Source: a virus. From it: 49,320 bases of DNA. A program made the translations under genes and the position numbers. This document shows, piece by piece, positions 1-49,320 of this stretch. The stretch lies in IMG/VR virus record IMGVR_UViG_3300008050_000019; one strand, given 5' to 3'. The notes beneath the pieces are model-generated. The model was given only the letters and a program-made list of their open reading frames with translations, made no database searches and was not told the origin of the DNA. Within the stretch, counting starts at the first letter, position 1. The number at the start of each line of letters is the position of its first letter.

Positions 1-173
1 CTCATGCTCATTTCTTCGAATCTTTCGTCCCACATTTCATTAATTTGGGCATCTTTAATTAAGTCAAGAACCTCAAGCAAATGCTCAGCAGTTAGGCCCA
101 ATTCCCCGATATTTTTAAATGCATCATATGATGACAGTCGCTCTTTTTCAAATTCAATACAGATTAAGCACAT
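1..173 (-). CDS. hypothetical protein, 5' part (runs off window start)
   Basis: ATG at 173..171, frame open to position 1 (MCLICIEFEKERLSSYDAFKNIGELGL...); 8-nt ATGTGCTTAA overlap with stop of upstream ORF 164..397. Confidence 0.4.
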   Translation of the reverse strand, partial: MCLICIEFEKERLSSYDAFKNIGELGLTAEHLLEVLDLIKDAQINEMWDERFEEMSM

Positions 174-397
174 ACCATAACTTTACATATGAGGTATTTT
201 TGCTGCCTTATGCTAACAGCATGAAAAGGGCTAGGTGTACTAGACTCTGGGTCTAACAATCTAACAACTGTGTCTTTATCGAGGCTTCCGACAAGGTCTA
301 AATGAAATCTAGGGTCTTTTTTTGATAAAGTTTTTATCTTTTTAACGTTAGACCTCTTAAACAAAAGGGTGCCTTGTTGTAATTTTACTCTTAACAT
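164..397 (-). CDS. hypothetical basic protein (77 aa)
   Basis: six-frame ORF, same strand as neighbouring tRNA block. Confidence 0.4.
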   Translation of the reverse strand: MLRVKLQQGTLLFKRSNVKKIKTLSKKDPRFHLDLVGSLDKDTVVRLLDPESSTPSPFHAVSIRQQKYLICKVMVCA

Positions 398-399
398 TA

Positions 400-488
400 A
401 GGAAGCGAAGGGATTCGAACCCCCAAAACGACTTGCATCGCCCTACTGGTTTTCAAAACCAGGCCCTCGTCCACCACGGACCGCTTCC
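400..488 (-). tRNA. tRNA-Ser (anticodon TGA), class II
   Basis: acceptor GGAAGCG/CGCTTCC, anticodon arm CTGGT-TTTGAAA-ACCAG, long variable arm, T arm GGGGG-TTCGAAT-CCCTT. Confidence 0.8.
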
Positions 489-531
489 ATTAAAATAATT
501 ATAACACGCATTTAAAAAAATGTACACGCAA

Positions 532-768
532 TCATTTTTTATATTTTATGATAACATTATATCCTGCTATAGAGATAAGTGACGCTATATTGAGTTCTAT
601 AGTTCTTGGTAATTCATCAATTGCAATGCAAGAAAGATATCTACTATCAGTAAAAGATAAAAAAATGATAGGGGTGAATAAGTGTTTTGCAAGCATAATA
701 TCACCAAACTTTAGATTCATAATATTATTTCTTGTAAAGGCTTGCATGCCATCATCTATCATGTTCAT
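532..768 (-). CDS. hypothetical protein (78 aa)
   Basis: ORF on cluster strand; opposite-strand ORF 548..790 looks less protein-like. Confidence 0.35.
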   Translation of the reverse strand: MNMIDDGMQAFTRNNIMNLKFGDIMLAKHLFTPIIFLSFTDSRYLSCIAIDELPRTIELNIASLISIAGYNVIIKYKK

Positions 769-840
769 GATTCATCACGCTCTTTTCTAGTATAGATTTT
801 ATATGAAAGTGTTGTTACATATATCCAAATATTCATTGCA

Positions 841-1083
841 TTAGAATGTTTTCTGGCTTATTCTTGCAAGTATTTTATGACCGATCAAAAAGCTTTTTGG
901 GAGATGTCCTATACCAGGTGATATCCACTTAAGATTTAAAAAAGCAAATTCTTTGTACGCATCATTGATATCATCATTTACAAACCCAAAAAAAACTAGC
1001 AAATTTTCGCTGTAACTTGTCTTAATAAGAATTATATCACCAATTGCCAACTCATTGAGGTTATCTTTGTCTATGATTTCCAT
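841..1083 (-). CDS. hypothetical protein (80 aa)
   Basis: six-frame ORF, cluster strand. Confidence 0.4.
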   Translation of the reverse strand: MEIIDKDNLNELAIGDIILIKTSYSENLLVFFGFVNDDINDAYKEFAFLNLKWISPGIGHLPKSFLIGHKILARISQKTF

Positions 1084-1086
1084 CTA

Positions 1087-1158
1087 TAGTGCTACCTGGT
1101 AACGCTCCAGGATTTCTGGTATGTCAAACCAGCGTTCATACTTCCCTACTATAGCACC
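1087..1158 (-). tRNA. tRNA-Val-like (anticodon GAC), non-canonical T loop AGCGTTA
   Basis: acceptor GGTGCTA/TAGCACT (G1-U72), anticodon arm CTGGT-TTGACAT-ACCAG, T arm CCTGG-AGCGTTA-CCAGG; near-identical copy at 7327..7398 differs only in anticodon arm. Confidence 0.5.
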
Positions 1159-1163
1159 AAAAT

Positions 1164-1236
1164 ACCCCCACCGAGAATCGAACTCGGGTCGCCGACGTGA
1201 AAAGCCAGTGTTCTAAACCACTAAACTATAGGGGCG
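1164..1236 (-). tRNA. tRNA-Glu (anticodon TTC)
   Basis: D arm GTTT/GAAC, anticodon loop TTTTCAC, T arm CCGAG-TTCGATT-CTCGG; G1-G72 acceptor mismatch. Confidence 0.65.
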
Positions 1237-1277
1237 TATTAAATATATTATAAATCAAGAAAAAACATTATTACATG

Positions 1278-1604
1278 CTAAAGATAACTTTCTTCGAATA
1301 AGATATCTTTATGGTTTGGACAGCGTGTACAAGAATAGTAGTTAACATGTATTAATTTACCATCGCCACCACAAATCTCACAAATTGAGCCAGATGCGTC
1401 TTCTGTACGGCAAATTAACTTAAACATTTGTGGCGTAACGCTTTTTGTGTAAAACCGCAACTCACCAAATTTTTCTTTTATTTGCGTTACGTTGCGGTTC
1501 CAGCCAAGTTTGTCTAGATCAATTATAAGCTGATCAATTATAGGCGTCCAACCTTCGCCAACGCCATAAGTATTATGGATCTTTATTCCGCTCTTATCTT
1601 TCAT
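1278..1604 (-). CDS. hypothetical protein with C-terminal CxxC...CxxC zinc-ribbon-like motif
   Basis: ORF 108 aa; CEICGG...CTRCPNH. Confidence 0.55.
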   Translation of the reverse strand: MKDKSGIKIHNTYGVGEGWTPIIDQLIIDLDKLGWNRNVTQIKEKFGELRFYTKSVTPQMFKLICRTEDASGSICEICGGDGKLIHVNYYSCTRCPNHKDILFEESYL

Positions 1605-1609
1605 TTAAA

Positions 1610-1681
1610 TTGTCCCTAGAGGACTCGAACCTCTAACGCCTGAACCAAAATCAAGTGTCTTGCCAATTAGACTAAGGGACA
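1610..1681 (-). tRNA. tRNA-Gln (anticodon TTG)
   Basis: U1-A72 acceptor TGTCCCT/AGGGACA, anticodon arm CTTGA-TTTTGGT-TCAGG, T arm AGAGG-TTCGAGT-CCTCT. Confidence 0.8.
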
Positions 1682-2092
1682 TTAATACTTTTTATTCGCG
1701 ATTGTTATATGGAAACATTTATAGTATTGCTTGGGTGGTAATGTCCATTTACTTCTAGGAAGCATGCCGAGACCAGCACGTAGCTCTGTGAGTCTATCAC
1801 ACCAAACATTAAGCCAATAATATACATTATCGAAATATACAGTCGGCTCATATTTAAATTGTACAATTTCATTATCAAATTCTCCCCAAGCTTTTAAGCA
1901 TAAAGGAGTTTCCTTAAATGGTCTTACAACTGTACAATGTGGGGGATATCTGGGCACTTGGCATTTCATATACTTTGGTATTAGTGCTCGATAATATCGC
2001 GCAATATCTTTATCTATTTCTAGATTAAGCTTTAACCCTTCATTTTGTCCAGAATATACCAACCTTCCAGTTGAAGTCAATAACTTTTTCAT
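1682..2092 (-). CDS. hypothetical protein (136 aa)
   Basis: six-frame ORF. Confidence 0.5.
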   Translation of the reverse strand: MKKLLTSTGRLVYSGQNEGLKLNLEIDKDIARYYRALIPKYMKCQVPRYPPHCTVVRPFKETPLCLKAWGEFDNEIVQFKYEPTVYFDNVYYWLNVWCDRLTELRAGLGMLPRSKWTLPPKQYYKCFHITIANKKY

Positions 2093-2096
2093 AAGA

Positions 2097-2168
2097 TGGG
2101 CCCAAAGAGAATCGAACTCTCATCATCTTGTATGTAAGACAAGCGCTTTACCGTTAAGCTATGTTCCC
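2097..2168 (-). tRNA. tRNA-Val (anticodon TAC)
   Basis: D arm GCTT/AAGC, anticodon arm CTTGT-CTTACAT-ACAAG, T loop TTCGATT; two A-G mismatches in acceptor. Confidence 0.6.
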
Positions 2169-3043
2169 TAATAAAACTCATTATTCTTTACATCGTTGTA
2201 AAGCCTTAAAGGAATCTTTGTTTTTTGTGTTTTCATGATTGGAGCATCTAGACTCCACCACCCTTTTTCGTAAACAGTCCCAAGTTGTAGAATAAATTTC
2301 TGGAGCTGTGCCTTCGACCCTCCGACAAATGCTTTATTCATAGCATTTCTAACAACAACCGCTGATCGGGCTGTTCCTGCTTGGCTTAGCGCTATATATA
2401 ATGCTTTTGTAGCTTTTACAAGATCATGTGCCCGTGGCTCAATTGTATACTGGGGTCTGGCAACAAGAACGCATGCAAAAACTTGTTCTTCTTCTATACC
2501 GAGTATTTTCAAAGCTATAATTGCAGAGTTTATCGTCTCGCCTGTTTGTAATGAATCATCGACAAGAACAATCGTTTTGCCGATATATTCTTCTGGGATG
2601 CGTTCCGACGTTGCGGTCATTATATCATCCGCTCGTTTTAAATAAGATTGCTTTTTCTTAATAGAGAGGTCCGACTTTATTGTTAAAATATCTGATGCGG
2701 TTCCGCCAAAGTCTTGCTCAAGGCGTTCGGCCAATGCATACCCCCATTTATTTTTACCTGTTGTCGAAGGAACGACAATCCATAATGGATCTTCACCCTT
2801 AAACAAAGAAAATGCATTTTTATTTTTATTATAAAGGGTCTCGAACACTTCATTTGACTGCAGCGTAGAAAGACCAGGATCATCTTTTTTTGCCTTTATA
2901 AAAGCATCAAACTGTGTCTCTGATGCTACCCCTGTAACAAGCCTGTCTTTTACAGATGAAAGCCTTGATACAGGGGCTTCTAAAATTAATGAAATAAACT
3001 CTTTTATTACACTAGTCATTGTAACTATTTGAAGATCGTCCAA
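2168..3043 (-). CDS. phosphoribosyltransferase (PRT type I) domain protein
   Basis: PRPP-binding motif TIVLVDDSLQTGET; 291 aa. Confidence 0.65.
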   Translation of the reverse strand: MDDLQIVTMTSVIKEFISLILEAPVSRLSSVKDRLVTGVASETQFDAFIKAKKDDPGLSTLQSNEVFETLYNKNKNAFSLFKGEDPLWIVVPSTTGKNKWGYALAERLEQDFGGTASDILTIKSDLSIKKKQSYLKRADDIMTATSERIPEEYIGKTIVLVDDSLQTGETINSAIIALKILGIEEEQVFACVLVARPQYTIEPRAHDLVKATKALYIALSQAGTARSAVVVRNAMNKAFVGGSKAQLQKFILQLGTVYEKGWWSLDAPIMKTQKTKIPLRLYNDVKNNEFY

Positions 3044-3575
3044 AGACCTTTTTTACGTATTTTTGTGTTTCTTCGAATGGCGGAACACCACCATGGCGCC
3101 TAACGTTTGTTGGGCCAGCATTATAAGCTGCAACCGCACTTCGCAAATCACCTGGAAACATCTTTATAAGCTTCTTTAAATATCTTGCTCCGCCGTCGAT
3201 ATTTTGTGCTGCATCCCAAGGGTCTTTAACACCTAGATACTCTGCAGTTTTTGGCATAAGCTGCATAACACCAATGGCACCCACGCCTGAATTGGCCGAG
3301 GGGTTGTATCTAGACTCAGTCCATGCCATTGCGTCAAGAATTGTGTATGGAACTTTATGCTTGATAGCAGCTTTCTTAATTAAGCTTGCAATGTCGGATT
3401 TGCTATATTCGATAGCTTGCTCTGCCTTAGGTTCCGCTGCAGAAGTATCCATGGGCCCAGATAAAGCTGCGACAGTTGCCAATCCTGCTGCGGCACGTTT
3501 TAATGGGCCTTCGTCAATTTTGCAATCCATTGACTCTTGAATCATCCCCTTGAGGTCTTTAATTGATATCTTCAT
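3012..3575 (-). CDS. lytic transglycosylase, SLT domain
   Basis: AMAWTESRYNPSANSGVGAIGVMQLMP catalytic-region motif; 32-nt overlap with downstream gene. Confidence 0.75.
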   Translation of the reverse strand: MKISIKDLKGMIQESMDCKIDEGPLKRAAAGLATVAALSGPMDTSAAEPKAEQAIEYSKSDIASLIKKAAIKHKVPYTILDAMAWTESRYNPSANSGVGAIGVMQLMPKTAEYLGVKDPWDAAQNIDGGARYLKKLIKMFPGDLRSAVAAYNAGPTNVRRHGGVPPFEETQKYVKKVFGRSSNSYND

Positions 3576-3671
3576 ATCTATATATATAAGCAGCTAACAG
3601 AATTTGCACCCATACTTTCAACTTGGCAAGCTGATATGCTACTGTTAAACATCATAGCTGCATTAATTTCA

Positions 3672-3743
3672 CATTTCTGAAGAGATTCGAACTCCCATTT
3701 CGACGTTCGTAGCGCCGCGCTCTATCCATTGAACTACAGAAAT
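3672..3743 (-). tRNA. tRNA-Arg (anticodon ACG)
   Basis: acceptor ATTTCTG/CAGAAAT, anticodon arm CGGCG-CTACGAA-CGTCG, T loop TTCGAAT. Confidence 0.8.
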
Positions 3744-3746
3744 AAA

Positions 3747-3818
3747 CACTCACAGAAAGACTCGAACTTTCACGATCAGTTTAGAAGACTGAGATGCTAT
3801 CCATTACATCATGCGAGC
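3747..3818 (-). tRNA. tRNA-Arg (anticodon TCT)
   Basis: acceptor GCTCGCA/TGTGAGT, anticodon arm TCAGT-CTTCTAA-ACTGA, T arm GAAAG-TTCGAGT-CTTTC. Confidence 0.8.
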
Positions 3819-3821
3819 ATA

Positions 3822-3895
3822 TGCCCTCGGCCGGGTTTGAACCGGCACTTTTTGGAATTTGAACCCAATGACTCTACCAGTTGGTCTACGAAGGC
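3822..3895 (-). tRNA. tRNA with Leu-type anticodon CAA but short (class I) variable arm, A73
   Basis: acceptor GCCTTCG/CGAGGGC, anticodon arm TTGGG-TTCAAAT-TCCAA, 5-nt variable loop, T arm GCCGG-TTCAAAC-CCGGC. Confidence 0.55.
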
Positions 3896-3898
3896 AAG

Positions 3899-3972
3899 TA
3901 CCCCTAGGCGGATTCGAACCGCCAACACTCAGATTTTAAATCTGATAACTCTACCAGTTGGTTTATAGGGGC
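3899..3972 (-). tRNA. tRNA with Leu-type anticodon TAA but class I architecture
   Basis: anticodon arm TCAGA-TTTAAAA-TCTGA, T arm GGCGG-TTCGAAT-CCGCC; paralog of 3822..3895. Confidence 0.55.
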
Positions 3973-4355
3973 GAAATTTGACTAACTTTTTTAAAACAAA
4001 TGCATGTATTATATCTTGATACAATTATATCAAATGCATTTGTATGTTGGTCAGTGCGTATTACAATTTCTCTTTGTATTGAAAGGTTTATATCATGAAA
4101 TATAGAGCCTGTAGCATAGAAATCAGAGTCATAGTAAGACTTATATACGCTTTTATGCTTAACAGAATAAACGCAGAGCGAGACATCTTCCGCTTCTGCG
4201 TGATCAACATATAGAACTATCATAGGCTCATCTTTCTTTATAAAATGTGTAATATAGTTTATATACTTCGGAATCTTACTTTGAACAAGCTCCATCTCTA
4301 ATTCTTGAATATCATCTTTAAGAATAACAAGATCACCAGGAATAAAATCATTCAT
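3963..4355 (-). CDS. hypothetical protein (130 aa)
   Basis: six-frame ORF. Confidence 0.5.
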   Translation of the reverse strand: MNDFIPGDLVILKDDIQELEMELVQSKIPKYINYITHFIKKDEPMIVLYVDHAEAEDVSLCVYSVKHKSVYKSYYDSDFYATGSIFHDINLSIQREIVIRTDQHTNAFDIIVSRYNTCICFKKVSQISPL

Positions 4356-4356
4356 A

Positions 4357-4431
4357 TGACACTGAAGGGATTCGAACCCATACTGTTCTGGTCCTAAACC
4401 AGATGCCTCCTACCGATTGGGCTACAGTGCC
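4357..4431 (-). tRNA. tRNA with Leu-type anticodon TAG, class I architecture
   Basis: acceptor GGCACTG/CAGTGTC, anticodon arm TCTGG-TTTAGGA-CCAGA, T loop TTCGAAT. Confidence 0.5.
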
Positions 4432-4436
4432 GAAAC

Positions 4437-4507
4437 AGGCCGCCAGGGACTCGAACCCTGATTAAAAGATTTGGAATCTTTTGTGTTACCAATTACACTA
4501 ACGTCCC
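4437..4507 (-). tRNA. tRNA-Trp (anticodon CCA)
   Basis: D arm GTGT/ACAC, anticodon arm AAAGA-TTCCAAA-TCTTT, T arm CAGGG-TTCGAGT-CCCTG; imperfect acceptor. Confidence 0.6.
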
Positions 4508-4661
4508 AGATGAATGCGGTATGATCTGACTTCGATACTCTTATGGGCATATGATCTCCATAAGGCTCTTTCTACGGTACTTTATAGGCTACCAGATTGC
4601 AGGCGTTGGAGTGAATCCTAGCATACAAAAATATAACCGCTAAGTTATACTACACATTCAA

Positions 4662-4735
4662 TGCTTTTGAGTGGACTCGAACCACCAAACACCAGACCCT
4701 CGACCTGGCCGCTTGACCGATTAGCGTACAAAAGC
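4662..4735 (-). tRNA. tRNA with Leu-type anticodon GAG, class I architecture, C33
   Basis: perfect acceptor GCTTTTG/CAAAAGC, anticodon arm CCAGG-TCGAGGG-TCTGG, T arm GGTGG-TTCGAGT-CCACT. Confidence 0.5.
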
Positions 4736-4748
4736 TCTATCATATTTA

Positions 4749-5174
4749 CTACAAGAAATCACAAGGTGGCGCAACATCTTCATGTCGGCAACCTAGCAAA
4801 TGCCCAAGTTCATGTCTTATGGTTTCTCGTTTTGCTTTATTCTGAATAAAAACTTGCCGAAAGATTATTTTTCTGTTGTGTCTTGTTATCATTATACAAC
4901 CATAATATCCACACCTTCGTGGGAGTGTGTTTACGAATGCTACCGGCACAAGATCATCACTGTCATTGCAAAAAGGAGAAATTTTAAAAACTTTTTCTTT
5001 CATCTTCCTATTCCAGAAAATAACTTCTTCTTCAAAAGGCTTAAGTTTCTTGCTTGGTATATCATCTATAAACAAGCATACTGGAAAAATTCCCCCTTCT
5101 CTTACTTTTAAGTCTATTACTGTTTTGCAACTTAATAATGAAATTATTACCAATGTTAACAATACTTTCTTCAT
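4749..5174 (-). CDS. metzincin-like zinc metallopeptidase, predicted lipoprotein
   Basis: HELGHLLGCRHE (HExxHxxGxxH); N-terminal signal MKKVLLTLVIISLLSC with lipobox-like LLSC. Confidence 0.6.
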   Translation of the reverse strand: MKKVLLTLVIISLLSCKTVIDLKVREGGIFPVCLFIDDIPSKKLKPFEEEVIFWNRKMKEKVFKISPFCNDSDDLVPVAFVNTLPRRCGYYGCIMITRHNRKIIFRQVFIQNKAKRETIRHELGHLLGCRHEDVAPPCDFL

Positions 5175-5202
5175 ACTACTAATTATAGTAGCTTAATCTA
5201 AA

Positions 5203-5275
5203 AGGGCAAAGCGAGACTTGAACTCGCGACCAATCGGTTAACAACCGACCGTTCTAACCACTGAACTATTCACCC
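5203..5275 (-). tRNA. tRNA-Asn (anticodon GTT)
   Basis: D arm GTTC/GAAC, anticodon arm GTCGG-TTGTTAA-CCGAT, T arm GCGAG-TTCAAGT-CTCGC. Confidence 0.8.
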
Positions 5276-5364
5276 GATCGAGGGGGAATTATTCCCCCTC
5301 TTTTGTTATCCTTGCTTAACCTTCATATTTCTTCCTCCGGAAAATAATATCTCTATTATTTAAG

Positions 5365-5439
5365 CCCCCCGTATGAGATTCGAACTCATGATCTCTGCGG
5401 TGACAACGCAACGTCCACTCCTGACTGGACCGACGGGGG
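5365..5439 (-). tRNA. tRNA-Asp (anticodon GTC)
   Basis: perfect acceptor CCCCCGT/ACGGGGG, anticodon arm TTGCG-TTGTCAC-CGCAG, T arm ATGAG-TTCGAAT-CTCAT. Confidence 0.8.
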
Positions 5440-5540
5440 AAATAAAATTTTATTTGGTCGATGGCCCGGCAATCGCGAGCTTGCCAGTTTGACCCCAAAG
5501 CAGAGTCCGGTAACAGCCTTATCTCTCTGGTGCACATCGA

Positions 5541-5615
5541 TCTAGACGGCAGGGCTTGAACCTGCAAAAAACCTGACACGGAATCAGGCGCCACACCAAA
5601 TTTGTGGTCGTCTAG
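5541..5615 (-). tRNA. tRNA-like, possibly Arg (anticodon CCG); atypical
   Basis: perfect acceptor CTAGACG/CGTCTAG, anticodon arm CCTGA-TTCCGTG-TCAGG (pyrimidine 37), T arm GCAGG-TTCAAGC-CCTGC, shifted D arm. Confidence 0.4.
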
Positions 5616-5626
5616 TTAAAATCAAC

Positions 5627-5700
5627 TCTGGGCAAAGGGATTCGAACCCCTGTTCTCACGGTCCCAAACCGCGTGTGATACCAAACTTCACCATACCCAG
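5627..5700 (-). tRNA. tRNA-Pro (anticodon TGG)
   Basis: acceptor CTGGGTA/TGCCCAG, anticodon arm CGCGG-TTTGGGA-CCGTG, T loop TTCGAAT. Confidence 0.8.
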
Positions 5701-5704
5701 TGAA

Positions 5705-5791
5705 TTTGAAGAGTGGGATTCGAACCGCACATTTCCGACCCTTCTCGGCCGTGAGACAGGATTGGCGTGTTACCGCTAACACTATCTTTAA
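5705..5791 (-). tRNA. degenerate tRNA-like element (class II length), anticodon not assignable
   Basis: TTCGAAT T-loop signature and D arm GTGT/ACAC present but T stem and anticodon stem do not pair cleanly. Confidence 0.3.
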
Positions 5792-5794
5792 TTA

Positions 5795-5873
5795 CCCGTA
5801 TAGCGGGATTTGAACCCACGTCTTCGCCACCCCTTAGAGGCCGAACGATGTTTTACCCTTAAACTACCAACGG
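5795..5873 (-). tRNA. degenerate tRNA-like element, anticodon not assignable
   Basis: T arm GTGGG-TTCAAAT-CCCGC and D arm GTTT/AAAC; acceptor with 2 mismatches, no clean anticodon stem. Confidence 0.3.
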
Positions 5874-5878
5874 ATAAA

Positions 5879-5961
5879 TGAATGAGGAGGGAGTTGAACC
5901 CCCAAAGACCGAAGCCGGGTCGTTTACAGCGACTTGATTTTACCAATAACCATACTCATCC
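5879..5961 (-). tRNA. tRNA-Tyr (anticodon GTA), class II
   Basis: acceptor GGATGAG/CTCATTC, anticodon loop CTGTAAA, variable-arm hairpin CCG-GCTT-CGG, T arm GGGGG-TTCAACT-CCCTC. Confidence 0.65.
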
Positions 5962-6079
5962 AAAAAAGTAAAGATAGGTCTTTCACCTATATCTTCCCCC
6001 TCATACGGGAGCTGTTCTATTTTAAACTACTTTACTACGCTTATAACATACATCATTACCACTATATGTTATAAACAAT

Positions 6080-6150
6080 TGCGGATCCCAGACTTGCACT
6101 GGGCCCTGTGGCTTATGAGGCCACCGAGGTACCTATATCCTCCAATCCGC
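6080..6150 (-). tRNA. tRNA-Met-like (anticodon CAT), non-canonical T loop TGCAAGT
   Basis: acceptor GCGGAT/ATCCGC, anticodon arm GTGGC-CTCATAA-GCCAC, T arm CCCAG-TGCAAGT-CTGGG. Confidence 0.5.
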
Positions 6151-6219
6151 GTCAATGGTTTTAATGAGATCCGAAAACTCCATATTGGTCCCGCCGATGA
6201 TTAAAAAAGCTAAACCCAC

Positions 6220-6591
6220 TCAGGAACTTGGAAAGATAACGCTTTCGACATATACCTTCAAAAAATCTGATTTATCATCGTTATCATAGCCCCCTCTCGG
6301 AAACCCAAAACTCCTTGATAAAAGATATTTCTTAGTAACTAGTCCTGGTTCAAACTGTCCCTCAAAACCATAACATGAACAGTGTCCACCCCGATTCAGG
6401 AACAATTTGTCTGTCTTTCTTTCTCTCAATACAAACCAAGATCCAGAATCACACCCCCAGGAACCTTCATGTTGGTATGCAATTAAAATTTTGAAGCGGT
6501 TAAGCTCTGCCAATGTAATATCATAATCTCCACAAATTTGTTCTTTTACTTCGTCTTTCGACATTCCTTCATAATCAGCTAACAATAACAT
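6220..6591 (-). CDS. hypothetical protein (123 aa) inside tRNA block
   Basis: six-frame ORF, protein-like composition. Confidence 0.5.
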   Translation of the reverse strand: MLLLADYEGMSKDEVKEQICGDYDITLAELNRFKILIAYQHEGSWGCDSGSWFVLRERKTDKLFLNRGGHCSCYGFEGQFEPGLVTKKYLLSRSFGFPRGGYDNDDKSDFLKVYVESVIFPSS

Positions 6592-6650
6592 AACAAACCC
6601 TCCGTATTATACAGAAATGCTTAGCGTTTGCTATATACTATTAACTAAAA

Positions 6651-6725
6651 TCCCCCCACCAGGACTCGAACCTGGAACCTCCGGCTTAAAAGGCCATTGC
6701 ACTAATCCAGTTGTGCTATGGAGGG
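6651..6725 (-). tRNA. tRNA-Lys (anticodon TTT)
   Basis: acceptor CCCTCCA/TGGGGGG, D arm GCAC/GTGC, anticodon loop CTTTTAA, T arm CCAGG-TTCGAGT-CCTGG. Confidence 0.7.
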
Positions 6726-6726
6726 T

Positions 6727-6799
6727 TTATAAGGGAAGAATTCGAATCTTCATTTCCCGCTTTAATCGTGCGGGTGTACTACCATTATACTACCTTATG
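6727..6799 (-). tRNA. tRNA-like with C1-A72 mismatch and 9-nt anticodon loop ACGATTAAA; identity ambiguous
   Basis: T arm GAAGA-TTCGAAT-TCTTC, D arm GTAT/GTAC, anticodon stem CCCGC/GCGGG around a 9-nt loop containing TTA. Confidence 0.4.
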
Positions 6800-6952
6800 G
6801 TTGTCATATGAAGAGTTTATACTTCAATTCCTCAATCCAAATGAGGCGCGATATTTTCACCAATATGACGATTTTAGATATTAACCTAGGCTATGAACCT
6901 ATATCCAATGCAACACTGCTATTGCAAAGGCCGGAATATATTTAATATCTAA

Positions 6953-7027
6953 TGGGATTACCGGGATTCGAACCCGGATCTGTCCGATTAAGAGTCGGCT
7001 ATATTAACACATTAATACTATAATCCC
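6953..7027 (-). tRNA. tRNA-Lys (anticodon CTT)
   Basis: perfect acceptor GGGATTA/TAATCCC, anticodon loop CTCTTAA, T arm CCGGG-TTCGAAT-CCCGG. Confidence 0.7.
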
Positions 7028-7078
7028 AATTTACATTTTATTCAATTTTCAAAGAAACAAATCACAAAATGATTTGAA

Positions 7079-7163
7079 TGAGGAACCTGAGGATCGAACT
7101 CAGTTGCACCCTAAGGCGACCAGGTTTACAGCCTGGGTTATCTCCATAATAATCTAGTTCCCC
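7079..7163 (-). tRNA. tRNA-Tyr (anticodon GTA), second diverged copy, class II
   Basis: acceptor GGGGAAC/GTTCCTC, anticodon arm CCAGG-CTGTAAA-CCTGG, long variable arm, T arm CTGAG-TTCGATC-CTCAG. Confidence 0.55.
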
Positions 7164-7252
7164 GTAATCATGAATGGCTTTAATCATCCAGTGTGTAGTT
7201 ATTATAACTCATTAGTTATCAAATTACAACATTTTTAAATTTTATTTTCATA

Positions 7253-7324
7253 AGATTGAGATGAGACTCGAACTCACAATCTTGGTTTTGCAGACCAAAG
7301 CCTTAACCATTTAGCTACTCAATC
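7253..7324 (-). tRNA. tRNA-Cys (anticodon GCA)
   Basis: perfect acceptor GATTGAG/CTCAATC, anticodon arm TTGGT-CTGCAAA-ACCAA, T arm GTGAG-TTCGAGT-CTCAT. Confidence 0.8.
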
Positions 7325-7326
7325 GA

Positions 7327-7398
7327 TGGTGCTACCTGGTAACGCTCCAGGATCTTCTGTTTATCAGACAGACGTTCATACTTCCCTACTATAGCACC
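7327..7398 (-). tRNA. tRNA-Ile-like (anticodon GAT), non-canonical T loop AGCGTTA
   Basis: same body as 1087..1158 (acceptor GGTGCTA/TAGCACC, T arm CCTGG-AGCGTTA-CCAGG) but anticodon arm TCTGT-CTGATAA-ACAGA. Confidence 0.5.
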
Positions 7399-7402
7399 AA
7401 AA

Positions 7403-7474
7403 CGCTTTTTAGTGGATTCGAACCACTACATCTGGTACTTCACACCAGCATGCTACCGTTAACATCAAAAAAGC
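7403..7474 (-). tRNA. tRNA-Phe (anticodon GAA)
   Basis: perfect acceptor GCTTTTT/AAAAAGC, D arm ATGT/GCAT, anticodon arm CTGGT-GTGAAGT-ACCAG, T arm AGTGG-TTCGAAT-CCACT. Confidence 0.8.
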
Positions 7475-7724
7475 ATAAATCCTATTACAACTAACTAGCC
7501 TTTTGGGCCTGTAATTGGCACCCGTTCTCTCAGCGGGTGTTATATTAACGAATGTTAATACATCCTCTAGCCAGCAGCTTAATTAAAAGCAGGATATTTC
7601 TCGCAATCAAGGTCTAGCGATGGTTTCGACCCATCTTCTGCACCCACTGCAGGTGTGCCGTAATACTTCTATACGAGCTAGACTTATTTCTTTTATATTT
7701 TCTTCCAATTTTTATGTAACATTA

Positions 7725-7793
7725 TGGAGAAGACGGGTAACGCTCCCGCTCATTCCGGTGTGCAAAACCAGATGCTATCCTTATAGCTTCCCC
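7725..7793 (-). tRNA. tRNA-Ala-like (anticodon TGC), short D arm, T loop AGCGTTA
   Basis: acceptor GGGGAAG/CTTCTCC, anticodon arm CTGGT-TTTGCAC-ACCGG, T arm GCGGG-AGCGTTA-CCCGT. Confidence 0.5.
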
Positions 7794-7797
7794 AATA

Positions 7798-7871
7798 AGC
7801 AAGTAAGGGGATTCGAACCCCTACATCAAGAGTGGAAATCTTGCATGCTATCCATTAAACATCATACTCGC
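7798..7871 (-). tRNA. tRNA-Gly (anticodon TCC)
   Basis: acceptor GCGAGTA/TACTTGC, D arm ATGT/GCAT, anticodon arm CAAGA-TTTCCAC-TCTTG, T arm AGGGG-TTCGAAT-CCCCT, U73. Confidence 0.8.
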
Positions 7872-7968
7872 ATACTCGATTTTGTTTTAACCTCATCATG
7901 TTAAATAATTATATAACATTTTTTTTCATTTAACACTTAATTTAAAACAAAATTGAAATTCTTATTCT

Positions 7969-8154
7969 TTAATCAGCAAACTTGTGAATGTTCCCACCCA
8001 CCTTCGTAACCATATTCTGAATGAACTCAGCACGCCCCAGAGCCCGCCAAGCAATTTTTAGTTCATCATCAATACGCTGGGTTGCATCCTTGATGGTTTC
8101 CTTTAACTTTCTAAAAGACTCTTCCATCTCTTGGTCAGTTTGATCATTACTCAT
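7969..8154 (-). CDS. hypothetical small protein (61 aa)
   Basis: six-frame ORF between tRNA genes. Confidence 0.35.
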   Translation of the reverse strand: MSNDQTDQEMEESFRKLKETIKDATQRIDDELKIAWRALGRAEFIQNMVTKVGGNIHKFAD

Positions 8155-8201
8155 AATTTATTTTATCACCTATAATATCCAATGACATATTTTATTTTTA
8201 A

Positions 8202-8288
8202 CGGAAGGCAGAAGGATTGAACTCCATCCACTTTTAAGAACCCACTGATTAGCAAACAGCGACCAGAACCAATCTGGTATTACCTTCC
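8202..8288 (-). tRNA. tRNA-Ser (anticodon GCT), class II
   Basis: acceptor GGAAGGT/GCCTTCC, D arm CCAG-ATTGGTT-CTGG, anticodon loop TTGCTAA, long variable arm. Confidence 0.65.
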
Positions 8289-8293
8289 AAAAG

Positions 8294-8407
8294 TTACGTT
8301 ACCAGGAGTCGAACCTGGCTTGTCAACCAGACACCAGATGAAAACATCTTGAATGGATTCGAACCACTATTACTCGCGCGCAGAGTATATACCGACTTAC
8401 TAACGTA
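8294..8407 (-). tRNA. irregular or nested tRNA-like locus (two T-arm signatures inside one perfect 7-bp acceptor pairing)
   Basis: TACGTTA (8401..8407) pairs perfectly with TAACGTA next to T arm CCAGG-TTCGACT-CCTGG (8302..8318); a second T arm AGTGG-TTCGAAT-CCATT lies between. Confidence 0.3.
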
Positions 8408-8413
8408 ACCAGA

Positions 8414-8486
8414 GGTACTCGAAGGGGATTGAACCCTCATCGTTCGGACCACAGCCGAAAGCTCTAACCATTGAGCTACGAGCACC
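8414..8486 (-). tRNA. tRNA-His (anticodon GTG) with genome-encoded G-1
   Basis: acceptor GTGCTCG/CGAGTAC preceded by G, D arm GCTC/GAGC, anticodon arm TTCGG-CTGTGGT-CCGAA, T arm GAGGG-TTCAATC-CCCTT. Confidence 0.8.
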
Positions 8487-8491
8487 ATAAA

Positions 8492-8563
8492 AGCCTGCGA
8501 GAGGAATTCAACCCCCATTTCTTGATTACAAAACAAGAGTAATAAGCATTATACTACACAGGC
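8492..8563 (-). tRNA. tRNA-Thr (anticodon TGT)
   Basis: acceptor GCCTGTG/CGCAGGC, anticodon loop TTTGTAA, T loop TTGAATT (G56). Confidence 0.6.
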
Positions 8564-8896
8564 ATTATTATTTATCTTTGTTGTGTTTATATTATAAAGC
8601 GAAATTTTCACTTTAACACATAAAATAAATATAAATTTTTCTTTTATTCAATTTTCAAATAACTCTTCCAACCTCTTTCAAGGCCTAAAGGTTACTTGAA
8701 AGAGGGCAGGAAACTAGGTTGGTAGTTTTGTACCTTGCGCTGTCTTATCACTTACACGCAAAAAGTGAATGGGATTAGTTAAATAGTCCCATCTTTCATT
8801 TGCGCAAATTTTAATATGATTATACATAGCAGTTTTAACCTTCGTTGTGATTAATATATACCACTAGGAAAAAGCTTTGTTCAATAAAAAATGATT

Positions 8897-9550
8897 TTAT
8901 TTTAAATAATAGCTTGCAGCCCTATCTGGAGCTGGAGTGTCTTTTAAATAAATTTCTTTCTCTTTTCTCCAAACTGAAGGGCTTGAAGAGACTTTCCTTA
9001 ACTTCGGGAGAAAAAACATACCATCTTTTTCTTCAAGGAGATGCTGAGGAAGTCGCATGTCTTTCTTGCTTGACCCTGGTAAATAGATTTGTGCATACAT
9101 GTTCGGTCCATATACTCTGTCTAAGGCGTGCTTGATGTCATTTTTCATTGTATTTCCAATGAACTCATACATGCCATAACATTCATTATTTCTTAGTGGC
9201 CTATTTGTTATAACATATAAATGAACTTTTCCCGTTGTCGATGGTATTGCTATATATGAATTTTCCTTAAATGGGAATTCGCTACTTCTCTCCCATTCAT
9301 AGAAATAACTCCAATTTCTTATGTCAATATCAACCCACATAAGGTGTTTATCTCCGCCTGCGGTTAAAACCTCACTTGCCTGAGTACCAACAATAATGCC
9401 CTTTCTGCATAAATCAGTAAGAAATCGAAATTTTTCATCTAGAGTCGTGAATTTCCCAAAGTGGCAAGATGAGGGCATCTTAAGAGATTTCGTTATTAGG
9501 TATGTAGTCCAGTATAGACTAATATCAGAAATCATACAAATGATTCCCAA
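8897..9550 (-). CDS. hypothetical protein (217 aa)
   Basis: six-frame ORF; 19-nt overlap with upstream gene. Confidence 0.55.
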   Translation of the reverse strand: MGIICMISDISLYWTTYLITKSLKMPSSCHFGKFTTLDEKFRFLTDLCRKGIIVGTQASEVLTAGGDKHLMWVDIDIRNWSYFYEWERSSEFPFKENSYIAIPSTTGKVHLYVITNRPLRNNECYGMYEFIGNTMKNDIKHALDRVYGPNMYAQIYLPGSSKKDMRLPQHLLEEKDGMFFLPKLRKVSSSPSVWRKEKEIYLKDTPAPDRAASYYLK

Positions 9551-11136
9551 ATTTTAATTTCTTCATCTACCCAATGGGCGAAATCTATGTAGTTTTTGAA
9601 ATCAATCGGTTGACCATCATGCGTTTCACCAGACGTCAAATGCCCATCATAAATTTTATTATATAGATTATTATAATACGCAATAGCCCCAGCTGCCTCT
9701 GCGATCATCTCTGATGTTGCGATCGCAGAGATATTACCATCCCAATCATCATCTTGCATGAACGCGGCGTCTTGTAACACACCTGCTGTACGTTTTACGA
9801 AGTCCTCATATGCATCAGGACTAAGCTGTTTTTGTAGCGCTTTAATATACTTGAATAAATTGTCTGTGTTGCCTTTGTATATCCATTTAAAATATGCTTC
9901 TGGAACGAGCTCTGGAGAAGACATGACACGTTTCAGTATTTTAATCGATAATACCGGGTTGTCATCCCAATTCCTGGCATACCCATCCAAAAATCCCTTC
10001 GCAATTGACTCATTCCCACTATCAAATATTTGATTTTGTTGTTGTTTTGTTACACCATTTTCTTCTGACGCATATCTTGCTATGAAATAGTTAACTCCTT
10101 CATCATTCGCTGCAAGCGCTGCCTCTATTAAATCATTAGTGTATTTAAATCCCTCTCCATATTCGAATACGCGTAGCGCGGTAGCCGCGGATCTTACTCT
10201 GCCTGAGTTTATTAGATCAGTGACGAGTGGCCCAGTGATACTCACGGGCTCGTCATACAGCATGTCACTGATATGAGCATGCAATGTTTCATCGCTTGTT
10301 TCATTAAAAAGCTTTTCTCTGATTTCTGATGGCGTATTCGGATTTTCGAGTAGCACCGTCTGACAAGTTTTATCATTCGCATACTTTTTAATGAGTTCCT
10401 GATCATCAGTTTTTGACAAAGTATATAACAACATTTCTCCCGAACTCATGCAGTCTTCGTGAATGACTTTTATAACATCATCACCCACCATATTCTCGAG
10501 TATATCGGCGCTAAATGTAGCATCCGTTGCATCAAAATTCTGTTGTGTGAAAGGTTTAACTTCCGTGCGCACCATTGCGACTGCTATCTTATGGTACTTA
10601 TCATCTTTATCTTTTGATTTATCGATAATAAAGTAAAACTTCACCCCTCTCTTAACATATGAAGCAAAATAATTATGAGACTGAGTAGCAGCGATACACC
10701 ACTTTGTCCCCCTACCATAATAACATGACGCTTCCTTTGTCGTAACTCTCAAGACGACTATGCTTCCCTGTGCATATATTACCTGAGCACCACTCTTGGC
10801 AAGTTTTTTGTCTTCGCCTTTTGAAGTTCCGAGAATTTCAAAAGCATTTCGCAAATCGGCCAGCGTAGCATATGAATTTATATCTTTAACTTGCAGTCTT
10901 TGCTTTTCTTTTTCAAATTTCTTTATTAAGTTGACAATTTCTGCAACAGGTTCATCATTAATTGCTTGTTTTAGCATCCAGTCAAGATACTTTTTTGTAG
11001 GTGACGGGTCTGCAATAGCTAATCTATCAATTATTTTAATATGGTCAGGATACTTAACTTTTAAGTCATCAATCCTACCTTCCGAAAGAAGTGTTTTTGC
11101 TAAAACTTCTTTAATAAGCCTTTTGATATTGTCCAT
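9532..11136 (-). CDS. hypothetical large protein (534 aa)
   Basis: long ORF with even composition; no recognised motif. Confidence 0.65.
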   Translation of the reverse strand: MDNIKRLIKEVLAKTLLSEGRIDDLKVKYPDHIKIIDRLAIADPSPTKKYLDWMLKQAINDEPVAEIVNLIKKFEKEKQRLQVKDINSYATLADLRNAFEILGTSKGEDKKLAKSGAQVIYAQGSIVVLRVTTKEASCYYGRGTKWCIAATQSHNYFASYVKRGVKFYFIIDKSKDKDDKYHKIAVAMVRTEVKPFTQQNFDATDATFSADILENMVGDDVIKVIHEDCMSSGEMLLYTLSKTDDQELIKKYANDKTCQTVLLENPNTPSEIREKLFNETSDETLHAHISDMLYDEPVSITGPLVTDLINSGRVRSAATALRVFEYGEGFKYTNDLIEAALAANDEGVNYFIARYASEENGVTKQQQNQIFDSGNESIAKGFLDGYARNWDDNPVLSIKILKRVMSSPELVPEAYFKWIYKGNTDNLFKYIKALQKQLSPDAYEDFVKRTAGVLQDAAFMQDDDWDGNISAIATSEMIAEAAGAIAYYNNLYNKIYDGHLTSGETHDGQPIDFKNYIDFAHWVDEEIKIWESFV

Positions 11137-11196
11137 TATATATTATATATTGCTACGTCATTGTAATTTAATTCTAGTTTTTCTATAATTAATATT

Positions 11197-12078
11197 ATGT
11201 TTAATCGTAAGAACACTCAGAGAAGAAATATAGCATTGATAATGTGTTTGTTCACATTCAGTATTGCATGCAGTAATGTACCAAACTGCGCTAGCATTAA
11301 TATTGCCCCACAAATCGCCGCAGTTCATGACACAAAAAATCTCCCCTTCAATTCTTTTGTCACTGTCAGAAGTAAGACTTTTGAGCGGACATGCACACCA
11401 TCGTTGGCGTTAACAAGCACAGCAGCAGATGTATGCCCGATAAATATTAGAATAGCTTCTGCATCTGGTGTCGTGATTTACAAATCAATACATGATACTG
11501 GCGTTGCATACGTCCTAACAGCAAAGCATATGTGTAATACCAAGCAAGAGATTAAAGGAGACGTAATAAACCATCAATTTGTAATTAAAGATTTCAACTA
11601 TGATTCGTATGAAGCGCTATCATTTGTAAAGTCTGATGCATCGGATTCTTGTATATTGATATTTGCGCACTCGCCCGATTGGATGCAGCCAGTTGAAATC
11701 ACAGAAACTGAACCATCACTTGGTGAGCGTGTATTTAATTTAGCAGCGCCAGAAAGTATGTCTGCGAAACAAACGATGATGGTCTTTGAAGGGTTCTACT
11801 CAGGTATATATGAAGACTACCATATATTTACTCTGCCGGCGTCACAAGGGTCATCTGGTTCACCGATTTTCAATAAAGAAAATCAACTTGTTGGAATGAT
11901 TTTTGCCGTTCCAACAAGTTTAAAAGACGAAAGACTGGGCGACAGTTCAACAAGAGTTACTAAACAAACTATGGAAAATTTAGCATATGCTGTAGGCATC
12001 GATGATATCAAAGCGCTTGTTACCGTACTAGTAGACGTCGATGCTAATATAGACATCGGCAGCATAGAAAAGAATTAA
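11197..12078 (+). CDS. secreted trypsin-like (S1) serine protease, predicted lipoprotein
   Basis: His motif VLTAKHM, Ser motif GSSGSPIF, N-terminal signal ending FSIAC. Confidence 0.75.
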   Translation: MFNRKNTQRRNIALIMCLFTFSIACSNVPNCASINIAPQIAAVHDTKNLPFNSFVTVRSKTFERTCTPSLALTSTAADVCPINIRIASASGVVIYKSIHDTGVAYVLTAKHMCNTKQEIKGDVINHQFVIKDFNYDSYEALSFVKSDASDSCILIFAHSPDWMQPVEITETEPSLGERVFNLAAPESMSAKQTMMVFEGFYSGIYEDYHIFTLPASQGSSGSPIFNKENQLVGMIFAVPTSLKDERLGDSSTRVTKQTMENLAYAVGIDDIKALVTVLVDVDANIDIGSIEKN

Positions 12079-12629
12079 CGTCTACCCAATACCCTCTTTT
12101 GATATTTCTTCATCTTCCGAAGCAGAATATCACGCTTCACCCTCGAAAGTCTATCAAAAAATAGCTTGCCATCCAAATGATCAATTTCATGTTGTAAGCA
12201 GCATGAAAGCAGGCCAAAAGCTTCAACCTCAATATTTTCGCCATTCTCATTTAAGCCCTGAACTTTAATATACGTTGAACGCTCAACCTTACCTGATTGT
12301 CCAGGGACCGACATACAACGCTCAGTCCATATAGATGAGCCTCGGGATTCAACAAGCTTCGGGTTTACGATTGCCAAGCGTCCATGGCTCTTGACGTTGC
12401 TGGTGTCTTCACCATCAGCATCAAGAGGCTCAACATCAACGACAATGACACGCTCAGTCCTTCCAACTTGTGTCGCAGCGAGGCCAATTGAGCCGTGTTG
12501 ATCAATAGTATGAAACATATCTTCGATCAGTTTTCGTGTACTGTCATTAACAACCCCTACTGCCTGTGACGGTACGCGAAGTAATTTATTAGGAGCTTTA
12601 ATAACATGAAGCAATGTAGGATTATTCAT
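12075..12629 (-). CDS. def: peptide deformylase
   Basis: GLAATQVG, CMSVPG and HEIDHLDG motifs; convergent 4-nt overlap with protease gene. Confidence 0.85.
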   Translation of the reverse strand: MNNPTLLHVIKAPNKLLRVPSQAVGVVNDSTRKLIEDMFHTIDQHGSIGLAATQVGRTERVIVVDVEPLDADGEDTSNVKSHGRLAIVNPKLVESRGSSIWTERCMSVPGQSGKVERSTYIKVQGLNENGENIEVEAFGLLSCCLQHEIDHLDGKLFFDRLSRVKRDILLRKMKKYQKRVLGRR

Positions 12630-12666
12630 TTTTTATAATTTATCACCAAAGAAATACTTTAACATA

Positions 12667-12796
12667 CTTAATATTCTTCTTTCCATGAATCTTGTTTTCC
12701 CAGTAAGTCTTGAAGTTCGGCGACGCTATCTTCATCACCTGACCATATAATTTCTTTGATCTCTTCTATCAAAGAGATTAGTTCTTGTTGTGACAT
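12667..12796 (-). CDS. small acidic ORF (~42 aa) upstream of def
   Basis: ATG...TAA MSQQELISLIEEIKEIIWSGDEDSVAELQDLLGKQDSWKEEY, below ORF-track cutoff. Confidence 0.25.
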
Positions 12797-13000
12797 ATCA
12801 GTTATATCTATCATAGTAGTTAGGTATTCATTTGCTAGTGAAATGTTAACGCCGCTGCCGCTTATTTTTGATAATCCTTGGTCTTTTTGGGCCCCTGATG
12901 CGACTCATCCGTGTCATGCTGTAGTATGCACGGCGTACATAATAGTCTTTAAAAAATGTCCACTTTATCATCCGACGTCGGTGCCCGGATATTTTTAATA

Positions 13001-13019
13001 TTGACATGTACGTATAATA
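13001..13019 (+). promoter_or_regulatory. candidate promoter for the cysteine-motif gene array (TTGACA ... TATAAT at 13014..13019)
   Basis: TTGACATGTACGTATAAT 17 nt upstream of first array gene; spacer is atypically short. Confidence 0.3.
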
Positions 13020-13035
13020 CCACAAAATAAAATGA

Positions 13036-13353
13036 TTGACACATTATTTTATTTTGTGCATTATGCATAATTTACGTGGTATTTTTAATAAAATGAAAAT
13101 TCATGAAGGAGATCTTATATGGCATCATAACCGATGCGAAACGTTTATCGTCATTGAACTCGCTGCTTTTGATCTATGGAGATGGAATCCGAATTCTGAG
13201 ATAGTCTGCAGATGCTCAAACTTCGCCTGTGTAGATATTCGTGTACTAAATATAAAAACGGGTGAATTGCATAACTTCGAGACGTGCTCAGATAGCTACC
13301 ATGAACATACACAGGAGTCGACAATATTGCTTATCAGGAAGCTAACTCCATAA
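13036..13353 (+). CDS. cysteine-motif array paralog 1
   Basis: HEGDLIWHHN ... CRC ... ETCSDSYHEH; likely true start at internal M (13093). Confidence 0.55.
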   Translation: MTHYFILCIMHNLRGIFNKMKIHEGDLIWHHNRCETFIVIELAAFDLWRWNPNSEIVCRCSNFACVDIRVLNIKTGELHNFETCSDSYHEHTQESTILLIRKLTP

Positions 13354-13619
13354 TGAACATACATGAATTAAAAGATGGAGATCTTATTGCGGCTCGCCAT
13401 AATAGAAAACTATTGATAGTTGCTACTACATTTACCTATGGTAATGATATACCAGCACTTAAGAAGCCAATATGCCATTGTGGTATGCCCGCACACAGAA
13501 GTATAAAGTTATACGATTCAGCATCAAAAACCGACTTCGAAATTGTTTGTTGCAAGAATCCAGAATGCTTAGAAGATCCTTCATTAAACGGTGCTAAGTT
13601 GGTATGCTCACTTGAATGA
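13353..13619 (+). CDS. cysteine-motif array paralog 2
   Basis: KDGDLIAARHN ... CHC ... CCKNPEC; ATGA overlap. Confidence 0.6.
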   Translation: MNIHELKDGDLIAARHNRKLLIVATTFTYGNDIPALKKPICHCGMPAHRSIKLYDSASKTDFEIVCCKNPECLEDPSLNGAKLVCSLE

Positions 13620-13839
13620 AGGGAAAACGGCGAAATTTAAACCAGGAGATATGCTTTGCTCAGAAACTTTCTGCCAAAAGTTCATCATATTAAATGAAGT
13701 TATCGGTAGTGCCTGGGCATACGAGAGATTTACTTTAAACCAATGTGGTGAACTTCCTCCCTGCGGAGTGTGCCACGCTTGCCTTGTGTTGAATACAGGT
13801 TCAATGTTTTGGACACTGATACGAATGAAGTCTACGTAA
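13591..13839 (+). CDS. cysteine-motif array paralog 3 (divergent)
   Basis: KPGDMLC ... CGELPPCGVCHAC. Confidence 0.5.
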   Translation: MLSWYAHLNEGKTAKFKPGDMLCSETFCQKFIILNEVIGSAWAYERFTLNQCGELPPCGVCHACLVLNTGSMFWTLIRMKST

Positions 13840-13915
13840 GGCGCTTATGTTCATCACCAAGGTGCATTAGCAGCTTTATGAAAAACTGGATTTTGGTTAA
13901 GATAGAGGTTTCATT

Positions 13916-14158
13916 ATGAGTGAGATACTTAAGGCGGGTGATTTATTACGTTACTGGCTGCCAAGCTTTGACGGACGATACTATATTGTGCTAGAGAAAC
14001 CAGCATGCGAGACTGGTGTCTGTCATACGTGCCTTACAAAATACTATTATATAACTTTTTTTGACCTTCAATGTAGCGACTTACTACAAATAGTGTTCTG
14101 TGATGATTTTAAATGCGAGACTCAGCGAAATTGGAGTCTTGTATCTGATGGAGTGTAG
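13916..14158 (+). CDS. cysteine-motif array paralog 4
   Basis: KAGDLLRYW ... CHTC ... FCDDFKCE. Confidence 0.55.
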   Translation: MSEILKAGDLLRYWLPSFDGRYYIVLEKPACETGVCHTCLTKYYYITFFDLQCSDLLQIVFCDDFKCETQRNWSLVSDGV

Positions 14159-14381
14159 GCTCAAGCTCGGCGAAATGTGGAAAACTGGCCATAATAGTAA
14201 GTGCTTCATAGTCATTGCTCATCCAAAAGCTTTATCACATCAGTGCCCACAGTGTGGGGGCGTGTGGTACAGAGTACAAATATATTATACGTCAAATCCT
14301 CTCCTGCGAGTAGGGTTGCTTGTCTGTGAAGCTGATGAATGCTTCAAGAGCACAGCATTAAATTTTGTGTCCTCAATCTAG
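14100..14381 (+). CDS. cysteine-motif array paralog 5
   Basis: LGEMWKTGHN ... CPQC ... VCEADEC; true start probably internal. Confidence 0.5.
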   Translation: MMILNARLSEIGVLYLMECRLKLGEMWKTGHNSKCFIVIAHPKALSHQCPQCGGVWYRVQIYYTSNPLLRVGLLVCEADECFKSTALNFVSSI

Positions 14382-14430
14382 TAATATATCGTGTATTTCG
14401 TATACTACAAGTAATAAAATTATTTAGGAA

Positions 14431-14676
14431 ATGAATAACCCATTTGAAATAGGCAAGTTATACCATGATACATCCGATACTGAGAAAGCCATTGTTATAT
14501 CTGAACCTTGGATTTTTTGTCGTTGGGATTGCACCACATGTGGACAGGATATCTATGCAGTAACTACTGTAGCATTTCCCCCTATATATTCCGAAGAAGT
14601 CAGGCGTGATAGAATAATATACTGTAAATCGCCAAAATGCAAAGATTACGAGACGACATGGGTGGTTTGTGCTTAA
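14431..14676 (+). CDS. cysteine-motif array paralog 6
   Basis: EIGKLYHD ... CTTC ... YCKSPKC. Confidence 0.6.
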   Translation: MNNPFEIGKLYHDTSDTEKAIVISEPWIFCRWDCTTCGQDIYAVTTVAFPPIYSEEVRRDRIIYCKSPKCKDYETTWVVCA

Positions 14677-14911
14677 CAAGCATGATCTGAAGGTTGGTGC
14701 ATTATGCTATATGAACAACAAAATCATAGCAGACTATGATTTTTTTGTTGTTGTAGATGTCAACTTACCATGTGATGCAATATGTGCACCCTGTAATCAC
14801 CCTTCCCTATTAATAGACGCTTTGTTTCTTCGTGACTACATCCTCATGCGTTATACGATTTGTGCTGCAGGATGTTCCACAACATTATATGAGATTGAGG
14901 TGGTAGTTTGA
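14669..14911 (+). CDS. cysteine-motif array paralog 7
   Basis: KVGALCYMNN ... CAPC ... ICAAGC. Confidence 0.55.
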   Translation: MLNKHDLKVGALCYMNNKIIADYDFFVVVDVNLPCDAICAPCNHPSLLIDALFLRDYILMRYTICAAGCSTTLYEIEVVV

Positions 14912-15210
14912 AATATGACCCGGCGTTCCATCAAGAGTCATTTATGTCGGCAAGCGTTGTCGGGGTTGGTGATATTTGCATCTTTTATGGCTACAAAAAC
15001 TCGGCGGCGCTGGTGGCTGAGATTCGTGATTTATCTGAGGGCAGCCGGAAATGTTATTGTACACAAGACACGAACAAAGAGCAAACAATGAAGATGATAA
15101 AATTATATTATGTGCAGCATAACATTATCGCCACAGAGGTGTGTTGTACATCTCCATTATGTCATAGGTTTCGATACAGAACAGCTGTCGTTCACGCAGG
15201 CATCGAGTGA
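14908..15210 (+). CDS. cysteine-motif array paralog 8
   Basis: GVGDICIFYG ... CYC ... CCTSPLC; ATGA overlap. Confidence 0.6.
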   Translation: MKYDPAFHQESFMSASVVGVGDICIFYGYKNSAALVAEIRDLSEGSRKCYCTQDTNKEQTMKMIKLYYVQHNIIATEVCCTSPLCHRFRYRTAVVHAGIE

Positions 15211-15554
15211 TGGAGATTTTGCCAGTGGTGATGCCGTCCTTTACACCCGCTTTTTTTAGTAGCCGCACAAAAGTGGCTGAGGTTCATGATTTATTACATT
15301 TTACGTGTGATGGTCGAAGATCATCAGCGATCGTCCTCCGCGTCGCACCTATATGTACAATACGCAGATGCAGATGTATTTTAGGTAGTACAGGTCCCTG
15401 GAATGGGCCAGAAACGTTTACATTGGCCCAAGTGTATGTATTTTTTTGTTCAACAGGATGTCTAATTAATTTAGATTATTGTAATAGTCCGACGTGTAAC
15501 ACCGCACATTTTATTGTTCAAAACACCACCACACTCGAAAGGCTGTCAGAATGA
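15207..15554 (+). CDS. cysteine-motif array paralog 9
   Basis: EVHDLLHF ... CRC ... YCNSPTC. Confidence 0.6.
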   Translation: MMEILPVVMPSFTPAFFSSRTKVAEVHDLLHFTCDGRRSSAIVLRVAPICTIRRCRCILGSTGPWNGPETFTLAQVYVFFCSTGCLINLDYCNSPTCNTAHFIVQNTTTLERLSE

Positions 15555-15874
15555 CAATGACAGAAGCAACGGCATGTGATTTATTTATTAGACCACATAT
15601 GAGTACCGTCGGTGCTGCGTTCGCACCCAGCGATTTGTTATATTTTCCGCCCCGATCTTATGAAGCACGGTATGGTGTTGTTCTTAAAGTAGAACAAGAG
15701 ACCAGCAAAAGCCAATGTAGATGTACCATCGCCGCAGACCCTAAAGATCGCGCGTTTTTAAGCTATGTCTACGTATATCTTTTTGATACTCATGACATCA
15801 GTAAATTAACATATTGTATTAATACTAAATGTGGCAATGGCTGGTTCTACCCTAAAGTAATAGGTAACCTATAG
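15551..15874 (+). CDS. cysteine-motif array paralog 10
   Basis: CRC ... YCINTKC. Confidence 0.6.
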   Translation: MTMTEATACDLFIRPHMSTVGAAFAPSDLLYFPPRSYEARYGVVLKVEQETSKSQCRCTIAADPKDRAFLSYVYVYLFDTHDISKLTYCINTKCGNGWFYPKVIGNL

Positions 15875-15875
15875 T

Positions 15876-16220
15876 ATGGATCTTTTGTCCCATATATACA
15901 TAGTGCCATTTATGAAAATAGGCGGCTCATACCCACAGGTACATGATTTAGCCTTTATTCCGTGGTATAGTCATCTTGCGAGAAACAAACATATATGTAT
16001 TATTGTAGAGATAATATCAGCTAAAACCGTAATTTGTAAGTGTTCGAAAAGTGATGTCCACAAAGGCGCAACGCCAATTCTGTACGTTCAAGTATACATT
16101 TTAAGTCTTAAAATTACTAAAAATTTAACTTGTTGTATTAATCCGGAATGCACGCAGCCTAGCAATAGCATGGAAACAGTTAGCATACTTCCACAGAAAG
16201 GTTCAAATGGACGATTATAG
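15876..16220 (+). CDS. cysteine-motif array paralog 11
   Basis: QVHDLAFIPW ... CKC ... CCINPEC. Confidence 0.6.
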   Translation: MDLLSHIYIVPFMKIGGSYPQVHDLAFIPWYSHLARNKHICIIVEIISAKTVICKCSKSDVHKGATPILYVQVYILSLKITKNLTCCINPECTQPSNSMETVSILPQKGSNGRL

Positions 16221-16497
16221 ACTTTCATTTATACATACTGACGTTCTTCCGGAAGCAGGTGATTTAATTATCGTACCTCATGTAGATTTATACGCAATCG
16301 TTATTGGCACGCCAGAGTCTCACTCATATTTTTGCCGGTGCATGAGTTCAAGAAAAGAAAAATATAGGTCAGTCAGTTCTGTTAACCTATATTTCATTAA
16401 CATGAATAAGTATCGGACACTGACATGGTGCACTGCACCTTCTTGTGATGAATCTGGGATTTATCCAGTTTTCATTACAATACGAACAGAAATATGA
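16207..16497 (+). CDS. cysteine-motif array paralog 12
   Basis: EAGDLIIVPH ... CRC ... WCTAPSC. Confidence 0.6.
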   Translation: MDDYRLSFIHTDVLPEAGDLIIVPHVDLYAIVIGTPESHSYFCRCMSSRKEKYRSVSSVNLYFINMNKYRTLTWCTAPSCDESGIYPVFITIRTEI

Positions 16498-16524
16498 CGT
16501 GCTATATACAATCAAGGTATCCAA

Positions 16525-16869
16525 ATGACTGAGAAAATCAAAAAACCAATTGCATATATCACACCTAGCCTTTCAATTCGTGATCAATATGACGCAGTTA
16601 TACAACGACCAGAGATCGGTGATATGTTGGCGTTGTTGACATATGCTCAAACAATGTCCTATGACAAAGCAATTATCATTGAAACTGAAGCTTTGGTCGA
16701 CAAGTGTGCTTGCTGGTGCAGCAGGCATGGGGAGCCAATGTGGCTTACTGAGTTGACATGTTTCGATGTAACAACGAGGGTGCTGTACACACCAACGTAT
16801 TGCAAATCTCCCAATTGTGATGAACACAGAAATTTGTCACGAATTATACGATATAGGAGCAAGAAATAA
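16525..16869 (+). CDS. cysteine-motif array paralog 13
   Basis: EIGDMLALL ... CACWC ... YCKSPNC. Confidence 0.6.
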   Translation: MTEKIKKPIAYITPSLSIRDQYDAVIQRPEIGDMLALLTYAQTMSYDKAIIIETEALVDKCACWCSRHGEPMWLTELTCFDVTTRVLYTPTYCKSPNCDEHRNLSRIIRYRSKK

Positions 16870-17220
16870 GTGTCTATTAAAGACATTGCATACTTAATAC
16901 CCAGCATAAAAGTGGGAATGAGCGATGGCAAGCCTCCTGGTCCTGGTGACGTCTTATTAGCGCTACCAGCGGCTGGGACCTCCTCCACGGAGGAGACTGG
17001 AGTCATCACCGGCTCTGCGCCCATCGAGTGTTATTACCTTTGTGCATGTCAAAAGTACGCTATAACGAAGATATCCACACTTGTCGCAGTTTATTTTTTC
17101 TCGCTTTTATATAAAGATGTTGGGCGAGCAATATATTGCAGTGAACCTAACTGTAATAAACATAATGTAACTGTAACTGGAATCCGATACGAAACGCGAG
17201 AGACAAAATGCTATTTATAG
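16870..17220 (+). CDS. cysteine-motif array paralog 14 (GTG start)
   Basis: GPGDVLLAL ... CAC ... YCSEPNC. Confidence 0.55.
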   Translation: MSIKDIAYLIPSIKVGMSDGKPPGPGDVLLALPAAGTSSTEETGVITGSAPIECYYLCACQKYAITKISTLVAVYFFSLLYKDVGRAIYCSEPNCNKHNVTVTGIRYETRETKCYL

Positions 17221-17531
17221 AACCACATGCAAAAGAGCTAACCGCACTTAATCCAGGTGACATAATATTTAAAGCTCCTGGAACTACCGATGTCGTTGGT
17301 GATATCGGGTTTGCAGTTATTGATAACATTAGGCCCGCGGTCAATGTTGGTTGCTTGTGCAATAGAGCTTGTAGAGGTATCATTAAGTTGGAAAAGGCAC
17401 TCACGGTAGTAACGTTTTTCTCTTTAAGCAATAATTGCTTAGACTGGTTCACGTATTGTACCAACCCTAACTGTAGTGAAGGTAGGGTCACTTACTGCGT
17501 GATAAAATACAAAAAGGGCGGGATAGAATGA
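17208..17531 (+). CDS. cysteine-motif array paralog 15
   Basis: NPGDIIFKAP ... CLC ... YCTNPNC. Confidence 0.6.
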   Translation: MLFIEPHAKELTALNPGDIIFKAPGTTDVVGDIGFAVIDNIRPAVNVGCLCNRACRGIIKLEKALTVVTFFSLSNNCLDWFTYCTNPNCSEGRVTYCVIKYKKGGIE

Positions 17532-17836
17532 GTCATACTGAATTAGATAGTGATATAGTGCCAACTATAGCCACACTCCTTCCTCATGTCGGCGACTTAC
17601 TCATTATTAACACACGGACTTACGTTGTTACCAATGACAAGTTTACCCTTGAAGATTACTACTTCTGCGAAGAACACTATAAAGAGCGCAAAAAGAGCAT
17701 TGTTATACTTGACACATTTTGCCTAGAAGAGAATTATTGCGCATACCTCATTTGCTGCATTGAACCTGGATGTAATTCTGCAGACAATGACGTGGCAATT
17801 GTAAAATATGAAAGGAGAAAGCAGGATGAGCTATAA
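17528..17836 (+). CDS. cysteine-motif array paralog 16
   Basis: HVGDLLIIN ... FCEEH ... CCIEPGC; ATGA overlap. Confidence 0.6.
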   Translation: MSHTELDSDIVPTIATLLPHVGDLLIINTRTYVVTNDKFTLEDYYFCEEHYKERKKSIVILDTFCLEENYCAYLICCIEPGCNSADNDVAIVKYERRKQDEL

Positions 17837-18149
17837 TATATACAAAGGAAAGCTCGTACGCGTGCATAAAGGTGTACAGCTAGGTGATCTTCTTATAGAG
17901 CGTGGTAACTATGAAGACAGTTCTATGCTGATGACGAATGTCATCGTCGGCCAGGAGACTGAGAGTCAACGCCTTTATTGCTCGTGTCTCTTACCACCCG
18001 AGCCCCATAAATCGACCATTCGCTGGATTCGTGCGTATAATGTCGAGGATGACTATAGCTTATATCATACTTTTTGCGCGAACCCAGAGTGCGTTGAAGC
18101 CGTCAGGTGTGATATCGACATAATCTATATGAGTAAAGACCATGAATAA
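17808..18149 (+). CDS. cysteine-motif array paralog 17
   Basis: QLGDLLIERG ... CSC ... FCANPEC. Confidence 0.6.
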   Translation: MKGESRMSYNIYKGKLVRVHKGVQLGDLLIERGNYEDSSMLMTNVIVGQETESQRLYCSCLLPPEPHKSTIRWIRAYNVEDDYSLYHTFCANPECVEAVRCDIDIIYMSKDHE

Positions 18150-18489
18150 AAGTAAGTGGAGGAAACAAATGACTGAAGCCTTATATTGGCCCGCTTTCGT
18201 GTCAAGTCAACCAGGAGGTCCGATGACCCCAGAACCTGGCGATTATTTTTATACAAAAGAACAAATTGGGCAGAACGAAACGTCAGGAATTGTCATTCAT
18301 GCTGAACTTAATTCTGAGAGATATTGTTCTTGCCAGCGTTGTTTACCGAAAAGGGTGTTCACTGTCTTCGACGTTGAACTTGCCTTCTTCCCTCCCGACT
18401 TTGCACGTCATCTGACATGGTGCACAAACACGCGATGCAACGTGTCATCTTATTGCCCCAACCTTGTCAAACTTGAACCTACAGAGTAA
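18142..18489 (+). CDS. cysteine-motif array paralog 18
   Basis: EPGDYFY ... CSCQRC ... WCTNTRC. Confidence 0.6.
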   Translation: MNKSKWRKQMTEALYWPAFVSSQPGGPMTPEPGDYFYTKEQIGQNETSGIVIHAELNSERYCSCQRCLPKRVFTVFDVELAFFPPDFARHLTWCTNTRCNVSSYCPNLVKLEPTE

Positions 18490-18919
18490 TCCTGCCTAGC
18501 TATCCACTTGTCACGCGCAACAGGGGCACCACCCTACGACGCCCAAAAAAACACTCGAGAAAAATTTGAGAAGTGCGACAAAATGGTCTTGTATGGGTGT
18601 GGTGGGCAATGGTTGGGAAAGTTTTGGGCAGCGGGGGACAAAATTTCTCTCGAAAATCTGGAAAAATCTCCCAGCAGAGAAGGGCGCTTAGGCCGCCCTA
18701 GGCAGCCCCACAGGCCGCCCACACACCTTGCTACGGGCCGGGGGGCCCCAGGCCCCCGTTATATAGGCCCCAAGGGGCCCCCAAGAGGGGCCAGGCCCCT
18801 ACGTGCAGAATGATGAGGGGTACTATGGGGCTCTCCAGAATGCCGACACGAGTGCTCCTGTGCACGCAGAATACAGGGAAGTCCCGGGCTCTGTACAGGT
18901 CTAAATAAAATAAAAAAAG

Positions 18920-19090
18920 CCTGTACAGTCTCTGATTTTCCACTGTCGAAAATAAGTGAATTTAGCTGTATCTATTTCCTCGAGCCTGTGTTACTATATT
19001 CTTACCAGGTCAGGAATGGCACTGGGAAAACGGAGTTTAAATAATTATAAAATAATCCTGTTCTTTGAACCGAGATTGTGTTATAATATT
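18920..19090 (+). repeat. ~170-bp direct repeat, copy 1 (promoter-bearing leader of GC-rich paralog 1)
   Basis: cctgtaca..ccactgtcgaaaa.aagtgaa...ctgtatctattt...taccaggtcaggaatggcactg..gagtttaaataattataaaataatcctgttcttt..gagatt.tgttataat recurs at 21470..21640. Confidence 0.7.
19077..19087 (+). promoter_or_regulatory. extended -10 promoter TGTGTTATAAT
   Basis: matches the window-wide consensus TGTGTTATAATATTCTTA; 56 nt upstream of ATG 19144. Confidence 0.55.
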
Positions 19091-19143
19091 CTTACCAACT
19101 GGGGAGCTTAAAACCTTCCCCCCAAACAGAAAGCAGAGTCACT

Positions 19144-19671
19144 ATGACCTTCAAATTTACCGTCGGACAAACCTACAACGTCATCGACGAGAAGGGAGCC
19201 CGCGTCAACAAGGCCGGTGTGGTCGCCATCTCCGAACGGGAGAACAAGGGTGTCCTTACTCCTGACATGGACCTTGAGTACATCGGGAAGGCCGCCAAGG
19301 ACACGCCCCAGGCCGGACACCACATGTTCAAATTGCCCGAGGGTGTTGAAATCCTGGGTGAGACCACGATCGCCGGAGTCCGAAACCACTTCGACTTCAA
19401 TGCGGCTTACGTTCAAGCCAAGAAAAATATCCCGACCAAGGGGACGCTGCAGGAGCGTGCCGACGAGGCCACTCGCCAAGCGGAAGCAGCCAGCGACCAT
19501 GCCGAGAAGCTGCAAAGGATTGCTGCAGACCTGAGGGTCGAAATCCTCTGCCTCCAAGCGGATGAGCAGAAGGCTGCGGAGGCTGCGGCTAAGACACAGG
19601 CCGAAATCGACGCCTCCTGGGATGAGGCTGAGGCACAAGCCTCAGGGTACACCACCAACGCCCCAGAGTAA
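19144..19671 (+). CDS. GC3-rich paralog family member 1 (175 aa, N-terminal conserved domain and Ala/Glu-rich C-terminus)
   Basis: GxTYNVI..KGA...PDMDL.Y.GK...HH.F.LPEGV..LG..TI.G..NHFD shared with 21873..22409 and 40570..41214; GC-rich codons in an AT-rich genome. Confidence 0.7.
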   Translation: MTFKFTVGQTYNVIDEKGARVNKAGVVAISERENKGVLTPDMDLEYIGKAAKDTPQAGHHMFKLPEGVEILGETTIAGVRNHFDFNAAYVQAKKNIPTKGTLQERADEATRQAEAASDHAEKLQRIAADLRVEILCLQADEQKAAEAAAKTQAEIDASWDEAEAQASGYTTNAPE

Positions 19672-19684
19672 TGGGCACTGGGAC

Positions 19685-19712
19685 GGGGGAGGGAAATCTC
19701 CCCCTTCTCTTT
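19685..19712 (+). terminator. intrinsic terminator
   Basis: 7-bp G/C stem GGGGGAG/CTCCCCC, loop GGAAAT, then TTCTCTTT, 14 nt after stop of 19144..19671. Confidence 0.6.
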
Positions 19713-19784
19713 ATGGTAATGAGGATTGACTTCTTTGCCATAAAGAGGATTGACACCCCTCTGTATTCTTCCCGACCATTCCCT

Positions 19785-20183
19785 ATGAAAGTGGGTATTC
19801 TCTTGTCGCAACTAAAATGTAACGCTGTATTCTCCTTCTCACCTGGTGGTTCTGTGCGTGCAGTCATCACCGGTGACAGGCCAGGTGAGCATTCCTTCAA
19901 ACCTGACCTTGATCGCTCTCTAAACGAGAACATCTACGATTTCCTGCATTCCCAAGGGAATGGTGAGGGTCTAGAATTTATCATTCAGGCAAGGCATTTC
20001 CTGACCTCTCCCAAGAACGCCGAGGGTAAGTTCCACTGGTCCACTCGTGATTCTGTGGGACACGAATCCATTGAGGTTTCCTATGTGGGTATCCCCAAGA
20101 ACGCTGGATTCTCCGATGTCGTTTCCGCGTTCTTTCCTGGCCTGGCTAAACGCCGGCAACCTCAGGCAGCTGCCTGTTCTTGA
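19785..20183 (+). CDS. hypothetical protein (start uncertain)
   Basis: ORF 19671..20183 overlaps a terminator; internal ATG at 19785 keeps frame (MKVGILLSQ...). Confidence 0.3.
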   Translation: MKVGILLSQLKCNAVFSFSPGGSVRAVITGDRPGEHSFKPDLDRSLNENIYDFLHSQGNGEGLEFIIQARHFLTSPKNAEGKFHWSTRDSVGHESIEVSYVGIPKNAGFSDVVSAFFPGLAKRRQPQAAACS

Positions 20184-20714
20184 TGGTTCGTGACATTCTG
20201 GTCAACCCGTCGTTCTTCATTCCTGATGCCTGCCTTTCTGCTGGACTATTCCTCATCCGGTACCCATTCCTGCTCACCAGTCTAGTCTAGCCTAGCATTC
20301 TTCAGGATTCCTGCCATTACCACGTTCCTCCATCAGGAATGCCCAGAGCCATGAGGCTCCTTTCTGGTCCTTCCGGATAGGAATGATGATGGATTCCACA
20401 TCCCGCCATAAATGAGCACCCGGGCATTCCTGTAACACTGGTCAAGAGCGCTTGTTCCTCATATTTCTAACCCTTTGTAGTCTCGCCTCTTTCTTGGCTT
20501 CGCGCCTTTTCCTGCGGGCATTCCTGGCTATGGCCTTTCTTGGCCAGCTCATAAATACAGAGAACGCTATGCAGATTCCCATCACGATTACGAAGACGGG
20601 ATCAAACATGCGAGTGTTCTGTGGTTGCGGTTGCGGTTGCTTCTTCCGCTCCCATCTGGTCCACCAGCAAAATCCTCAACCCAAGGCTTGGAGCTTCAAG
20701 CCCTCTTTCCTCAA

Positions 20715-21038
20715 TCACCTGTTATACACACCTTCAATTGGGTGTGGTGTGGGCTTGATGTCCCAACCTTGGCGTGGCTCTACGGTGAGGTCAGCCCCTT
20801 GAAGTGGGATGACACGCCATCTCGTTCGGGAGTTACGTAGCGTATCAAACGAATCAAGAAACATTTCTAGCGCTGCTTCCGGCGTTTCTGCTGCGTACAC
20901 GCCCTTAAACATGTGGCCGTAGCTTGCCTTACAGATCTTCTCAGGGTCGGCATCTAAAGCGACCTGGAGTATCATCCAAAGAGGCAGCCACGATCCGGCC
21001 CTGGATGTATGAATATGAATTCCCTGCTTACTTGTCAT
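20715..21038 (-). CDS. hypothetical protein, leaderless start
   Basis: TGTGATATAATATTCCT immediately precedes ATG on minus strand; 3' end runs into motif-dense GC region. Confidence 0.4.
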   Translation of the reverse strand: MTSKQGIHIHTSRAGSWLPLWMILQVALDADPEKICKASYGHMFKGVYAAETPEAALEMFLDSFDTLRNSRTRWRVIPLQGADLTVEPRQGWDIKPTPHPIEGVYNR

Positions 21039-21085
21039 AGGAATATTATATCACAGGTGATTGAGGAAAGATACAACTAAGTGAT

Positions 21086-21391
21086 TTATTGTTTATCCCT
21101 TGGTAGAGATCTTCCAGGTCCCGAGGTAAATGACCTCGGTTTGTACGTTTCTGTGCCTGGCCGGAGTGGGATGCTGCCTTCACTTTTCACTTCCCAATCA
21201 TCGCCCATGATCTCAGCCACCGTGGCGTCAGTGCCCGCTATCCACTCCTGTCTGGTGAACGTAAGATTGTGCGCAGCCCTAGAAAGAAGAACTCCATCCC
21301 ACTTCAAGTTTGAAGCGAATGTGTTCGCTGGTGCCGCGAGGTTCACGTAGACTGGGTGCTCCCGTGTTGCAGGGATGTCGGTCAACTTCAT
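21086..21391 (-). CDS. hypothetical protein, leaderless start
   Basis: TGTGATATAATATTCTT-ATG on minus strand; upstream conserved GTATCTTTCCTCAATCAC box shared with 20715..21038. Confidence 0.45.
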   Translation of the reverse strand: MKLTDIPATREHPVYVNLAAPANTFASNLKWDGVLLSRAAHNLTFTRQEWIAGTDATVAEIMGDDWEVKSEGSIPLRPGTETYKPRSFTSGPGRSLPRDKQ

Positions 21392-21469
21392 AAGAATATT
21401 ATATCACAAGTGATTGAGGAAAGATACCATTAAGTTCATTATGATTTATTTTCAATTAGCAGAGAAAAA

Positions 21470-21640
21470 CCTGTACAAGGCACGAAATTCCACTGTCGAA
21501 AAAGAGTGAAAATAACTGTATCTATTTTTCTGAGCCTATGATACCATATTCATACCAGGTCAGGAATGGCACTGAGTAAATACTGAGTTTAAATAATTAT
21601 AAAATAATCCTGTTCTTTTGAATGAGATTATGTTATAATT
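21470..21640 (+). repeat. ~170-bp direct repeat, copy 2 (leader of GC-rich paralog 2)
   Basis: see 18920..19090. Confidence 0.7.
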
Positions 21641-21810
21641 GAAAGGACGGAGGAGATAGAAACGGTACGGAAATAAAAATTAATATATAAATAAAAAAAC
21701 CTTTTAAAATAACCGAGTTTATGTTATAATAATCTTACGGAAACGGAGCAAAAACAAAAAACTTAAATATTAAATATAAATAAAACAAACCTTTTCTCGG
21801 TACCGAAACC

Positions 21811-21820
21811 GTGTTATAAT
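21811..21820 (+). promoter_or_regulatory. promoter GTGTTATAAT (last of four stacked promoter-like boxes 21530..21830)
   Basis: boxes ATGATACCATATTC, ATGTTATAATTG, ATGTTATAATAATC, GTGTTATAATAATC in tandem before ATG 21873. Confidence 0.5.
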
Positions 21821-21872
21821 AATCTAACAACGGGGACCTAATAAATCCTCCCTAACACAAAGGCAAATACAT

Positions 21873-22409
21873 ATGGCTATCTCACTCATCGTCGGCAACA
21901 CCTACAACGTCATTGGGGCGAAAGGGGCGTTTACCAACGCGCAGATTATGGTGGCGATTTCCGAGAACAAGCAGGTCGGCCTTGTCACCCCTGACATGGA
22001 CCTGAAATACCTCGGGAAGCTTGCGGGCGGCAAGAGCGGCGGGAAGCATCACACCTTCCAACTCCCCGAGGGAGTAACCGTGCTGGGCAGCAACACCATC
22101 GTGGGACACCCGAACCACTTCGATGTGGCAGCAGGGTACAACGCGAACAAGGTTGGGGCGACCAAAGGGACCCTCGCCGAGCAAATCGCCACGGCATCCC
22201 GCAATGTAGCGGAAGCCCAGGCTCACCTGGCACGAGCCCAAGGCCGCATGGCAGAACTGGAGCAGAAACGAGTCGAGACCGAAGCGGGCATCGAAAAGGC
22301 AGCCGCCGAAAAGGCGAAAGCCGGGCCCTGCACCGTCTTCACCCCCGAGGAGATCGCTGGGTGGGAGCAAATGGAAGCTGAGCGAAAGGCCGCCGCTTCC
22401 GCTGAGTAA
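21873..22409 (+). CDS. GC3-rich paralog family member 2 (178 aa)
   Basis: conserved N-terminal domain shared with 19144..19671; Ala/Glu/Lys-rich C-terminus. Confidence 0.7.
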   Translation: MAISLIVGNTYNVIGAKGAFTNAQIMVAISENKQVGLVTPDMDLKYLGKLAGGKSGGKHHTFQLPEGVTVLGSNTIVGHPNHFDVAAGYNANKVGATKGTLAEQIATASRNVAEAQAHLARAQGRMAELEQKRVETEAGIEKAAAEKAKAGPCTVFTPEEIAGWEQMEAERKAAASAE

Positions 22410-22421
22410 TCAATAACCTCC

Positions 22422-22455
22422 GGGGAGGGCTCACGCCCTCCCCACTTTCTCTGTG
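22422..22455 (+). terminator. intrinsic terminator
   Basis: 9-bp stem GGGGAGGGC/GCCCTCCCC, loop TCAC, then ACTTTCTCT. Confidence 0.6.
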
Positions 22456-22653
22456 TTCTTAATGAGTATTCTTGCGCTGACCCTGGTATATCCTTGGTCA
22501 TGGAGTTCCGCCCATTAAGAACACAGAGAGGGTCTCTGGGTTCCCCCCTTTGATTCTTCGTGACCATTCCATGGTTACATACCCATGATAGTTCTCGTTA
22601 TTCTGGTTAAGAGCCAGTGTTCTCTGTGACTGTCCTACCACCATTCCTTAGGA

Positions 22654-23148
22654 GTGTTCTCTGTGATTAACTGCGAAGCTGTATTCTCCCTAATTCCCAC
22701 GCCGGGTGTTTCTGGCCCTGGGAATTCTGTCAAGATGGTTGTTCTTAATGGGCGTTCTGAAGAAAGGATCTGGCCCACTGCGTTCCTGCCTGGTGTTTCT
22801 TTGGCTGAGATGGCTGACAACATTCTTCGGACCATTCTTCCGACCAAGACCCAGGATATCCTGGTTGAGGAAACTATCATCCTTCCTGACGGGACTGTTA
22901 CAGTATTCTTCAGTCTCACCAATCCAGATGAGCCCATTCTCCTGACGGAGCCCTATGTTCCGGTTGACGACCAGGATATTCTGCATGTGGTTCCCTTCGT
23001 TCCGAATTCTTCAGAACTGGCGTCTATTCTCTCTTCACTGGAGAATGCCAGGTATGATATTCCGGACAATTCCGCATTCTCAAAGAATGGTCCCGTCGTC
23101 ATGGTTCCTTGGGAACCAATGATTTGTGTCCAGCGTCCCCGGAAATAG
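22654..23148 (+). CDS. hypothetical protein (164 aa) in GC-rich island
   Basis: six-frame ORF; preceded by GTGTTCTCTGTGA direct repeats. Confidence 0.4.
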   Translation: MFSVINCEAVFSLIPTPGVSGPGNSVKMVVLNGRSEERIWPTAFLPGVSLAEMADNILRTILPTKTQDILVEETIILPDGTVTVFFSLTNPDEPILLTEPYVPVDDQDILHVVPFVPNSSELASILSSLENARYDIPDNSAFSKNGPVVMVPWEPMICVQRPRK

Positions 23149-23322
23149 CATGATCACTCAGCTAAAAACTTTTTTCATAAATCCCCTTGTGCTGGCTTTG
23201 CTGGTCATCTTTCCGGCTAGCCTGTACGGGGGTAAGGGAGTTTATTTCTTGCTTAGCCTTCTGTAGCCCAGCATTCCCTCTCTAATAATGTTGTAATATT
23301 TTTGTATCTTTCGGGGTATGGC

Positions 23323-23333
23323 TGTATTACAAT
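23323..23333 (+). promoter_or_regulatory. promoter core TGTATTACAAT of the conserved intergenic module
   Basis: module TCTCTTTCTAATAATGTTGTAATATTCTTGTATC...GTATTACAATATTTTTAGGAATTGG occurs before at least 9 genes. Confidence 0.5.
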
Positions 23334-23357
23334 ATTCTTGAGGATGGAAACAACAAC

Positions 23358-23813
23358 ATGATTTATGGAACTGATGATTGCGCAACCCCTCCCGAAACGC
23401 TGACCGGCCGGATTCAAGTCCAGGTCGAGTTCCGCAATGGCAAATGGCTGATCTCCATCGCTGATGAGGACTGTATTAAAAAGCAGTATGAGTCTGACCA
23501 CATGCCGAAACTTACTGATCTCAGACCAACAAGGCCTCCCTCGAAGTCCAGTGCAGTGCTTGAATCGACGAAGACTCCCTCGGATCTTGAAGGGATGAGG
23601 GAATTCGTCATTGAATTCCAGCCGCCGGTTGGAAACATCACACATCTCAAATGCGTCGAGGGAGATGCTGCAGGCTACGGGTGGCACGTCAAGATTGATG
23701 AAGAATGGATTAACGGATACATAGTCGACCGAACCCACCTTAAAGAAGTCTGGGACGTCGCCGGAGCATTCTTCGAAAAGATGGGTGTCTACAACACTCC
23801 CGCTTTAGACTGA
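23358..23813 (+). CDS. hypothetical protein (151 aa)
   Basis: module promoter plus GAGGATGG SD before ATG. Confidence 0.55.
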   Translation: MIYGTDDCATPPETLTGRIQVQVEFRNGKWLISIADEDCIKKQYESDHMPKLTDLRPTRPPSKSSAVLESTKTPSDLEGMREFVIEFQPPVGNITHLKCVEGDAAGYGWHVKIDEEWINGYIVDRTHLKEVWDVAGAFFEKMGVYNTPALD

Positions 23814-23814
23814 C

Positions 23815-23862
23815 TCCCCATTCTCCTCGTTCTCCCCACCCTCCTCGTTCTCCCCACCCTCC
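23815..23862 (+). repeat. tandem 21-nt repeat (2.3 copies) CCTCCTCGTTCTCCCCACCCT
   Basis: direct tandem copies immediately after stop of 23358..23813. Confidence 0.6.
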
Positions 23863-23942
23863 TCATTCTCTTCATGATATAATATCGTAATTTTTCTGTA
23901 TTCTCTGTGATATGATCGTATTATAATATTTTTAGGAAAAAA

Positions 23943-24284
23943 ATGGAAACCGAATTTGAATACCCTGACTGGGAAAAAATTAGGGCTAAACACCCAAACA
24001 TGATCATCGGATCAACTTTTTATCATGGCTGTGGTGAATTTATCGCTTCCATCAACGGTCAGCGCTTTTGGAAGGGAGGGGTAGAAGAGGGCGACGGCAA
24101 CACATTGGTTGAAAAAGCGATATCAACGTACGATATGGTTCAGCGGAGAATGGAAGCTGCTGGAGTCACACATTGCCTCGTTGATGAAGAAGATCCCAGC
24201 ATGGAACTTCGCCCCATCCAAAAATTCTTCGATGAAGATCGAGAGCGCGCCGCAGATGTCTATTACGACATCTGCGACTACTGA
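23943..24284 (+). CDS. hypothetical protein (113 aa)
   Basis: module promoter then ATG. Confidence 0.55.
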   Translation: METEFEYPDWEKIRAKHPNMIIGSTFYHGCGEFIASINGQRFWKGGVEEGDGNTLVEKAISTYDMVQRRMEAAGVTHCLVDEEDPSMELRPIQKFFDEDRERAADVYYDICDY

Positions 24285-24356
24285 TTTCTCTTTCTAATAA
24301 TGTTGTAATACTCTTGTGTCCTCAGGGATATGATTGTATTACAATATTTTTAGGAA

Positions 24357-24371
24357 TTGGGAATTTCCCAA
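24357..24371 (+). promoter_or_regulatory. operator-like palindrome TTGGGAATTTCCCAA at or just after predicted transcription start
   Basis: perfect 7-bp arms; related palindromes in the same module position at 26491, 27895, 28255, 40510. Confidence 0.5.
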
Positions 24372-24393
24372 CATCCAAACAAGGAGCAAAATT

Positions 24394-25122
24394 ATGGGCG
24401 CAGGATCTAGAGGTCGTCAAGCGGGCGACGCAGACGAGTTGGATGAATCAATCACAACGGCATACGCTGATGGTGATGGGACGATGCAGTCAGTTCTTGA
24501 AGCGCTAAGCGTTTTCGACATTCACCATAATCTCTCAATCCTCCGTGGTTATCTTGATGTCGTCCCCCTGACCGGCATGTCCATTGCGGAGAGTAGAGAG
24601 ATCGAAGAGCTTGTGGATGACCTGATGGATAGCCTCAAGTGCTTTCTCGAAACTGGAGAATACTATCCAGGCGCTCGTGCAAACCGGGCCGACCAGTTGC
24701 GCGAAGAAGCTGATTTTCAAGCAGAAAAACTTTGGGACGAGACCATCGCGCAAGTTGAGGTTCTTGCTGAGGGTGAAATAGAGCTTGAACAGCCAAAACC
24801 AACAACCATCTTCGTTCTCACATACGACGTTGTAGGCGAGGACGAGCTTCTAGGCTTCTTCAGCACAAGGGCTCTGGCTTGGAAGTTCGCCGAGGATTGT
24901 GCACAAGAAGATTGGGAATCGGAGCAGGAATATGGCACTGACGAAACTTTCGAAGAGTTTATGATCGATTGGAGACGTGCAGTCGTTCATGAGTGTGCTT
25001 TGGATCAATGCTTCAAGCCGTATAAATCCGGAGATCCGGACCGCAACCTCAGCCTCCGCCTTCGTGATCAAGACTGGGGCAACGCCAAAGAGACCACATA
25101 CGAGAGCTTTAAAAACAGCTAG
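24394..25122 (+). CDS. hypothetical acidic protein (242 aa)
   Basis: AAGGAG SD 8 nt before ATG; ORF-track N-extension is translated promoter. Confidence 0.6.
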   Translation: MGAGSRGRQAGDADELDESITTAYADGDGTMQSVLEALSVFDIHHNLSILRGYLDVVPLTGMSIAESREIEELVDDLMDSLKCFLETGEYYPGARANRADQLREEADFQAEKLWDETIAQVEVLAEGEIELEQPKPTTIFVLTYDVVGEDELLGFFSTRALAWKFAEDCAQEDWESEQEYGTDETFEEFMIDWRRAVVHECALDQCFKPYKSGDPDRNLSLRLRDQDWGNAKETTYESFKNS

Positions 25123-25195
25123 CCTGCCATTCTCTTTCTAATAATGTTGTAATATTCTTGTATCTTCCGAGAATATTCGTGATATAATATTATTA

Positions 25196-25618
25196 ATGAA
25201 AAAAACTGGGTATGCCACATTTACATATAGATGGTTCAGTCAAGCTGAACCATCAGTAACACAAGAGCTTCGGGACAAAATCAATGCAGCCTTTGATGAA
25301 GGCGGCTATGGTGCGGGAATGAAGTACTGGCATGATAACCGTCCCTCAGATGAAGTCCTAGATGCAGTCTGGGCATCCCTTACCGATGTCAGGGCCGAGA
25401 TTGAAATGGCTGCACAGGAAGTCGGCTTTAGTCCAAAGAGTCAAAAGGCTTTTGATCGTATCATGAAAGAAGGACCCCATCGAGTCCCGCTCAAAAGTAA
25501 CAGGCTCAAAAAGATGGCAGATAGGCTTTCACCCGTTGCTTCGCACATCGCAAATTCACTATGTGATTATGAAGCACAGGTTTTTTGTGGAGCTTTGCGA
25601 GGTCATGACGAAGGATAA
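25196..25618 (+). CDS. hypothetical protein (140 aa), leaderless
   Basis: GTGATATAATATTATTA-ATG: -10 ends 6 nt before ATG. Confidence 0.55.
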   Translation: MKKTGYATFTYRWFSQAEPSVTQELRDKINAAFDEGGYGAGMKYWHDNRPSDEVLDAVWASLTDVRAEIEMAAQEVGFSPKSQKAFDRIMKEGPHRVPLKSNRLKKMADRLSPVASHIANSLCDYEAQVFCGALRGHDEG

Positions 25619-25712
25619 ACTCCTCGTTAAATTCTCTTTCTAATAATGTTGTAATATTCTTGTATCTTCCGAGAATATTCGTGATATAATATTATTAGGA
25701 GTTAAACACTAC

Positions 25713-26123
25713 ATGGCAAGCTTACCCAACCAAGACTACCACCGACGTAATGCTGCACCGATCCCAGCAGAAATCTGGGCCACCGATAAGTGGCAAGAGC
25801 AGAATGCTGCCAAATTCAAATCACGTAGAGATGCAGTGGAACTTTACGCTGCCACGTTCAAGCTTGTTCTGAATGTTGATCCCATGGAGGAGTGGTACGA
25901 AGACATCGGCCTGCATGACTACAGTGCATCAGAATTCGGCACCTCTCATGAACCCCCAGTAATCTACTTGGCGATTCGTGATGTTGTTGAAGAAGAGTTG
26001 GAGGAGCTTCCTGAGTATGAAGTTGAGGGCATCTTCATCACCGACTCGACCGGGACCCAGATGAGAACGCTCCAGTTTGTCAAGAATTGCTGCAGCTTCG
26101 GAATTGCTGCACATAATAAGTAA
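25713..26123 (+). CDS. hypothetical protein (136 aa)
   Basis: AGGAG SD then ATG. Confidence 0.6.
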   Translation: MASLPNQDYHRRNAAPIPAEIWATDKWQEQNAAKFKSRRDAVELYAATFKLVLNVDPMEEWYEDIGLHDYSASEFGTSHEPPVIYLAIRDVVEEELEELPEYEVEGIFITDSTGTQMRTLQFVKNCCSFGIAAHNK

Positions 26124-26172
26124 ACAATTTAGTATTCCCTGTATCCTAATCGTGTTACCATGTTCTTAGGAA

Positions 26173-26418
26173 ATGACACAAACTCATATAATTTTATCTT
26201 ATGAAGATCTGAGTCTTCGTTTATGTGATCAGGGCACCCGTGATGACCTGATCAAGCTTTTGAATGAAGGGTGGAAACCTGAGCCTGGGCCGTTCTCCCT
26301 TTGGGACATCACCGATGACGGCCACATCTATAAGGTAAATACGTACCTAGGCAAAATCGTGATTGCCCCATTACCTAAAGGTGGTAACTCCCTTGATGTC
26401 ACGTCGTTAATTGACTAA
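26173..26418 (+). CDS. hypothetical protein (81 aa)
   Basis: six-frame ORF. Confidence 0.5.
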   Translation: MTQTHIILSYEDLSLRLCDQGTRDDLIKLLNEGWKPEPGPFSLWDITDDGHIYKVNTYLGKIVIAPLPKGGNSLDVTSLID

Positions 26419-26526
26419 ATTCTCTTTCTAATAATGTTGTAATACTTTTGTATCTTTCGGGACATGATCGTATTATAATATTTTTAGGAATTGGGAATTT
26501 CCCAACATCCCTTTACAGGAGTTAAT

Positions 26527-26931
26527 ATGGAAGCACCCTTCGACTGGGGCACGATCAGTGTCAACTTTCCTTCAATTGCCAACCTGCTTCTTGAGCAAGT
26601 CGAGGAGTTTGGTGATGAAGGTGAGGAAGAGTTCACCCCAATCTACCTGGACGACGACGAGTATCTTGGTGAACCCCCGGGTGATGCTGAAGCTTATCTT
26701 GAGGGCGACACCCTTATGATTGTGCACCCCACTGAGCTCGATGCTTACCTCATTTGCATCAACCCGTCCGGAATGGTGTACCACCCAGGACCAACCTTCT
26801 ACACATATCGGAACGGCAAGCTTCACTATGAATCTCAAATGGACAATAATTCCACCATCGACCTCTTCGAGGGTGATGAAGCCTTCACGGGCGACCAAGG
26901 CCGGTCGTATATGGCTGCTTCAACAACATGA
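26527..26931 (+). CDS. hypothetical acidic protein (134 aa)
   Basis: CAGGAG SD then ATG; module operator TTGGGAATTTCCCAA at 26491..26505. Confidence 0.55.
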   Translation: MEAPFDWGTISVNFPSIANLLLEQVEEFGDEGEEEFTPIYLDDDEYLGEPPGDAEAYLEGDTLMIVHPTELDAYLICINPSGMVYHPGPTFYTYRNGKLHYESQMDNNSTIDLFEGDEAFTGDQGRSYMAASTT

Positions 26932-27177
26932 AGTGCAGTGGCGAGTTTAGGGAATCGACTGGGTGGATTTATACCAAATGGGACGCTGAGAACACTGCAC
27001 CAAACACTTGCGCTCGGAAGCCCTATGGCCAGAGGAGAAAAAGAGGGAAATAATCCCCCTAATTTCCTTCTCTAATAATGTTGTAATATTCTTGTGTCCT
27101 CAGGGATATGATTGTATTACAATATTCTTAGGAATTGGGAATCACTGAGGTCACCCTCCATTGCAAAGCAGGTAAGT

Positions 27178-27486
27178 ATGTCAGAATGTATCAGAAGCCC
27201 CCACAAAAGTGGGAACCTCTCTATCAAGGCTGTCGATGAAGGGGGCGAAACCTTCGGGAACATGCTCCTTAGGTTCATATGCTATGAGCTTTCGACATGG
27301 CACCTCATGCCGAAGGACTATGAGGCTTTGAGAGTGTTCTTAGAACAAACACATGATGATTGCGCATGGATTGACTATAAGGGTACTCTGGATGCTCCTG
27401 GACCCGTGAGCATCACCATTTATGTGTGGAATAGCTGGCTACATGATGGACTCCCGAAGACGCCAAGGTCACTTATCCTCCGGTAA
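27178..27486 (+). CDS. hypothetical protein (102 aa)
   Basis: module promoter; GCAGGTAAG then ATG. Confidence 0.45.
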   Translation: MSECIRSPHKSGNLSIKAVDEGGETFGNMLLRFICYELSTWHLMPKDYEALRVFLEQTHDDCAWIDYKGTLDAPGPVSITIYVWNSWLHDGLPKTPRSLILR

Positions 27487-27545
27487 GCCAGGAAAAAAGA
27501 GGAAAATAATCCTCAATCGTATCCTATCTGTGTTATAATATTCCT

Positions 27546-27830
27546 ATGGAAAATGCGGATATTGAATCCAAACTCATCTCTGATGAACTCCTTCGCCTCT
27601 CCACCCTCGATACCTTCCGAACCGTCGCATTTCGGGTCAAGGGAATTGACCCGGGTGAATATGGGGGTGGGCACGAACTTCAAGCAATCTGTTTTGAGTT
27701 TCTGGAAGAGTCGAACTCCAAGGACTTCATGGGTCTGACGGACGCCGATTTGGACGAAGGGCCAGGAATCTGGTACAGACTGAATGATGATCTCACCACC
27801 TTCATGCAAGAATTTAGCTTCAAAAGCTGA
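27546..27830 (+). CDS. hypothetical acidic protein (94 aa), leaderless
   Basis: TGTGTTATAATATTCCT-ATG. Confidence 0.55.
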   Translation: MENADIESKLISDELLRLSTLDTFRTVAFRVKGIDPGEYGGGHELQAICFEFLEESNSKDFMGLTDADLDEGPGIWYRLNDDLTTFMQEFSFKS

Positions 27831-27937
27831 TTCCCTTCTCTAATAATGCTGTAATATTCTTGTATCTTCCGGGATATGATTGTATTACAATATTTTTAGG
27901 AATTGGAATTAATCCAATATCCAAACAAGGAGTTTCT

Positions 27938-28189
27938 ATGACTAGCAAAGTGTATCTCGTTATTCGTGAAGATGAGTTCGGTGACTCAGTCAAGATTGTC
28001 CCAGAAACCTATCAAATCGTAGGGTTTACTCACTCAAAAGAGTTGGCGGAAGCCGCAGCAAACAAGCTCAATCACACTGGGCGCGATGGATGTGGTCATG
28101 ACATCGACTTCAGTGATCCCTATTGGGGAGATGAGTTCTGTGATGGTGATATAACTGTCTGGACAGTCGAGGAAGTTGACGCACTCTAA
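27938..28189 (+). CDS. hypothetical protein (83 aa)
   Basis: CAAGGAG SD then ATG. Confidence 0.55.
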   Translation: MTSKVYLVIREDEFGDSVKIVPETYQIVGFTHSKELAEAAANKLNHTGRDGCGHDIDFSDPYWGDEFCDGDITVWTVEEVDAL

Positions 28190-28287
28190 TCTCATTTTCT
28201 AAGAATATTGTAATATTTTTGTATCCTTCGGGGTATGATCGTATTACAATATTTTTAGGAATTGGAAATTCCGAATAAGGAGCAACT

Positions 28288-28527
28288 ATGAGAAGCCCAC
28301 ATAGACTATCCGTGAAGGCAGCGGCAGAATTCTTCGAAGAACCAATTTGGCATAACTACGCCAATGGCAGCCTGATGTTGACCGAAGGTCGCAAGTATTT
28401 TGACTACTGCGCATCTCCCGCCCTAAAGTTCAAGGTGAGACTGGTGTCACCACATGATGTGACAGCGATCGTTTATCAGGGCAACTGCCTCTTTGAGGCA
28501 CTGCATGCATATAATGAGTTAGACTAA
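28288..28527 (+). CDS. hypothetical protein (79 aa)
   Basis: AATAAGGAG SD then ATG. Confidence 0.55.
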   Translation: MRSPHRLSVKAAAEFFEEPIWHNYANGSLMLTEGRKYFDYCASPALKFKVRLVSPHDVTAIVYQGNCLFEALHAYNELD

Positions 28528-28530
28528 TTA

Positions 28531-28589
28531 GTCGAAACGGGTTTAACCCGTCACTTGGGAGTTCCTTCCCAGGTCTGATGAGACAGGAG
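28531..28589 (+). ncRNA. hammerhead ribozyme, type II (HH1); predicted cleavage after C28552
   Basis: GUC-GAAA-[ACGGG-uuuaa-CCCGU]-C|A-[CUUGGGA-guuccu-UCCCAGG]-U-CUGAUGA-GAC-AGGAG; 3' AGGA can pair loop-I UCCU. Confidence 0.8.
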
Positions 28590-28594
28590 CATAG

Positions 28595-28903
28595 ATGAAA
28601 TTATCCGAACTTAAGAAGCAAATCGTTACGCTGGAAGAACGATTCCCAGGGGAGAATATCGAGGTTCGTGTGGGGACCAACGCAAAAATTGATCCCTTCC
28701 TGTCCCAAGTCGTGACCACAGGTCTGCGATTTCACAATTCCAGCCCGCCATTCTACGGGCATGAAATCCAGAGCCCACCAATGGAAGCCAGGGTGGTTTT
28801 GCACATCACTGTCACACAGAAGCCAGTCATTGTCGATCCCATTGCTCACGCTGATGACTTTGATATCCGTGATAGTCAGTGTCGGAACCCTTCCCAGGAT
28901 TAA
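28595..28903 (+). CDS. hypothetical protein (102 aa) downstream of HH1
   Basis: GGAG SD 6 nt after ribozyme core, then ATG. Confidence 0.55.
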   Translation: MKLSELKKQIVTLEERFPGENIEVRVGTNAKIDPFLSQVVTTGLRFHNSSPPFYGHEIQSPPMEARVVLHITVTQKPVIVDPIAHADDFDIRDSQCRNPSQD

Positions 28904-28907
28904 CAAA

Positions 28908-29165
28908 ATGTCAGCAGACAACAACATCCTAAACAACCTCACACCAAAAGAGAAAACACTCGTTGAGTATGCGACGATGGTCGAAAGGATGCGAATCGCG
29001 AAGATTGTGCATGCTCAAATGGATGACATGCAGAAGGTGGTCGACGGTCCGCGAGACAACATTAAGGGGTACTATGAAATGCTACCCCAGCTGTTAAGCG
29101 GGATTAGTGTGTTAAAGTTTACCTTTGACAACATCACCAAGGAGCCTTCCGATGACACAGACTGA
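28908..29165 (+). CDS. hypothetical protein (85 aa)
   Basis: MSADNNILNNL...; ORF-track upstream extension overlaps previous gene. Confidence 0.45.
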   Translation: MSADNNILNNLTPKEKTLVEYATMVERMRIAKIVHAQMDDMQKVVDGPRDNIKGYYEMLPQLLSGISVLKFTFDNITKEPSDDTD

Positions 29166-29487
29166 AAGAGCCATTCGGCAATCTGAGCGTGAGGACATTG
29201 TCCAGCAATTACAGGCCAAGCTTGATAAGCTTACGCTTCGAATCGAAAGCTGGTCAGATGAAGGTGATAGACCATTCAGCCTAATCAGGGCATGCATAGC
29301 ACAGGAATGTGTCCTTAAAGACATGATTGAGGAGATCACGTATGATGCTGATCTTACTTTCTCTAATGATGTGGCGGGTGTGTATGTGTTTGCAGATGAT
29401 GGTTCCGCGGGTGATGGTCTTCCTGATGAAGCAATGTGTGCGTTGAATAATTTTTGCATGTTCCTGGACGTCATCATCCGAAAGTGA
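29152..29487 (+). CDS. hypothetical protein (~111 aa)
   Basis: ATGA overlap with previous stop; alternative start 29125. Confidence 0.45.
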   Translation: MTQTERAIRQSEREDIVQQLQAKLDKLTLRIESWSDEGDRPFSLIRACIAQECVLKDMIEEITYDADLTFSNDVAGVYVFADDGSAGDGLPDEAMCALNNFCMFLDVIIRK

Positions 29488-29488
29488 T

Positions 29489-30040
29489 TCACTCCCTGTG
29501 AACAGCACGAAAAGTAGCCGTTAACCCTTCCTCTTTATTCCTGGCGAGACACCACAGCCTATACTCAGAAACCGTCATTGGCTGTCCATTGATGCTGTAA
29601 CTCTCCGCCCGAGTCTTTGTTCTACGTGACCAACTTCTGTATGAAGGTCCAGTCTCGCAGTGTTCTCTTCCTTCGAACATATGCTGTTCTGACCATACAC
29701 TCCCGTCTTCATCATATACTATCACAGCCGGTCCATCTTCTCTATGGTATAGACCATGAGTATAATACTTATCTGTGAGCTTAATTCCTTGTCTCGTCAT
29801 GCAGTATGCAGGCCCATCCGTTCTATGATAGATGCCTAGCGGTCCCTTAAAATCAGCTATCGAAGGATTAAAGAGCCTCTGATCACCTGCAAAACCCACC
29901 CTATGTTGATAAATTTGATAAATGCTGTTCTGTGAAAGTGTACTATCTATCATCACAAAGTGTGCAGAGACTTCATAACCCTCAAGCTTTCTTACAATCT
30001 TGAGAGTATTCTCGTCATAGATACTAGACGTCCATTCCAT
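29489..30040 (-). CDS. HREDGPA / MORN-like repeat protein
   Basis: YHRTDGPAY, YHREDGPAV repeats; leaderless TGTGATATTATAAAAT-ATG. Confidence 0.6.
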   Translation of the reverse strand: MEWTSSIYDENTLKIVRKLEGYEVSAHFVMIDSTLSQNSIYQIYQHRVGFAGDQRLFNPSIADFKGPLGIYHRTDGPAYCMTRQGIKLTDKYYTHGLYHREDGPAVIVYDEDGSVWSEQHMFEGREHCETGPSYRSWSRRTKTRAESYSINGQPMTVSEYRLWCLARNKEEGLTATFRAVHRE

Positions 30041-30106
30041 ATTTTATAATATCACATCTAGCGAGCTCCTACAACATATTTTACTCACGCTCGCCGGCGC
30101 AAAAAG

Positions 30107-30433
30107 TTATCTTTTAAAAGTTGATTCTAAGCCCTTTTTGCAGCCTCTAACAAGGCAATGTAGCCTGAATATTTCGATTGACAGCACCACTCCCTCTTGA
30201 TACCAGATCTGATAATAAACCTCACCTGTGTGGTAATATGAGATGTATGCTGGCCCATCGTCTCTGTGTATTAAGCCATTTACATACCAGCGCTCGTAGT
30301 TAATGTTGCCATTTGGGTAATAAGCGATAACTGCTGGCTTATCTTTCCTATGTGGTCTGCAGTTTTGATACCAGTATTCTGAGCTAATTTTGCCGTTTGA
30401 ATAATAATCAATTATTGATTCAGCACCATCCAT
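30107..30433 (-). CDS. HREDGPA / MORN-like repeat protein with conserved C-terminal tail
   Basis: WYxNGxxHRDDGPA repeats; tail FRLHCLVRGCKKGLESTFKR; leaderless TGTGATATTATAAACTG-ATG. Confidence 0.65.
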   Translation of the reverse strand: MDGAESIIDYYSNGKISSEYWYQNCRPHRKDKPAVIAYYPNGNINYERWYVNGLIHRDDGPAYISYYHTGEVYYQIWYQEGVVLSIEIFRLHCLVRGCKKGLESTFKR

Positions 30434-30640
30434 CAGTTTATAATATCACATCTGATGAACTTTTGCAACATATTTTACTCACACTCGCCGGCGCAAAAAG
30501 TTATCTTTTTTTGAAAAAAAGGGTTATAAGAGCACATTATCATGAACGGTAAAAAATCATTAAAGTTGCAAAAGCTGTATTAAATGAGACAGGAATGTCA
30601 TATAATATTTTAAGGGACAGGAAAATTATAATGAGCAAGC

Positions 30641-30985
30641 TTAATCATCACGCCAATCTTCGATATCGTATATCCCGTACGTATCTTTCAAGGGTTGTTC
30701 TTTACCTGTCATTAGCAGGTAAACACGATACAGTTCTATTGGTAGTTCCTCTCCATGTAAATAAAAGATAGCGTTTTTTCTTAGTGAGTTGCTATGAGCA
30801 AAAACAACCGCTGGACCATCTTCTCTGTGCGTGATACAAGAAGCATCACGATAATGCACCAAAATAAGCTCGCCATAATCGTCTTTTACTTTTCTTAGAA
30901 ACCCACCATTAGGTAAGGAAATTCTGCTAATCATATTGCACGCTTCATATTTGATAATATCACATCTGGTGAACTCTTGCAACAT
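30641..30985 (-). CDS. HREDGPA / MORN-like repeat protein
   Basis: THREDGPAVVF; tail LYRVYLLMTGKEQPLKDTY; leaderless TGTGATATTATCAAAT-ATG. Confidence 0.55.
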   Translation of the reverse strand: MLQEFTRCDIIKYEACNMISRISLPNGGFLRKVKDDYGELILVHYRDASCITHREDGPAVVFAHSNSLRKNAIFYLHGEELPIELYRVYLLMTGKEQPLKDTYGIYDIEDWRDD

Positions 30986-31089
30986 ATTTTACTCGCATCC
31001 ACCCCGGGGCAAGTATACCGCTAACTGTTCTTATTTTGTGTCAAATGTTCCTAATTCGTGGTATAATTTATATAGAAATGAGGAACATA

Positions 31090-31586
31090 TGAAGTTTAGT
31101 TCTATTAAGTGCTTTCTAGGGTTTCATGATTGGTTTCGCATGTATCGATCAGCAGAACAAAACAAGAGGTACGATGGTGTACCCTTGCAGGATGCGTATG
31201 CGTACATTACCGTCTGGGAGGCATGGAAGTTAGGGACCACCATTGGCGGGAGGCATATTACACAGACTTCTACAGCTCGACAAAAAAACTTTATTGCCGA
31301 CATCCATCGTGACAAAACATGCATACACTGCAAGAAGGTTAATCTGAGGTTTGAAAAGTTGCTAGTTTCGTGTGAAGCGAAGCAAGCAGTAAGAGATCGT
31401 GCTAGAGTCGCCGAGTTGGGGCGCCAAAACTGCATTCCCATTGACACTTATGTAGCCAGGATCTGTGAAGCACGTGAAGCGTATGGTAAGCCTGTAACAC
31501 CTCTAGTGACAGGTAAGGCCCAGGGGAAGCTTTCAATAGCAGAACTTGGGCCAGGAAACATCTCACTTTCAGAAAAGAGTAAATAG
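31090..31586 (+). CDS. CFxGxHDW / CxxC / GKLSIAE family paralog 1
   Basis: MKFSSIKCFLGFHDWF ... DKTCIHCKKVNLRFEKLL ... GKLSIAELGPGNISL; AGGAACAT then ATG. Confidence 0.55.
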
Positions 31587-31587
31587 T

Positions 31588-32064
31588 ATGTCATTAAAAA
31601 GGCTACTGTGTTTCATTGGTAGACATGATTACCATAACGTTCCTAAAACATTTGAACATGCCACTAAGTTCAAAGCAATTGAACTTTACTGGATAGTGCG
31701 ACAGCTTACACCAGCGCAATTTTCTGCGTGTAACATTTCCCTAGAGAGATCACTTAACCAGAAGCACCTGCAAGTCAATAAAGCAAAAATCTTATGCACG
31801 ATACATGATAGTGTGTGCGTAAGGTGTAATAATGTCGACTTAGCATTTACGAAGATTCTTTCTGGAGCGGAGAAGGCAATCAGTGAGGCATGCACCAAAA
31901 ACCAACGAGATGCTGCCAGAAACAATGAGTATGAAGAAATGGTCAAGAAGGCTAGAATGATATACTTTGATGAAAGGCCAGCCCACACTCTTATAACAGA
32001 TGGGAAGCTTTCAATAGCAGAACCACATAATGGTAGGGTTTCTATACCTAGGAGTCACAAATAA
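31588..32064 (+). CDS. CFxGxHDW / CxxC / GKLSIAE family paralog 2
   Basis: MSLKRLLCFIGRHDY ... DSVCVRCNNVDLAFTKIL ... GKLSIAEPHNGRVSIP. Confidence 0.55.
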   Translation: MSLKRLLCFIGRHDYHNVPKTFEHATKFKAIELYWIVRQLTPAQFSACNISLERSLNQKHLQVNKAKILCTIHDSVCVRCNNVDLAFTKILSGAEKAISEACTKNQRDAARNNEYEEMVKKARMIYFDERPAHTLITDGKLSIAEPHNGRVSIPRSHK

Positions 32065-32065
32065 T

Positions 32066-32587
32066 ATGGGTTGGAAAAAGTTGCAATGTTTCATTGGGTG
32101 GCATGATTGGTGCAACGCTCTGCCAACGGTCGAGCAAATAAAGAGGTGGGATTCCTTAGATATTGCTCATATCAAGCAAGCAGCCAGCTGGGCCGTCCGT
32201 AGTCATTCTAAGAAGGAAGTCAAGTATTTTTATCGTGATAAAGCATGTAGGCGATGCGAGAAGATTGATTTGGCACATGAAAAGCTGCTGGAAGAATCAG
32301 AAAAGATAGAGTATAAAAGCACCCAAATTGAGCATAAGTCCAAAGATATAGAACATATTCTGATAAGTAAGATTACGGGTGCTAGGATGCAACGCCATAA
32401 AGAGCTTGTCGCAGGGACAGAGATAAAACAATCTTCTGGTGGGAAGCTTTCAATCGCAGAAAATGTTGAGGGGAGCGTTTCGCTGCCAAGTGATGAGACT
32501 TTAAAAGCACGACACACAGAAGATGAGCTTGATTTCGAAGTTAGTCAACAAAGAGAAGCAAAAATAGTAGACAATTACGTTTCTTAA
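32066..32587 (+). CDS. CFxGxHDW / CxxC / GKLSIAE family paralog 3
   Basis: MGWKKLQCFIGWHDW ... DKACRRCEKIDLAHEKLL ... GKLSIAENVEGSVSLP. Confidence 0.55.
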   Translation: MGWKKLQCFIGWHDWCNALPTVEQIKRWDSLDIAHIKQAASWAVRSHSKKEVKYFYRDKACRRCEKIDLAHEKLLEESEKIEYKSTQIEHKSKDIEHILISKITGARMQRHKELVAGTEIKQSSGGKLSIAENVEGSVSLPSDETLKARHTEDELDFEVSQQREAKIVDNYVS

Positions 32588-32908
32588 AGTTAGGAGGGGA
32601 TGGGTAAGAGCATAAAAGCAGCATAATTGTGAGGCTCGAAAAAAGGGCCGAGCCAAGTCCCACCAGCCCCCGTCGCCAGCCACTACTATCCCACGCCTCC
32701 CCACATAAAAAATAACACCTTCCCACAATCATGAGGTCATCATCTAGCCCTATGATTCGAGGGATATATGTACACTTGTCGTTCTGTGCTTGATTAAATC
32801 CGAGTGATTCTGTGCATTTCTGTGCTGTTCCAGCATACCATATACAAAGCATCAAAAAACATGTGGGGATATGTGTGCTAAAAAGCACCAGATGTGGTAT
32901 AATAAAGG

Positions 32909-33463
32909 ATGAAAAATATAATCTTAGCTGGCCTATTTACTCTAACTGTGGGGTGTGGACCTGCAATCGAAAAAGAAGACTTCATTGGTGCATGGACTTA
33001 TTATAGCGGAATTTCGACAGACATATGTTCTAATGGTCAAACACAAGTACGTTCCGCTGCAGGCGCAACAATCGCATATGAACAGAAGGGTGACCTCATA
33101 AGGGCGTATGGCATAAATGACACCAATGTAGGGGAACTTATATTTGGTGATGATGGGTTCTATTACAAGTTAAACAAGAATAAGCTTGTGGCAGAAGGAC
33201 CCCAGTCTCAATGTTGGAGAATTTACAATGGCAATTACCCCTATGAATGTCTAACCCAAGAAGAAGCCACGTTCAGCATGGAGTATTCAAATGTTAAACG
33301 AGAAGGTGCTGAAGATGTTGAGGAGCTGGTCATAACCATGGCAGGTAGTGGTCACCATGAAGGATTGCTTAGTAATGATACACGTGATGTTGGTTTGTCT
33401 TGTGACTATACAATAGAGGGTAAGTTGTTGTTCAACCCTATTGCAACCAACTTGTTAGACTAG
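32909..33463 (+). CDS. predicted secreted lipoprotein (184 aa)
   Basis: MKNIILAGLFTLTVGC signal and lipobox. Confidence 0.55.
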   Translation: MKNIILAGLFTLTVGCGPAIEKEDFIGAWTYYSGISTDICSNGQTQVRSAAGATIAYEQKGDLIRAYGINDTNVGELIFGDDGFYYKLNKNKLVAEGPQSQCWRIYNGNYPYECLTQEEATFSMEYSNVKREGAEDVEELVITMAGSGHHEGLLSNDTRDVGLSCDYTIEGKLLFNPIATNLLD

Positions 33464-33600
33464 TTCTATTCCTTTAGTCTATCCTAGATCTTTGCTTTAT
33501 TTTGGTTTGCTGCCCTGGATGAGGGCTTGATATGGCAGCCACATGGCGGAGGAGTGGGGCAACACAATCATCATCAAGTATATGTCCGTCCTTCCTTTCT

Positions 33601-33660
33601 AATGTCGAAACACCTTCGGGTGTCATATTGGGTGACCTCCAACGTCTGATGAGATAGGTC
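33601..33660 (+). ncRNA. hammerhead ribozyme, type II (HH2); predicted cleavage after C33624
   Basis: GUC-GAAA-[ACACC-uucg-GGUGU]-C|A-stemI(UUGGG..GACCU..CCAA)-CUGAUGA-GAU-AGGUC; AGGUC pairs loop-I GACCU. Confidence 0.8.
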
Positions 33661-33671
33661 AAGGAGAAGTT

Positions 33672-34247
33672 ATGAGCGCATCTAGAAGAGACACTCAAGT
33701 AAGCAGATTAAAGAAAATCCTCCCGGGAGTACTTCAGACGAAGGGTATAATGTGCTTCATCCATGCTTATGATGAAGGCGGAATGAACCGAGCCTGGGAA
33801 AATGTTGATACAGAAGACAAGCAGGCATTCATGGCTTTCTGTGAAAGCATCATGGATGAAGAGCTAGAGTACTTGGCCGCCTTTCTTGGTCATGGTGATG
33901 AAAGCCTAAGTAGCCTATTCTCTGATTTCCTTGAAAAAATGGAGGTTCTATTTCAAATAGAATCAGACAAGGAGTATACAGAACAGCAAAACGCCCACAA
34001 CGAGTGGGTGAAAACTACCAGGACCTCGAACCAGGGGAAAGTCATTACTCGAGGTGATCGCGTCTTATCGGAATCTGGAATGACTGGTGTGGTCGTCGGG
34101 GTGGTTTCTGAGACGGCACAACACTTTGGGTCCATTAAAGTATGGAATGAAGACACCAAGGGGTGTTGTGACCAATGCGGAGAAAATCCCACTCGCACAT
34201 TTTCATTTAGCAATTGGGAATCAGAATTAATAATTCTCGATAAGTAA
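33672..34247 (+). CDS. hypothetical protein (191 aa) downstream of HH2
   Basis: AAGGAG SD overlaps ribozyme 3' tail; ATG 33672. Confidence 0.55.
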   Translation: MSASRRDTQVSRLKKILPGVLQTKGIMCFIHAYDEGGMNRAWENVDTEDKQAFMAFCESIMDEELEYLAAFLGHGDESLSSLFSDFLEKMEVLFQIESDKEYTEQQNAHNEWVKTTRTSNQGKVITRGDRVLSESGMTGVVVGVVSETAQHFGSIKVWNEDTKGCCDQCGENPTRTFSFSNWESELIILDK

Positions 34248-34329
34248 CATCCTTGTATCCTTCGTGTCCTTCTTGTATTAAAATATTTCAGGATTCGGGA
34301 ATCACCCAATCTTTTGAGATAGGATTCAT

Positions 34330-34392
34330 ATGTACGAATTGTTGAGTGGCATCTTTATTTTTTCAATCACCATCATGTCAGTGTTTGCCTGA
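34330..34392 (+). CDS. candidate micro-ORF encoding 20-aa hydrophobic peptide MYELLSGIFIFSITIMSVFA
   Basis: ATG..TGA behind a module-like promoter CTTGTATTAAAATATTTCAGGATTCGGGAATCACC. Confidence 0.2.
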   Translation: MYELLSGIFIFSITIMSVFA

Positions 34393-34483
34393 TGTTGGAA
34401 GCTGTCTTAAACTGAGTGGAACGCCGTATTGACGCTATTGGTGGCATGAGTTGCAGAGCATGTCCAATTTAAAATCGGCTGCA

Positions 34484-34540
34484 TTCGAAACGCCCTAAGG
34501 GCGTCATGTTGGGTGACCTCCAACGTCTGATGAGATAGGT
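34484..34540 (+). ncRNA. hammerhead ribozyme, type II (HH3); predicted cleavage after C34505
   Basis: GAAA-[ACGCCC-uaa-GGGCGU]-C|A then sequence identical to HH2 from stem I onward; stem III differs by compensatory changes. Confidence 0.75.
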
Positions 34541-34552
34541 CAAGGAGAAGTT

Positions 34553-34678
34553 ATGAATATCACGAAACCCAAACCCACATCTGCAGTTATTACGCACACC
34601 TGCGGGCCAGCCGAGAAGACGTATAAAGTTACAAGCACCGTCAAGCTCAAGAAAGTGAGCACAAAGGAGCTAAAATAA
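34553..34678 (+). CDS. small ORF (~41 aa) downstream of HH3
   Basis: AAGGAG SD then ATG; MNITKPKPTSAVITHTCGPAEKTYKVTSTVKLKKVSTKELK. Confidence 0.35.
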   Translation: MNITKPKPTSAVITHTCGPAEKTYKVTSTVKLKKVSTKELK

Positions 34679-34680
34679 CA

Positions 34681-34929
34681 ATGATGTACTTTGTAGGAAC
34701 TGCACAAGAGGAAAATAAGAACTCACTTAAGTATTTTTTGACCCAATTGTGTTCCTCTGTCGAAACAGAGGACGGACCGGAAGCTGCAGCTAAGCTATAT
34801 GCAGCCGATATGGATAGCGTTGACAGGGAAGATCTCGTTATTTATGTTATAAGTCAACGAACCACTTGTACTGTACGCAATGAAACTGTTTCGACGGTTA
34901 CGGATATAGAAACAAAAGATGAAAAATAA
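34681..34929 (+). CDS. hypothetical protein (82 aa)
   Basis: six-frame ORF directly after previous stop. Confidence 0.45.
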   Translation: MMYFVGTAQEENKNSLKYFLTQLCSSVETEDGPEAAAKLYAADMDSVDREDLVIYVISQRTTCTVRNETVSTVTDIETKDEK

Positions 34930-35006
34930 GTATCATCTGTAGGATGCCAGTGTTACAATATTCTTGGAAATAGGAAATAAAGCCTATCTCCAATGGAGTA
35001 TATAGC

Positions 35007-35537
35007 ATGGCTGGCATCAACTCAATCGACATCTACTCAATTCCACATTCGCAATCCAAGAAAGCTGGCATTACCAATGTCGACTTCATCGCGTTATACC
35101 TCATGAAATATGGACCAACGAAGTACACGCCACTTCGTAATGCACTTCTGCGTTGGCGGGGCATCAATCCTAAGAGGGCATCTCGTGGATACCTCACCAA
35201 CTACTTCAGCGGAGCACCCTCAAGTGGTCGATACAGGGCATACAGTGACGGCTATGCTGGACTTACCTACGGGTTTGGAGTTAGGTACGGCCCTATCACC
35301 CACAACTGGAGAGCATATTGGTGGAAACCAGAGACGTCCATTCGCACAGAAACCCAAGTCATGCGGGAAATTCCGATCTATAAAGATGGTAAAGAGACTG
35401 GAGAAACGAAGAGCATTCCGCAATTGGACGTCACTATGACCCCATCCGGACACCACAATGATCCTTTCCAACTTACTGGACGAGGCAAGAGGCGGGCGAC
35501 TTTGGTATTAAAGACCATCACTTCCCTAAAGCTCTAA
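35007..35537 (+). CDS. hypothetical protein (176 aa)
   Basis: promoter CCAGTGTTACAATATTCTTGG then ATG. Confidence 0.55.
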   Translation: MAGINSIDIYSIPHSQSKKAGITNVDFIALYLMKYGPTKYTPLRNALLRWRGINPKRASRGYLTNYFSGAPSSGRYRAYSDGYAGLTYGFGVRYGPITHNWRAYWWKPETSIRTETQVMREIPIYKDGKETGETKSIPQLDVTMTPSGHHNDPFQLTGRGKRRATLVLKTITSLKL

Positions 35538-36032
35538 ATCCCTCTCAGCTGCTCGCCTCTTTGCTTCCTGCAAATTTTCTAATGCCATAATAAGTGATTC
35601 AAGTTCGCTTGTTGAATTTGTTCCACCTACCCCTCGGACACACCAGTTCATCGGCCTAGGCCTCCCACTCATATCTGGTTGATTATTTTGCCAGACATGG
35701 GTGGTAATTTTATCATCTTTATAGGCTTTGCGAACGATATCAATCAACACGCAGGCTGTCATTATGTCACTGAAGTCTGGCCACCATCGCTGCTGATCTA
35801 GCAGTTCAGTGTAAACATGATATCTGCCTGGCCCAAACCAACCGTCTTCAGTGATAATGTCATTGCACAACCTCCCCCAGATAAGATCATTCGTAGGGTG
35901 GTTGTATCTCATACCATCCCTGAGCTCATCAGATGATGTACATGCGTTAAATAGTTCACCAAGAGCGTGCCAATAATCTCTATCTTTTGTCATTCTAGTC
36001 ACCGCACTCGATTGTTTTAACGCAACCATCAT
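35526..36032 (-). CDS. hypothetical protein (168 aa), last gene of 7-gene minus-strand operon
   Basis: six-frame ORF. Confidence 0.5.
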   Translation of the reverse strand: MMVALKQSSAVTRMTKDRDYWHALGELFNACTSSDELRDGMRYNHPTNDLIWGRLCNDIITEDGWFGPGRYHVYTELLDQQRWWPDFSDIMTACVLIDIVRKAYKDDKITTHVWQNNQPDMSGRPRPMNWCVRGVGGTNSTSELESLIMALENLQEAKRRAAERDLEL

Positions 36033-36225
36033 GATGGCAAAATAGATTAATCAATCCACTTTCCGTGCGAACAGAGCAGTTATTAACTGAGCAGTGAACG
36101 CCAGTTATCGGGATGCCAAGATCGTCTGCCCACTTTTTTGCAAGAACATCTCTTGGTACTGATCCGCAACATGAAATGCAGCTAGCAAGTACGAGTAAAA
36201 CTACCCACTCAACTATATGTTTCAT
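35995..36225 (-). CDS. predicted lipoprotein (76 aa)
   Basis: MKHIVEWVVLLVLASC signal and lipobox; Cys-rich. Confidence 0.5.
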   Translation of the reverse strand: MKHIVEWVVLLVLASCISCCGSVPRDVLAKKWADDLGIPITGVHCSVNNCSVRTESGLINLFCHHDGCVKTIECGD

Positions 36226-36228
36226 TTG

Positions 36229-36666
36229 TTATGCTTTCTGCCTGTATACAGATCCGATGTCAATCCACTTTCCCCCGATGTGGTTGCCAGCATGGTTATC
36301 ACGTTGTTCATAGATGATCCCATCTACAGAAAACTCTTCTGGAGGGTGAACGAAGCAGACGCCACCGGGCTGCACATACGCTGGAAGTTGTTCTTTACAT
36401 AGCATACGGCGCTGCAGGACCAAGACAGACATGCGACCATTTATAGCGCGCTGGACAACTTCCAGCTCTAGGATGGGTGCGACTGGAATATCCATTTTTC
36501 CAAGAAAAGCTTGATGCACAGCGAGCGTGTCGTCGTACATCATAGATAATTTAAGAACTGTGTTACCGGGCATGGGCCAAACATATGACTCAGTACCATA
36601 CCAGGGTGGATACCCATAGGCTTCTTTGAGACTATTTAATATATGATTGTCTAATTCGAGATTCAT
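36229..36666 (-). CDS. hypothetical protein (145 aa)
   Basis: six-frame ORF. Confidence 0.5.
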   Translation of the reverse strand: MNLELDNHILNSLKEAYGYPPWYGTESYVWPMPGNTVLKLSMMYDDTLAVHQAFLGKMDIPVAPILELEVVQRAINGRMSVLVLQRRMLCKEQLPAYVQPGGVCFVHPPEEFSVDGIIYEQRDNHAGNHIGGKWIDIGSVYRQKA

Positions 36667-36872
36667 CTGTTGCCCTCTCTTACGGCTCGGATCTTTTTTT
36701 CGAAGTCAAAAACGGCATGATAAAGAGAGTGAAGGTCTGCTCGATGATCAGAGTCCCATTCTGATGGATTATTAATCCTCTCGTTCATTGCTTCGAGCAG
36801 ACCTTCACACCCATCAATAATCTTGTCGCAGTGTGGTGTTAACTGTTGTTCATCTGGTGTATATGACATCAT
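36663..36872 (-). CDS. hypothetical protein (69 aa)
   Basis: ATGA-type overlap with downstream gene. Confidence 0.45.
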   Translation of the reverse strand: MMSYTPDEQQLTPHCDKIIDGCEGLLEAMNERINNPSEWDSDHRADLHSLYHAVFDFEKKIRAVREGNR

Positions 36873-36876
36873 GTCC

Positions 36877-37275
36877 TCAAATATCTAAAGCTGTGGTTTG
36901 TTTAACCAGCACCCGTGTTCGTCCTCTTGTTACGGTTGCTTGATATGTGAATGGTCGGCCAGAACAATCATATGCTGACTCAGCCCATTCAACATTGAGA
37001 TCAAAGTCATGAGCGATGTCGATGTCTGGAGTACCAGCTGAGTATACTTTCCATCGTGTCCAGGACTCACCGCAACCGCCCTTGTCGGACACTCCCTCAG
37101 ATAAAATGGGCTGAGTGCATTCCCATAATACTTTCCCTAGGAGATAAGCAAATTCATCCCGTGCCCTAAACTCATCAGGTGAGCACTCCAGCTCCTTCAG
37201 GCGCCTAAGAACTTCTTTTAAAGAAACACCAGGAATGCGATAAAAGGTATGACGTGAGTGCGGGTAAGGCTTCAT
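36877..37275 (-). CDS. hypothetical protein (132 aa)
   Basis: six-frame ORF. Confidence 0.5.
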   Translation of the reverse strand: MKPYPHSRHTFYRIPGVSLKEVLRRLKELECSPDEFRARDEFAYLLGKVLWECTQPILSEGVSDKGGCGESWTRWKVYSAGTPDIDIAHDFDLNVEWAESAYDCSGRPFTYQATVTRGRTRVLVKQTTALDI

Positions 37276-37284
37276 ATTTCCTCC

Positions 37285-37476
37285 TTAGAGCAAGCTTCGT
37301 AAGTCTGCAACGAGTGCTTTGCACCTAACGTATTGACTCAAATATGTGATTGTATCTTCGACGTCGGTTGGATCAACCGGTTCACCAGCTCGACCCCTTT
37401 CGAGAAGAAGCTCTCCATACTCAACCTGCTTATCGAAGATATCAACAATCTCGAATGCTGCATCACAATCGAACAT
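37285..37476 (-). CDS. hypothetical protein (63 aa)
   Basis: six-frame ORF. Confidence 0.4.
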   Translation of the reverse strand: MFDCDAAFEIVDIFDKQVEYGELLLERGRAGEPVDPTDVEDTITYLSQYVRCKALVADLRSLL

Positions 37477-37811
37477 CAGTTAAGCTCAGGTTCTTGGCAA
37501 ATGAAATAGTTATTGGCCATTTCCATAGCTTCCAAGAAGCCGTCAAGAGGAAACTCATATCCGCCCCTGTCACGGCGGGCATAGGACCCATCATGTTTAA
37601 TGATGAAAGTATATCTTGCTTCAGCGCTTGTTGTACCTACACGATGCTCACTATCAGCAAAGCTATGATACACATATCCAGAGACATCAGTCTCATTAGG
37701 AAATGCTTGTTCAGCATTTACCTGCAGAGCTTTGAAAAGCTGGTTTGCAGAGTAAGTATTAATGTCAGCCGTAGTTCCAGGTGGGAGTTTATTTTTCAAT
37801 TCTGGCCTCAT
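37476..37811 (-). CDS. hypothetical protein (111 aa), first gene of operon
   Basis: minus-strand TGTGTTATAATATTATTAGGAA-ATG promoter at 37812..37845. Confidence 0.5.
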   Translation of the reverse strand: MRPELKNKLPPGTTADINTYSANQLFKALQVNAEQAFPNETDVSGYVYHSFADSEHRVGTTSAEARYTFIIKHDGSYARRDRGGYEFPLDGFLEAMEMANNYFICQEPELN

Positions 37812-37854
37812 TTCCTAATAATATTATAACACATGTATTAAACCTATGTTACGT

Positions 37855-38013
37855 TTATTTTTCCTGTTGTCTCAGTACTCGAGGCGCAAGCTTCGGCGCA
37901 TAGCACGGCGTTGATACCGCTTCATCATCCTGCGGCCGTTGGGTCCGTAATCCCGTAAGCCGATAGAAATCGCTTCCGACATAGAATTCACTATACTTAT
38001 TAACCTTTGTCAT
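37855..38013 (-). CDS. small basic ORF (~52 aa), near-leaderless
   Basis: minus-strand ATGTTATAATATTCTTACG-ATG. Confidence 0.25.
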   Translation of the reverse strand: MTKVNKYSEFYVGSDFYRLTGLRTQRPQDDEAVSTPCYAPKLAPRVLRQQEK

Positions 38014-38276
38014 CGTAAGAATATTATAACATATTCATGAAACAAAAGAACTTGTTTTTATCATTTTGTGTATAATATTATCACCGATTTTATATAACCA
38101 CAGCCGCATAAGTGCTATTAGGCTCACCTCTCGGGGACTGGATATCCTTTATTATATGGATATATATCCAAAATTATGGTTTATTAGAGGTGAGCCCAGG
38201 AATACCGTCAATAAAAGTAAGATAGTGAAATCTGTTGTATCTTCAGATTCAATGATGTGTTATAATATTTTAACCG

Positions 38277-38555
38277 ATGGAAATACCACAAAGCGTTCAC
38301 GAAAAAGTTCATAGTGTTGAGTCACAATGGCATTATACTATCATGACAAAGTATGGTTATAAGACTGAAGTGAGGGAGCGTAAGGGGCTTGTTCGTTCGT
38401 ATAATTATTCATCATCCAATGATTGTAAAGACATCACTTGCTCGACCGGCGTCAACGGAGATCATTGGTTTACCAGATCCGAGTGTGGCGGGTGGGCGGG
38501 AGGGTATGCAGGTGAACTAGAAGATTACCTTCGCTCAATTACGGAAACTAAATAG
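38277..38555 (+). CDS. hypothetical protein (92 aa), leaderless
   Basis: TGTGTTATAATATTTTAACCG-ATG. Confidence 0.5.
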   Translation: MEIPQSVHEKVHSVESQWHYTIMTKYGYKTEVRERKGLVRSYNYSSSNDCKDITCSTGVNGDHWFTRSECGGWAGGYAGELEDYLRSITETK

Positions 38556-38593
38556 TATCATTGGTTAAACATACGTGTTATAATATATCTACA

Positions 38594-38884
38594 ATGACAA
38601 AGGTTATTAACAACAACGCCCCACACAGAATCACATTGTCGCTTACACTGAATCCTGCTAAGGATGCAGTCAGAATTCAAAGCTCTGATGGCGATGCTGC
38701 AGAGATCAGGGTTAAAGACTTGCACGGGTGGGATTCTAATCAAGAACCACCCCAAGCTATGCTTAATGTAGGCTCCGAAATCCTCAGTGATTTCTGCTCA
38801 GGGCAAGATGTTCGAATGATGAGCAAGCGCCTGTGGGGAAATCAAGTAACCATCTTTTACACGCTCTATCCAAACGAAGGGTAA
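38594..38884 (+). CDS. hypothetical protein (96 aa), leaderless
   Basis: CGTGTTATAATATATCTACA-ATG. Confidence 0.5.
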   Translation: MTKVINNNAPHRITLSLTLNPAKDAVRIQSSDGDAAEIRVKDLHGWDSNQEPPQAMLNVGSEILSDFCSGQDVRMMSKRLWGNQVTIFYTLYPNEG

Positions 38885-38889
38885 TCACG

Positions 38890-39228
38890 ATGACAATTCG
38901 AACATACTCCTATGTCCTGACAGCCTGTATTGATGGGTCTTCACCCATTCCCATTGGCCATTTTCCTGATTGGTCTTCGGCACTGGAATTTGTCACAAAA
39001 AGTGTACCCCCGACCCAAAAACATTGGGTGGAACATGACGGCTCCACGGACATTGAATACATTAACATCACACCCATTGTGATGTACCCATCTTCGCTAC
39101 AGGAAGCCTCTGACTCTGTCAGGCAAACAAAAGAGCTGGTTGATTTTGGCGCATGGCCATGCTGGTCTACCGAAGACGGCAAAAAGCCGGTGTCATTCAA
39201 TAGCATAAGAAACACGTCAGAGATTTAA
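38890..39228 (+). CDS. hypothetical protein (112 aa)
   Basis: 5 nt after previous stop. Confidence 0.45.
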   Translation: MTIRTYSYVLTACIDGSSPIPIGHFPDWSSALEFVTKSVPPTQKHWVEHDGSTDIEYINITPIVMYPSSLQEASDSVRQTKELVDFGAWPCWSTEDGKKPVSFNSIRNTSEI

Positions 39229-39269
39229 TCGTTTCATTAGTATCCTGTCTGTATTATAATAATCACACA

Positions 39270-39491
39270 ATGGATATGTTCATGATCTTCGATCAATCTG
39301 GCCCAAGCAATGATTTGCTGGGATCATTTCCCTCAGAAGGTGAAGCAAAACACTTCGCATATGCACAGTCAAGGGGATACGACTACTGTCAAGGTCTCAA
39401 AGTGCCTTCAGGCACCCCCGTCGAACTCCTCGACCCAGACTGTGACGATGCCGAGCTTGAGGAGTATGGCATCACTCGATTCCAAATATAA
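39270..39491 (+). CDS. hypothetical acidic protein (73 aa)
   Basis: TGTATTATAATAATCACACA-ATG. Confidence 0.5.
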   Translation: MDMFMIFDQSGPSNDLLGSFPSEGEAKHFAYAQSRGYDYCQGLKVPSGTPVELLDPDCDDAELEEYGITRFQI

Positions 39492-39540
39492 AATATTCCT
39501 TTCTTCAGTATCTCACCTGTGTTATAATATTCTTACAATT

Positions 39541-39741
39541 ATGACAGGAACAAACAAACCCACAATGTGTAAAGGTAAGCTCGAAGCTGTTGCTAATGAG
39601 CGCCGCCGGATCTTGGACTTCTTCGAAGCCACTGCTGCGAGACTTGAGGCCAATATGTCAAAAGGTGACGCTGAAGCTGAAGCTGCTTGTGCTCAACTAT
39701 CAATTCTGCAGGAGCTGGAGGATGTTGTCCTAAATAAGTGA
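39541..39741 (+). CDS. hypothetical coiled-coil protein (66 aa)
   Basis: TGTGTTATAATATTCTTACAATT-ATG. Confidence 0.5.
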   Translation: MTGTNKPTMCKGKLEAVANERRRILDFFEATAARLEANMSKGDAEAEAACAQLSILQELEDVVLNK

Positions 39742-39802
39742 TAATGCCTGTATCTATCGAGTCAAGACAGTGTTAATATATTCTTAGGAATTGAGGAACA
39801 AC

Positions 39803-40180
39803 ATGAAATTAGAAATTACTCTTGCACCATGTATTAAACAACTCGGCGGCGGACCTGAAAGTGAACTGCAGTTTGAGCCCGCGATCACTGTCAACGTGTA
39901 CGAAGCAGCGCGGCCGCCAAGAAATACGATGCCGAAAAGTGTTGAGTCTACCACGGATTTATTTCCAGCCGAAGACGAAATTGAACTCACTCTTAAAGCG
40001 CGCCAGTCTGGTGTCTTGCTAGAACAAACTAGGGTTTTAGCACTGGTTAACGAAATGCATGAGACTCTATGCGAAGCTCTTAAGGAAGATGGCCACTTCA
40101 ACGGGAATCACACCAAGTATGATGCTCAGATTGATGCACTCAATCAACTCCAAAAATTAATTTTGGGCACAGAAAAATAA
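39803..40180 (+). CDS. hypothetical protein (125 aa)
   Basis: AGTGTTAATATATTCTTAGGAATTGAGGAACAAC-ATG. Confidence 0.5.
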   Translation: MKLEITLAPCIKQLGGGPESELQFEPAITVNVYEAARPPRNTMPKSVESTTDLFPAEDEIELTLKARQSGVLLEQTRVLALVNEMHETLCEALKEDGHFNGNHTKYDAQIDALNQLQKLILGTEK

Positions 40181-40195
40181 AGGTATCCATCGAAC

Positions 40196-40313
40196 CAAGA
40201 CAGTGTTAATATAAACCAACAAACCGGATAATGGAAATTAAATAAAGAGAAAAAATAAAGAAAAAATAAAGTATCTTTAGAGCCAAGACAGTGTTAATAT
40301 AAACCAACAAATG
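40196..40313 (+). repeat. two 29-nt direct repeats CCAAGACAGTGTTAATATAAACCAACAAA (promoter-like) flanking A-rich spacer
   Basis: copies at 40196..40224 and 40285..40313; third related copy at 39762..39790. Confidence 0.6.
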
Positions 40314-40403
40314 ATGAAAGGCGGAATTAAAATGAAGAAAACCTGACGATCTTGACTTTAATAAATAAATGCAAAACTGGGAATTAAGAAACGGAAAGAA
40401 AAA

Positions 40404-40460
40404 GCCGAAACGCTGAGAAGCGTCTGCTAAGACTAACCCCTTGGCACTGATGAGGCAGGT
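40404..40460 (+). ncRNA. hammerhead ribozyme, type II (HH4); predicted cleavage after C40424
   Basis: GCC-GAAA-[CGCU-gaga-AGCG]-UC|U-[GCUAAG..UUGGC]-A-CUGAUGA-GGC-AGGU. Confidence 0.7.
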
Positions 40461-40569
40461 AAATAAATTAATTACCTTGTTTCAATTGAATTAAGAATGT
40501 AATAATATATTCTTACAAACGGGGATTGGAAATTCCCCCTCAACATTCAAAAGAAAGCAATAACCAATT

Positions 40570-41214
40570 ATGCCTAAAGCAATCAACTTCGTCTCCGGCC
40601 AGTCTTACAACGTCTTCGAGGACAAGGGTTCCGCCATCAATGGTAAGGGTCAGCTCCAAATTTCCGAAAACAAGAATAAGGGGAGCATCACCCCAAGCAT
40701 GGACCTCACGTACGTCGGTCGTGGGGCAAAGGACACTCCCAACGCCGGCAAGGATATCTTCGACTTGCCTGCTGGGGTGGTACTTCAAGGCCAAAGCCAA
40801 ATCGTTGGCCACAAGAACCACTTCGATTCCCAGACCGAATACAATCTCGCCAAGAACGGAAGTGCCCGAAAGGGTACTTTGGCGGAGCAGATTGCCGACG
40901 TCAGGAGCCGGCTGGCTTCGAATGCCACTTTCCGCCTCAAGCTTGAAGGGCAAATTGCTGCTCTTGAGGTTAAGCAGTCCGAACAAGAAGTAGCTGAGGA
41001 GCTTGCGGCACAGGTGAATGCTGCGGCTGCTGCTGATTTGGCTGCTGCAGAAGCTGAAGGGCCTAGCGCCCCTGAAGAGGTCTCTGAGGCTGACGCTGAG
41101 GAAGCGGAAGCATTGGCTGCTGCAGAAGCGGAGAGTGATTCCGAGGTCGACCTTGAGGCTTTGATGGGGAGCCTTACGGAATCTACGCCAGTCGTCGACT
41201 ACGACGAAGCCTAA
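40570..41214 (+). CDS. GC3-rich paralog family member 3 (214 aa, acidic Ala/Glu-rich C-terminus)
   Basis: GQSYNVFEDKGS...PSMDLTYVGRGAKDTP...VGHKNHFD matches 19144 and 21873 genes. Confidence 0.7.
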   Translation: MPKAINFVSGQSYNVFEDKGSAINGKGQLQISENKNKGSITPSMDLTYVGRGAKDTPNAGKDIFDLPAGVVLQGQSQIVGHKNHFDSQTEYNLAKNGSARKGTLAEQIADVRSRLASNATFRLKLEGQIAALEVKQSEQEVAEELAAQVNAAAAADLAAAEAEGPSAPEEVSEADAEEAEALAAAEAESDSEVDLEALMGSLTESTPVVDYDEA

Positions 41215-41228
41215 GCCGAAAGGGCTAA

Positions 41229-41287
41229 GCCGAAACCCCCTCGGGGGTTATCCTAGGGTTACCTCCTAGGGTCTGATGAGGCAGGTT
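41229..41287 (+). ncRNA. hammerhead ribozyme, type II (HH5); predicted cleavage after GUU at 41249
   Basis: GCC-GAAA-[CCCCC-ucg-GGGGG]-UU|A-[UCCUAGGG-uuaccu-CCUAGGGU]-CUGAUGA-GGC-AGGU. Confidence 0.7.
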
Positions 41288-41309
41288 CCCTCCCTATTCT
41301 TAGGAAAAC

Positions 41310-41546
41310 ATGAAACAAAAAATTACTCGGGCAATGAACAAATCTGATTGGAAGTGCCCATGTCATGGTAAACAAGTTGTTGAAAAGCGGCGGATGAGAG
41401 AGGATAATCAAGGCCGACGTAAATACGCTGGTACATATTTTTCATGCCCCCAGTATTCTGAGTGTGGCTACTACGTCTCAGGGACATTTCAAGTCCCACT
41501 AACTGATGATGCTGGCATCGCCCTTAACCGTCAAAAGAAAGACTAA
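41310..41546 (+). CDS. hypothetical protein with CxxC...C...CxxC motif (78 aa)
   Basis: WKCPCHG ... FSCPQYSECGYY. Confidence 0.5.
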   Translation: MKQKITRAMNKSDWKCPCHGKQVVEKRRMREDNQGRRKYAGTYFSCPQYSECGYYVSGTFQVPLTDDAGIALNRQKKD

Positions 41547-41549
41547 GAT

Positions 41550-41750
41550 ATGAGTAAAATGTACATTGTTGTTGACCAAACTACACCCAAAGATGTGGTG
41601 GCCTTAGCAACGGGTGACCAAATTGAAGCAGAAGAATATGCGGTCAAGTATGACCCAAGCCACTTCAACATGCGAATCATTTGCCTTTCACCAGGTGACA
41701 CCATCGTTCCAGGTGCTAATGAACGCTTCCCGGGTAAAGTAATTTTCTAA
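41550..41750 (+). CDS. hypothetical protein (66 aa)
   Basis: six-frame ORF. Confidence 0.45.
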   Translation: MSKMYIVVDQTTPKDVVALATGDQIEAEEYAVKYDPSHFNMRIICLSPGDTIVPGANERFPGKVIF

Positions 41751-41810
41751 GTCGAAACGGGCTTCGGCCCGTCGTTCTGGAATGACTCCCAGGGCCTGAT
41801 GAGACAAGTC
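41751..41810 (+). ncRNA. hammerhead ribozyme, type II (HH6); predicted cleavage after C41773
   Basis: GUC-GAAA-[CGGGC-uucg-GCCCG]-UC|G-[UUCUGG..CCAGGGC]-CUGAUGA-GAC-AAGUC; AAGUC pairs loop-I GACU. Confidence 0.8.
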
Positions 41811-41836
41811 TTAACCTTAAACAAAACGAGAACTTT

Positions 41837-42016
41837 ATGAAGACTATGGGATTTTTTGGATTTCTTTTTGCGCTGATTTTCCTTGTTGCCGGTGCGGAAC
41901 TTGGCTATAGCGTTTTTAAATCAGCAACTGATCAGTGTGATGTCCGGCTTCCGATCGACGCATATCTACATGGGCAGTGGTTGTGCCCCGAAACCAACAT
42001 CATTGGTGAACGATGA
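41837..42016 (+). CDS. small predicted membrane protein (~58 aa)
   Basis: MKTMGFFGFLFALIFLVAGAELGY... one TM helix; stop overlaps next ATG. Confidence 0.35.
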   Translation: MKTMGFFGFLFALIFLVAGAELGYSVFKSATDQCDVRLPIDAYLHGQWLCPETNIIGER

Positions 42017-42240
42017 AGCAGTCTAATTCAAGCGATTTCATCTTCTGGGCGGCTGCAGCAGCCACCATTGGGTCCGCTTGTTTATCAATCGGGTTTGTGT
42101 TAGGTAACCTTTGGTTAAGCCTAAGCTTCGGCGCAAGTGCATTGAAGGCTTTCACCAAAGGATGTGACAGAACGTACACCATTGAAAAATATGTCAGTGG
42201 TGATTGGTTCTGCGAAGCGAAAACCCCCTACACACGATAA
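42013..42240 (+). CDS. small predicted membrane protein (75 aa)
   Basis: two hydrophobic segments. Confidence 0.45.
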   Translation: MKQSNSSDFIFWAAAAATIGSACLSIGFVLGNLWLSLSFGASALKAFTKGCDRTYTIEKYVSGDWFCEAKTPYTR

Positions 42241-42301
42241 GTCGAAACGGGCTTCGGCCCGTCATTCTGGTCTAACCTCCAGAATCTGATGAGACAGGTT
42301 A
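42241..42301 (+). ncRNA. hammerhead ribozyme, type II (HH7); predicted cleavage after C42263
   Basis: GUC-GAAA-[CGGGC-uucg-GCCCG]-UC|A-[AUUCUGG-ucuaaccu-CCAGAAU]-CUGAUGA-GAC-AGGUUA; AGGUUA pairs loop-I UAACCU. Confidence 0.8.
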
Positions 42302-42312
42302 AAGGAAGCAAG

Positions 42313-42606
42313 ATGAAGTGCATAGTTTATCACACGTTGATGGCAGGGAAAATATTTCTTCCTAACCCGGAGCTGCCGGTTGCTGAGTACGCAAAGACTG
42401 TTGATTGTTGTCGGAATCTTGGCCATAAAGAAATTTATACTTTCAACCCGCTAATTGTTTCATGCTTTGATGCTTCCGATGTGTTCATCTACGGAACGGG
42501 CATCTGCCTAGCCGATCATCCTGCGTGGTCTGAGTGGAAAGACTCACTTAGTACTGGGGAATTTTATGAACATGTCGGAGCCGACATCACCAATTGGGGG
42601 TTTTGA
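42313..42606 (+). CDS. hypothetical protein (97 aa) downstream of HH7
   Basis: AAAGGAAG SD then ATG 42313. Confidence 0.5.
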   Translation: MKCIVYHTLMAGKIFLPNPELPVAEYAKTVDCCRNLGHKEIYTFNPLIVSCFDASDVFIYGTGICLADHPAWSEWKDSLSTGEFYEHVGADITNWGF

Positions 42607-42608
42607 AT

Positions 42609-42968
42609 ATGTCTGGCGAACTTGCTGACGAAAATTTTGCATTGCAACTTCAATTGCAAGAAGCTAGAAAGAAAATTGAGCGATACGAAAAGCTCCTTTC
42701 AATGGAGTCCATTCTTGAACTCGCTTACACATTCGTAGTGGCAAAAGGCGCGGGTAACCTTGATGCTCATATCTTGGTGAAGTTCGTACCGAACACTTCT
42801 CTCAGGGCAGCGAAAGAAATATGTGAGCTATTCCGTGCAGAGGCAATAATCGGTGCCAAGCATGTAACAGCACACACTGCATACTACGCCGCTTGCCGAA
42901 TCATGCATAAACTCCAATTTAAAATTGTGCGACCAAATACGCACACAGACACAAGAGAAAGTAAATGA
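42609..42968 (+). CDS. hypothetical protein (119 aa)
   Basis: MSGELADEN...; 2 nt after previous stop. Confidence 0.5.
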   Translation: MSGELADENFALQLQLQEARKKIERYEKLLSMESILELAYTFVVAKGAGNLDAHILVKFVPNTSLRAAKEICELFRAEAIIGAKHVTAHTAYYAACRIMHKLQFKIVRPNTHTDTRESK

Positions 42969-43285
42969 ACAAATCTAATATCGGTGCCATACTCATGGCA
43001 TCCTGCATACAATTTGCATGTGGAGGGTCTGGTCCTGTATCAAGTGATGCTTCTATTCCAGACGCCATGTCTGCTCAGGATTCCGGCATCGATGCGGGCG
43101 TTCTGCATGCTGATTCTGGTGTGACCAATACTACATGCATCGTGGATCTAGCATCAGGTGCAATTATCGTTTACATGCAGTGCACATTTTCTGATGAGTG
43201 TCAAAACGTGTGCACTGCATGTAATGCAGCAAATGATGTGGCGTGTGTGTCTGATAGCACACCATACTGCTACTGTCGAAATTAA
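42965..43285 (+). CDS. Cys-rich predicted secreted lipoprotein (106 aa)
   Basis: MNKSNIGAILMASCIQFACGG signal; 12 Cys. Confidence 0.55.
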   Translation: MNKSNIGAILMASCIQFACGGSGPVSSDASIPDAMSAQDSGIDAGVLHADSGVTNTTCIVDLASGAIIVYMQCTFSDECQNVCTACNAANDVACVSDSTPYCYCRN

Positions 43286-43297
43286 GGAGACTAATTA

Positions 43298-44113
43298 ATG
43301 CCAACCCCACCTGTGCCCTGGACGGGCTTCCAAGATGATGAGCCTGTCGAAGATGAGTTGTTCATGTTCAAGGTCAGATGTAAATCCCTGACCGATGAAA
43401 CTTGGTACCACTTCAGTGCTCACTCGCCTGTTGGTGCTGCTAAGAGGTATATGAATACCCGACTGTCTTTCCTGCAAGAGAGGGAGTCCAAGGCCGGCTA
43501 TATCATTGATATTATGCCACATACCGCTATAGGAATTGCGGGCCACAAAGTTAAGATTGGTCTAGCTCTTTGTGAGGGAAAGTGGGTTCAAGGTACCATC
43601 ATAAGTGATGCGGGTGTCGCCCCTCACGTTGAAATTAGGACACCTCAAAAGTTTATGAATGACTGGCTTCCTGTGTATGATACAATGGAAGAAATGCAAC
43701 GCTTAAACAAACTGAATAGAGGCGGGGATCTTGCGGTTCCTGACTGGCAATCAGATCAACCATCAATGCAAGATGGTGTCATTGCTCTTCCGCTCGGAGA
43801 TGACTCTCCTGACCCATCTCAGGACACCTCATTTCTGCTCTTCGATGAAGCTAACGTTGCAAGCGAAGAGGAACATAATCAGCTCCTGGATCTCATTGCC
43901 GGGCAGTCAGGCGGAACCAGGGCAGTCAGAGTTATTAGGAAGCATTGGAGGGTTGCAATTGCCATTGCACTCATCTTGGAAGCCATTCTCTTGGTGTGCG
44001 TGCCCACCAAATTTGTGTTATTTGGTTGGTTCGTCTTATTCATGTTTGGCCCATTTGCCTGGGCATTTGAAAAGCATATCATGAGAAAAATCTTACGTTA
44101 TGTGGGTCAGTAA
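43298..44113 (+). CDS. hypothetical membrane-anchored protein (271 aa)
   Basis: C-terminal hydrophobic segments VAIAIALILEAILLV and FVLFGWFVLFMFGPFAWAF. Confidence 0.6.
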   Translation: MPTPPVPWTGFQDDEPVEDELFMFKVRCKSLTDETWYHFSAHSPVGAAKRYMNTRLSFLQERESKAGYIIDIMPHTAIGIAGHKVKIGLALCEGKWVQGTIISDAGVAPHVEIRTPQKFMNDWLPVYDTMEEMQRLNKLNRGGDLAVPDWQSDQPSMQDGVIALPLGDDSPDPSQDTSFLLFDEANVASEEEHNQLLDLIAGQSGGTRAVRVIRKHWRVAIAIALILEAILLVCVPTKFVLFGWFVLFMFGPFAWAFEKHIMRKILRYVGQ

Positions 44114-44334
44114 AATAAGAGATTGGCTCAGGTTGATGGCTAAGCAACCTGATGTTATGCCCGATAACTGGGTTAATGGCATCAACAAATTGCTGGGGCC
44201 CTCGGGTGGATAGTGCTCATTGCATCAGACCCGCCACTTGCCTTCATGGCATTTCTATCATACTACTACATTATCATCCCCGTCTTTATCGTCGTCTGGT
44301 ATTACTTCTACAGACTTCCTGATCCTGAATAGTT

Positions 44335-44727
44335 TTGTTCTTTATGATTAAGGGCTCAGTCATTACACGCTATACAAGTGACATTGAACTTCATACATCA
44401 TATTATGATAATGGAAACCGATGGCTTGAGCGTTATATCAACATAAAGTTTTATAAACTGCACAGGGAAGATGGACCTGCTGAGATTACTTATGAAGTGA
44501 GTGGTGAGGTCACATCAAAGAAATGGTATATAGAGGGTCAATTGCATAGAGAAGACGGGTGCGCACATATGCTTAGGGGTTTTGATGCTGGGACATTCAT
44601 TTCGTACTATTTTTTAAAAGACGTTAACTATAGTGTAGGTGACTTCCGCTTGTATTGCTTGGCATCTGGTAACATAAAAGGGTTAGAATCTACTTTTAGC
44701 AACAACATAAACATCAAAAATATGTAA
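44335..44727 (+). CDS. HREDGPA / MORN-like repeat protein
   Basis: YKLHREDGPAEITY, LHREDGCA; tail DFRLYCLASGNIKGLESTFS. Confidence 0.6.
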   Translation: MFFMIKGSVITRYTSDIELHTSYYDNGNRWLERYINIKFYKLHREDGPAEITYEVSGEVTSKKWYIEGQLHREDGCAHMLRGFDAGTFISYYFLKDVNYSVGDFRLYCLASGNIKGLESTFSNNINIKNM

Positions 44728-44771
44728 AATATACGTGGATATTTGATTAATAACTTGTGATATAATATACT

Positions 44772-45182
44772 ATGAAGCCTGATTATATATGGTATACGGA
44801 TAAAATTCGATTAGAGACGGACAGAACGAAGACTGGCAAAATAACCTCAGAGATTTACACTATACTCTCTGGTGAAAAGCCAAATAATTGGAACTTCGAA
44901 AAAACAAGAATTTATCACAGAGAAGATGGTCCAGCGTTTGTGTCATATTTTGAAGATGGTACTATAATGCATGAATTCTGGTACAGAAATGGATCACCCA
45001 ACAATCCTATTGGACCGGCGTGTGTGTCGTACAATCAAGCTGGTAAGGTTGTAAAAAAATCATATTTCATAATGGGTTATGGTAAAGTAGACGAAGCCTT
45101 TTTTCGACTACACTGTCTTATAACTGGCAACGCGGAAGGCCTAAATTCCACCTTCAGGGAAGAACATAGTGGAAGCGTATAA
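44772..45182 (+). CDS. HREDGPA / MORN-like repeat protein
   Basis: YHREDGPAFVSY; tail FFRLHCLITGNAEGLNSTF. Confidence 0.6.
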   Translation: MKPDYIWYTDKIRLETDRTKTGKITSEIYTILSGEKPNNWNFEKTRIYHREDGPAFVSYFEDGTIMHEFWYRNGSPNNPIGPACVSYNQAGKVVKKSYFIMGYGKVDEAFFRLHCLITGNAEGLNSTFREEHSGSV

Positions 45183-45600
45183 AGTTATTGATTATACGGA
45201 CGAGATCAAGATACTACGTGTGTATGATGCTAAAGGCATTTTAATACGCGAAGAGTATAGCAAAGAGGGAGCCCGCTCCAAAGACAACTCTGTGTATATT
45301 GAACCTTATCATCTTGATACACGCGAATGGTTTACAAAAAATCGGCGCCATAGAGACGATGGGCCTGCTGAGATTTGTTATTTCGAAAATGGAGACATCT
45401 TCCGAAAATCTTGGTACAAAGATGATCTTCTTCATAATCAAGCAGGGCCTGCATATATACGGTATAGTGATGATGGTCGTGTCAGTATGAAATACTATGT
45501 GTTATGGGGAACTGACGTAAGCTTTCATGATTTTCGTATGTACTGTCTTATAACTGGTAACATGGAGGGTTTAGCTTCTACTTACGAAACCACTAAATGA
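45169..45600 (+). CDS. HREDGPA / MORN-like repeat protein
   Basis: RHRDDGPAEICY; tail DFRMYCLITGNMEGLASTY. Confidence 0.6.
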   Translation: MEAYKVIDYTDEIKILRVYDAKGILIREEYSKEGARSKDNSVYIEPYHLDTREWFTKNRRHRDDGPAEICYFENGDIFRKSWYKDDLLHNQAGPAYIRYSDDGRVSMKYYVLWGTDVSFHDFRMYCLITGNMEGLASTYETTK

Positions 45601-46003
45601 TTCCCTCTAACATATTGGCGTATTTTTCTAAATTGGTTTTCTCGTATGTTTCTTCAAAGGCATCAAAATCTTTTTGAATTATCGTATGCAACCTGTACTC
45701 TTCGAGTGTTACGAATTCTCCATTAAAAGAATAATATTTATTGCCATCTTCGATCAGTGATATGCCATTGTTCTTACAAACCTCACCCATCACCCAAAAT
45801 TCAACGCAAGTGATTTTGTTGCGTATATATTTGATATATGCTGGACCACTTTCATTATGAAGTATCCTGTGAGTAGCATGTTCGTTGTCTAAAGCATAAT
45901 AATAAACTATACCTGAGTGCTTTGTGAGTCTAACGACCTTTTTAAAGTGAGCTTTTTCATCTGGCCTAATCAAGCTTTTTATATGTTGATTCAAGTCCAT
46001 CAT
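45593..46003 (-). CDS. HREDGPA / MORN-like repeat protein (diverged)
   Basis: LHNESGPAYIKY; tail EYRLHTIIQKDFDAFEETY. Confidence 0.55.
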   Translation of the reverse strand: MMDLNQHIKSLIRPDEKAHFKKVVRLTKHSGIVYYYALDNEHATHRILHNESGPAYIKYIRNKITCVEFWVMGEVCKNNGISLIEDGNKYYSFNGEFVTLEEYRLHTIIQKDFDAFEETYEKTNLEKYANMLEGII

Positions 46004-46370
46004 TATAACCTCTAATAAGACAATATAGCCTGTAGTGCTCGATAGTTAAGTATTCATCATTGATAACAAAATAGACATCTGGAATGCCGTCAGGATTGTA
46101 CGTGATACGCGCTGGCCCGTTTGTATTATGCAGTCTATCTTTTCTGTACCATCCTTTACTTACAACTTTCCTATAAGGCTTATTGCAGGCATGAATGCCA
46201 CCATCATCATACAGAAAACTTGAGAATATAATGCGAGCTGGGCCATCAACTCGGTGTAGGGTGTGATCAGCAGCTGATCTGTACTCAATGCTGACTGGGT
46301 TCGTATGATCACGGCGCATGAAGCGCAACAGCTTCAATATCCCGGGAGCGTAATTAAAAATTCTTATCAT
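45966..46370 (-). CDS. HREDGPA / MORN-like repeat protein
   Basis: LHRVDGPARIIF, LHNTNGPARITY; tail HYRLYCLIRGYNDGLESTY. Confidence 0.6.
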   Translation of the reverse strand: MIRIFNYAPGILKLLRFMRRDHTNPVSIEYRSAADHTLHRVDGPARIIFSSFLYDDGGIHACNKPYRKVVSKGWYRKDRLHNTNGPARITYNPDGIPDVYFVINDEYLTIEHYRLYCLIRGYNDGLESTYKKLD

Positions 46371-46797
46371 ATGTTGACCTAAGCCCTCTTGTATAACCGA
46401 GCTTTAAGCAGTGAAGCCTATACTCCCCTTTTGATAATATCGTCCCGTTTAAAGCGTATATCCTACTATAAACTTCGCCCTTGCAGTTGTAGTACATACT
46501 GGCAGGACCTGTAATGTTATGCCTATGGCCCTCTTCATACCAGCTCTCTATCCTGATAGAGCCGTCAGCGAAGAACTCAATATATGCAGGACCATCTTCC
46601 TTGTGAAGCATCCCCTGAGCGTTTCCGGTTCTAAATTTGTTAAATTTAAGGTTTTCCCATGTTAAGCTCTGTGGCATTTTGTCTTCGACCGTGTAGCTTT
46701 TGCTTATCATATGCCCAGCAGGACCTTCACCAATAACACCCTCAGGAAGGTATGCTATTGTGCAAATCCCAGTGTCTAATTGAATAATTTCTTGCAT
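46354..46797 (-). CDS. HREDGPA / MORN-like repeat protein
   Basis: LHKEDGPAYIEF; tail EYRLHCLKLGYTRGLRSTY. Confidence 0.6.
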   Translation of the reverse strand: MQEIIQLDTGICTIAYLPEGVIGEGPAGHMISKSYTVEDKMPQSLTWENLKFNKFRTGNAQGMLHKEDGPAYIEFFADGSIRIESWYEEGHRHNITGPASMYYNCKGEVYSRIYALNGTILSKGEYRLHCLKLGYTRGLRSTYDKNF

Positions 46798-46800
46798 ACT

Positions 46801-47268
46801 TTATTTATCCCCCGAAATAGAGAAAGTAGCAGTTAACCCTTTCATATTATTAGTGGCAAGACAGTGAAGCCTATACTCACCTTCTGTTATGTATTGGTCA
46901 AACAAGTAGTACCTTACTACCCATGGAGCGCGTGGGTGATCCCGTTCAATGATCGCCGGTCCATCTTCTCTGTGGAGGCGACCATAATGATAGTAAGTTA
47001 TCACACTGGGAGAACCACAAAGAAAGAAAGTTATGTGAGCTGGCTCATTATCTCGGTGATATGTTACAGAGCAAGTCTCATTACTAGGTAATGTATAATA
47101 TACACAGAAGTTGCTATTTTCGGCCTTAGGCCCGTAATATGGACCCCATGTTGTGACAGTTTTTACGAGAGAAATTCCGTTGACACAGATGTTTTCTTTT
47201 CTTATTATCATATTTCTCATTTTAGATTTAGAAGTCGTAGATAACTGCTTCGTCATATTTGCAGTCAT
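46801..47268 (-). CDS. HREDGPA / MORN-like repeat protein
   Basis: LHREDGPAIIER; tail EYRLHCLATNNMKGLTATF. Confidence 0.6.
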   Translation of the reverse strand: MTANMTKQLSTTSKSKMRNMIIRKENICVNGISLVKTVTTWGPYYGPKAENSNFCVYYTLPSNETCSVTYHRDNEPAHITFFLCGSPSVITYYHYGRLHREDGPAIIERDHPRAPWVVRYYLFDQYITEGEYRLHCLATNNMKGLTATFSISGDK

Positions 47269-47623
47269 AAGTTGCTTCTAAACCCACTAGATTATCATTA
47301 GTTAAACAATAAAGCCTATATTCCATGAGTGTCATTGTAGTTCCGAGAATGGCATATGATATGCCAATAACTGCACCTGTAATTTTATAGTCAATATATG
47401 ATGGACCCTCTTCATGGTGTTCAAGCCCTGATCTTGCATATAATACACTTAATAAGTTGCCGAGACGTGAGTATTGCACTCGAGCAGGGCCAGAATCTCT
47501 ATGGAAGAGACCCTCTGCAGAATACATCAGTTTACCACATTCATAGTCAATCTCAGAATCCCCGAGTTCATTCACAAGTGTATACACTTCAGAAAGTATA
47601 GTGCCGTCTTCATAAAAAGCCAA
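47228..47623 (-). CDS. HREDGPA / MORN-like repeat protein
   Basis: FHRDSGPARVQY; tail EYRLYCLTNDNLVGLEATY. Confidence 0.6.
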   Translation of the reverse strand: MAFYEDGTILSEVYTLVNELGDSEIDYECGKLMYSAEGLFHRDSGPARVQYSRLGNLLSVLYARSGLEHHEEGPSYIDYKITGAVIGISYAILGTTMTLMEYRLYCLTNDNLVGLEATYDCKYDEAVIYDF

Positions 47624-47830
47624 CGTTTTGCGTGTAACTCTATCATATGAAGATATTTTTTCATATGATTATATTAACACATTTGATTAAACATTTACAA
47701 CAAATGTGTTAAACACTAGTCTGTTTATTTGTTACAAAGTGTTATAAATTAGTGATATAATTTATATAGAAATATGGATATTCAATCTATTATGTGCTTT
47801 TTTGGATGTCACAGGCAATAATCTCTACCT

Positions 47831-48196
47831 ATGAAAAAAGTCAGCCAGTACTCATCTAATCTCCGCCTAACAGAGAGTTATACCAATGATATCAAAGTAT
47901 CTGAAGCTTATACTCTTGAGGACATCGAGAGCTGTGAAGATGGACCATGCTATCATCGTGAAGATGGCCCGGCATTCATAAGTTACTACTCCACTGGTGA
48001 GCGTCAATGTGAGTATTGGTTTATACGTGACAAACTCAACAGAAAGAATGGACCATCAATAATTCAGTATCACAGAAACCAAAGCGTGATCGCGAAGACG
48101 TACATGGTAGACAGCACTAAGGTATCTGTGAATTATTTTAGAGTATTATGCCTTGTGACCAGCAACGTAAAGGGCTTAGCATCAACTTTCGAGTAA
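47831..48196 (+). CDS. HREDGPA / MORN-like repeat protein
   Basis: YHREDGPAFISY; tail YFRVLCLVTSNVKGLASTFE. Confidence 0.6.
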   Translation: MKKVSQYSSNLRLTESYTNDIKVSEAYTLEDIESCEDGPCYHREDGPAFISYYSTGERQCEYWFIRDKLNRKNGPSIIQYHRNQSVIAKTYMVDSTKVSVNYFRVLCLVTSNVKGLASTFE

Positions 48197-48204
48197 ATGA
48201 CATT

Positions 48205-48621
48205 ATGAAACTCAATGGCATAAAGAAGCATTATTATGATAATGACAACCTAATGGAGGTTAGTATTTGGAGGGATGACCGGCTTCATAGTACTGGTAGA
48301 CCTGCTTTACAAATATTTTTAAACAATGGAGACCTTAGATGCGAAGTATTTTACCAAAATGGGTTAATACACAGAGAAAATGGCCCAGCGGTTGAAAAAT
48401 TTTATGATACTACGCCTGAGCACTGCTGGTTTAGAGCGCACTTTAGACATGGCATATTACATAATGCGCGTGGACCAGCGAGAGAACATAGCCCTGTCCG
48501 GAATATACCACACAAAGTGTACTCACTTAATGGGCATAAACTATCTGTTAGCGAATTTAGAATATTTTTGCTTACCAACAAAAATTTTGAAGCTTTGGCT
48601 AACACGTATGATGATTTATAA
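48205..48621 (+). CDS. HREDGPA / MORN-like repeat protein
   Basis: IHRENGPAVEKF, LHNARGPAREHS; tail EFRIFLLTNKNFEALANTY; ATG 9 nt after previous stop. Confidence 0.55.
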   Translation: MKLNGIKKHYYDNDNLMEVSIWRDDRLHSTGRPALQIFLNNGDLRCEVFYQNGLIHRENGPAVEKFYDTTPEHCWFRAHFRHGILHNARGPAREHSPVRNIPHKVYSLNGHKLSVSEFRIFLLTNKNFEALANTYDDL

Positions 48622-48825
48622 TTCCTTGATATTATACCAAAGTAGCACCAGGGTAATCAGGTTCACACCCGATAAACTATAATCATATTATAATAATGGC
48701 CTATATCAAAAATTCCGGTTCATTAGAAGTGATTACATGAATACCAATAAAACTACATTATGTCGTGAATAAATAGTGTTAATCACTTGTGCAATGTGAT
48801 ATTATAGCAAACAAGGCAAAATCAT

Positions 48826-49014
48826 ATGAACGAGATAAAATTACACGATGAGTGGGTCACGGCGTATAAGCGAATGAAAAACTGGATCACGACGCAGGTA
48901 CCGCTTGATGAAGCGCAGGATGATGCGACGCGTGAAGTGACAGATGCTTTACGAAAAGATACATCAGACAAATTGGATGCATGGCAAAATGAACTCATCA
49001 AAGAGTCAGAGTGA
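48826..49014 (+). CDS. hypothetical acidic protein (62 aa)
   Basis: six-frame ORF after AT-rich promoter-like region. Confidence 0.4.
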   Translation: MNEIKLHDEWVTAYKRMKNWITTQVPLDEAQDDATREVTDALRKDTSDKLDAWQNELIKESE

Positions 49015-49035
49015 ACTATTCCCTACTTATCAACC

Positions 49036-49308
49036 TTACGCAACCCCACTATCTTCGAATGTGCTAGCTAATCCTGCTTGGTTGTTAACTATTAAGCACC
49101 TAAGGCGAAACTCTTCAACTGTATATATCATATCTTCTAACCAGTATGAACCACTTCTGGTAACATAACTATCACGTATATATGCTGGACCATTTTCATT
49201 ATGGAGACGATTTCTCAAGTAAAAAGATTGTGAAGTCATTTCGCCTGATCGCGAAAATGTTTCTATTGCAGGGCCATCTTCACGATGTGTGCCAAAATCT
49301 CTATGCAT
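49036..49308 (-). CDS. HREDGPA / MORN-like repeat protein
   Basis: THREDGPAIETF, LHNENGPAYIRD; tail EFRLRCLIVNNQAGLASTFE. Confidence 0.55.
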   Translation of the reverse strand: MHRDFGTHREDGPAIETFSRSGEMTSQSFYLRNRLHNENGPAYIRDSYVTRSGSYWLEDMIYTVEEFRLRCLIVNNQAGLASTFEDSGVA

Positions 49309-49320
49309 ATATTGCAGTTC

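Follow-up and report, generated by a model that had tools for sequence, protein, structure and literature searches.

Strand-biased arrays of a short pyrimidine word follow genes of an orphan protein family in a viral genome

Arrays of short sequence words titrate, load or block proteins in cells and on plasmids, as is the case for CsrB, iterons, parS-type sites and stoperators. The 8-bp TGTTCACC type I iterons of P4 ori/crr are unevenly spaced, T7 carries the SRL/SRR heptamer arrays near its terminal repeats, the first-step-transfer DNA of T5 has non-coding regions rich in repeats, and type III antitoxins consist of exact 34-36-nt tandem repeats upstream of the toxin gene. Iteron clusters have been given a general definition (PMC2777425), while CsrA sites are defined by a GGA in a hairpin loop (PMC7652899). 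The repressor sites of mycobacteriophages are asymmetric dsDNA sites, the orientation of which follows transcription, and these stoperators affect elongation (PMC9283540).

The viral DNA analysed here (IMG/VR record IMGVR_UViG_3300008050_000019, 49,320 nucleotides, referred to as the window) stems from a giant phage and contains such an array, which is tied to an uncharacterised protein family. The original prediction described a dense cluster of an 8-mer at 20180-20560 and took it for an iteron-like array, either a replication origin or a regulatory hub. Our analysis revealed that this cluster comprises the most densely packed, non-coding portion of a longer array of the word RTTCY on one strand. 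The array probably provides a sequence-specific factor with multiple docking sites and is less likely to be an origin of replication. The features of the window are as follows:

18985-19143, plus strand: leader of gene A1 with two promoter-like sites, their -10 hexamers starting at 18992 and 19082, CAGGAATG at 19011-19018 and the boxA-like CTGTTCTTTGAAC at about 19058-19070
19144-19671, plus strand: gene A1, 175 aa, followed by tract 1
19671-20183, plus strand: ORF B1, 170 aa, within tract 1, start position uncertain
19685-19704, plus strand: GC-rich, terminator-like hairpin after A1, GGGGGAGGGAAATCTCCCCC then TTCTCTTTAT
19765-20580, plus strand: tract 1, RTTCY-rich, 3' of A1, with 24 copies on the plus and 7 on the minus strand
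20184-20441, plus strand: non-coding core of tract 1, intergenic between convergent genes and corresponding to the originally predicted cluster, with CATTCCTG at 20218 and 20265, ATTCCTG at 20307, CAGGAATG at 20334 and GGGCATTCCTG at 20422-20432
20442-21391, minus strand: genes converging on tract 1 at 20442-20609 (55 aa), 20715-21038 and 21086-21391
20516-20526, plus strand: GGGCATTCCTG with the fifth exact 8-mer copy, inside the 55-aa minus-strand ORF 20442-20609
21465-21872, plus strand: leader of gene A2, matching the A1 leader at 83% identity over 176 nt and containing CAGGAATG at 21561-21568
21873-22409, plus strand: gene A2, 178 aa, paralogous to A1 with 44% identity
22422-22443, plus strand: GC-rich hairpin GGGGAGGGCTCACGCCCTCCCC after A2
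22455-23110, plus strand: tract 2, the second RTTCY-rich region, with 31 copies on the plus and 6 on the minus strand
40570-41214, plus strand: gene A3, 214 aa, a third paralogue, followed by a hammerhead ribozyme and no RTTCY tract

The cluster proved to be real and far above chance, but it had been overstated. Exact copies of the 8-mer CATTCCTG/CAGGAATG number five between 20218 and 20526 (20218, 20265, 20425 and 20519 on the plus strand, 20334 on the minus strand) and ten in the whole 49-kb window, and with at most one mismatch there are seven in 20180-20560, the two added copies being GATTCCTG at 20306 (plus) and CATTCCTA at 20378 (minus). The claim of ten or more 8-mer copies was too high, as the ten examples given for it are looser cores, of which ATTCC occurs nine times and ATTCCT eight times in the region. 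In local dinucleotide shuffles of 20180-20560, 0.03 exact copies were expected and five or more were reached in 0 of 2000 shuffles, so that the observed number clearly exceeds what the local composition would give; ATTCC (9 compared to 1.26 expected) and GGCATTCCTG (3 compared to 0.00) behave in the same way. When all strand-collapsed 8-mers were scanned without bias, the CATTCCTG cluster ranked first in the window with five copies in 400 nt, and the best 8-mer cluster in block-wise shuffles (n=40) had three copies in 38 cases and four in the other 2. The longest recurring string is GGGCATTCCTG, with 11 nt and three copies. The absence of a convincing ORF holds for 20184-20441, where each of the six frames is either closed or short and codon scores are negative throughout; the remainder, however, comprises the end of B1 (20180-20183) and a stretch (20442-20560) that overlaps the uncertain 55-aa minus-strand ORF, the coding score of which is ambiguous.

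The feature also extends further than originally drawn, since the cluster is only a part of the strand-specific tract 19765-20580, and a second tract follows at 22455-23110. On the plus strand, RTTCY occurs 24 times in tract 1 compared to 6.2 expected (p<0.002), with 17 copies of [CG]RTTCY compared to 3.1, and 31 times in tract 2 compared to 5.9 expected (p<0.002, shuffles). Tract 2 consists of a non-coding part (22410-22662) and the ORF B2 (22663-23148), and in the non-coding parts of the two tracts 10 copies compared to 2.0 expected (20184-20441) and 11 compared to 2.3 (22410-22662) were counted, both with p<0.002 in shuffles. Peaks of such height are found in the 49 kb only at these two tracts, which are 2.7 kb apart. 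The word in reverse orientation remains at background in all regions counted, save a mild excess in tract 1, and no enrichment of RTTCY was seen in the shuffle test of the upstream intergenic controls, the A genes and the leader. The copies are separated by irregular gaps of 3-49 nt in both tracts. In its longer form the word reads (G)C-R-TTC-Y, and in places GGGCATTCCTG, and TCTCTGTG, with four copies, is the recurrent 8-mer particular to tract 2. In B1 and B2 the word is present in all three reading frames, and the frames differ between the two ORFs; in related loci, the ORFs directly 3' of the tract contain it at twice the background density. This points to the nucleic acid, and not a protein, as the carrier of the signal. 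The pyrimidine fraction of the sense strand rises at every locus from 0.41-0.45 in the A genes to 0.51-0.59 in the tracts (0.44 in A1, 0.59 in tract 1). Gene A and its tract also form a GC-rich island (0.49-0.55) within a genome of 0.34-0.41, with 52% GC in the tract and about 34-41% in the flanking regions, as would be expected if both move together. Among the word-bearing sequences, GCATTCCTG, GAGCGTTCTC, GGGCATTCCTGATG and GTATTCTCC are candidate binding targets.

Both tracts begin shortly 3' of a GC-rich hairpin, which itself lies 3' of A1 or A2, and a related hairpin (GGGGAGGG..CCCTCCCC) is found 3' of A2 and of several homologues. The structure model of A (pLDDT 92) predicts a small SH3/KOW/Tudor-type barrel of five strands and, in addition, a long helix; in A1, the SH3-like N-domain is predicted to be followed by a helix of about 65 residues and a short tail, and the tail of A proteins is usually acidic. 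This fold class often contacts nucleic acids, which points weakly to A as a possible binder. Pfam and PDB profile searches with A were empty, A1, B1 and their neighbours belong to no Pfam or PHROG family, and no Rep, helicase, primase, winged-helix, HTH or RHH signature was detected in A and its neighbours. A is an orphan family of uncharacterised function, with members that are followed by a tract. B1 is probably coding and, judged by these families, likewise an orphan. Both B1 (p=0.04) and B2 (p=0.005) are longer than shuffles predict, and their in-frame codon scores are positive (for B1, +0.03 in frame compared to -0.2 off-frame); a word-index protein database search with B2 matched B2 alone, and neither ORF is similar to those 3' of the tract in related loci. 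The occurrence of CAGGAATG in both duplicated leaders, pointed out in the original prediction, was confirmed, and the match between leader and cluster is a single 8-mer without extended complementarity. On the minus strand, the ORFs 20715-21038 and 21086-21391 have leaderless-type promoters (TGTGATATAATATTCYTATG), and the operon promoters are located at 21050 and 21403. A link between the word and a promoter or discriminator was considered and dropped, because the promoters of high-GC relatives do not contain the word; the promoters of the window follow TAYAAT-ATT[A/T/C]TTAGGAA, of which ATTCTT is merely one variant.

A profile search yielded about 14 distant A homologues with 23-40% identity, located on unrelated contigs of 44-68% GC, while a word-index protein search with A1 matched only A1 itself. 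In the non-coding gap 3' of the homologue, sense RTTCY was counted 11 times compared to 2.4 expected in L010 (60% GC, tract at 4589-4992), 18 times compared to 3.3 in L014 (57% GC) and 13 times compared to 2.3 in L018 (68% GC). By counts only, L020 and L021 (64-65% GC) contain 3-4 sense copies per 200 nt after A, and L024 (locus 44% GC) has a weak peak of four per 200 nt right after A. The enrichment in L008 (38% GC) is weak with 9 copies compared to 4.7 expected (1.9x, p=0.02), and the tract is absent 3' of A3 and of the homologues in L011, L017 and L025. We define the cassette as an A homologue followed by a G/C-run hairpin, which occurs 3' of A in the window as in the relatives, and by a sense RTTCY tract of at least four times the shuffle expectation; this arrangement, with a tract of 0.4-0.9 kb and 2-4 sense copies per 100 nt, was found in shuffle tests for A1, A2, L010, L014 and L018 (3.9-5.7x), and L020 and L021 fit it by counts and sequence only. 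Several relatives share the extended consensus G-R-G-C-R-T-T-C-Y, and in L010, L018 and L014 the first copy overlaps the stop codon of A (cTGAGCGTTCTc / cTGAGCATTCCc). The word, its position and its orientation have been kept while the genomes drifted from about 38% to 68% GC, which suggests strong selection on a specific molecular interaction, and its conservation beside A in phages so distant speaks for a sequence-specific factor that recognises it. With a specific, non-random word kept beside the same gene family, the binding-site array or regulatory hub of the original prediction appears reasonable.

The eight contigs containing A1 are 99.9-100% identical over the region and therefore offer no population variation to use, and L020 and L021 are 95% identical, with too few substitutions to gauge selection on the word. 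INPHARED contained no nucleotide relatives in near or distant mode, scans of IMG/VR with A1, P0007 and P0013 gave no matches, and tblastn of P0013 against phage records gave none either. A GTDB scan returned a single relative, in an element of a Myxococcota MAG, without a tract. The alignments of A1, P0007 and P0013 are too diverse for pattern scans. A 17-nt string common to L010 and L024 (GGGATTCCCCTAGAGCG) was discarded, as the IMG/VR scan led to unrelated coding matches only.

By any criterion that can be tested on a sequence, the feature is not a replication origin. Iteron units are near-identical copies of about 17-22 bp; the unit shared here comprises 5-8 nt (11 at most), its flanks do not align, and the copies are irregularly spaced in both tracts, without any preferred period, whether of 10-11, of 21-22 or of another length. 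The label iteron-like is not supported. No AT-rich unwinding element adjoins the tract, the nearest AT-rich sequences being the promoter leaders at 21.4-21.7 kb, and instead of a cluster of DnaA boxes there is a single box with one mismatch nearby, at 20722. No initiator gene is recognisable beside the tract, the N-domain of A being an SH3-like barrel, and the cumulative GC skew, proposed as a check of the origin, shows neither a turning point nor an inflection at 20 kb. The nearly one-stranded copies, which run in the direction of transcription through non-coding and ORF sequence alike, are more in line with an element that acts on the transcript or is coupled to transcription than with an origin.

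The explanation that we favour, if only tentatively, is a transcription-oriented, multi-copy recognition array inherited together with gene A, acting as a landing pad or sink on the early transcript. In this proposal, a factor specific for a short pyrimidine word in single strands of nucleic acid would read the tract in its transcribed direction, either in the early transcript or in the non-template strand where this is exposed. The foremost candidate would be the co-inherited A protein with its SH3-like barrel, long helix and usually acidic tail, and binding could decide the fate of the region between A and the downstream genes by read-through of the hairpin, by processing or decay, or by titration of the factor. 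As the hairpin after A is terminator-like, the tract may be transcribed by read-through only, and since co-orientation with A could also reflect inheritance as a unit, action at the RNA level and at the dsDNA level are not strictly separated by it. Structural tests at the RNA level gave ordinary results. Rfam returned no match in the tracts at gathering score, none at E<5 in 18-24 kb and none in the related gaps; the folding z-scores of 20184-20441 are not significant (-1.45 plus, -0.95 minus), and pairwise and three-way alignments revealed no alignable conserved secondary structure across the tracts. A sponge with accessible loops was rejected, because the unpaired probability of the motif is not raised, and if anything lower, in 8 of 9 segments compared to flank-shuffled controls. 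Mimicry of a T-loop, an anticodon or boxA and a mini-hairpin GRG-CRUU-CYC were also set aside, since the copies, judged by eye, fit them inconsistently.

Rather unlikely is a dsDNA array of asymmetric protein sites, either a stoperator-like roadblock in which a dense cluster would halt RNA polymerase that has started at the strong A promoters, or a cluster of short iterons serving replication or copy control beside the gene of its binding protein, comparable to P1 repA-incA and P4 ori/crr. The direct repeats of a specific word adjoining a conserved gene, the presence of two clusters 2.7 kb apart and the inverted copies of tract 1, which form small palindromes (TTCCTccatcAGGAA, GGAATgatgatggATTCC, ATTCCCaaGGGAAT), are consistent with it, asymmetric dsDNA sites with an orientation that follows transcription are known for mycobacteriophage repressors (PMC9283540), and the RNA-accessibility test lent the RNA sponge no support. 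However, the core is degenerate and only 5-7 bp long, its spacing of 3-49 nt is without helical phasing, the unwinding element, DnaA-box cluster and skew inflection are missing, A and its neighbours contain no HTH, RHH, winged-helix or Rep domain, and the sites run on inside ORFs in all frames; moreover, stoperators are 13-mers dispersed over the genome and not clustered (PMC9283540). Less probable again is that the tract is targeted by a general RNA factor of the host instead of a phage-specific protein. In this case it would uncouple A from the downstream genes as a Rho-loading back-up terminator (compare lambda cro-tR1), as a set of endoribonuclease sites or as a decoy for a UUCCU-type toxin RNase. 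This would agree with the pyrimidine-rich sense strand, with C outnumbering G in each of the tracts (C/G ratios of 1.33 and 1.16 for the window and of 1.34, 1.04 and 1.16 for the relatives, compared to 0.84-1.04 for the A genes), with the UC/CC dinucleotides supplied by every word and with untranslated RNA directly after a leaky-looking hairpin, 3' of tandem strong promoters. Furthermore, hairpins abut the 5' side of the word in the relatives more often than expected (42% compared to 31%, p=0.004), but the window itself shows no such excess, and modules of the type 'hairpin + UUCY' were discarded because the excess in the relatives is only modest. RNase E prefers RN|CNU / RN|WUU, with which the GRG-C-R-U-U word would be compatible, yet each of these two forms would place the cut elsewhere in the word. 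Rut sites are not known to follow a specific consensus, and a conserved 7-9-nt word in phages of 38-68% GC exceeds the needs of Rho; predicted pairing of the tracts is ordinary to high, and in L014 and L018 G is not really depleted and the tracts are predicted to be highly structured.

It is very doubtful that the word has no function of its own and is a by-product of unusual coding or composition, with B1, B2 and a decayed extension of B1 being genes rich in Ile/Val/Phe-Pro/Leu/Ser codon pairs, or a relic of local duplication. The lengths and codon scores of B1 and B2 would suit the coding variant, as would the 3' half of B2, where most words lie in one frame (xTT-CYx), and the flanks of some 8-mer copies are alike (D5, D6, D8). 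The offsets between similar flanks are inconsistent, however, the word frames of B1 and B2 differ, B2 matched only itself in the database search, B1 belongs to no Pfam or PHROG family, and both ORFs are unrelated to the post-tract ORFs of the relatives. In addition, dinucleotide-preserving shuffles abolish the enrichment, which is strongest where all frames are non-coding (20184-20441 and 22410-22662) and strong also in the clearly non-coding gaps of high-GC relatives; that the non-coding tracts of independent loci share the word argues strongly against a by-product. The least probable explanation, which we rejected, is a sponge on the minus strand that titrates CsrA/RsmA. The minus strand of 20184-20441 contains three copies of CAGGAAUG, which resembles the CAGGAUG repeats of CsrB, and several AGGAA, a fourth copy is located at 20519-20526, and the region lies downstream of the minus-strand operon with its promoters at 21050 and 21403. 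Reversed, however, the family word is RGAAY, and about half of the copies, being AGAAC or AGAAT, are without GGA; no antisense promoter lies close to tract 2 or to the tracts of the relatives, which are co-oriented with gene A, and folding is ordinary. The sense strand has no GGA motif, the motifs are not presented in loops, and there is no covariance-model match to CsrB, RsmY or RsmZ even at E<5. The architecture of a GGA in a hairpin loop (PMC7652899) was not seen.

The landing pad or sink inherited with A remains the preferred explanation, and a bolder reading, which we regard as unlikely, takes two forms. A and the tract could be a new type of protein-RNA pair that is self-contained and horizontally mobile, in which A, as an early SH3-like-barrel protein, would recognise GCRUUCY and a long cis-encoded transcript with 15-30 copies of the word would buffer or direct it. 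Alternatively, the transcript might act early in infection as a decoy, sequestering a universal host RNA factor or a defence RNase that cuts UUCCU. Both forms would amount to a phage analogue of CsrA/CsrB or of type III toxin-antitoxin systems, built from unrelated parts and common to phages with hosts of 38% to 68% GC. If A is the ligand, a testable protein/nucleic-acid pair with a defined 7-9-nt target would emerge from huge-phage dark matter, and if a host factor is the ligand, the tract could be an early-expressed decoy or the timer of an early-to-middle switch.

Among the known systems, the type III toxin-antitoxin systems (ToxIN, CptIN) differ from the tract, the word of which is short, irregular and downstream; neither 34-36-nt tandem repeats upstream of a ToxN/AbiQ/CptN-family gene nor sequence similarity of A to ToxN, AbiQ or CptN was found. 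Iteron clusters beside an initiator gene (P1 repA-incA, P4 ori/crr, plasmid origins) likewise consist of direct repeats adjoining a conserved gene and may occur as two clusters a few kb apart, but the tract has a core of 5-7 nt with nearly all copies on one strand and lacks the AT-rich unwinding region, DnaA boxes, regular phasing and Rep, helicase or winged-helix protein. The T7 and T5 arrays are similar in being irregular short-word arrays in non-coding DNA near strong early promoters of lytic phages, but they lie upstream of these promoters near the genome ends, whereas the array described here is downstream of the first early gene. Lambda cro-tR1 shares untranslated RNA with C over G right after the first gene of an early operon, plausibly as a timing device; its rut site has no defined repeated word, in contrast to the tract, which is 5-10 times longer and predicted to be structured in GC-rich relatives. 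The stoperators of cluster A mycobacteriophages (L5 gp71-type) are asymmetric, transcription-oriented and present in more than 20 copies (PMC9283540), and the sense-strand excess in all tract-bearing loci corresponds to such an oriented, asymmetric site. Stoperators are, however, 13-mers found genome-wide with one per short intergenic gap and bound by an HTH repressor, while here a shorter word is packed into 0.4-0.9 kb, in the window as two tracts of 0.7-0.8 kb with no HTH protein nearby. From CsrB, CsrC, RsmY and RsmZ the tract differs in its pyrimidine-type RTTCY word instead of GGA, which is not preferentially in loops or unpaired, in its position in cis after a protein gene, from where it spills into ORFs, and in that no CsrA-like protein was identified. 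With these RNAs it shares many short, degenerate words, irregularly spaced over a few hundred non-coding nucleotides, and the logic of a sink in which many sites capture an RNA-binding protein (PMC7652899).

The same core word extends well beyond 20180-20560, the interval for which at least ten copies of an 8-mer had been reported. That count was too high, since five of the ten exact CATTCCTG/CAGGAATG copies in the window lie within 20218-20526 (four on the + strand, one on the - strand) and the interval holds seven copies with at most one mismatch, nine ATTCC cores and eight ATTCCT cores. The clustering itself is real: 0.03 exact copies are expected, none of 2000 dinucleotide shuffles reaches five, and the 10-mer GGCATTCCTG occurs three times in the interval as opposed to essentially zero in dinucleotide shuffles. 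When the post-hoc choice of the word was removed by computing the largest cluster per 400 nt for every 8-mer, CATTCCTG ranked first in the window with five copies, compared with a maximum of three or four in 40 block-wise shuffles. CAGGAATG was also recovered in the duplicated leaders, at 19011 and 21561. The absence of a convincing ORF holds for 20184-20441, where all six frames are closed or short and the score is non-coding, but 20442-20609 contains a 55-aa - strand ORF of uncertain reality, whose N-terminus resembles a transmembrane segment and whose tail is basic.

Counted per strand in 250-nt bins over the 49 kb, RTTCY forms only two peaks, 19751-20600 and 22440-23250, both exclusively on the + strand with 7-13 copies per bin compared with about one elsewhere. 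These regions, tract 1 (19765-20580) and tract 2 (22455-23110), follow A1 and A2, two of three paralogues of the orphan gene-A family. The relevant features of the window are as follows.

400-8563, - strand: array of 26 tRNA genes
18992, 19082, 23328, 26156, 27118, 27534, 34954, 39523 and 39774, + strand: examples of promoter-like consensus sites
21050, 21403, 28212 and 38028, - strand: examples of promoter-like consensus sites
19144-19671: gene A1, tract 1 beginning right after it
19685-19704: GC-rich hairpin GGGGGAGGGAAATCTCCCCC between A1 and tract 1
21873-22409: gene A2, tract 2 beginning right after it
22422-22443: GC-rich hairpin GGGGAGGGCTCACGCCCTCCCC between A2 and tract 2

Tract 1 contains 24 RTTCY words against 6.2 expected from local dinucleotide shuffles and tract 2 contains 31 against 5.9; the non-coding pieces alone give 10 against 2.0 and 11 against 2.3. 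Enrichment is strongest for CATTCC, TTCCTG, GCATTC, GTATTC, ATTCTC and ATTCTTC, whose reverse complements are rare. The spacing is irregular (3-49 nt), no periodicity at 3, 10.5 or 21 nt was found, and the tracts do not align with one another. Tract 2 has a recurrent 8-mer of its own, TCTCTGTG (22448-22670, + strand; four copies, one inverted), which builds a 16-bp perfect inverted repeat CTCTGTGTTCTTAATG/CATTAAGAACACAGAG at ~22449-22530.

By standard definition, an iteron origin combines an AT-rich region with iterons to which a replication protein binds (PMC2777425), and the original prediction of an iteron-like array or replication origin fails on the length of the unit, its phasing, the AT-rich element, the DnaA boxes and the initiator domain. 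Rfam gave no match to a known RNA family even at permissive thresholds, and a structured RNA was rejected on ordinary folding z-scores (-1.45 and -0.95). Hairpins that end directly 5' of the word are modestly in excess in the relatives (42% vs 31%, p=0.004), with no excess in the window. A promoter element was likewise discarded: promoters of the window read GTATCT-N17-TGTGTTAYAAT-ATT[A/T/C]TTAGGAA-ATG, so that ATTCTT is just one of several variants, and the promoters of the relatives lack the word. This phage promoter-like consensus, GTATCT-N~17-TGTGTTAYAAT-ATTNTTAGGAA-ATG, is strongly conserved in the window, and several genes (21038-, 21391-, 27546+) begin 6-7 nt past the -10 hexamer, which points to leaderless or very short-leader mRNAs.

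No close relatives of A1 were found, and a HMMER profile of A1, A2 and the third paralogue A3 against 1.8 billion representatives retrieved about 14 distant homologues (23-40% identity), whose contigs were fetched for comparison. In the GC-rich loci L010 (60% GC), L014 (57%), L018 (68%) and L020/L021 (64-65%), the A homologue is the first gene after two to four tandem sigma-70-like promoters located where transcription diverges, and behind it come a G/C-run hairpin and a gap of 400-800 nt, where gene calling gave nothing longer than a 29-codon antisense ORF. These gaps are dense in GCGTTCT, GCATTCC, ACATTCT and CGTTCC on the sense strand. In L010, L014 and L018, they contain 11, 18 and 13 sense-strand RTTCY words compared with 2.3-3.3 expected (p<0.002), the reverse orientation does not exceed expectation, and the first word shares bases with the stop codon of A. 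Upstream intergenic stretches of equal length from these loci, the A genes, and the sequence following A in L011 and L017 showed no enrichment. Alignment of the instances yields G-R-G-C-R-T-T-C-Y as the consensus of the GC-rich loci and, for the window, a weaker (C/G)-N-G-C-R-T-T-C-Y-T. A weaker version of the tract occurs in L024 (locus 44% GC; the second A paralogue on a 106-kb contig whose other fetched stretch has 35% GC) and in L008 (38% GC); the tract is absent from L011, L017 and L025, a Myxococcota prophage-like element. In ORFs just 3' of the gaps, the word is twice as dense as background and falls in all frames, and at every locus the sense strand is rich in purines within A and turns rich in pyrimidines in the tract. 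This comparative sequence evidence indicates that gene A, hairpin and RTTCY tract are one conserved cassette.

The post-A hairpin arms GGGGAGGG/CCCTCCCC, an SD-like arm paired with an anti-SD-like arm, are constant across loci (window 19685-19704 and 22422-22443; L008 ~1030-1052; L010 ~4597-4640; L020 ~735-757) whose A proteins are merely 25-40% identical. An identical 17-mer, GGGATTCCCCTAGAGCG, is shared by L010 (~4935-4951) and L024 (~3805-3821, with a variant at ~4266), thus by contigs of 60% and 44% GC; each copy shows the order hairpin, 17-mer, RTTCT, SD sequence and ATG of the next gene, and an IMG/VR scan for it returned only unrelated coding matches. Upstream of A, L010 (3400-4000), L014 (2510-3085) and L018 (1590-2240) carry two to four tandem promoters GGTGCAT-N~16-(G/T)TGGTATAAT and, at the divergence point, a GGCCCC-rich conserved block ..ggccccacaNacagtg..ggccccgttaggggccc..; this area could serve the GC-rich relatives in regulation or as an origin. 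The contig of L011 and L024 (SPJK01022676.1, 106 kb, 35% GC), a related large phage, encodes near one A paralogue an eIF-1A/IF1-like gene (PF01176), a NUDIX gene, an AAA ATPase and three tRNAs. In L025/L028 (MAG Myxococcota bacterium, JANQQN010000029.1), the A homologue has a basic rather than acidic tail and adjoins a tyrosine integrase and a tRNA-like sequence; this integrated element is the sole hint to the host lineage of the A family.

The window derives from a ~309-kb metagenomic contig (ENA ERZ27249009 k141_306648), and other metagenome assemblies (ENA, JGI 3300010150, Logan) contain nearly identical fragments. The genome looks like that of a huge phage, encoding a peptide deformylase, an SLT lysozyme domain and a trypsin-like protease, with only remote protein-level similarity to PA5oct-like jumbo phages and no nucleotide match among deposited phages. 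Its tRNA array includes two tRNA-Tyr, two tRNA-Asn, five tRNA-Leu and a tRNA-Ser(UGA) scored as tRNA-Sec-like by Rfam. The 18-23 kb region is a GC-rich island (GC 0.49-0.55 vs 0.34-0.41 in the flanks), consistent with import and duplication of the cassette. Within it, a 62-nt repeat (85% identical; 21035-21096 and 21388-21449) forms the promoters of two unrelated - strand genes, and gene 20715-21038 is bracketed by a 23-nt inverted repeat (96%; 20704-20726/21049-21071).

A1 and A2 are 44% identical, and their leaders, 83% identical, each contain two promoter-like sites. Between both promoters lie CTGTTCTTTGAAC/CTGTTCTTTTGA (~19058-19070 and ~21610-21621, + strand), which by eye resemble Gram-positive-type boxA antitermination elements. 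A3 (40570-41214) has no RTTCY tract and is flanked instead by type II hammerhead ribozymes. Four matches (40403-40464, 41228-41290, 41750-41814 and 42240-42303, + strand), scoring 37.7-40.8 bits against a gathering score of 37, separate the small genes around A3, as if an operon transcript were cut into single-gene pieces. In L008, a CTGATGAGACAGG core without an Rfam match lies in the gap after the A homologue. Upstream of the first hammerhead, two direct ~70-nt units (40180-40310, + strand; ..atcNNNNgaRccaagacagtgttaatataaaccaacaa..) with AAATAAAG repeats in between resemble duplicated promoter-like sequences.

The AlphaFold model of A is confident (pLDDT 92) and predicts a five-stranded small barrel (residues 1-95), a single ~65-residue helix and a tail; several homologues, among them P0005, P0007 and P0013, have an acidic tail. 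Invariant residues group in I-S-E, Y46 and G-H-R-N-H-F-D. Foldseek gave no significant match for the model, and Pfam, PHROGs and PDB sequence profiles returned nothing. The predicted fold class is compatible with binding of short single-stranded nucleic acid, which in itself proves nothing.

Taken together, the data show a multi-copy, oriented array of a word that is under selection and co-inherited with gene A. A coding or compositional by-product is very unlikely. The ORFs B1 (19671-20183) and B2 (22663-23148) inside the tracts may be genes, because they exceed the length expected from composition (p=0.04 and p=0.005) and their in-frame codon scores are weakly positive, on a par with poorer real genes of the window; no homologues were found by a protein search with B2 or, for B1, in Pfam and PHROGs, and their mutual similarity is limited to 38 residues at chance level. 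However, RTTCY is read as TTC-Yxx and xxT-TCY in B1 and mostly as xTT-CYx in B2, so the word is laid over the sequence, coding or not, and is not the consequence of a protein motif. A CsrA sponge on the - strand is the least plausible explanation, since about half of the copies of the general word RGAAY lack GGA and the orientation tracks gene A, not any antisense promoter; moreover, loop presentation is the defining trait of CsrA sites (PMC7652899), whereas it is absent from the tract words.

As a possible reading, we tentatively favour a recognition array that works at the transcript level or coupled to transcription and serves as a landing pad or sink. A would be the most economical candidate for its ligand, and the array would control read-through, processing or titration between A and the genes after it. 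The main rival, which we regard as rather unlikely, is a dsDNA array of asymmetric sites, i.e., a stoperator-like roadblock cluster or short iterons. In its favour, motif accessibility does not exceed flank-shuffled controls and is slightly lower in 8 of 9 segments, which gives the RNA model no help, and mycobacteriophage stoperators show that dsDNA sites can also follow the direction of transcription (PMC9283540). A host-factor zone, whether for Rho loading, as a set of RNase sites or as a decoy of a UUCCU-type RNase, appears unlikely.

Reading the cassette as a protein-RNA pair or decoy is doubtful. None of the libraries and papers searched contained the RTTCY word, its link to an orphan SH3-barrel protein family or its retention in phages spanning 38-68% GC; arrays of short recognition words as such are an already known kind of element.

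Follow-up and report, generated by a model that had tools for sequence, protein, structure and literature searches.

A cassette of about 100 bases precedes each of nine unrelated small genes between 23.3 and 28.3 kb of the window (the whole 49,320-nucleotide stretch that was analysed), and all nine copies are co-oriented. These modules are probably PeSL-like composite promoter/stem-loop cassettes. Each would start the transcript of its gene and bring about termination, attenuation or processing of read-through RNA. The 308-kb source contig, of marine metagenomic origin, is probably that of an uncultured jumbo phage, and the array lies in an ORFan-rich accessory region of it.

Nine modules precede nine small genes

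The modules (M1 to M9) precede the ATG codons at 23358, 23943, 24394, 25196, 25713, 26527, 27178, 27938 and 28288, and these starts are also the ones called on six independent metagenome assemblies. The first-pass annotation had listed repeated modules before these nine codons, and all of them were found in place, co-oriented and ending at those ATGs; the shared sequence that it quoted agrees with the MAFFT consensus. Its term "nearly identical" suits M3, M6, M7, M8 and M9 but is generous for M2, the most diverged copy (65–77% core identity to the other modules), and for M4 and M5, whose right half differs from that of the others. Pairwise identity of the 66-nt core ranges from 65 to 95% among the nine, and M5 is 100% identical to M4 over 67 nt. 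The window contains 32 copies of the TAYAATATTNTTA core where 1.3 are expected, a count reached in 0 of 100 shuffles. The genes are small, mostly acidic and equipped with an SD, as had been proposed: the products have 79–242 aa, with a pI of 4.05–4.9 in seven of nine. No paralogy among the nine products and no family hits for them were found; they are ORFans.

Of 78 informative site pairs in six modules compared, 45 show all four gametes. The modules are therefore mosaic, which indicates gene conversion. By such exchange the cassettes would swap sequence with one another, stay alike before unrelated genes and be likely substrates for gene-cassette shuffling. Diverged relatives, sought for a conservation test, were not found.

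Terminal inverted repeats, a length of about 66–100 nt and many near-identical intergenic copies could also describe selfish MITE- or REP-like palindromic repeats that were spread by transposition and resemble promoters incidentally. This is very improbable, because all nine copies point the same way as the genes and keep a fixed distance to the start codons, the right arm is a core that is also found at about 19 sites without arms, and there is no transposase nearby among the Pfam hits on record. Nor were copies found elsewhere in the window or its flanks, in 185,579 GTDB species genomes or in IMG/VR.

The modules fold as hairpins in sense RNA

Each module is an imperfect palindrome of about 66 nt, with arms of 17–27 nt and a spacer of 24–26 nt in every copy. 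The dominant symmetry is this dyad, which holds the promoter, rather than the 15-nt palindrome downstream. This whole-module inverted repeat, the main feature, had been missed by the first-pass annotation. The sense RNA folds into a 28-bp hairpin with stems of 7, 13 and 8 bp, 1x1 and 2x2 internal loops and a UNCG-like tetraloop (UUCG, UCCG or UCAG). On the plus strand the dyads lie at 23279..23344 (M1, z −3.6), 24291..24356 (M3, z −6.6), 25135..25199 (M4, register shifted, z −4.5), 25637..25701 (M5, z −4.0), 26425..26490 (M6, z −3.7), 27069..27134 (M7, z −3.9), 27837..27902 (M8, z −3.5) and 28196..28261 (M9, the most perfect hairpin, z −7.9). RNA-fold z-scores thus run from −3.5 to −7.9 in eight of the nine; the exception is the weaker dyad of M2 at 23873..23938 (+), whose z of −1.0 is not significant alone.

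Sense RNA reaches −16 to −31 kcal/mol in eight modules and −10.4 kcal/mol in M2, with 3–7 G.U pairs each. The antisense RNA reaches −1.6 to −13.5 kcal/mol, so that the sense fold is 2–3 times more stable; the values are −20.0 against −8.9 kcal/mol in M1, −29.0 against −13.5 in M3 and −30.9 against −13.0 in M9. DNA parameters yield a weak fold of −1.6 to −9.7 kcal/mol that differs little between the strands. Of the alignment cells, 92% preserve the 28-pair structure; with the partners shifted by 1–3 columns the figure falls to 37–56%. Changes between copies at paired columns are mostly transitions between Watson-Crick and G.U pairs, and the G.U asymmetry between the strands amounts to about 10 against 2 columns only. 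Covariation at paired columns did not surpass that of the shuffle control, since the nine copies, which share ancestry, differ too little. A terminator scan did not call the hairpin, in which the stem is AU-rich and the U-tract short or interrupted, and no Rfam match for the modules was found.

The 5′ arm is a mirror copy of the promoter arm, and in seven of nine modules its −10 box reads TACAAC. This T-7 to C change retains a G.U pair in the sense RNA and is predicted to disable the mirror box. M9 alone has a perfect TACAATATTCTTA in the mirror arm, on the minus strand (28212–28200).

The upstream box and the −10 box of every module lie on either side of the centre of a long imperfect palindrome, and this palindrome might instead act as DNA. 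A protein dimer or tetramer could bind on both sides of the −35 region, at the mirror half-sites TTGTAATA ... TATTACAA, and loop or occlude the promoter, or an N4-like cruciform, extruded by supercoiling and read by a phage RNA polymerase, could sequester or present the −10 box. The 20-nt spacer between the boxes suggests the need of an accessory factor, and the inner 8-bp hairpin is superficially like the N4 early promoter hairpins. Action as DNA is nevertheless unlikely in view of the weak, strand-symmetric DNA fold and the greater stability of the sense RNA. The asymmetries are mostly of the G.T type on the plus strand, a bias not expected from a symmetric dimer that binds DNA, and the promoter core appears to work at about 14 sites without a left arm. 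The N4 hairpin has 5–7 bp and a 3-nt loop, whereas the inner 8 bp here carry a 4-nt loop and stand on a 20-bp outer stem. The largest ORF of the window encodes 534 aa; the window therefore holds no giant vRNAP gene.

A second hairpin-promoter family, of unrelated arm sequence, was found at 19044..19087 (+), with a paralogue at 21594–21641. The stem is AU-rich, there is an inner mini-hairpin, and the 3′ arm of the first copy holds TGTTATAAT (−10 at 19082–19087). The pair (z −1.6 and −3.3) has the layout of the modules despite its unrelated sequence.

The predicted promoter class

The 3′ arm of the module holds a −10 box (TAYAAT), ATT and then yTTA with the predicted +1. The modules are predicted to form one promoter class with a canonical sigma-70/sigma-A-type −10 element. 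The −10 box reads TACAAT in M1 (23328–23333), M3 (24340–24345), M7 (27118–27123), M8 (27886–27891) and M9 (28245–28250) and TATAAT in M2 (23922–23927) and M6 (26474–26479); it lies at 25685–25690 in M5, and M4 has the extended −10 element TGATATAAT, with its hexamer at 25183–25188. The A of yTTA, 7 nt past the −10 box, is the likely +1, because an ATG stands exactly 7 nt past a −10 box at 27546, 21038(−) and 21391(−). Transcripts would thus start near 23340 for the gene at 23358 (151 aa, pI 4.9), 23934 for 23943 (113 aa), 24352 for 24394 (242 aa, pI 4.2), 25195 for 25196 (140 aa), 25697 for 25713 (136 aa), 26486 for 26527 (134 aa, pI 4.05), 27130 for 27178 (102 aa), 27898 for 27938 (83 aa) and 28257 for 28288 (79 aa). 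The M4 transcript would be nearly leaderless, since its ATG directly follows the predicted +1.

That the modules belong to one sigma-70-type class, as had been suggested, holds for the canonical −10 box, in which T-12, A-11 and T-7 are invariant, but not for a −35 hexamer, which is absent at 16–18 nt from all modules; a consensus promoter scan therefore calls none of the nine. The conserved upstream box, TTGTATC, is 20 nt from the −10 box, which puts GTATC at the non-canonical position −38. TGn/TRTG extended −10 elements are frequent, but the TG is absent from seven of nine modules. Recognition by unaided host sigma-70 is uncertain because of the missing −35 hexamer and TG.

About 19 further sites share the −10/+1 core and the GTATC box. 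They are confined to 19–39.5 kb and mostly lack a hairpin, and in the sequence flanking this block of about 20 kb the motif class is at background level. The T/A/A/T of the hexamer is present in 19 of these 19 non-module sites and the TG in 15–18, with an A-rich tract upstream; GTAT is at exactly 20 nt in 10 of them and at 11 nt in four. The same core would drive about 19 other genes within the block, several of them leaderless. About 14 promoters of the class are without a hairpin, and promoter function would therefore not depend on it. Two core copies without the left arm lie inside the array. One, at 26130..26172 (+), is degenerate (GTAT box, no hairpin, −10 TACCAT at 26156–26161) and precedes ATG 26173 (81 aa). 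The other, at 27519..27545 (+), has TGTGTTATAAT with its hexamer at 27534–27539; ATG 27546 (94 aa) is exactly at the predicted +1, and this gene would be leaderless.

These promoters may be a phage-specific class, in which a phage sigma factor or activator reads the GTATC box by a MotA/AsiA-like sigma appropriation. Such a factor concerns the polymerase, not the hairpin, and is compatible with the PeSL-like reading. The box stands at a fixed spacing of 20 or 11 nt, not 17 nt, and the class is limited to the one block. Canonical TTGCAA-N17-TATTAT promoters occur nearby, at 30.4–31.0 kb, which makes a distinct phage class plausible. The −10 element, however, is a textbook sigma-70/sigma-A one, and TRTG-n-TATAAT, the "−16" form typical of sigma-A promoters, is self-sufficient in many bacteria. 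Among the Pfam hits on record, which cover parts of about 66 kb, none is to a sigma, MotA or AsiA family, and PA5oct-type phages, the sole detectable relatives, use host RNAP with TTGAC/TATAATA promoters. We consider a phage-specific factor possible but rather doubtful.

Palindromes downstream of the promoter

The short palindromes reported in the first-pass annotation exist in four of nine modules, in three sequence and spacing variants: TTGGGAATTTCCCAA at 24357–24371 (M3, followed by the SD AAGGAG) and 26491–26505 (M6), TTGGAATTAATCCAA at 27903–27917 (M8) and GGAAATTCC at 28264–28272 (M9). The inference drawn from them, an early or host-takeover regulon whose sigma-70 promoters would be jointly controlled by a DNA-binding dimer, as a repressor at the palindrome (centre about +12), fared less well. 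The palindromes do occupy a fixed place, with the centre 18–19 nt past the −10 box, a position resembling that of lac O1, and GGRAWWTYCC matches the window 6 times, more often than the 1.07 expected. But with only four of nine modules having one, the palindrome cannot define a regulon, and it is absent from about 19 other promoters of the class. Half-site and arm spacing differ among the variants (15, 15 and 9–14 nt), and the UTR of M7 begins alike with the symmetry lost. For most of the approximately 66 kb examined, the Pfam record shows no HTH or repressor family. Moreover, the same bases form a hairpin from +2 of the predicted mRNA and leave the SD free, as in 5′-terminal stabiliser stem-loops. 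Control by such a dimer thus seems improbable, and the palindromes would be explained no less well as 5′-terminal hairpins of the mRNA than as operators.

A hammerhead ribozyme at the end of the array

A type II hammerhead ribozyme at 28530..28592 (+; 39.6 bits, gathering score 37) fills the gap from the stop at 28527 to the ATG at 28595, directly past the ninth module gene. The array ends here with the ribozyme in the position of a promoter module. Six type II hammerheads lie in intergenic gaps of the window, on the same strand as the modules, which indicates that the phage processes RNA between cistrons.

Proposed mechanism

The promoter of each module would start the transcript of the gene immediately downstream. 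Because the sequence upstream mirrors the −10/+1 region imperfectly, a read-through sense transcript would fold into the 28-bp hairpin; transcripts from the module's own promoter are without the 5′ arm and so would not. The hairpin would most likely insulate neighbouring units, by attenuating read-through, by offering a cleavage site to a double-strand-specific RNase (RNase III type) or by capping the 3′ end of the upstream mRNA against exonucleases, and these routes may combine. In four of nine modules the new transcript would open with a small 5′-terminal hairpin ahead of the SD, for which an mRNA-stabilising stem-loop is favoured over a repressor site.

Comparison with known systems

The RNase III hairpins of T7 early genes (R0.3–R1.3) are, like the modules, intercistronic hairpins of at least two helical turns with internal loops that separate small early genes. 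Both would act only in read-through RNA, where the 3′ stem left would stabilise the upstream mRNA. The T7 early genes depend on three shared upstream promoters, whereas in the module array the hairpin before every gene encloses a separate promoter; the two kinds of hairpin lack sequence similarity, and cleavage of the modules is putative. The SPO1 host-takeover module and the T4 and T5 early regions likewise pack small genes densely, all or nearly all of them behind a strong and highly conserved early promoter of their own and a strong SD, but they have canonical −35 boxes at 17 nt, no long hairpins and no gene homology to the modules. The virion-RNAP early promoters of N4, which act as extruded DNA, share with the modules a small hairpin just upstream of the start and small early genes. 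The modules differ from them in folding strongly only as sense RNA and in their bacterial-type −10 box, and no vRNAP gene was seen.

Known hammerhead ribozymes of phages and prophages flank single genes (Perreault et al. 2011, PMC3088659). They share the logic proposed for the modules, the division of long phage transcripts into mRNAs of one gene each, but a module has its own promoter and lacks a ribozyme core. The modules would be an alternative solution outside the hammerhead family.

The closest parallel is with PeSLs, promoter and stem-loop cassettes of about 100 bp between ORFans in the T4-like myoviruses RB49/phi1, T4/PST and KVP40/nt-1 (Arbiol et al. 2010, PMC2839356; Comeau et al. 2014, PMC4122927). 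In both elements an AT-rich upstream segment is combined with a sigma-70-like promoter and a stem-loop that is placed between the −35 and −10 boxes or over the −10 box, and an SD and start codon usually come next; both are in tandem between small unrelated ORFans of a variable accessory region, and their copy-to-copy homogeneity suggests recombination between elements. The module TTGTAT fits the nt-1 PeSL −35 consensus TTGYVH. The PeSL stem is a short G-run/C-run one, whereas the module hairpin is much larger, with 28 bp, about 66 nt, an AU-rich stem and a UNCG-type tetraloop. The module hairpin takes in the entire promoter, upstream box through +5, and its 5′ arm is a disabled mirror of the −10/+1 region. 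The upstream box is 20 nt from the −10 box in modules and 17 nt in PeSLs. Promoter and terminator activity of PeSLs has been shown experimentally, while that of the modules is predicted from sequence; the module phage, unlike the PeSL phages, is not demonstrably T4-like. A promoter that forms one arm of a long RNA hairpin would accordingly appear to be a variant of the known PeSL cassettes.

A repeated cassette before unrelated genes

Nine co-oriented intergenic copies of one module (M1 to M9) were confirmed on the plus strand at 23.27–28.29 kb. Each runs to the ATG of a called gene (23358, 23943, 24394, 25196, 25713, 26527, 27178, 27938 and 28288, respectively), and their MAFFT consensus is the shared sequence given in the first-pass annotation. 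Pairwise identity over the 66-nt core was 65–95%; M4 and M5 were identical over 67 nt and M2 was the outlier. The window had 32 occurrences of the core TAYAATATTNTTA where 1.3 would be expected, and 0 of 100 shuffles reached this count. ATG 26173 and ATG 27546 also follow promoters of this type, in which the upstream half of the module is missing.

The nine proteins encoded behind the modules were 79–242 amino acids long, with a pI of 4.05–4.9 in seven of them. Comparison of the nine with one another revealed no similarity (best E-value 0.22) and no paralogue, and none matched a PHROG or Pfam family. Near-identical cassettes thus precede unrelated genes, which indicates that the cassette was spread or homogenised and that tandem gene duplication was not the source. 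In a four-gamete test on six modules, all four gametes were present in 45 of the 78 informative site pairs within 80 nt. M3 was a mosaic, its centre being common to M7 and its left-arm variant and UTR common to M6. Both results point to recombination or gene conversion among the cassettes, which may act as recombination substrates. A mobile repeat of the MITE or REP kind was considered and rejected, since all modules point the same way and keep a constant distance to the ATG. No further copy was found in the rest of the window or the flanks, and the module pattern gave 0 matches in GTDB genomes and 0 in IMG/VR. A degenerate relic of the module was observed at 34230–34310 (+), CCTTGTATCCTTCGTGTCC...GTATTAAAATATTTCAGGATTCGGGAATCACC; it keeps the GTATCC-TTCG centre and an M7-like UTR start and is without the left arm and without a significant fold.

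Promoter class

The promoter core is the 3′ arm of the hairpin formed by each module. Between 18.99 and 39.5 kb about 19 more sites, located on both strands, have the same core; elsewhere in the window and in both 10-kb flanks it occurred at background level. The consensus over 19 non-module sites consisted of an A-rich tract, GTATC, a spacer, TGTGT, TATAAT, ATT and CTTA. T−12, A−11, A−8 and T−7 were found in 19 of these 19 sites, and the TG of an extended −10 in 15–18. In the modules the −10 box is a sigma-70-like TAYAAT in which T−12, A−11 and T−7 are invariant. M4, M5 and most non-module sites carry the TGn extension, and the other seven modules are without TG. The form TRTG-n-TATAAT is typical of sigma-A promoters. 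Judged by its sequence, the −10 region of the class is of the bacterial sigma-70/sigma-A type. The first-pass promoter call was right in essence.

No −35 hexamer was found 16–18 nt from the −10 box, and a consensus scan with 16–18-nt spacers called 0 of the 9 modules. In 10 of the 19 non-module sites and in seven modules, TTGTAT(C) precedes the −10 box by 20 nt, the other two modules having TTGTGT there; in four other non-module sites a GTATC box was located 11 nt upstream. The GTATC box may be a −35 element that has been displaced, or a site for another factor. Two other assignments of the promoter elements were rejected. If TATTAC/TGTTAT, 3 nt upstream, were the true −10, the spacer would be 17 nt; position 2 of this hexamer is G in 15 of the 19 class sites, and TAYAAT keeps A−11 and T−7 at all sites. 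A Bacteroidetes-type −33/−7 promoter (TTG...TAnnTTTG) fits poorly at its TTTG, and strong AAGGAG SD sequences are present.

The class motif (GTATC box plus TGTGTTATAATATTCTTA) was limited to a block of about 20 kb, 18990–39540. G+C in this block was 0.44–0.55 against 0.34–0.40 in the flanks, and this segment of the genome may be under separate control or have been acquired in a separate event. The motif can be used to annotate the transcription units of this genome.

Predicted leaderless start codons

Three genes without an SD are predicted to be leaderless, their ATG following the −10 hexamer at a distance of exactly 7 nt: 27546 (27534–27548, +), 21038 (21050–21036, −) and 21391 (21403–21389, −). 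At a fourth gene, 25196 (25183–25198, +), the distance is 8 nt and a 1-nt leader is predicted. The 7-nt distance makes the conserved A of yTTA the likely +1 and implies leaderless mRNAs. Gene callers on independent assemblies agree on these start codons. Each module's transcript would accordingly be expected to begin about 7 nt past its TAYAAT box. The fixed 20-nt spacing from box to −10 and the exactly leaderless starts are testable handles on the host or phage transcription machinery.

A distinct 84-nt repeat (67–85% identity) was found at 30032–30115, 30426–30509 and 30940–31023, upstream of three paralogous minus-strand genes (29489–30040, 30107–30433 and 30641–30985; blastp E-values 1.5e-12 to 1e-3). 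Canonical TTGCAA-N17-TGnTATTAT promoters are located here, at 30.4–31.0 kb, and were called in two of the three copies (30.44–30.47 and 30.95–30.98 kb). In all three copies the ATG lies only about 5 nt past the −10 box, and these genes appear to be leaderless too.

Palindromes in the 5′ untranslated regions

The first-pass annotation had proposed a regulon in which a dimeric protein acts on a palindromic operator near +1. The palindrome was found in only four of the nine modules (M3 and M6, identical, M8 and M9) and in 0 of the about 19 other class promoters. Instead of one shared operator there are three variants, differing in half-site and arm length. The UTR of M7 begins in the same way as those of the palindrome modules and is without symmetry; in M1, M2, M4 and M5 the leader is short or absent. 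A survey of ±10 kb around the window genes covered about 66 kb in all, and no HTH family was on record in most of it. A repressor site at about +12 may be present at these four genes but could not define a regulon. The operator and regulon model is not supported, and the reading of the modules as a repressor operon is corrected.

When folded as RNA from the predicted +1, the palindromes form a hairpin from +2 with the SD unpaired (−4 to −9.6 kcal/mol). None of the z-scores of these hairpins was significant individually. Stem-loops placed at the very 5′ end of a transcript are known as mRNA stabilisers. In read-through RNA, the far-left flank of the module is a further possible pairing partner of the palindrome's 5′ half, and this pairing extends the big hairpin.

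The modules are predicted to fold as hairpins in the sense RNA

Every module is a large inverted repeat, which the first-pass annotation overlooked. The arms are 17–27 nt long and 24–26 nt apart, for example CTAATAATGTTGTAATA / TATTACAATATTTTTAG, and the spacer between them holds a second small dyad, GTATCC-TTCG-GGGTAT. As RNA the module is one long hairpin with a 7-bp lower stem, a 1×1 mismatch, a 13-bp middle stem, a 2×2 internal loop, an 8-bp upper stem and a UUCG, UCCG or UCAG tetraloop. These 28 pairs cover the upstream box, the spacer, the −10 box and +1. Eight of the nine modules had RNA fold z-scores between −3.5 and −7.9. When the 28-pair structure was placed on the nine-copy alignment, standard pairs were found in 92% of cells, against 37–56% with the partners slid by 1–3 columns. 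Changes at paired positions were mostly transitions between Watson-Crick and G·U pairs. Covariation in the nine-copy alignment was not above the shuffle control because the copies resemble each other too much and are too close in descent; the structure is thus consistently present yet unproven by covariation. A search against Rfam 15 assigned the modules to no family, the sole match being a chance-level MIR1120 at 21.8 bits against a gathering score of 86.

The fold depended on the strand. Sense (+) RNA gave −16 to −31 kcal/mol in eight modules and only −10.4 in M2, with 3–7 G·U pairs each, against only −1.6 to −13.5 kcal/mol for the reverse-complement RNA. With DNA parameters the folds were weak on both strands (−1.6 to −9.7 kcal/mol). 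About 10 paired columns have G·U on the plus strand, which is C·A on the other strand, and the reverse was seen in only two. The fold and the G·U asymmetry point to a function in sense RNA, that is, in read-through from the upstream gene, and count against a cruciform in the DNA and against a symmetric site for a protein. A hairpin promoter of the N4 type, in which DNA with a 5–7-bp stem and a 3-nt loop is extruded, was also considered unlikely: the inner stem here is 8 bp with a 4-nt loop, it lies within a 20-bp outer stem, and the DNA fold is weak. No giant ORF for an N4-type virion RNA polymerase was found within the window.

The 5′ arm is a mirror of the promoter, probably disabled in most modules

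Read on the minus strand, the 5′ arm is TACAACATTATTA in seven modules, which is the promoter core with the final T of the −10 box, a critical base, changed to C. On the plus strand this change is A to G and keeps a G·U pair (column 18/61). The simplest history suggested by these arms would be an inverted duplication of the promoter, then selection against antisense initiation and for pairing in the sense RNA. A divergent, antisense promoter in the left arm was rejected for eight of the nine modules, where the mirror −10 is TACAAC, TACAGC or TACGAT. M9 has the only mirror arm with a perfect promoter core (TACAATATTCTTA, 28212–28200, −), and this core could drive an antisense RNA across gene 27938–28189. 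A 53-aa ORF (28195–28034) that begins 11 nt downstream of it is probably spurious.

The hairpin is not tied to the promoter class, since no significant hairpin was found at about 14 class promoters (four minus-strand sites not counted). A second hairpin-promoter pair, unrelated in sequence, is located at 19044–19087, with a paralogue at 21594–21641 (z-scores −1.6 and −3.3). Here the −10 box again lies in the 3′ arm of a stem, which is AU-rich and encloses a small inner hairpin. The architecture thus arose at least twice, which argues for its usefulness. The regions 18935–19143 and 21485–21872 are a duplicated regulatory region with tandem promoters; it holds this pair and the repeat pair 21671/21760, and the genes behind it (19144–19671 and 21873–22409) are paralogues with 44% identity.

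Read-through RNA and its possible processing

RNA coming from an upstream gene would fold into the 28-bp hairpin. The hairpin could then attenuate transcription, be the target of a double-strand-specific RNase, shield the 3′ end of the upstream mRNA, or do several of these. The pattern of an intrinsic (Rho-independent) terminator, in which a U-tract comes immediately behind a G+C-rich stem, was not found, and a terminator scan called 0 of the 9 modules. The module stem is AU-rich beside its tail, which reads UUUUUA in five modules and is interrupted in four. Substrates of RNase III of the T7-early type are intercistronic and have at least about 20 bp of double-stranded RNA with internal loops. 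The module hairpin has this structure (7 + 13 + 8 bp with 1×1 and 2×2 loops) and qualifies as a predicted substrate for cleavage.

Rfam identified six type II hammerhead ribozymes (RF02276) on the plus strand, at 28530–28592, 34483–34544, 40403–40464, 41228–41290, 41750–41814 and 42240–42303. All are intergenic, each just 5′ of an SD and ATG, and they scored 37.7–40.8 bits against a gathering score of 37. The first of them (28530–28592) occupies the gap directly past the ninth module gene, where there is no promoter. Their placement suggests that polycistronic RNA of the phage cleaves itself to yield single-gene mRNAs. For hammerheads that flank single genes of phages, such cutting of long transcripts has been proposed (PMC3088659), and the arrangement is already known for phages; it is striking beside promoter cassettes. 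The intergenic hammerheads indicate RNA-level separation of cistrons in this phage, in keeping with an RNA role of the module hairpin.

Within the module array, an uncalled basic 41-aa ORF was observed at 26928–27053 (+), with an ATGA overlap with the stop of gene 26527–26931. Similar short hairpins (AAAAAGAGGRAAATAATCCYC) follow this ORF (27036–27060) and gene 27178–27486 (27490–27514). They have a terminator-like score on the minus strand only, where no gene runs.

Source phage and relatives

By exact protein look-up, the window corresponds to about 170–220 kb of a 308,593-bp ENA metagenome contig. The locus is also present on five shorter marine contigs, one of which starts after M1. They are identical across the modules covered, with no strain variation or cassette indels, and a 71-aa versus 79-aa gene among the contigs is a difference in start calls only. 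An array of 26 tRNA genes at 400–8563 (−) covers most amino acids, with several Leu, Arg, Val, Asn and Tyr isoacceptors, and is typical of jumbo phages. The window further encodes a peptide deformylase, an SLT lytic transglycosylase, a phosphoribosyltransferase and a trypsin-like protease, and the flanks add an RNA ligase, ClpS and GIY-YIG; the remainder are small genes without a family match. The sole similarity to a cultured phage was a 534-aa protein with a weak match to a structural protein of PA5oct-type jumbo phages. We take the source to be an uncultured marine jumbo phage.

Megablast against 50,697 phage records gave no close relative, two protein-seeded scans of IMG/VR gave none, and a search of 5.8 billion proteins returned the query itself alone; no diverged relative was thus found in the collections searched. 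One short-motif match in IMG/VR was rejected as chance, being inside a coding region of an unrelated contig. A metagenome scan with the loose pattern TGTAATA-N24-30-TATTAYAATATT gave at least 120 unrelated single matches, and the full module was in none among the matches listed.

Comparison with known systems

A joint reading of these results, which we put forward tentatively and think rather unlikely to hold in full, is that the module is a self-insulating cassette. The −10/+1 DNA would double as the 3′ arm of a hairpin of about 66 nt in the sense RNA. The 5′ arm would have come from inverted duplication of the promoter, its −10 box then being disabled (T−7 to C), and read-through RNA would end, by cleavage or by a stop, at the very point at which the next transcript starts. 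The promoters would form a new class that depends on a phage factor and has its GTATC box at −38, spaced by 20 nt or 11 nt. If the self-insulating reading is true, modules and hammerheads would be two interchangeable devices for making single-gene mRNAs.

The closest known system is the promoter-early stem-loop (PeSL) of T4-like phages, a cassette of about 100 bp with a promoter and a stem-loop, found among ORFans in hyperplastic regions (PMC2839356, PMC4122927). Its stem-loop lies between −35 and −10 or over the −10 box, promoter and terminator activity have been measured, and it takes part in modular shuffling (PMC2839356, PMC4122927). PeSLs are further associated with insertions, deletions or replacements between close relatives and with mini-circle formation; here the mosaicism among the modules is no more than indirect support for such an association. 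Like PeSLs, the modules are repeated, here in nine copies that are 65–95% identical and each run to an ATG; they have a sigma-70-like −10 box and a stable stem-loop overlapping the promoter, and they lie among ORFans, the surrounding 66 kb or so consisting mostly of small genes without assigned function. Unlike PeSLs, they have no −35 (TTGACA, TTTACW or TTGYVH) at about 17 nt; the module TTGTAT fits TTGYVH and is 20 nt off. The module hairpin is also far larger, with the whole promoter inside it. No T4 core gene was found in the about 66 kb surveyed of the 308-kb contig. Most PeSL features are thus present and the 17-nt spacing of the −35 is not; our analysis treats the modules as a PeSL-like variant and not as proven members.

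The repeated module is a genuine and well-defined feature and is best understood as a PeSL-like promoter/RNA-hairpin cassette. The concept is known. The design is unusual, with the promoter as a hairpin arm, a disabled mirror −10 and an oddly spaced upstream box, and so is its occurrence in an orphan marine jumbo phage that has hammerheads and predicted leaderless starts. If confirmed, such cassettes would bear on the way in which long orphan-gene arrays are expressed unit by unit in giant phages, on the shuffling of such arrays, in which homogenised cassettes would be portable recombination sites, and on synthetic biology, where compact promoter-plus-insulator parts are wanted. PeSL-type cassettes, so far described in cultured T4-like phages, would then also occur in an uncultured marine jumbo phage unrelated to them, and in a more extreme design, the promoter itself being one arm of the insulating hairpin.

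Follow-up and report, generated by a model that had tools for sequence, protein, structure and literature searches.

Seven predicted type-II hammerhead ribozymes that probably divide polycistronic transcripts of an uncultivated phage

Type-II hammerhead ribozymes with a pseudoknot between loop I and the 3' tail have been described in prophages, where they form clusters that flank single genes (Perreault et al. 2011, PLoS Comput Biol 7:e1002031, PMC3088659). In that study, the pseudoknot was validated by mutation, polycistronic constructs with tandem prophage hammerheads were cleaved, and transcript processing was proposed for the clustered elements. In Desulfovibrio vulgaris, three type-II hammerheads adjoining phage-like genes cleave in vivo, as detected by cyPhyRNA-seq (Olzog et al. 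2021, PMC8782182).

Here, we analyzed a stretch of 49,320 nucleotides (the window; IMG/VR virus record IMGVR_UViG_3300008050_000019) of an uncultivated, probably large phage that carries a tRNA array. Seven type-II hammerheads with a full core had been proposed for it, and all seven were found on the + strand, each with the complete core in type-II order (Table 1). The original positions were correct for six copies, but copy 2 starts at 33604 and not at 33601; all seven predicted cleavage sites had been placed correctly. Throughout, C3-A9 reads CUGAUGA, G12A13A14 is present, and the pairs A15.1-U16.1 and G10.1-C11.1 are formed, while H17 is C in six copies and U in copy 5. None of the seven copies has lost a catalytic nucleotide, and the core-adjacent pairs are all standard.

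The scan with a curated model that had been suggested as a check, using Rfam RF02276 (Hammerhead_II; gathering score 37 bits), recovered all copies, six of them above the gathering score (37.7-40.8 bits). Copy 2 remained below it owing to the A·C mismatch within its stem I. A search of the window with a model built from its own seven copies (R1) yielded exactly these seven matches with 66-84 bits, the next best reaching 13 bits, and no further hammerhead copy was found in the window with this model. The composite pattern CGAAAC..GTY..CTGATGA was observed eight times versus 0.01 expected, and seven of the eight occurrences are the reported copies. The eighth, at 23393, scored 7.6 bits with the R1 model and is not a hammerhead.

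Table 1. Predicted hammerhead copies and promoter-like motifs in the window (stems and tails are given as 5' strand/3' strand and tail/loop I, respectively).
Feature	Position	Strand	Predicted cleavage after	RF02276 match (bits)	R1 (bits)	Stem II	Stem III	Stem I	Tail/loop I	ATG (nt from stem II end)	Basis or remark
Copy 1	28531..28589	+	C28552	28530-28592 (39.6)	76.6	GUC/GAC	ACGGG(U)/(A)CCCGU	ACUUGGGA/UCCCAGGU	AGGAG (28585-28589)/UUCCU	28595 (10)	
Copy 2	33604..33660	+	C33624	33603-33663 (29.0, below gathering score)	70	GUC/GAU (G·U)	ACACC/GGUGU, UUCG loop	AUAUUGG/CCAACGU, one A·C mismatch	AGGUC/GACCU	33672 (16)	
Copy 3	34484..34542	+	C34505	34483-34544 (38.0)	74.8	UUC/GAU, only 2 bp	ACGCCC/GGGCGU	AUGUUGG/CCAACGU	AGGUC(A)/(U)GACCU	34553 (16)	
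Copy 4	40404..40460	+	C40424	40403-40464 (37.7)		GCC/GGC	ACGCU/AGCGU	UGCUAAG/CUUGGCA	GGU/ACC	40570 (113)	
Copy 5	41229..41286	+	U41249	41228-41290 (37.8)		GCC/GGC	ACCCC(C)/(G)GGGGU	AUCCUAGG/CCUAGGGU, 8 bp	AGGU/ACCU	41310 (27)	
Copy 6	41751..41810	+	C41773	41750-41814 (39.8)		GUC/GAC	ACGGGC/GCCCGU, UUCG loop	GUUCUGG/CCAGGGC	(A)AGUC/GACU	41837 (31)	
Copy 7	42241..42301	+	C42263	42240-42303 (40.8)	83.8	GUC/GAC	as copy 6	AUUCUGG/CCAGAAU	AGGUUA/UAACCU	42313 (17)	
Extended -10 promoter-like motif TGTTATAAT	27531..27539	+									motif scan
Extended -10 promoter-like motif TGGTATAAT	32895..32903	+									motif scan
Extended -10 promoter-like motif TGTAATAAT	40498..40506	+									downstream of copy 4; motif scan, ORF map

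The stems co-vary among the copies, as had been claimed. Over the seven copies, 35 of 35 pairs are standard in stem III (5 bp) and 48 of 49 in stem I (7 bp), with compensatory changes at several positions of each. For stem II, described as a minimal, co-varying helix of 3 bp, the covariation was upheld (positions 10.2/11.2 alternate between A-U and G-C), but copy 3 has only two pairs. In minimum free energy (MFE) folds, stems III and I are present in six copies, copy 1 among them, and for copies 4, 5 and 6 the full hammerhead fold is the MFE structure. Copy 4 also has a strong competing hairpin downstream (40451-40484, z = -3.3). The MFE fold of copy 2 is no better than that of shuffled sequences, and this weakest copy looks weakened.

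The proposed pseudoknot between loop I and the 3' tail is likewise supported. Contiguous Watson-Crick pairs number 4 in copy 1, 5-6 in copies 2 and 3, only 3 in copy 4, 4 in each of copies 5 and 6, and 6 in copy 7, and a compensatory switch from G-C to A-U distinguishes copies 2 and 3 from copy 6. Among 147 related hammerheads, 92% have a predicted tail/loop I pairing of at least 4 bp, versus 11% with shuffled tails. Taken together, the curated-model matches, the covariation and the family-wide statistics identify the seven elements, at the sequence level, as genuine type-II hammerhead ribozymes, and they support the pseudoknot and the predicted cleavage sites.

All seven copies are co-oriented with the flanking + strand ORFs. 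Copies 6 and 7 directly abut the stop codons of the upstream ORFs (41550-41750 and 42013-42240; 0 nt), and the gaps are 3 nt for copy 1 (ORF 28288-28527) and 14 nt for copy 5 (ORF 40570-41214). Copy 2 is preceded by a spacer of 140 nt after ORF 32909-33463, copy 3 by 236 non-coding nucleotides, and copy 4 is located within a regulatory spacer of 390 nt. Of 150 related IMG/VR hammerheads, 77% directly adjoin a stop codon, a frequency that falls to 6% for random positions and to 11% for the opposite strand; the family-wide median distance from stem II to the start codon is 26 nt. Every copy had been expected 5-25 nt ahead of an SD motif and ATG, which is not exact. In six copies the ATG lies 10-31 nt past stem II (SD AAGGAG for copies 2 and 3, AAGGA for copy 7), but copy 4 has no nearby start, its ATG following after 113 nt with the promoter-like motif at 40498 in the intervening sequence, and copy 6 is followed by no clear SD motif, only a weak GAGAA. 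Downstream of copy 7, ATG 42313 is likely the start, rather than the in-frame ATG inside CUGAUGA at 42289.

The window contains about 50 occurrences of an extended -10 promoter-like motif. The motif scan did not find it at the junctions of copies 1-3 and 5-7. Three putative transcription units were delimited by the motif scan. The motif at 27531 is likely the start of the unit 27546-28527 / copy 1 / 28595-29487, that at 32895 likely begins 32909-33463 / copy 2 / 33672-34247 / copy 3 / 34553-35537, and the one at 40498 is the likely start of 40570-41214 / copy 5 / 41310-41750 / copy 6 / 41837-42240 / copy 7 / 42313 to about 44700. Copy 4 is placed by the scan between promoter-like motifs (40204, 40292 and 40498) and not inside an operon.

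We consider it probable that the ribozymes cut polycistronic phage transcripts into mRNAs of one or two genes. Upon transcription of the + strand, each element would fold into a three-way junction with an open stem II of 2-3 bp and capped stems III and I, and the pseudoknot of the 3' tail with loop I would keep stems I and II parallel and compensate for the very short stem II. The 2'-OH of H17 would then attack the next phosphate and break the RNA between H17 and N1.1. The stem III hairpin and a 2',3'-cyclic phosphate would form the 3' terminus of the upstream mRNA. The downstream mRNA would start with a 5'-OH right at the stem I base, and its stem I hairpin would precede the tail, the SD motif and the ATG. 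The products would separate at once, because stem II alone would hold them together. Three polycistronic transcripts would thereby be converted to one- or two-gene mRNAs with defined hairpin-capped ends, and the stability and translation of neighboring cistrons would be uncoupled. Judging by bacterial RNA decay in general, hairpin-capped 5'-OH and 2',3'-cyclic phosphate ends would be expected to stabilize the products. Whereas sequence, fold, covariation and gene context were examined directly, we infer that the RNAs are cleaved in vivo, where the transcription units lie, and that stability and translation are affected. The orientation, the stop/start layout and the absence of the promoter motif at six junctions agree with the operon processing put forward in the original prediction; copy 4 is not operon-internal. 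Further caveats are the subthreshold score and poor fold of copy 2, the 2-bp stem II of copy 3, the 3-bp pseudoknot and competing hairpin of copy 4, and the non-coding spacers that precede copies 2 and 3 instead of an abutting stop codon.

Active ribozymes might instead serve mainly to control or insulate translation of the downstream gene, which we regard as unlikely, although it is compatible and largely overlaps with operon processing. The pseudoknot tail is the SD motif itself in copy 1, where AGGAG is the only SD for ATG 28595, or is separated from it by 0-2 nt (copies 2, 3 and 7), and therefore ribozyme folding and 30S binding would compete. From the 3' end of stem III (C33624 and C34505), copies 2 and 3 share a block of stem I, core, tail, SD and ATG, up to the first base past the ATG, with 51 of 52 nt identical; the ORFs that follow are unrelated, which suggests that ribozyme and ribosome binding site act as one unit. 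The family-wide spacing between stem II and start codon also speaks for such a role. Through cleavage, each gene would acquire a uniform 5' end independent of the upstream sequence, as with RiboJ, which was engineered from a satellite-RNA hammerhead. Placed upstream of a ribosome binding site, RiboJ cuts off the preceding RNA, and the remaining transcript starts with a 5'-OH and a hairpin, so that downstream expression no longer depends on context. The window hammerheads share this position, but unlike RiboJ they are natural, type II and phage-borne. However, the start codon lies within 10 nt of stem II in only about 7% of related hammerheads, so the overlap of tail and SD is not a family feature, and loop I is not conserved across the family as an anti-SD mimic.

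It is very doubtful that pairs of ribozymes excise gene-length RNAs that are turned into circular or spliced RNAs by an RtcB-type ligase or the reverse reaction. Three segments of 0.5-0.9 kb are doubly flanked (copies 2-3, 5-6 and 6-7), and on chemical grounds their 5'-OH and 2',3'-cyclic phosphate ends would be suitable substrates. Perreault et al. (2011, PMC3088659) raised this possibility, but sought such joined products and found none. The scanned ORFs of the window included no RtcB-like protein, and in the type-II topology the two halves of an excised segment (stem I side 5', stem III side 3') stem from different copies, with stem II strands that match in only some pairs. We give equally little credence to the view that the copies persist chiefly as selfish or relic repeats, acting as recombination joints for small gene cassettes, with cleavage incidental or lost. 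The copies are indeed mosaic: copies 6 and 7 have an identical 5' half of 26 nt (TAA, 5' strand of stem II, stem III) and different stems I, whereas copies 2 and 3 have the 3' half in common and differ in stem III. In addition, copy 2 carries a destabilizing mutation, and the flanking genes are all ORFans. However, the catalytic nucleotides are intact in every copy, the stem differences are compensatory and do not represent decay, and the strict family-wide placement between stop and start on the coding strand indicates selection on the RNA fold.

Both the RNA type and its clustered arrangement were already described in 2011, and the window is a further example, not a new system. The invariant core, the permutation with an open stem II and capped stems I and III, the stem II of 2-3 bp, and the pairing of loop I with the nucleotides just 3' of stem II are those of RF02276 and of the type II of Perreault et al. 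(2011). An A is often found 5' of stem II in RF02276; copies 6 and 7 have such an A as the final nucleotide of the preceding stop codon. In contrast to the AGCC/GGC-type pairing of the RF02276 consensus, tail and loop in the window follow AGGU(Y)/(R)ACCU, and the scores barely exceed the gathering threshold. This subtype is abundant in IMG/VR (192 matches at 80 loci, with arrays of 5-7 per 2-3 kb) and is therefore a common variant. As in the prophage clusters of Clostridium scindens, Azorhizobium caulinodans and the ardA locus of Agrobacterium tumefaciens (Perreault et al. 2011, Fig. 3), co-oriented intergenic copies flank single genes or short phage gene blocks. In both cases the flanked genes vary in identity, and the proposed role is the conversion of long phage transcripts to operon- or gene-length mRNAs. 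The window differs in that its seven copies are spread over 13.8 kb of a phage that is uncultivated, probably large and equipped with a tRNA array, rather than lying in a prophage. More tightly packed arrays occur in IMG/VR, with six copies above the Rfam threshold (L065) or seven R1 matches (L025) in 2.4 kb. The D. vulgaris hammerheads are also type II and lie beside hypothetical and phage-like genes, with about 300 nt separating two of them. For these hammerheads, 5'-OH and 2',3'-cyclic phosphate ends have been demonstrated in vivo (PMC8782182), whereas the window copies are predicted from sequence.

The window was searched for hammerhead ribozymes by sequence pattern and by covariance model. 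The composite pattern CGAAAC..GTY..CTGATGA occurred 8 times, compared with 0.01 occurrences expected from dinucleotide-preserving shuffles, and seven of these matches were the copies named in the original prediction (copies 1–7). The eighth match, at 23393, is located within a coding region; it scored 7.6 bits with R1, a covariance model derived from the seven copies, and was attributed to chance. From 5' to 3', each of the seven plus-strand elements reads as one stem II strand (2–3 nt), GAAA, the stem III hairpin, U-H, the stem I hairpin, CUGAUGA, the other stem II strand, and a tail. The alignments with the Rfam family Hammerhead_II (RF02276; gathering score 37 bits) were full-length, covering model positions 1–66, and 6 out of 7 copies reached the gathering threshold with 37.7–40.8 bits; copy 2 alone stayed below it, at 29.0 bits. 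R1, run without filters across all 49,320 bases, retrieved exactly the seven copies with 66–84 bits, while the runner-up had 13 bits, and no further or degenerate hammerheads were found with it in the whole window. Covariance models of hammerhead I/III, twister, twister-sister, pistol, hatchet, and HDV-like ribozymes gave no match in the window (E <= 1–10). Rfam searches of both window halves for other RNA families at a permissive E-value yielded only tRNAs and sub-threshold noise, the latter including mir-205, snoRNAs, and preQ1-II (33 bits versus a 47-bit threshold). Together, these findings validate the presence of seven type-II hammerheads with the full core on the plus strand. They are the type-II hammerheads of Perreault et al. 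(2011), and the original prediction is correct in substance, in its observation as well as in its interpretation.

Positions and properties of the predicted hammerheads, the putative transcription units, and the annotated ORFs
Feature	Position	Strand	RF02276 (bits)	Tail / loop I	Pseudoknot pairs	Upstream side	Stem II end to ATG (nt)	Basis or remark
Copy 1	28530–28592	+	39.6	AGGA(G) / UUCCU	4	stop to ribozyme 3 nt	10	
Copy 2	33603–33663	+	29.0	AGGUC(A) / (U)GACCU	5–6	140-nt spacer	16	under threshold; detected only with its spacer searched alone
Copy 3	34483–34544	+	38.0	AGGUC(A) / (U)GACCU	5–6	236-nt spacer	16	
Copy 4	40403–40464	+	37.7	GGU / ACC	3	within 390-nt spacer	113	pseudoknot shorter than the ~4 bp expected of the type
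Copy 5	41228–41290	+	37.8	AGGU / ACCU	4	stop to ribozyme 14 nt	27	
Copy 6	41750–41814	+	39.8	AGUC / GACU	4	stop to ribozyme 0 nt	31	
Copy 7	42240–42303	+	40.8	AGGUUA / UAACCU	6	stop to ribozyme 0 nt	17	
Putative unit with copy 1	27546..28527, copy 1, 28595..29487	+						motif scan
Putative unit with copies 2 and 3	32909..33463, copy 2, 33672..34247, copy 3, 34553..35537	+						motif scan
Putative unit with copies 5–7	40570..41214, copy 5, 41310..41750, copy 6, 41837..42240, copy 7, 42313.. to ~44700	+						motif scan
534-aa ORF	9532–11136	-						two PHROG families, function unknown
Trypsin-like peptidase	11197–12078	+						PF13365
Phosphoribosyltransferase-domain protein	2168–3043	-						PF00156, inside tRNA region

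Base pairs were numbered outward from the core and counted from core anchors, since copy 5 was misplaced by one column in the MAFFT alignment as well as in the model alignment. All seven copies contain C3–A9 = CUGAUGA, G12A13A14, A15.1–U16.1, and G10.1–C11.1, and the predicted cleavage nucleotide, H17, is C in six copies and U in copy 5. The core-adjacent pairs are standard, namely G-C at 10.1/11.1 and A-U at 15.1/16.1 in 7/7 copies, and A-U, U-A, or G-C at 1.1/2.1; standard pairs at 10.1–11.1, 1.1–2.1, and 15.1–16.1 constitute the acceptance rule of Perreault et al. (PMC3088659). The copies have the type-II permutation, with stem II open and stems III and I closed by loops. Stem III comprises 5–6 bp, and 35/35 cells over five positions are standard, with G-C, C-G, A-U, and U-A alternatives at positions 3–5 and two to four standard pair types at positions 3–6. 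Stem I comprises 7–8 bp, and 48/49 cells over seven positions are paired, and positions 1–6 show two to four pair types. The sole non-pair among the 84 cells of stems I and III is an A·C in copy 2. The proposed covariation of both stems is supported by these alternative pair types, and all seven predicted cleavage sites had been placed correctly in the sequence. The minimal, co-varying stem II of 3 bp, with A-U or G-C at 10.2/11.2, was found in six copies, but copy 3 has only 2 bp, with a U·U at the third position. In minimum free energy folds (ViennaRNA), stems III and I were present in 6/7 copies; copies 4, 5, and 6 showed the complete three-way junction, and copy 2 folded no better than shuffled sequence.

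The postulated pseudoknot between loop I and the tail comprises 3–6 bp in the seven copies, and a G-C pair of copies 2 and 3 is replaced by A-U in copy 6 through a double change. Relatives were gathered in IMG/VR by the exact subtype pattern, which matched at least 120 stretches, and R1 identified 192 hammerheads in 80 loci among the matches listed. Tail and loop I have at least four Watson-Crick pairs in a row in 92% of 147 parseable relatives, compared with 11% when the tails were shuffled. The tail 4-mers GGUC, GGUU, GGCG, GGUG, GGCA, GGCC, and others were each complemented in their own loop. These co-varying tails bear out the pseudoknot. The AGGAG tail that forms the pseudoknot of copy 1 is also the SD motif of the next gene.

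All seven elements lie between plus-strand ORFs and are co-oriented with them, such that a canonical, co-varying type-II hammerhead fold is found on the coding strand between cistrons. The claim that every copy is situated 5–25 nt before an SD motif and ATG applied to five copies; it is loose for copy 6, which has a weak SD motif, and does not hold for copy 4. The non-coding spacers preceding copies 2 and 3 (33464–33603, 140 nt, and 34248–34483, 236 nt) are unlike the stop-abutting arrangement of the family, and no ORF of at least 40 aa, promoter motif, or RNA-family match was found in them. In 77% of 150 IMG/VR relatives, an ORF with a minimum length of 40 aa ended with its stop codon -6 to +3 nt from stem II, compared with 6% for random same-strand positions and 11% for opposite-strand reading. 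The next ORF started 5–50 nt downstream in 77% of the relatives, compared with 36% for random positions. For the ORF downstream of copy 7, the mechanical start is the ATG inside CUGAUGA (42289), and automatic gene callers could place a start inside this ribozyme. The true start is likely to be the in-frame ATG at 42313, which is preceded by AAGGA.

A motif scan revealed an extended -10 motif, TGnTA(T/A)AAT, in about 50 copies in the window, often as the longer form TGTTATAATATTCTTA, which shares an upstream tgtatct/cctgttctt element. Examples are found on the plus strand at 19079, 21631, 21722, 21812, 25180, 25682, 27531, 32895, 38258, 38576, 39520, 39771, 40204, 40292, 40498, and 44758, and on the minus strand at 38031, 37831, 21406, 21053, and 8168. 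Many of the motifs lie 5–7 nt ahead of an ATG (27546, 32909, and 44772; on the minus strand near 21390 and 21037). Judging from this sequence pattern, very short transcription units and leaderless mRNAs may be numerous. As far as motif matches are concerned, the -10 motif is absent at the junctions of copies 1–3 and 5–7 and present upstream of each gene block. Because of this distribution, three transcription units were inferred. Copy 4 is flanked on one side by two promoter-bearing repeats, which start at 40194 and 40283, and on the other by a third promoter-like motif, at 40498. The 29-nt direct repeat CCAAGACAGTGTTAATATAAACCAACAAA (40194–40222 and 40283–40311) carries a promoter-like -10 motif, and each repeat is followed by a tiny ORF, of 4 and 11 codons, respectively. 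A similar promoter-bearing repeat of 50 nt occurs at about 25145–25195 and 25647–25697.

Two other roles for the elements or their parts were considered and rejected. Intrinsic terminators would be GC-rich hairpins followed by a U-run; however, no plus-strand terminator-like site coincides with any of the seven positions, and the total number of such sites was 14, compared with 13.4 expected from shuffles. Loop I could also be viewed as a mimic of the anti-SD sequence, as ACCUCC is present in copies 2, 3, 5, and 7, but it is not conserved across the wider family.

Two pairs of copies are mosaics. Copies 2 and 3 (33625–33675 and 34506–34556) have stem I, core, tail, SD motif, and ATG in common over 52 nt with one mismatch, whereas stem III differs and the downstream ORFs are unrelated. 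The single difference from stem I to the start codon is a G-to-A change that creates the A·C mismatch, and therefore copy 2 looks like a weakened duplicate. In copies 6 and 7 (41748–41773 and 42238–42263), TAA, the 5' strand of stem II, and stem III are identical over 26 nt, whereas stem I differs. This suggests recombination or gene conversion within ribozymes, or the reuse of modules consisting of a ribozyme and a ribosome-binding site. At copy 4, a 12-bp hairpin (40451–40484; z = -3.3 versus shuffles) pairs G8-A9, the 3' strand of stem II, and the pseudoknot tail with the downstream sequence UUACCUUGUUUC. Once transcribed, this predicted hairpin would be in competition with the fold that makes the ribozyme active.

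The window appears to belong to a large uncultivated phage, based on a tRNA array, small ORFan genes, PHROG matches, and a weak similarity to a structural protein of PA5oct-type jumbo phages. ARAGORN predicted 26 tRNA genes on the minus strand (400–8563), and Rfam about 30 at a permissive threshold. The array spans nearly all amino acids; no suppressor tRNA was found in it, and no HDV-like or other ribozyme adjoins the tRNAs. The Rfam hit 'tRNA-Sec' at 401–488 is a long-arm tRNA-Ser(UGA) according to ARAGORN. When 20 ORFs were scanned against Pfam and PHROGs, only three were annotated, all distant from the putative hammerhead operons, and no match was obtained for ORFs inside or flanking these operons. 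The 534-aa ORF is weakly similar to a structural/hypothetical protein of PA5oct-type Pseudomonas jumbo phages (26–34% identity over 25–38% of the length). Megablast with 28000–43000 revealed no close phage relative in GenBank, and no relatives of the protein encoded between copies 4 and 5 were found in IMG/VR or metagenome contigs. An exact-protein lookup matched only an 1830-nt contig that differs from the window by one base and therefore offers no independent variation.

Transcript processing by such clustered hammerheads is a published hypothesis. Under this hypothesis, every transcript would be cut after H17; the upstream RNA would terminate in the stem III hairpin and carry a 2',3'-cyclic phosphate, and the 5'-OH of the downstream RNA would coincide with the base of the stem I hairpin. 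The products would separate at once, because they are joined by only 2–3 bp of stem II. By general principles of bacterial RNA decay, their hairpin-capped, non-phosphorylated ends would be expected to withstand exonucleases and 5'-end-dependent attack by RNase E. It is also conceivable, albeit rather improbable, that the hammerhead and the ribosome-binding site form a single unit of expression. Transcription of the phage seems otherwise to depend on some 50 extended -10 promoters, apparently in many cases with leaderless mRNAs as products, and a type-II hammerhead would provide promoterless cistrons with a new 'primary-like' 5' end. As the pseudoknot tail doubles as the SD motif or abuts it, ribosome loading would be linked to cleavage and to the release of the products. 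Individual mRNA half-lives would be determined by the hairpins capping the two products, and the mosaics 2/3 and 6/7 would reflect swaps of modules between gene cassettes by recombination.

The purpose of hundreds of bacterial and phage hammerheads is formally open: a 2019 review regarded it as unresolved and stated that 'additional work is needed' (PMC6765202), and no later paper settling it was found in the literature searched. The window represents a compact test case, with three putative operons and seven ribozymes of graded quality, one of them weakened, one with a competing hairpin, and one with a tail that equals the SD motif. Its clear promoter motif offers a contrast for the ribozyme junctions.

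The type-II hammerheads of Perreault et al. (2011) have the same permutation, a pseudoknot in which the 3' tail pairs with loop I, and stems II of one to three pairs; with a very short stem II, the pseudoknot is required for fast cleavage (PMC3088659). The co-oriented intergenic arrangement of copies 1–7 was also found for their clustered phage and prophage hammerheads. In vitro, tandem prophage hammerheads cut polycistronic constructs of about 2 kb, and activity in vivo was shown for one set (PMC3088659). Type-II hammerheads beside phage-like genes of D. vulgaris cleave in cells (PMC8782182). The density of seven copies in 13.8 kb is unexceptional, as R1 found seven in 2.4 kb in the IMG/VR locus L025 and five or six in several others. 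At the Rfam threshold, L065 had six copies in 2.4 kb, L075 had five, and L050 and L025 had four each. On new sequence, our results confirm that type-II hammerheads fit tightly into the space from a stop codon to the next ribosome-binding site and leave existing knowledge unchanged, while providing numerical support for this rule (77% stop-abutting, pseudoknots of 4 bp or more in 92%). In summary, copies 1–7 are a known RNA type in a known arrangement, which would not surprise a specialist.

What the first reader, a model, noticed from the sequence alone, without database searches (positions are those of the whole stretch)
29489..49308. Thirteen paralogs of an HREDGPA (MORN-like) repeat family with a conserved C-terminal (E/D)(Y/F)RL(H/Y)CL..GN..GL.STF tail, in two clusters
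Three genes at 29.5-31.0 kb and ten at 44.3-49.3 kb encode 90-185-aa proteins. They are built of 2-4 copies of a ~23-aa repeat (W/Y)Y.NG.LHREDGPA.I.Y. All end in the same 20-aa tail. Orientation flips in blocks and start and stop codons overlap. This looks like a rapidly expanding family, possibly cell-surface or membrane-junction binding by analogy with MORN repeats. The conserved tail could be a localisation or packaging signal.
Basis: partly seen in the sequence, partly recalled or inferred. Interest (0 to 1): 0.55.

Follow-up and report, generated by a model that had tools for sequence, protein, structure and literature searches.

The report
Repeat-protein gene family in marine jumbo phage
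A large marine phage carries at least 16 diverged copies of a small gene encoding a beta-hairpin repeat protein (distantly MORN-like) that ends in a folded two-helix cap; the family is real and undescribed, similar gene arrays occur on other large contigs, but its function is still unknown.

Summary
The family is real, with corrections. The window holds 14 members, not 13 (3 at 29.5-31.0 kb, 11 at 44.3-49.3 kb). The "90-aa" member is cut by the window edge and is really 166 aa. Two more members lie just beyond the window. The repeat period is 27-28 aa, not ~23, with 1-3 clear H-R-E-D-G-P-A units per protein.

The source is a 308.6-kb marine contig that looks like a jumbo phage: 26 tRNA genes, peptide deformylase, SLT, and a PA5oct-like structural protein.

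The repeat belongs to a very large, barely annotated superfamily (21,256 cluster representatives). Its link to Pfam MORN_2 is only distant. Predicted structures resemble giant-virus "MORN repeat" proteins.

AlphaFold predicts the tail as two confident helices (pLDDT 90-98) in two paralogs. That points to a folded C-terminal cap rather than a free signal peptide. Its first residues match a cap entry also seen in another lineage; the rest is specific to this phage lineage. Two other large contigs carry arrays of 14-15 such genes, each with its own conserved tail.

The paralogs are old (25-42% identity), with no signal peptides and very different charges. The most likely role is a set of intracellular protein-binding modules with diversified surfaces. 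That function is inferred, not shown.

The parts
29489..30040 (-). Member 1, 183 aa; 2 strong 28-aa units (HRTDGPA, HREDGPA) plus a degenerate third; tail SEYRLWCLARNKEEGLTATF
   Evidence: (E 1.4e-43); 99% identical to public protein P0003
30107..30433 (-). Member 2, 108 aa; 2-3 units; tail EIFRLHCLVRGCKKGLESTF; one of the two members with a sub-threshold MORN_2 hit, and the only one among the ten scanned
   Evidence: 19.9 bits against cut-off 29.6; E 1.1e-37
30641..30985 (-). Member 3, 114 aa; the most degenerate: one unit, tail ELYRVYLLMTGKEQPLKDTY (no Cys)
   Evidence: (E 3.2e-18)
44335..44727 (+). Member 4, 130 aa (TTG start; the public gene call starts 3 codons later); 2 units; tail GDFRLYCLASGNIKGLESTF
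   Evidence: (E 3.4e-38)
44772..45182 (+). Member 5, 136 aa; folded with AF2: beta-hairpins followed by helices 108-118 and 121-125, which are the tail
   Evidence: E 6.2e-46; pLDDT 88.5, pTM 0.78
45169..45600 (+). Member 6, 143 aa (GTG start, overlaps member 5 by 14 nt); 2 units; tail HDFRMYCLITGNMEGLASTY
   Evidence: (E 2.5e-45)
45593..46003 (-). Member 7, 136 aa; one clear unit (HNESGPA); degenerate tail EEYRLHTIIQKDFDAFEETY plus a 15-aa extension; its 3' end overlaps that of member 6 by 8 nt
   Evidence: (E 1.5e-29); public protein P0054
45966..46370 (-). Member 8, 134 aa (public calls of 117 or 134 aa); 2 units with a 14-aa insertion in the first hairpin; tail EHYRLYCLIRGYNDGLESTY
   Evidence: (E 1.5e-35)
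46354..46797 (-). Member 9, 147 aa; identical to public protein P0006, seen on 8 contigs; folded with AF2: tail is helices 123-133 and 136-141, pLDDT 97-98
   Evidence: (E 4.1e-41)
46801..47268 (-). Member 10, 155 aa (or 136 aa by another gene call); 1-2 units; tail GEYRLHCLATNNMKGLTATF
   Evidence: (E 1.1e-36)
47228..47623 (-). Member 11, 131 aa (TTG start); very acidic (pI 4.3, net charge -13); tail MEYRLYCLTNDNLVGLEATY
   Evidence: (E 3.2e-38)
47831..48196 (+). Member 12, 121 aa; 2 units; tail NYFRVLCLVTSNVKGLASTF
   Evidence: (E 2.5e-40)
48148..48621 (+). Member 13, 157 aa (longest ORF overlaps member 12 by 49 nt, so the true start may be downstream); 2 units; tail SEFRIFLLTNKNFEALANTY (no Cys)
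   Evidence: (E 2e-33)
49036..49320 (-). Member 14, cut by the window end; the full gene is 166 aa (GTG start, about window 49536) with 3 units; tail EEFRLRCLIVNNQAGLASTF
   Evidence: (E 1e-32)

Best explanation
This is a lineage-specific multigene family of a marine jumbo phage: 14 genes in the window and at least 16 in 27 kb.

Shown or predicted:
- Each gene encodes a small soluble protein with three parts: variable N-terminal beta-hairpins; 1-3 canonical 28-aa hairpin units with the core (W/Y)Y.NG.LHREDGPA.I.Y; and a C-terminal helix-turn-helix, E(Y/F)RL.CL..GN..GL.STF.
- The repeat is the long form of a very large, essentially unannotated 'HREDGPA' beta-hairpin repeat superfamily. That superfamily is distantly related to Pfam MORN_2 and overlaps part of DUF6745.
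- The copies are old and diverged and have the composition of the phage backbone.

Inferred:
- The tail is mainly a folded cap for the end of the hairpin stack, inherited from the founder gene of this lineage.
- The conserved residues (H, R, D, G, P, A, aromatics and the tail core) form a constant scaffold, while the remaining positions, and with them the net charge, have diversified.
- The proteins therefore most likely act inside the infected cell as a panel of protein-binding modules, each recognising a different host or phage partner. This is the same logic as other virus-encoded repeat-protein expansions and as the MORN_2-type immunity protein YwqK, which neutralises its toxin by binding.
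- The targets and the benefit to the phage (host takeover or counter-defence) are not known.
For: Family and anatomy.

Phage context:
- 26 tRNA genes.
- SLT, peptide deformylase, PRTase and trypsin-like peptidase.
- A 534-aa ORF related to a PA5oct-type jumbo-phage structural protein.
- A 308,593-bp parent contig.

Superfamily:
- 21,256 representatives at E <= 1e-3 and 7,805 at E <= 1e-10.
- Homologs carry MORN_2 or partial DUF6745 hits.
- Repeat spacing is bimodal at 23 and 28 aa.

Fold:
- AF2 pLDDT 88.5 and 84.7, with a beta-hairpin stack followed by two C-terminal helices at pLDDT 90-98 in both models.
- BFVD top hits are giant-virus MORN-repeat proteins and uncultured Caudovirales proteins.

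Cap reading of the tail:
- hhalign aligns the last hairpin with two other lineages (probability 82-83%). Against L016/L017 it runs into the cap entry ('sv.EY' against 'VTEEEH'); neither alignment goes further.
- About 15% of fetched homologs have an 'NG..LT.EE[FYW]' cap after the last unit.
- The conserved tail positions follow an i, i+1, i+4, i+5 stripe of mostly hydrophobic residues (read from the sequence).

Soluble and diversified:
- No TM or signal peptide; pI 4.3-9.3; net charge -13 to +6.

Old, native copies:
- 25-42% identity with no long DNA matches.
- GC 0.39 and GC3 0.36, like the phage backbone.
- Identical across samples.

Recurrence of the architecture:
- Arrays of 15 and 14 members per 20 kb in the L016/L017 and L018/L019 lineages, each with its own conserved tail.

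Binding precedent:
- YwqK co-purifies with, and neutralises, its cognate toxin YwqJ (PMC13648612).
- Homologs of this family are labelled 'YwqK' by JGI.
Against: - There is no direct functional evidence of any kind. There are no hits in PHROGs, PADLOC, NCBIfam or the PDB by sequence.
- I had no model coordinates, so burial of the tail residues against the sheet is inferred from pLDDT, pTM and helical periodicity, not measured.
- The tail contains invariant polar residues (R, T) and is as conserved as the repeat core, even though the paralogs are only ~25-40% identical. The tail-less paralog just outside the window ends right at the cap entry. The long tail is therefore not obviously required for folding and could have a function of its own.
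- No orthologous arrays from related phages were found, so selection on surface versus scaffold positions could not be measured.
Confidence: 0.5

Rival explanations
1. Constant handle plus variable head. The lineage-specific tail is a shared docking or targeting element. It would deliver every paralog to one common destination, such as the capsid (for ejection with the DNA, like the T4 capsid-targeting sequence on internal proteins) or a hub such as a protease or adaptor. The variable repeats would carry the specific activity.
For: - The tail is as conserved as the repeat core across paralogs of 25-42% identity, with invariant polar R and T.
- Beyond the cap entry it has no detectable similarity to the tails of other lineages, yet each lineage keeps its own tail nearly invariant across 9-11 paralogs.
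- A tail-less paralog exists, so the fold may not need the tail.
- Architectural precedents, from my own knowledge and not tested here: the T4 internal-protein locus and the poxvirus ankyrin-PRANC families.
Against: - In two models the tail is predicted as helices with the highest confidence in the protein. That is typical of an integral folded element, not a free peptide.
- Its start is continuous with the last hairpin and aligns with the cap entry of another lineage (recurring motif).
- Most conserved tail residues are hydrophobic and lie on one helical face.
- No prohead-protease-type cleavage motif was seen by eye. No partner gene is shared between the three lineages' arrays.
Confidence: 0.17
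2. Immunity-like inhibitors, a specific version of the binding model. The paralogs would be YwqK-type MORN_2 immunity proteins that neutralise a range of host toxin effectors (abortive-infection or polymorphic toxins) during infection.
For: - Homologs are annotated 'antitoxin component YwqK' by JGI and carry MORN_2 hits.
- YwqK acts by binding its toxin (PMC13648612).
- Immunity genes are known to occur in arrays (my own knowledge).
- The family has highly diverse surface charge.
Against: - No window member passes the MORN_2 threshold.
- No toxin gene lies next to either cluster.
- There are no PADLOC hits.
- The YwqK label on homologs is an automatic COG-level name, not a tested function.
Confidence: 0.12
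3. One reading: cell-surface or membrane-junction binding proteins by analogy with eukaryotic MORN proteins or the secreted Fusobacterium MORN2 proteins.
For: - The fold class resembles MORN-repeat proteins.
- Fusobacterium MORN2 proteins are proposed adhesins (PMC4222103).
Against: - No signal peptide, lipobox or TM segment occurs in any of the 16 members, whereas 87% of Fusobacterium MORN2 proteins have signal peptides (PMC4222103).
- Canonical MORN is not detected.
Confidence: 0.05
4. Virion structural or decoration proteins, or functionally decaying duplicates with no individual role.
For: - The jumbo-phage context includes many paralog families.
- One member (30641-30985) is clearly degenerate.
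Against: - All 14 ORFs are intact and keep the scaffold and tail residues despite deep divergence, which argues for purifying selection.
- They lie among small ORFan genes near the tRNA island, not in a recognisable structural module.
- There are no PHROG structural hits.
Confidence: 0.06

Closest known systems
Paralogous MORN-repeat protein families of giant viruses (Marseilleviridae, Orpheovirus, Pithovirus, Klosneuvirinae MAGs)
   Same: - Large virus-encoded families of small beta-hairpin repeat proteins of unknown function. MORN-repeat proteins are the most abundant paralog family in marseilleviruses (PMC8208085).
- These are the best structural matches to the AF2 model.
- One HREDGPA-repeat protein lies on a giant-virus MAG contig (L007).
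   Different: - Those viruses infect eukaryotes, and their proteins are annotated with canonical MORN. This is a phage.
- The repeat here is a 28-aa HREDGPA unit that hits neither Pfam MORN nor, at threshold, MORN_2.
- Every member here carries a specific two-helix tail.
Pfam MORN_2 (PF07661), including the B. subtilis immunity protein YwqK and the expanded secreted MORN2 proteins of invasive Fusobacterium
   Same: - Short beta-hairpin repeats with a (Y)Y.NG core.
- Transitive homology: P0023 passes MORN_2 at 36.8 bits and matches the family profile at E 2e-26.
- Lineage-specific expansions are known (PMC4222103).
- Function by protein binding is shown for YwqK (PMC13648612).
   Different: - Window members score at most 19.9 bits against the 29.6-bit cut-off.
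- The unit is 28 aa rather than 22-23 aa.
- There are no signal peptides and no neighbouring toxin gene.
Pfam DUF6745 (PF20530)
   Same: Many homologs have partial hits to profile positions ~60-110, which appear to be HREDGPA repeats.
   Different: - Only a quarter of that 206-position model is matched.
- No window member hits it at E <= 1.
- No paper in the searched library mentions it.
HREDGPA-repeat gene arrays on other large contigs found here (L016/L017 and L018/L019); single copies in Agrobacterium jumbo phage Atu_ph07 and Celeribacter phage P12053L
   Same: - Same superfamily.
- Dense tandem arrays of 14-15 genes per 20 kb.
- A conserved C-terminal tail that starts at the same place after the last hairpin.
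- Copies in deposited phages are annotated only as 'hypothetical protein'.
   Different: - They use the 23-aa short repeat form.
- Their tails are different (…VTEEEHAKLREQS.G and …C..NEEFLRIVKLKAFW).
- Their paralogs are much more alike (60-75% identity in the last unit plus tail) than those here.
- Those arrays appear to lie largely on one strand.
T4-type internal-protein (IP) loci and poxvirus ankyrin-PRANC families (architectural analogies from my own knowledge, not homologs)
   Same: Tandem families in which a short conserved terminal element is combined with a variable body.
   Different: - The T4 targeting sequence is N-terminal, about 10 aa, and is cleaved off.
- PRANC binds eukaryotic Skp1.
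- Here the conserved element is C-terminal, predicted to be folded, and no partner is known.

Membership tests
Pfam MORN_2 (PF07661) | Whole-protein score at or above the gathering cut-off (29.6 bits) | tested here: not met
   Best score is 19.9 bits (E 7e-4). Only 2 of 14 members match at E <= 1.
Pfam MORN_2 (PF07661) | Repeat unit of 22-23 aa (PMC4222103; the Pfam model has 22 positions) | tested here: not met
   Core spacing is 27-28 aa and units sit back-to-back at 28 aa. The short form does exist elsewhere in the superfamily.
Pfam MORN_2 (PF07661) | Homology traceable to bona fide members | tested here: met
   P0023 scores 36.8 bits on MORN_2 and matches the family profile at E 2.3e-26. 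Several homologs carry precomputed PF07661 hits.
Canonical MORN (PF02493) | Pfam match / YxGxWxxGxxxGxG-type 23-aa motif | tested here: not met
   No hit at E <= 1 for any of the 14 members. The motif is absent from the alignment.
Canonical MORN (PF02493) | Specific structural similarity to solved MORN-repeat proteins | tested here: inconclusive
Pfam DUF6745 (PF20530) | Match to the 206-position model at or above 27 bits | tested here: not met
   No window member matches. Homologs match only positions ~60-110, and a few exceed 27 bits.
HREDGPA beta-hairpin repeat superfamily (unnamed; defined here by profile A1) | Tandem hairpin units with an H-[RK]-x-[DE]-G-P-A core at 23- or 28-aa spacing | tested here: met
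   28 clear units in the 17 family sequences analysed; 21,256 representatives at E <= 1e-3; bimodal spacing.
YwqK-type immunity / antitoxin proteins | Gene adjacent to a cognate toxin gene (LXG or other polymorphic toxin) | tested here: not met
   Neighbours are paralogs or ORFans with no Pfam toxin domain. This is limited by Pfam sensitivity and by the subset of neighbours scanned.
YwqK-type immunity / antitoxin proteins | Binds and neutralises a toxin | not testable with these tools
   Needs co-expression or pull-down experiments.
T4-type internal proteins with a capsid-targeting sequence | Short N-terminal conserved targeting peptide followed by a prohead-protease site | tested here: not met
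   N-termini are variable. The conserved element is C-terminal and predicted helical at pLDDT 90-98.
T4-type internal proteins with a capsid-targeting sequence | Presence in the virion | not testable with these tools
   Needs virion proteomics.
Secreted or surface MORN2 proteins (Fusobacterium type) | N-terminal signal peptide | tested here: not met
   Maximum 19-residue Kyte-Doolittle hydropathy is <= 1.54 and the N-termini are polar. No dedicated signal-peptide predictor was available.

The most novel reading that the evidence does not exclude
HREDGPA-repeat arrays could be a general but undescribed module of large phages and related mobile elements. Each lineage would maintain a panel of 'variable binder + constant lineage-specific C-terminal handle' proteins. 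The handle would dock every paralog to one lineage-specific hub, either packaging into the capsid for co-injection or a protease/adaptor. The diversified hairpin surfaces would capture different host defence or housekeeping proteins. This would be a phage counterpart of the T4 internal-protein locus or of the poxvirus ankyrin-PRANC adaptors.
Probability: 0.15. Interest if true: 0.7.

Novelty: new variant of a known kind. Interest (0 to 1): 0.4.

Why it matters
Repeat-protein expansions are a hallmark of host manipulation by giant viruses and intracellular bacteria. In phages they are hardly documented.

Here at least 16 genes, about 12% of this window, belong to one such family. At least two other large contigs hold comparable arrays, each with its own conserved tail. 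The underlying repeat superfamily has more than 20,000 sequence clusters, no solved structure detectable by sequence, no PHROG, and no paper in the searched literature.

If the proteins turn out to be binders of host factors or defence proteins, these arrays would be a rich and easily recognised source of new phage-host interaction modules. If they are only scaffolds of unknown role, the result is still a clean definition of a family, including the correct repeat length and a structural reading of the tail.

Tried and rejected
- blastn of cluster 2 against 50,697 GenBank phages: no match. tblastn of a tailed member: no match.
- PHROGs, NCBIfam and PADLOC: nothing for the family.
- PDB by sequence: only noise. 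Foldseek against the PDB: no hit at E <= 1e-3. AFDB50 was not available.
With two single members it returned only one giant-virus MAG repeat protein.
- The tail-only alignment was too short for the protein search. The extended tail alignment returned a single new tailed protein, P0271. That search collected only 16 candidates and did not return the window's own proteins, so it is not exhaustive.
- Tail DNA pattern: 0 hits in IMG/VR. In JGI metagenomes only the P0271 contig is real. The single hit in 185,579 GTDB species genomes is chance. The pattern requires AGR arginine codons and the Cys, so it would see only about 6 of the 14 window members.
- Population microdiversity: none, with contigs 99.98-100% identical. 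The idea of hypervariation or ongoing turnover was dropped.
- Recent duplication: rejected.
- Foreign origin: rejected, because GC and GC3 match the low-GC backbone.
- The promoter/terminator scan was uninformative in this AT-rich DNA.
- The perfect inverted repeats between the divergent blocks do not recur upstream of other blocks.
- Literature: no paper contains HREDGPA-type strings or DUF6745. The jumbo-phage comparative survey does not mention MORN.

Full report
OBSERVATION

The ORF list for 29-49.3 kb and a MAFFT alignment show a clear family. An HMM built from that alignment and run on all six-frame ORFs of the window recovers exactly 14 ORFs (E 3e-18 to 6e-46). The next best hit has E = 2.3. 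All-vs-all BLASTP groups the same 14. A degenerate DNA pattern encoding the tail core matches 8 times against 0.00 expected in shuffles.

The family is therefore real and not a chance pattern, but some details differ from the finding:
- Count. There are 3 genes at 29489-30985 and 11, not 10, at 44335-49308.
- Truncated member. The '90-aa' gene at 49036-49308 runs off the window. In the parent contig it is 166 aa.
- Repeat period. The G-P-A cores are 27-28 aa apart. A single-unit HMM finds back-to-back 28-aa units, 1-3 per protein and mostly 2. The period is not ~23 aa.
- Tail. In the tail, R and T are invariant and both aromatic positions are 14/14 aromatic. L is 13/14, G-L is 11-13/14 and Cys is 11/14.
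- Layout. Strand blocks run - - - | + + + | - - - - - | + + | -. With longest-ORF starts, neighbours overlap by 8-49 nt. Public gene calls pick shorter starts for several members, so the overlaps are only partly certain.

CONTEXT

One member is identical to a public protein that lies on a 308,593-bp ENA marine contig and on several short JGI and Logan contigs. The window is part of that contig. Five other contigs are 99.98-100% identical to it.

The window also carries:
- 26 tRNA genes in 8.6 kb;
- an SLT transglycosylase, peptide deformylase, phosphoribosyltransferase and trypsin-like peptidase;
- a 534-aa ORF distantly similar to a structural protein of PA5oct-type Pseudomonas jumbo phages.

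Together with the dense small-gene layout, this indicates a jumbo phage of a bacterial host. That is an inference, because no capsid or terminase gene lies in the window.

The locus that extends 7.5 kb past the window shows one more tailed member and one tail-less five-repeat member. That makes at least 16 copies within 27 kb.

WHAT THE REPEAT IS

Direct family searches on window members:
- Pfam gives only sub-threshold MORN_2 hits on 2 of 14 members (19.9 bits against 29.6).
- PHROGs, NCBIfam, PADLOC and PDB sequences give nothing.

Database searches show a very large family:
- The profile finds 647 proteins in the word-indexed search.
- An exhaustive HMMER search finds 21,256 cluster representatives at E <= 1e-3, including proteins with up to 19 matched stretches.
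- Some homologs pass MORN_2, for example P0023 at 36.8 bits. Many have partial hits to DUF6745, and JGI labels several 'YwqK antitoxin'.

The relation to MORN_2 is thus real but transitive, and membership at Pfam's own threshold is not met.

In deposited phage genomes the superfamily is rare. The tailed member has no tblastn hit. The tail-less paralog hits only Agrobacterium jumbo phage Atu_ph07 and Celeribacter phage P12053L, both annotated as hypothetical. No paper in the library contains the motif or DUF6745.

STRUCTURE

AlphaFold2 models of two paralogs are confident (pLDDT 88.5 with pTM 0.78, and pLDDT 84.7 with pTM 0.76). Both show a stack of beta-hairpins followed by two C-terminal helices that correspond exactly to the tail: residues 108-118 and 121-125 in member 5, and 123-133 and 136-141 in member 9. 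The pLDDT there is 90-98, the best in the protein.

Fold searches gave these results:
- Foldseek against the PDB gives no significant hit.
- Against predicted viral structures, the top hits are giant-virus 'MORN repeat' proteins and uncultured Caudovirales proteins, one of them named 'MORN variant' (E 3e-5 to 1e-3).

So 'MORN-like beta-hairpin repeat' is a fair structural label, but it is not a family assignment.

THE TAIL

Among 270 fetched superfamily proteins, a tail HMM finds only the three that come from this phage. A tail-centred search of the 5.8-billion-protein set returned one further tailed protein, P0271 (82 aa, EEFRLHCLLIGNMKGLKSTYEK), on a 1.9-kb marine contig next to a DNA pol III alpha fragment.

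The tail DNA pattern gave:
- no hit in IMG/VR;
- only the P0271 contig in JGI metagenomes;
- only a chance hit in 185,579 GTDB species genomes.

These screens are partial, because of the codon restriction in the pattern and the small candidate set. As far as they go, the full tail is confined to this phage lineage.

The beginning of the tail is not unique:
- About 15% of homologs continue after the last unit with 'NG..LT.EE[FYW]'.
- Profile-profile comparison of 'last unit + tail' with two other lineages aligns the last hairpin at 82-83% probability. Against the L016/L017 lineage it runs into the cap entry ('…G..sv.EY' against 'WYWHGK.VTEEEH'). Against L018/L019 it stops a few columns earlier. 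Neither extends into RL.CL..GN..GL.STF.

The conserved tail residues are mostly hydrophobic and follow an i, i+1, i+4, i+5 pattern, which puts them on one helical face (read). I therefore read the tail as a folded cap of the hairpin stack whose exact sequence is a signature of the founder gene of this lineage.

Caveats:
- I could not inspect coordinates.
- R and T are invariant polar residues.
- A tail-less paralog exists.

The alternative that the tail is a shared docking or targeting handle therefore stays open, at about 0.17.

A WIDER PATTERN

Looking up homologs on other long contigs showed the same organisation elsewhere:
- A 190.7-kb contig in NCBI assembly GCA_016276955.3, and a 15-kb ENA contig, carry 15 members in 20 kb. 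These end in …WYWHGK.VTEEEHAKLREQS.G.
- Two phage-like ENA contigs of 155.6 and 212.3 kb (35% GC, small co-directional genes, RNA ligase) carry 14 members in 20 kb. Most of these end in …C..NEEFLRIVKLKAFW.

Each lineage thus has its own nearly invariant tail, starting at the same point after the last hairpin. This makes the window's family one example of a recurrent 'array plus lineage-specific tail' architecture. I found no description of it.

EVOLUTION

- The paralogs are 25-42% identical and share only 20-75-nt motif-coding DNA matches, apart from their physical overlaps.
- Their GC (0.39) and GC3 (0.36) match the low-GC backbone of the phage.
- There is no population variation.
- The best partner of each cluster-1 gene is a cluster-2 gene, so the two clusters are not separate clades.

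This is an old, maintained family rather than a rapidly expanding one. Rapid sequence divergence after duplication cannot be excluded without orthologs.

FUNCTION (INFERRED)

- No member has a signal peptide or TM segment.
- pI ranges from 4.3 to 9.3 and net charge from -13 to +6.
- All ORFs are intact and keep the scaffold residues.
- The genes lie among small ORFans, other small paralog families and a tRNA island.

The most economical model is a panel of soluble intracellular protein-binding modules with a constant scaffold and diversified surfaces, aimed at different host or phage partners.

Precedents:
- MORN-repeat paralog families of giant viruses (PMC8208085).
- The MORN_2-type immunity protein YwqK, which works by binding its toxin (PMC13648612).
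- From general knowledge, ankyrin-type expansions in poxviruses and intracellular bacteria.

A membrane or surface role, as in secreted Fusobacterium MORN2 proteins (PMC4222103), is unlikely. Nothing here identifies the targets.

VERDICT

- Observation: essentially confirmed, with corrections to the count, the repeat period and one truncated member.
- Interpretation: partly supported.
- Novelty: a new variant of a known kind. Virus-encoded MORN-like repeat expansions are known; this is a phage version with a long-form unit and a lineage-specific helical cap.
- Interest: moderate (0.4). The family is large, clean and undescribed and recurs in other big contigs, but it has no demonstrated function.

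Noticed in passing
window 400-8563 (- strand): An array of 26 tRNA genes covering most amino acids, interspersed with small ORFs. This is typical of very large phages.
   Followed up: partly
window 30936-32587 (+ strand): Three tandem, overlapping paralogs (216, 172 and 185 aa) lie immediately next to cluster 1. They share C(F/L)(I/L)G.HDW and KLSIAE motifs. No family was assigned.
   Followed up: no
window 19144-19671, 21873-22409, 40570-41214 (+ strand): Three dispersed paralogs have much higher GC (0.55-0.61; GC3 0.59-0.74) than the rest of the window. At least the copy at 40570-41214, whose sequence was inspected, has an Ala/Glu-rich stretch. That same copy has a weak phrog_580 hit. Long antisense ORFs shadow them.
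   Followed up: no
window 14908-18813 (+ strand): A run of about ten back-to-back ORFs of 100-116 aa contains several small paralog groups: 16525/16870/17208, 16207/18142 and 15551/15876.
   Followed up: no
window 18000-29000 and 33000-44000: Composition is mosaic. The 18-24 kb stretch reaches 0.47-0.51 GC, and the rest of these two ranges runs 0.43-0.47. The tRNA region, cluster 1 and cluster 2 are at 0.36-0.41.
   Followed up: partly
window 47642-47712: The 207-bp divergent intergenic region between the - block and the + block of cluster 2 holds two perfect inverted repeats: ATCATATGAA/TTCATATGAT and TTAACACATTTG/CAAATGTGTTAA. They do not recur upstream of the other blocks. This may be a local operator or a bidirectional regulatory site.
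   Followed up: partly
window 40173-40311: Two ~51-nt segments about 90% identical to each other (40173-40223 and 40262-40311) showed up as secondary BLAST matches.
   Followed up: no
window 32909-33463, 35995-36225, 42965-43285, 43298-44113: By eye, several ORFs between the two clusters have lipoprotein-like or hydrophobic N-termini (for example MKNIILAGLFTLTVGCG…) or, in the 271-aa ORF, C-terminal hydrophobic segments. They may be membrane or periplasmic accessory proteins. This was not tested.
   Followed up: no
window 2168-3575, 11197-12629: Auxiliary-type genes are present: phosphoribosyltransferase, SLT lytic transglycosylase, trypsin-like peptidase and peptide deformylase.
   Followed up: partly
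L008 665-1627: Next to the extra tailed member P0271 lies a DNA pol III alpha fragment (finger domain). Its C-terminal part (…HSECINTYTNEGELIK…) looks by eye like the start of an intein. It is not known whether this contig belongs to the same phage genome.
   Followed up: no
L016 1-20762; L017; L018/L019 1-20513: Other large contigs carry arrays of 14-15 HREDGPA-repeat genes per 20 kb, with their own conserved tails. In L018/L019 some members end instead in a …CDGKVVEIDGKKYKL extension. L016 also encodes FtsK/SpoIIIE and an RRXRR-HNH protein, and its nature (phage, plasmid or cellular) was not determined.
   Followed up: partly
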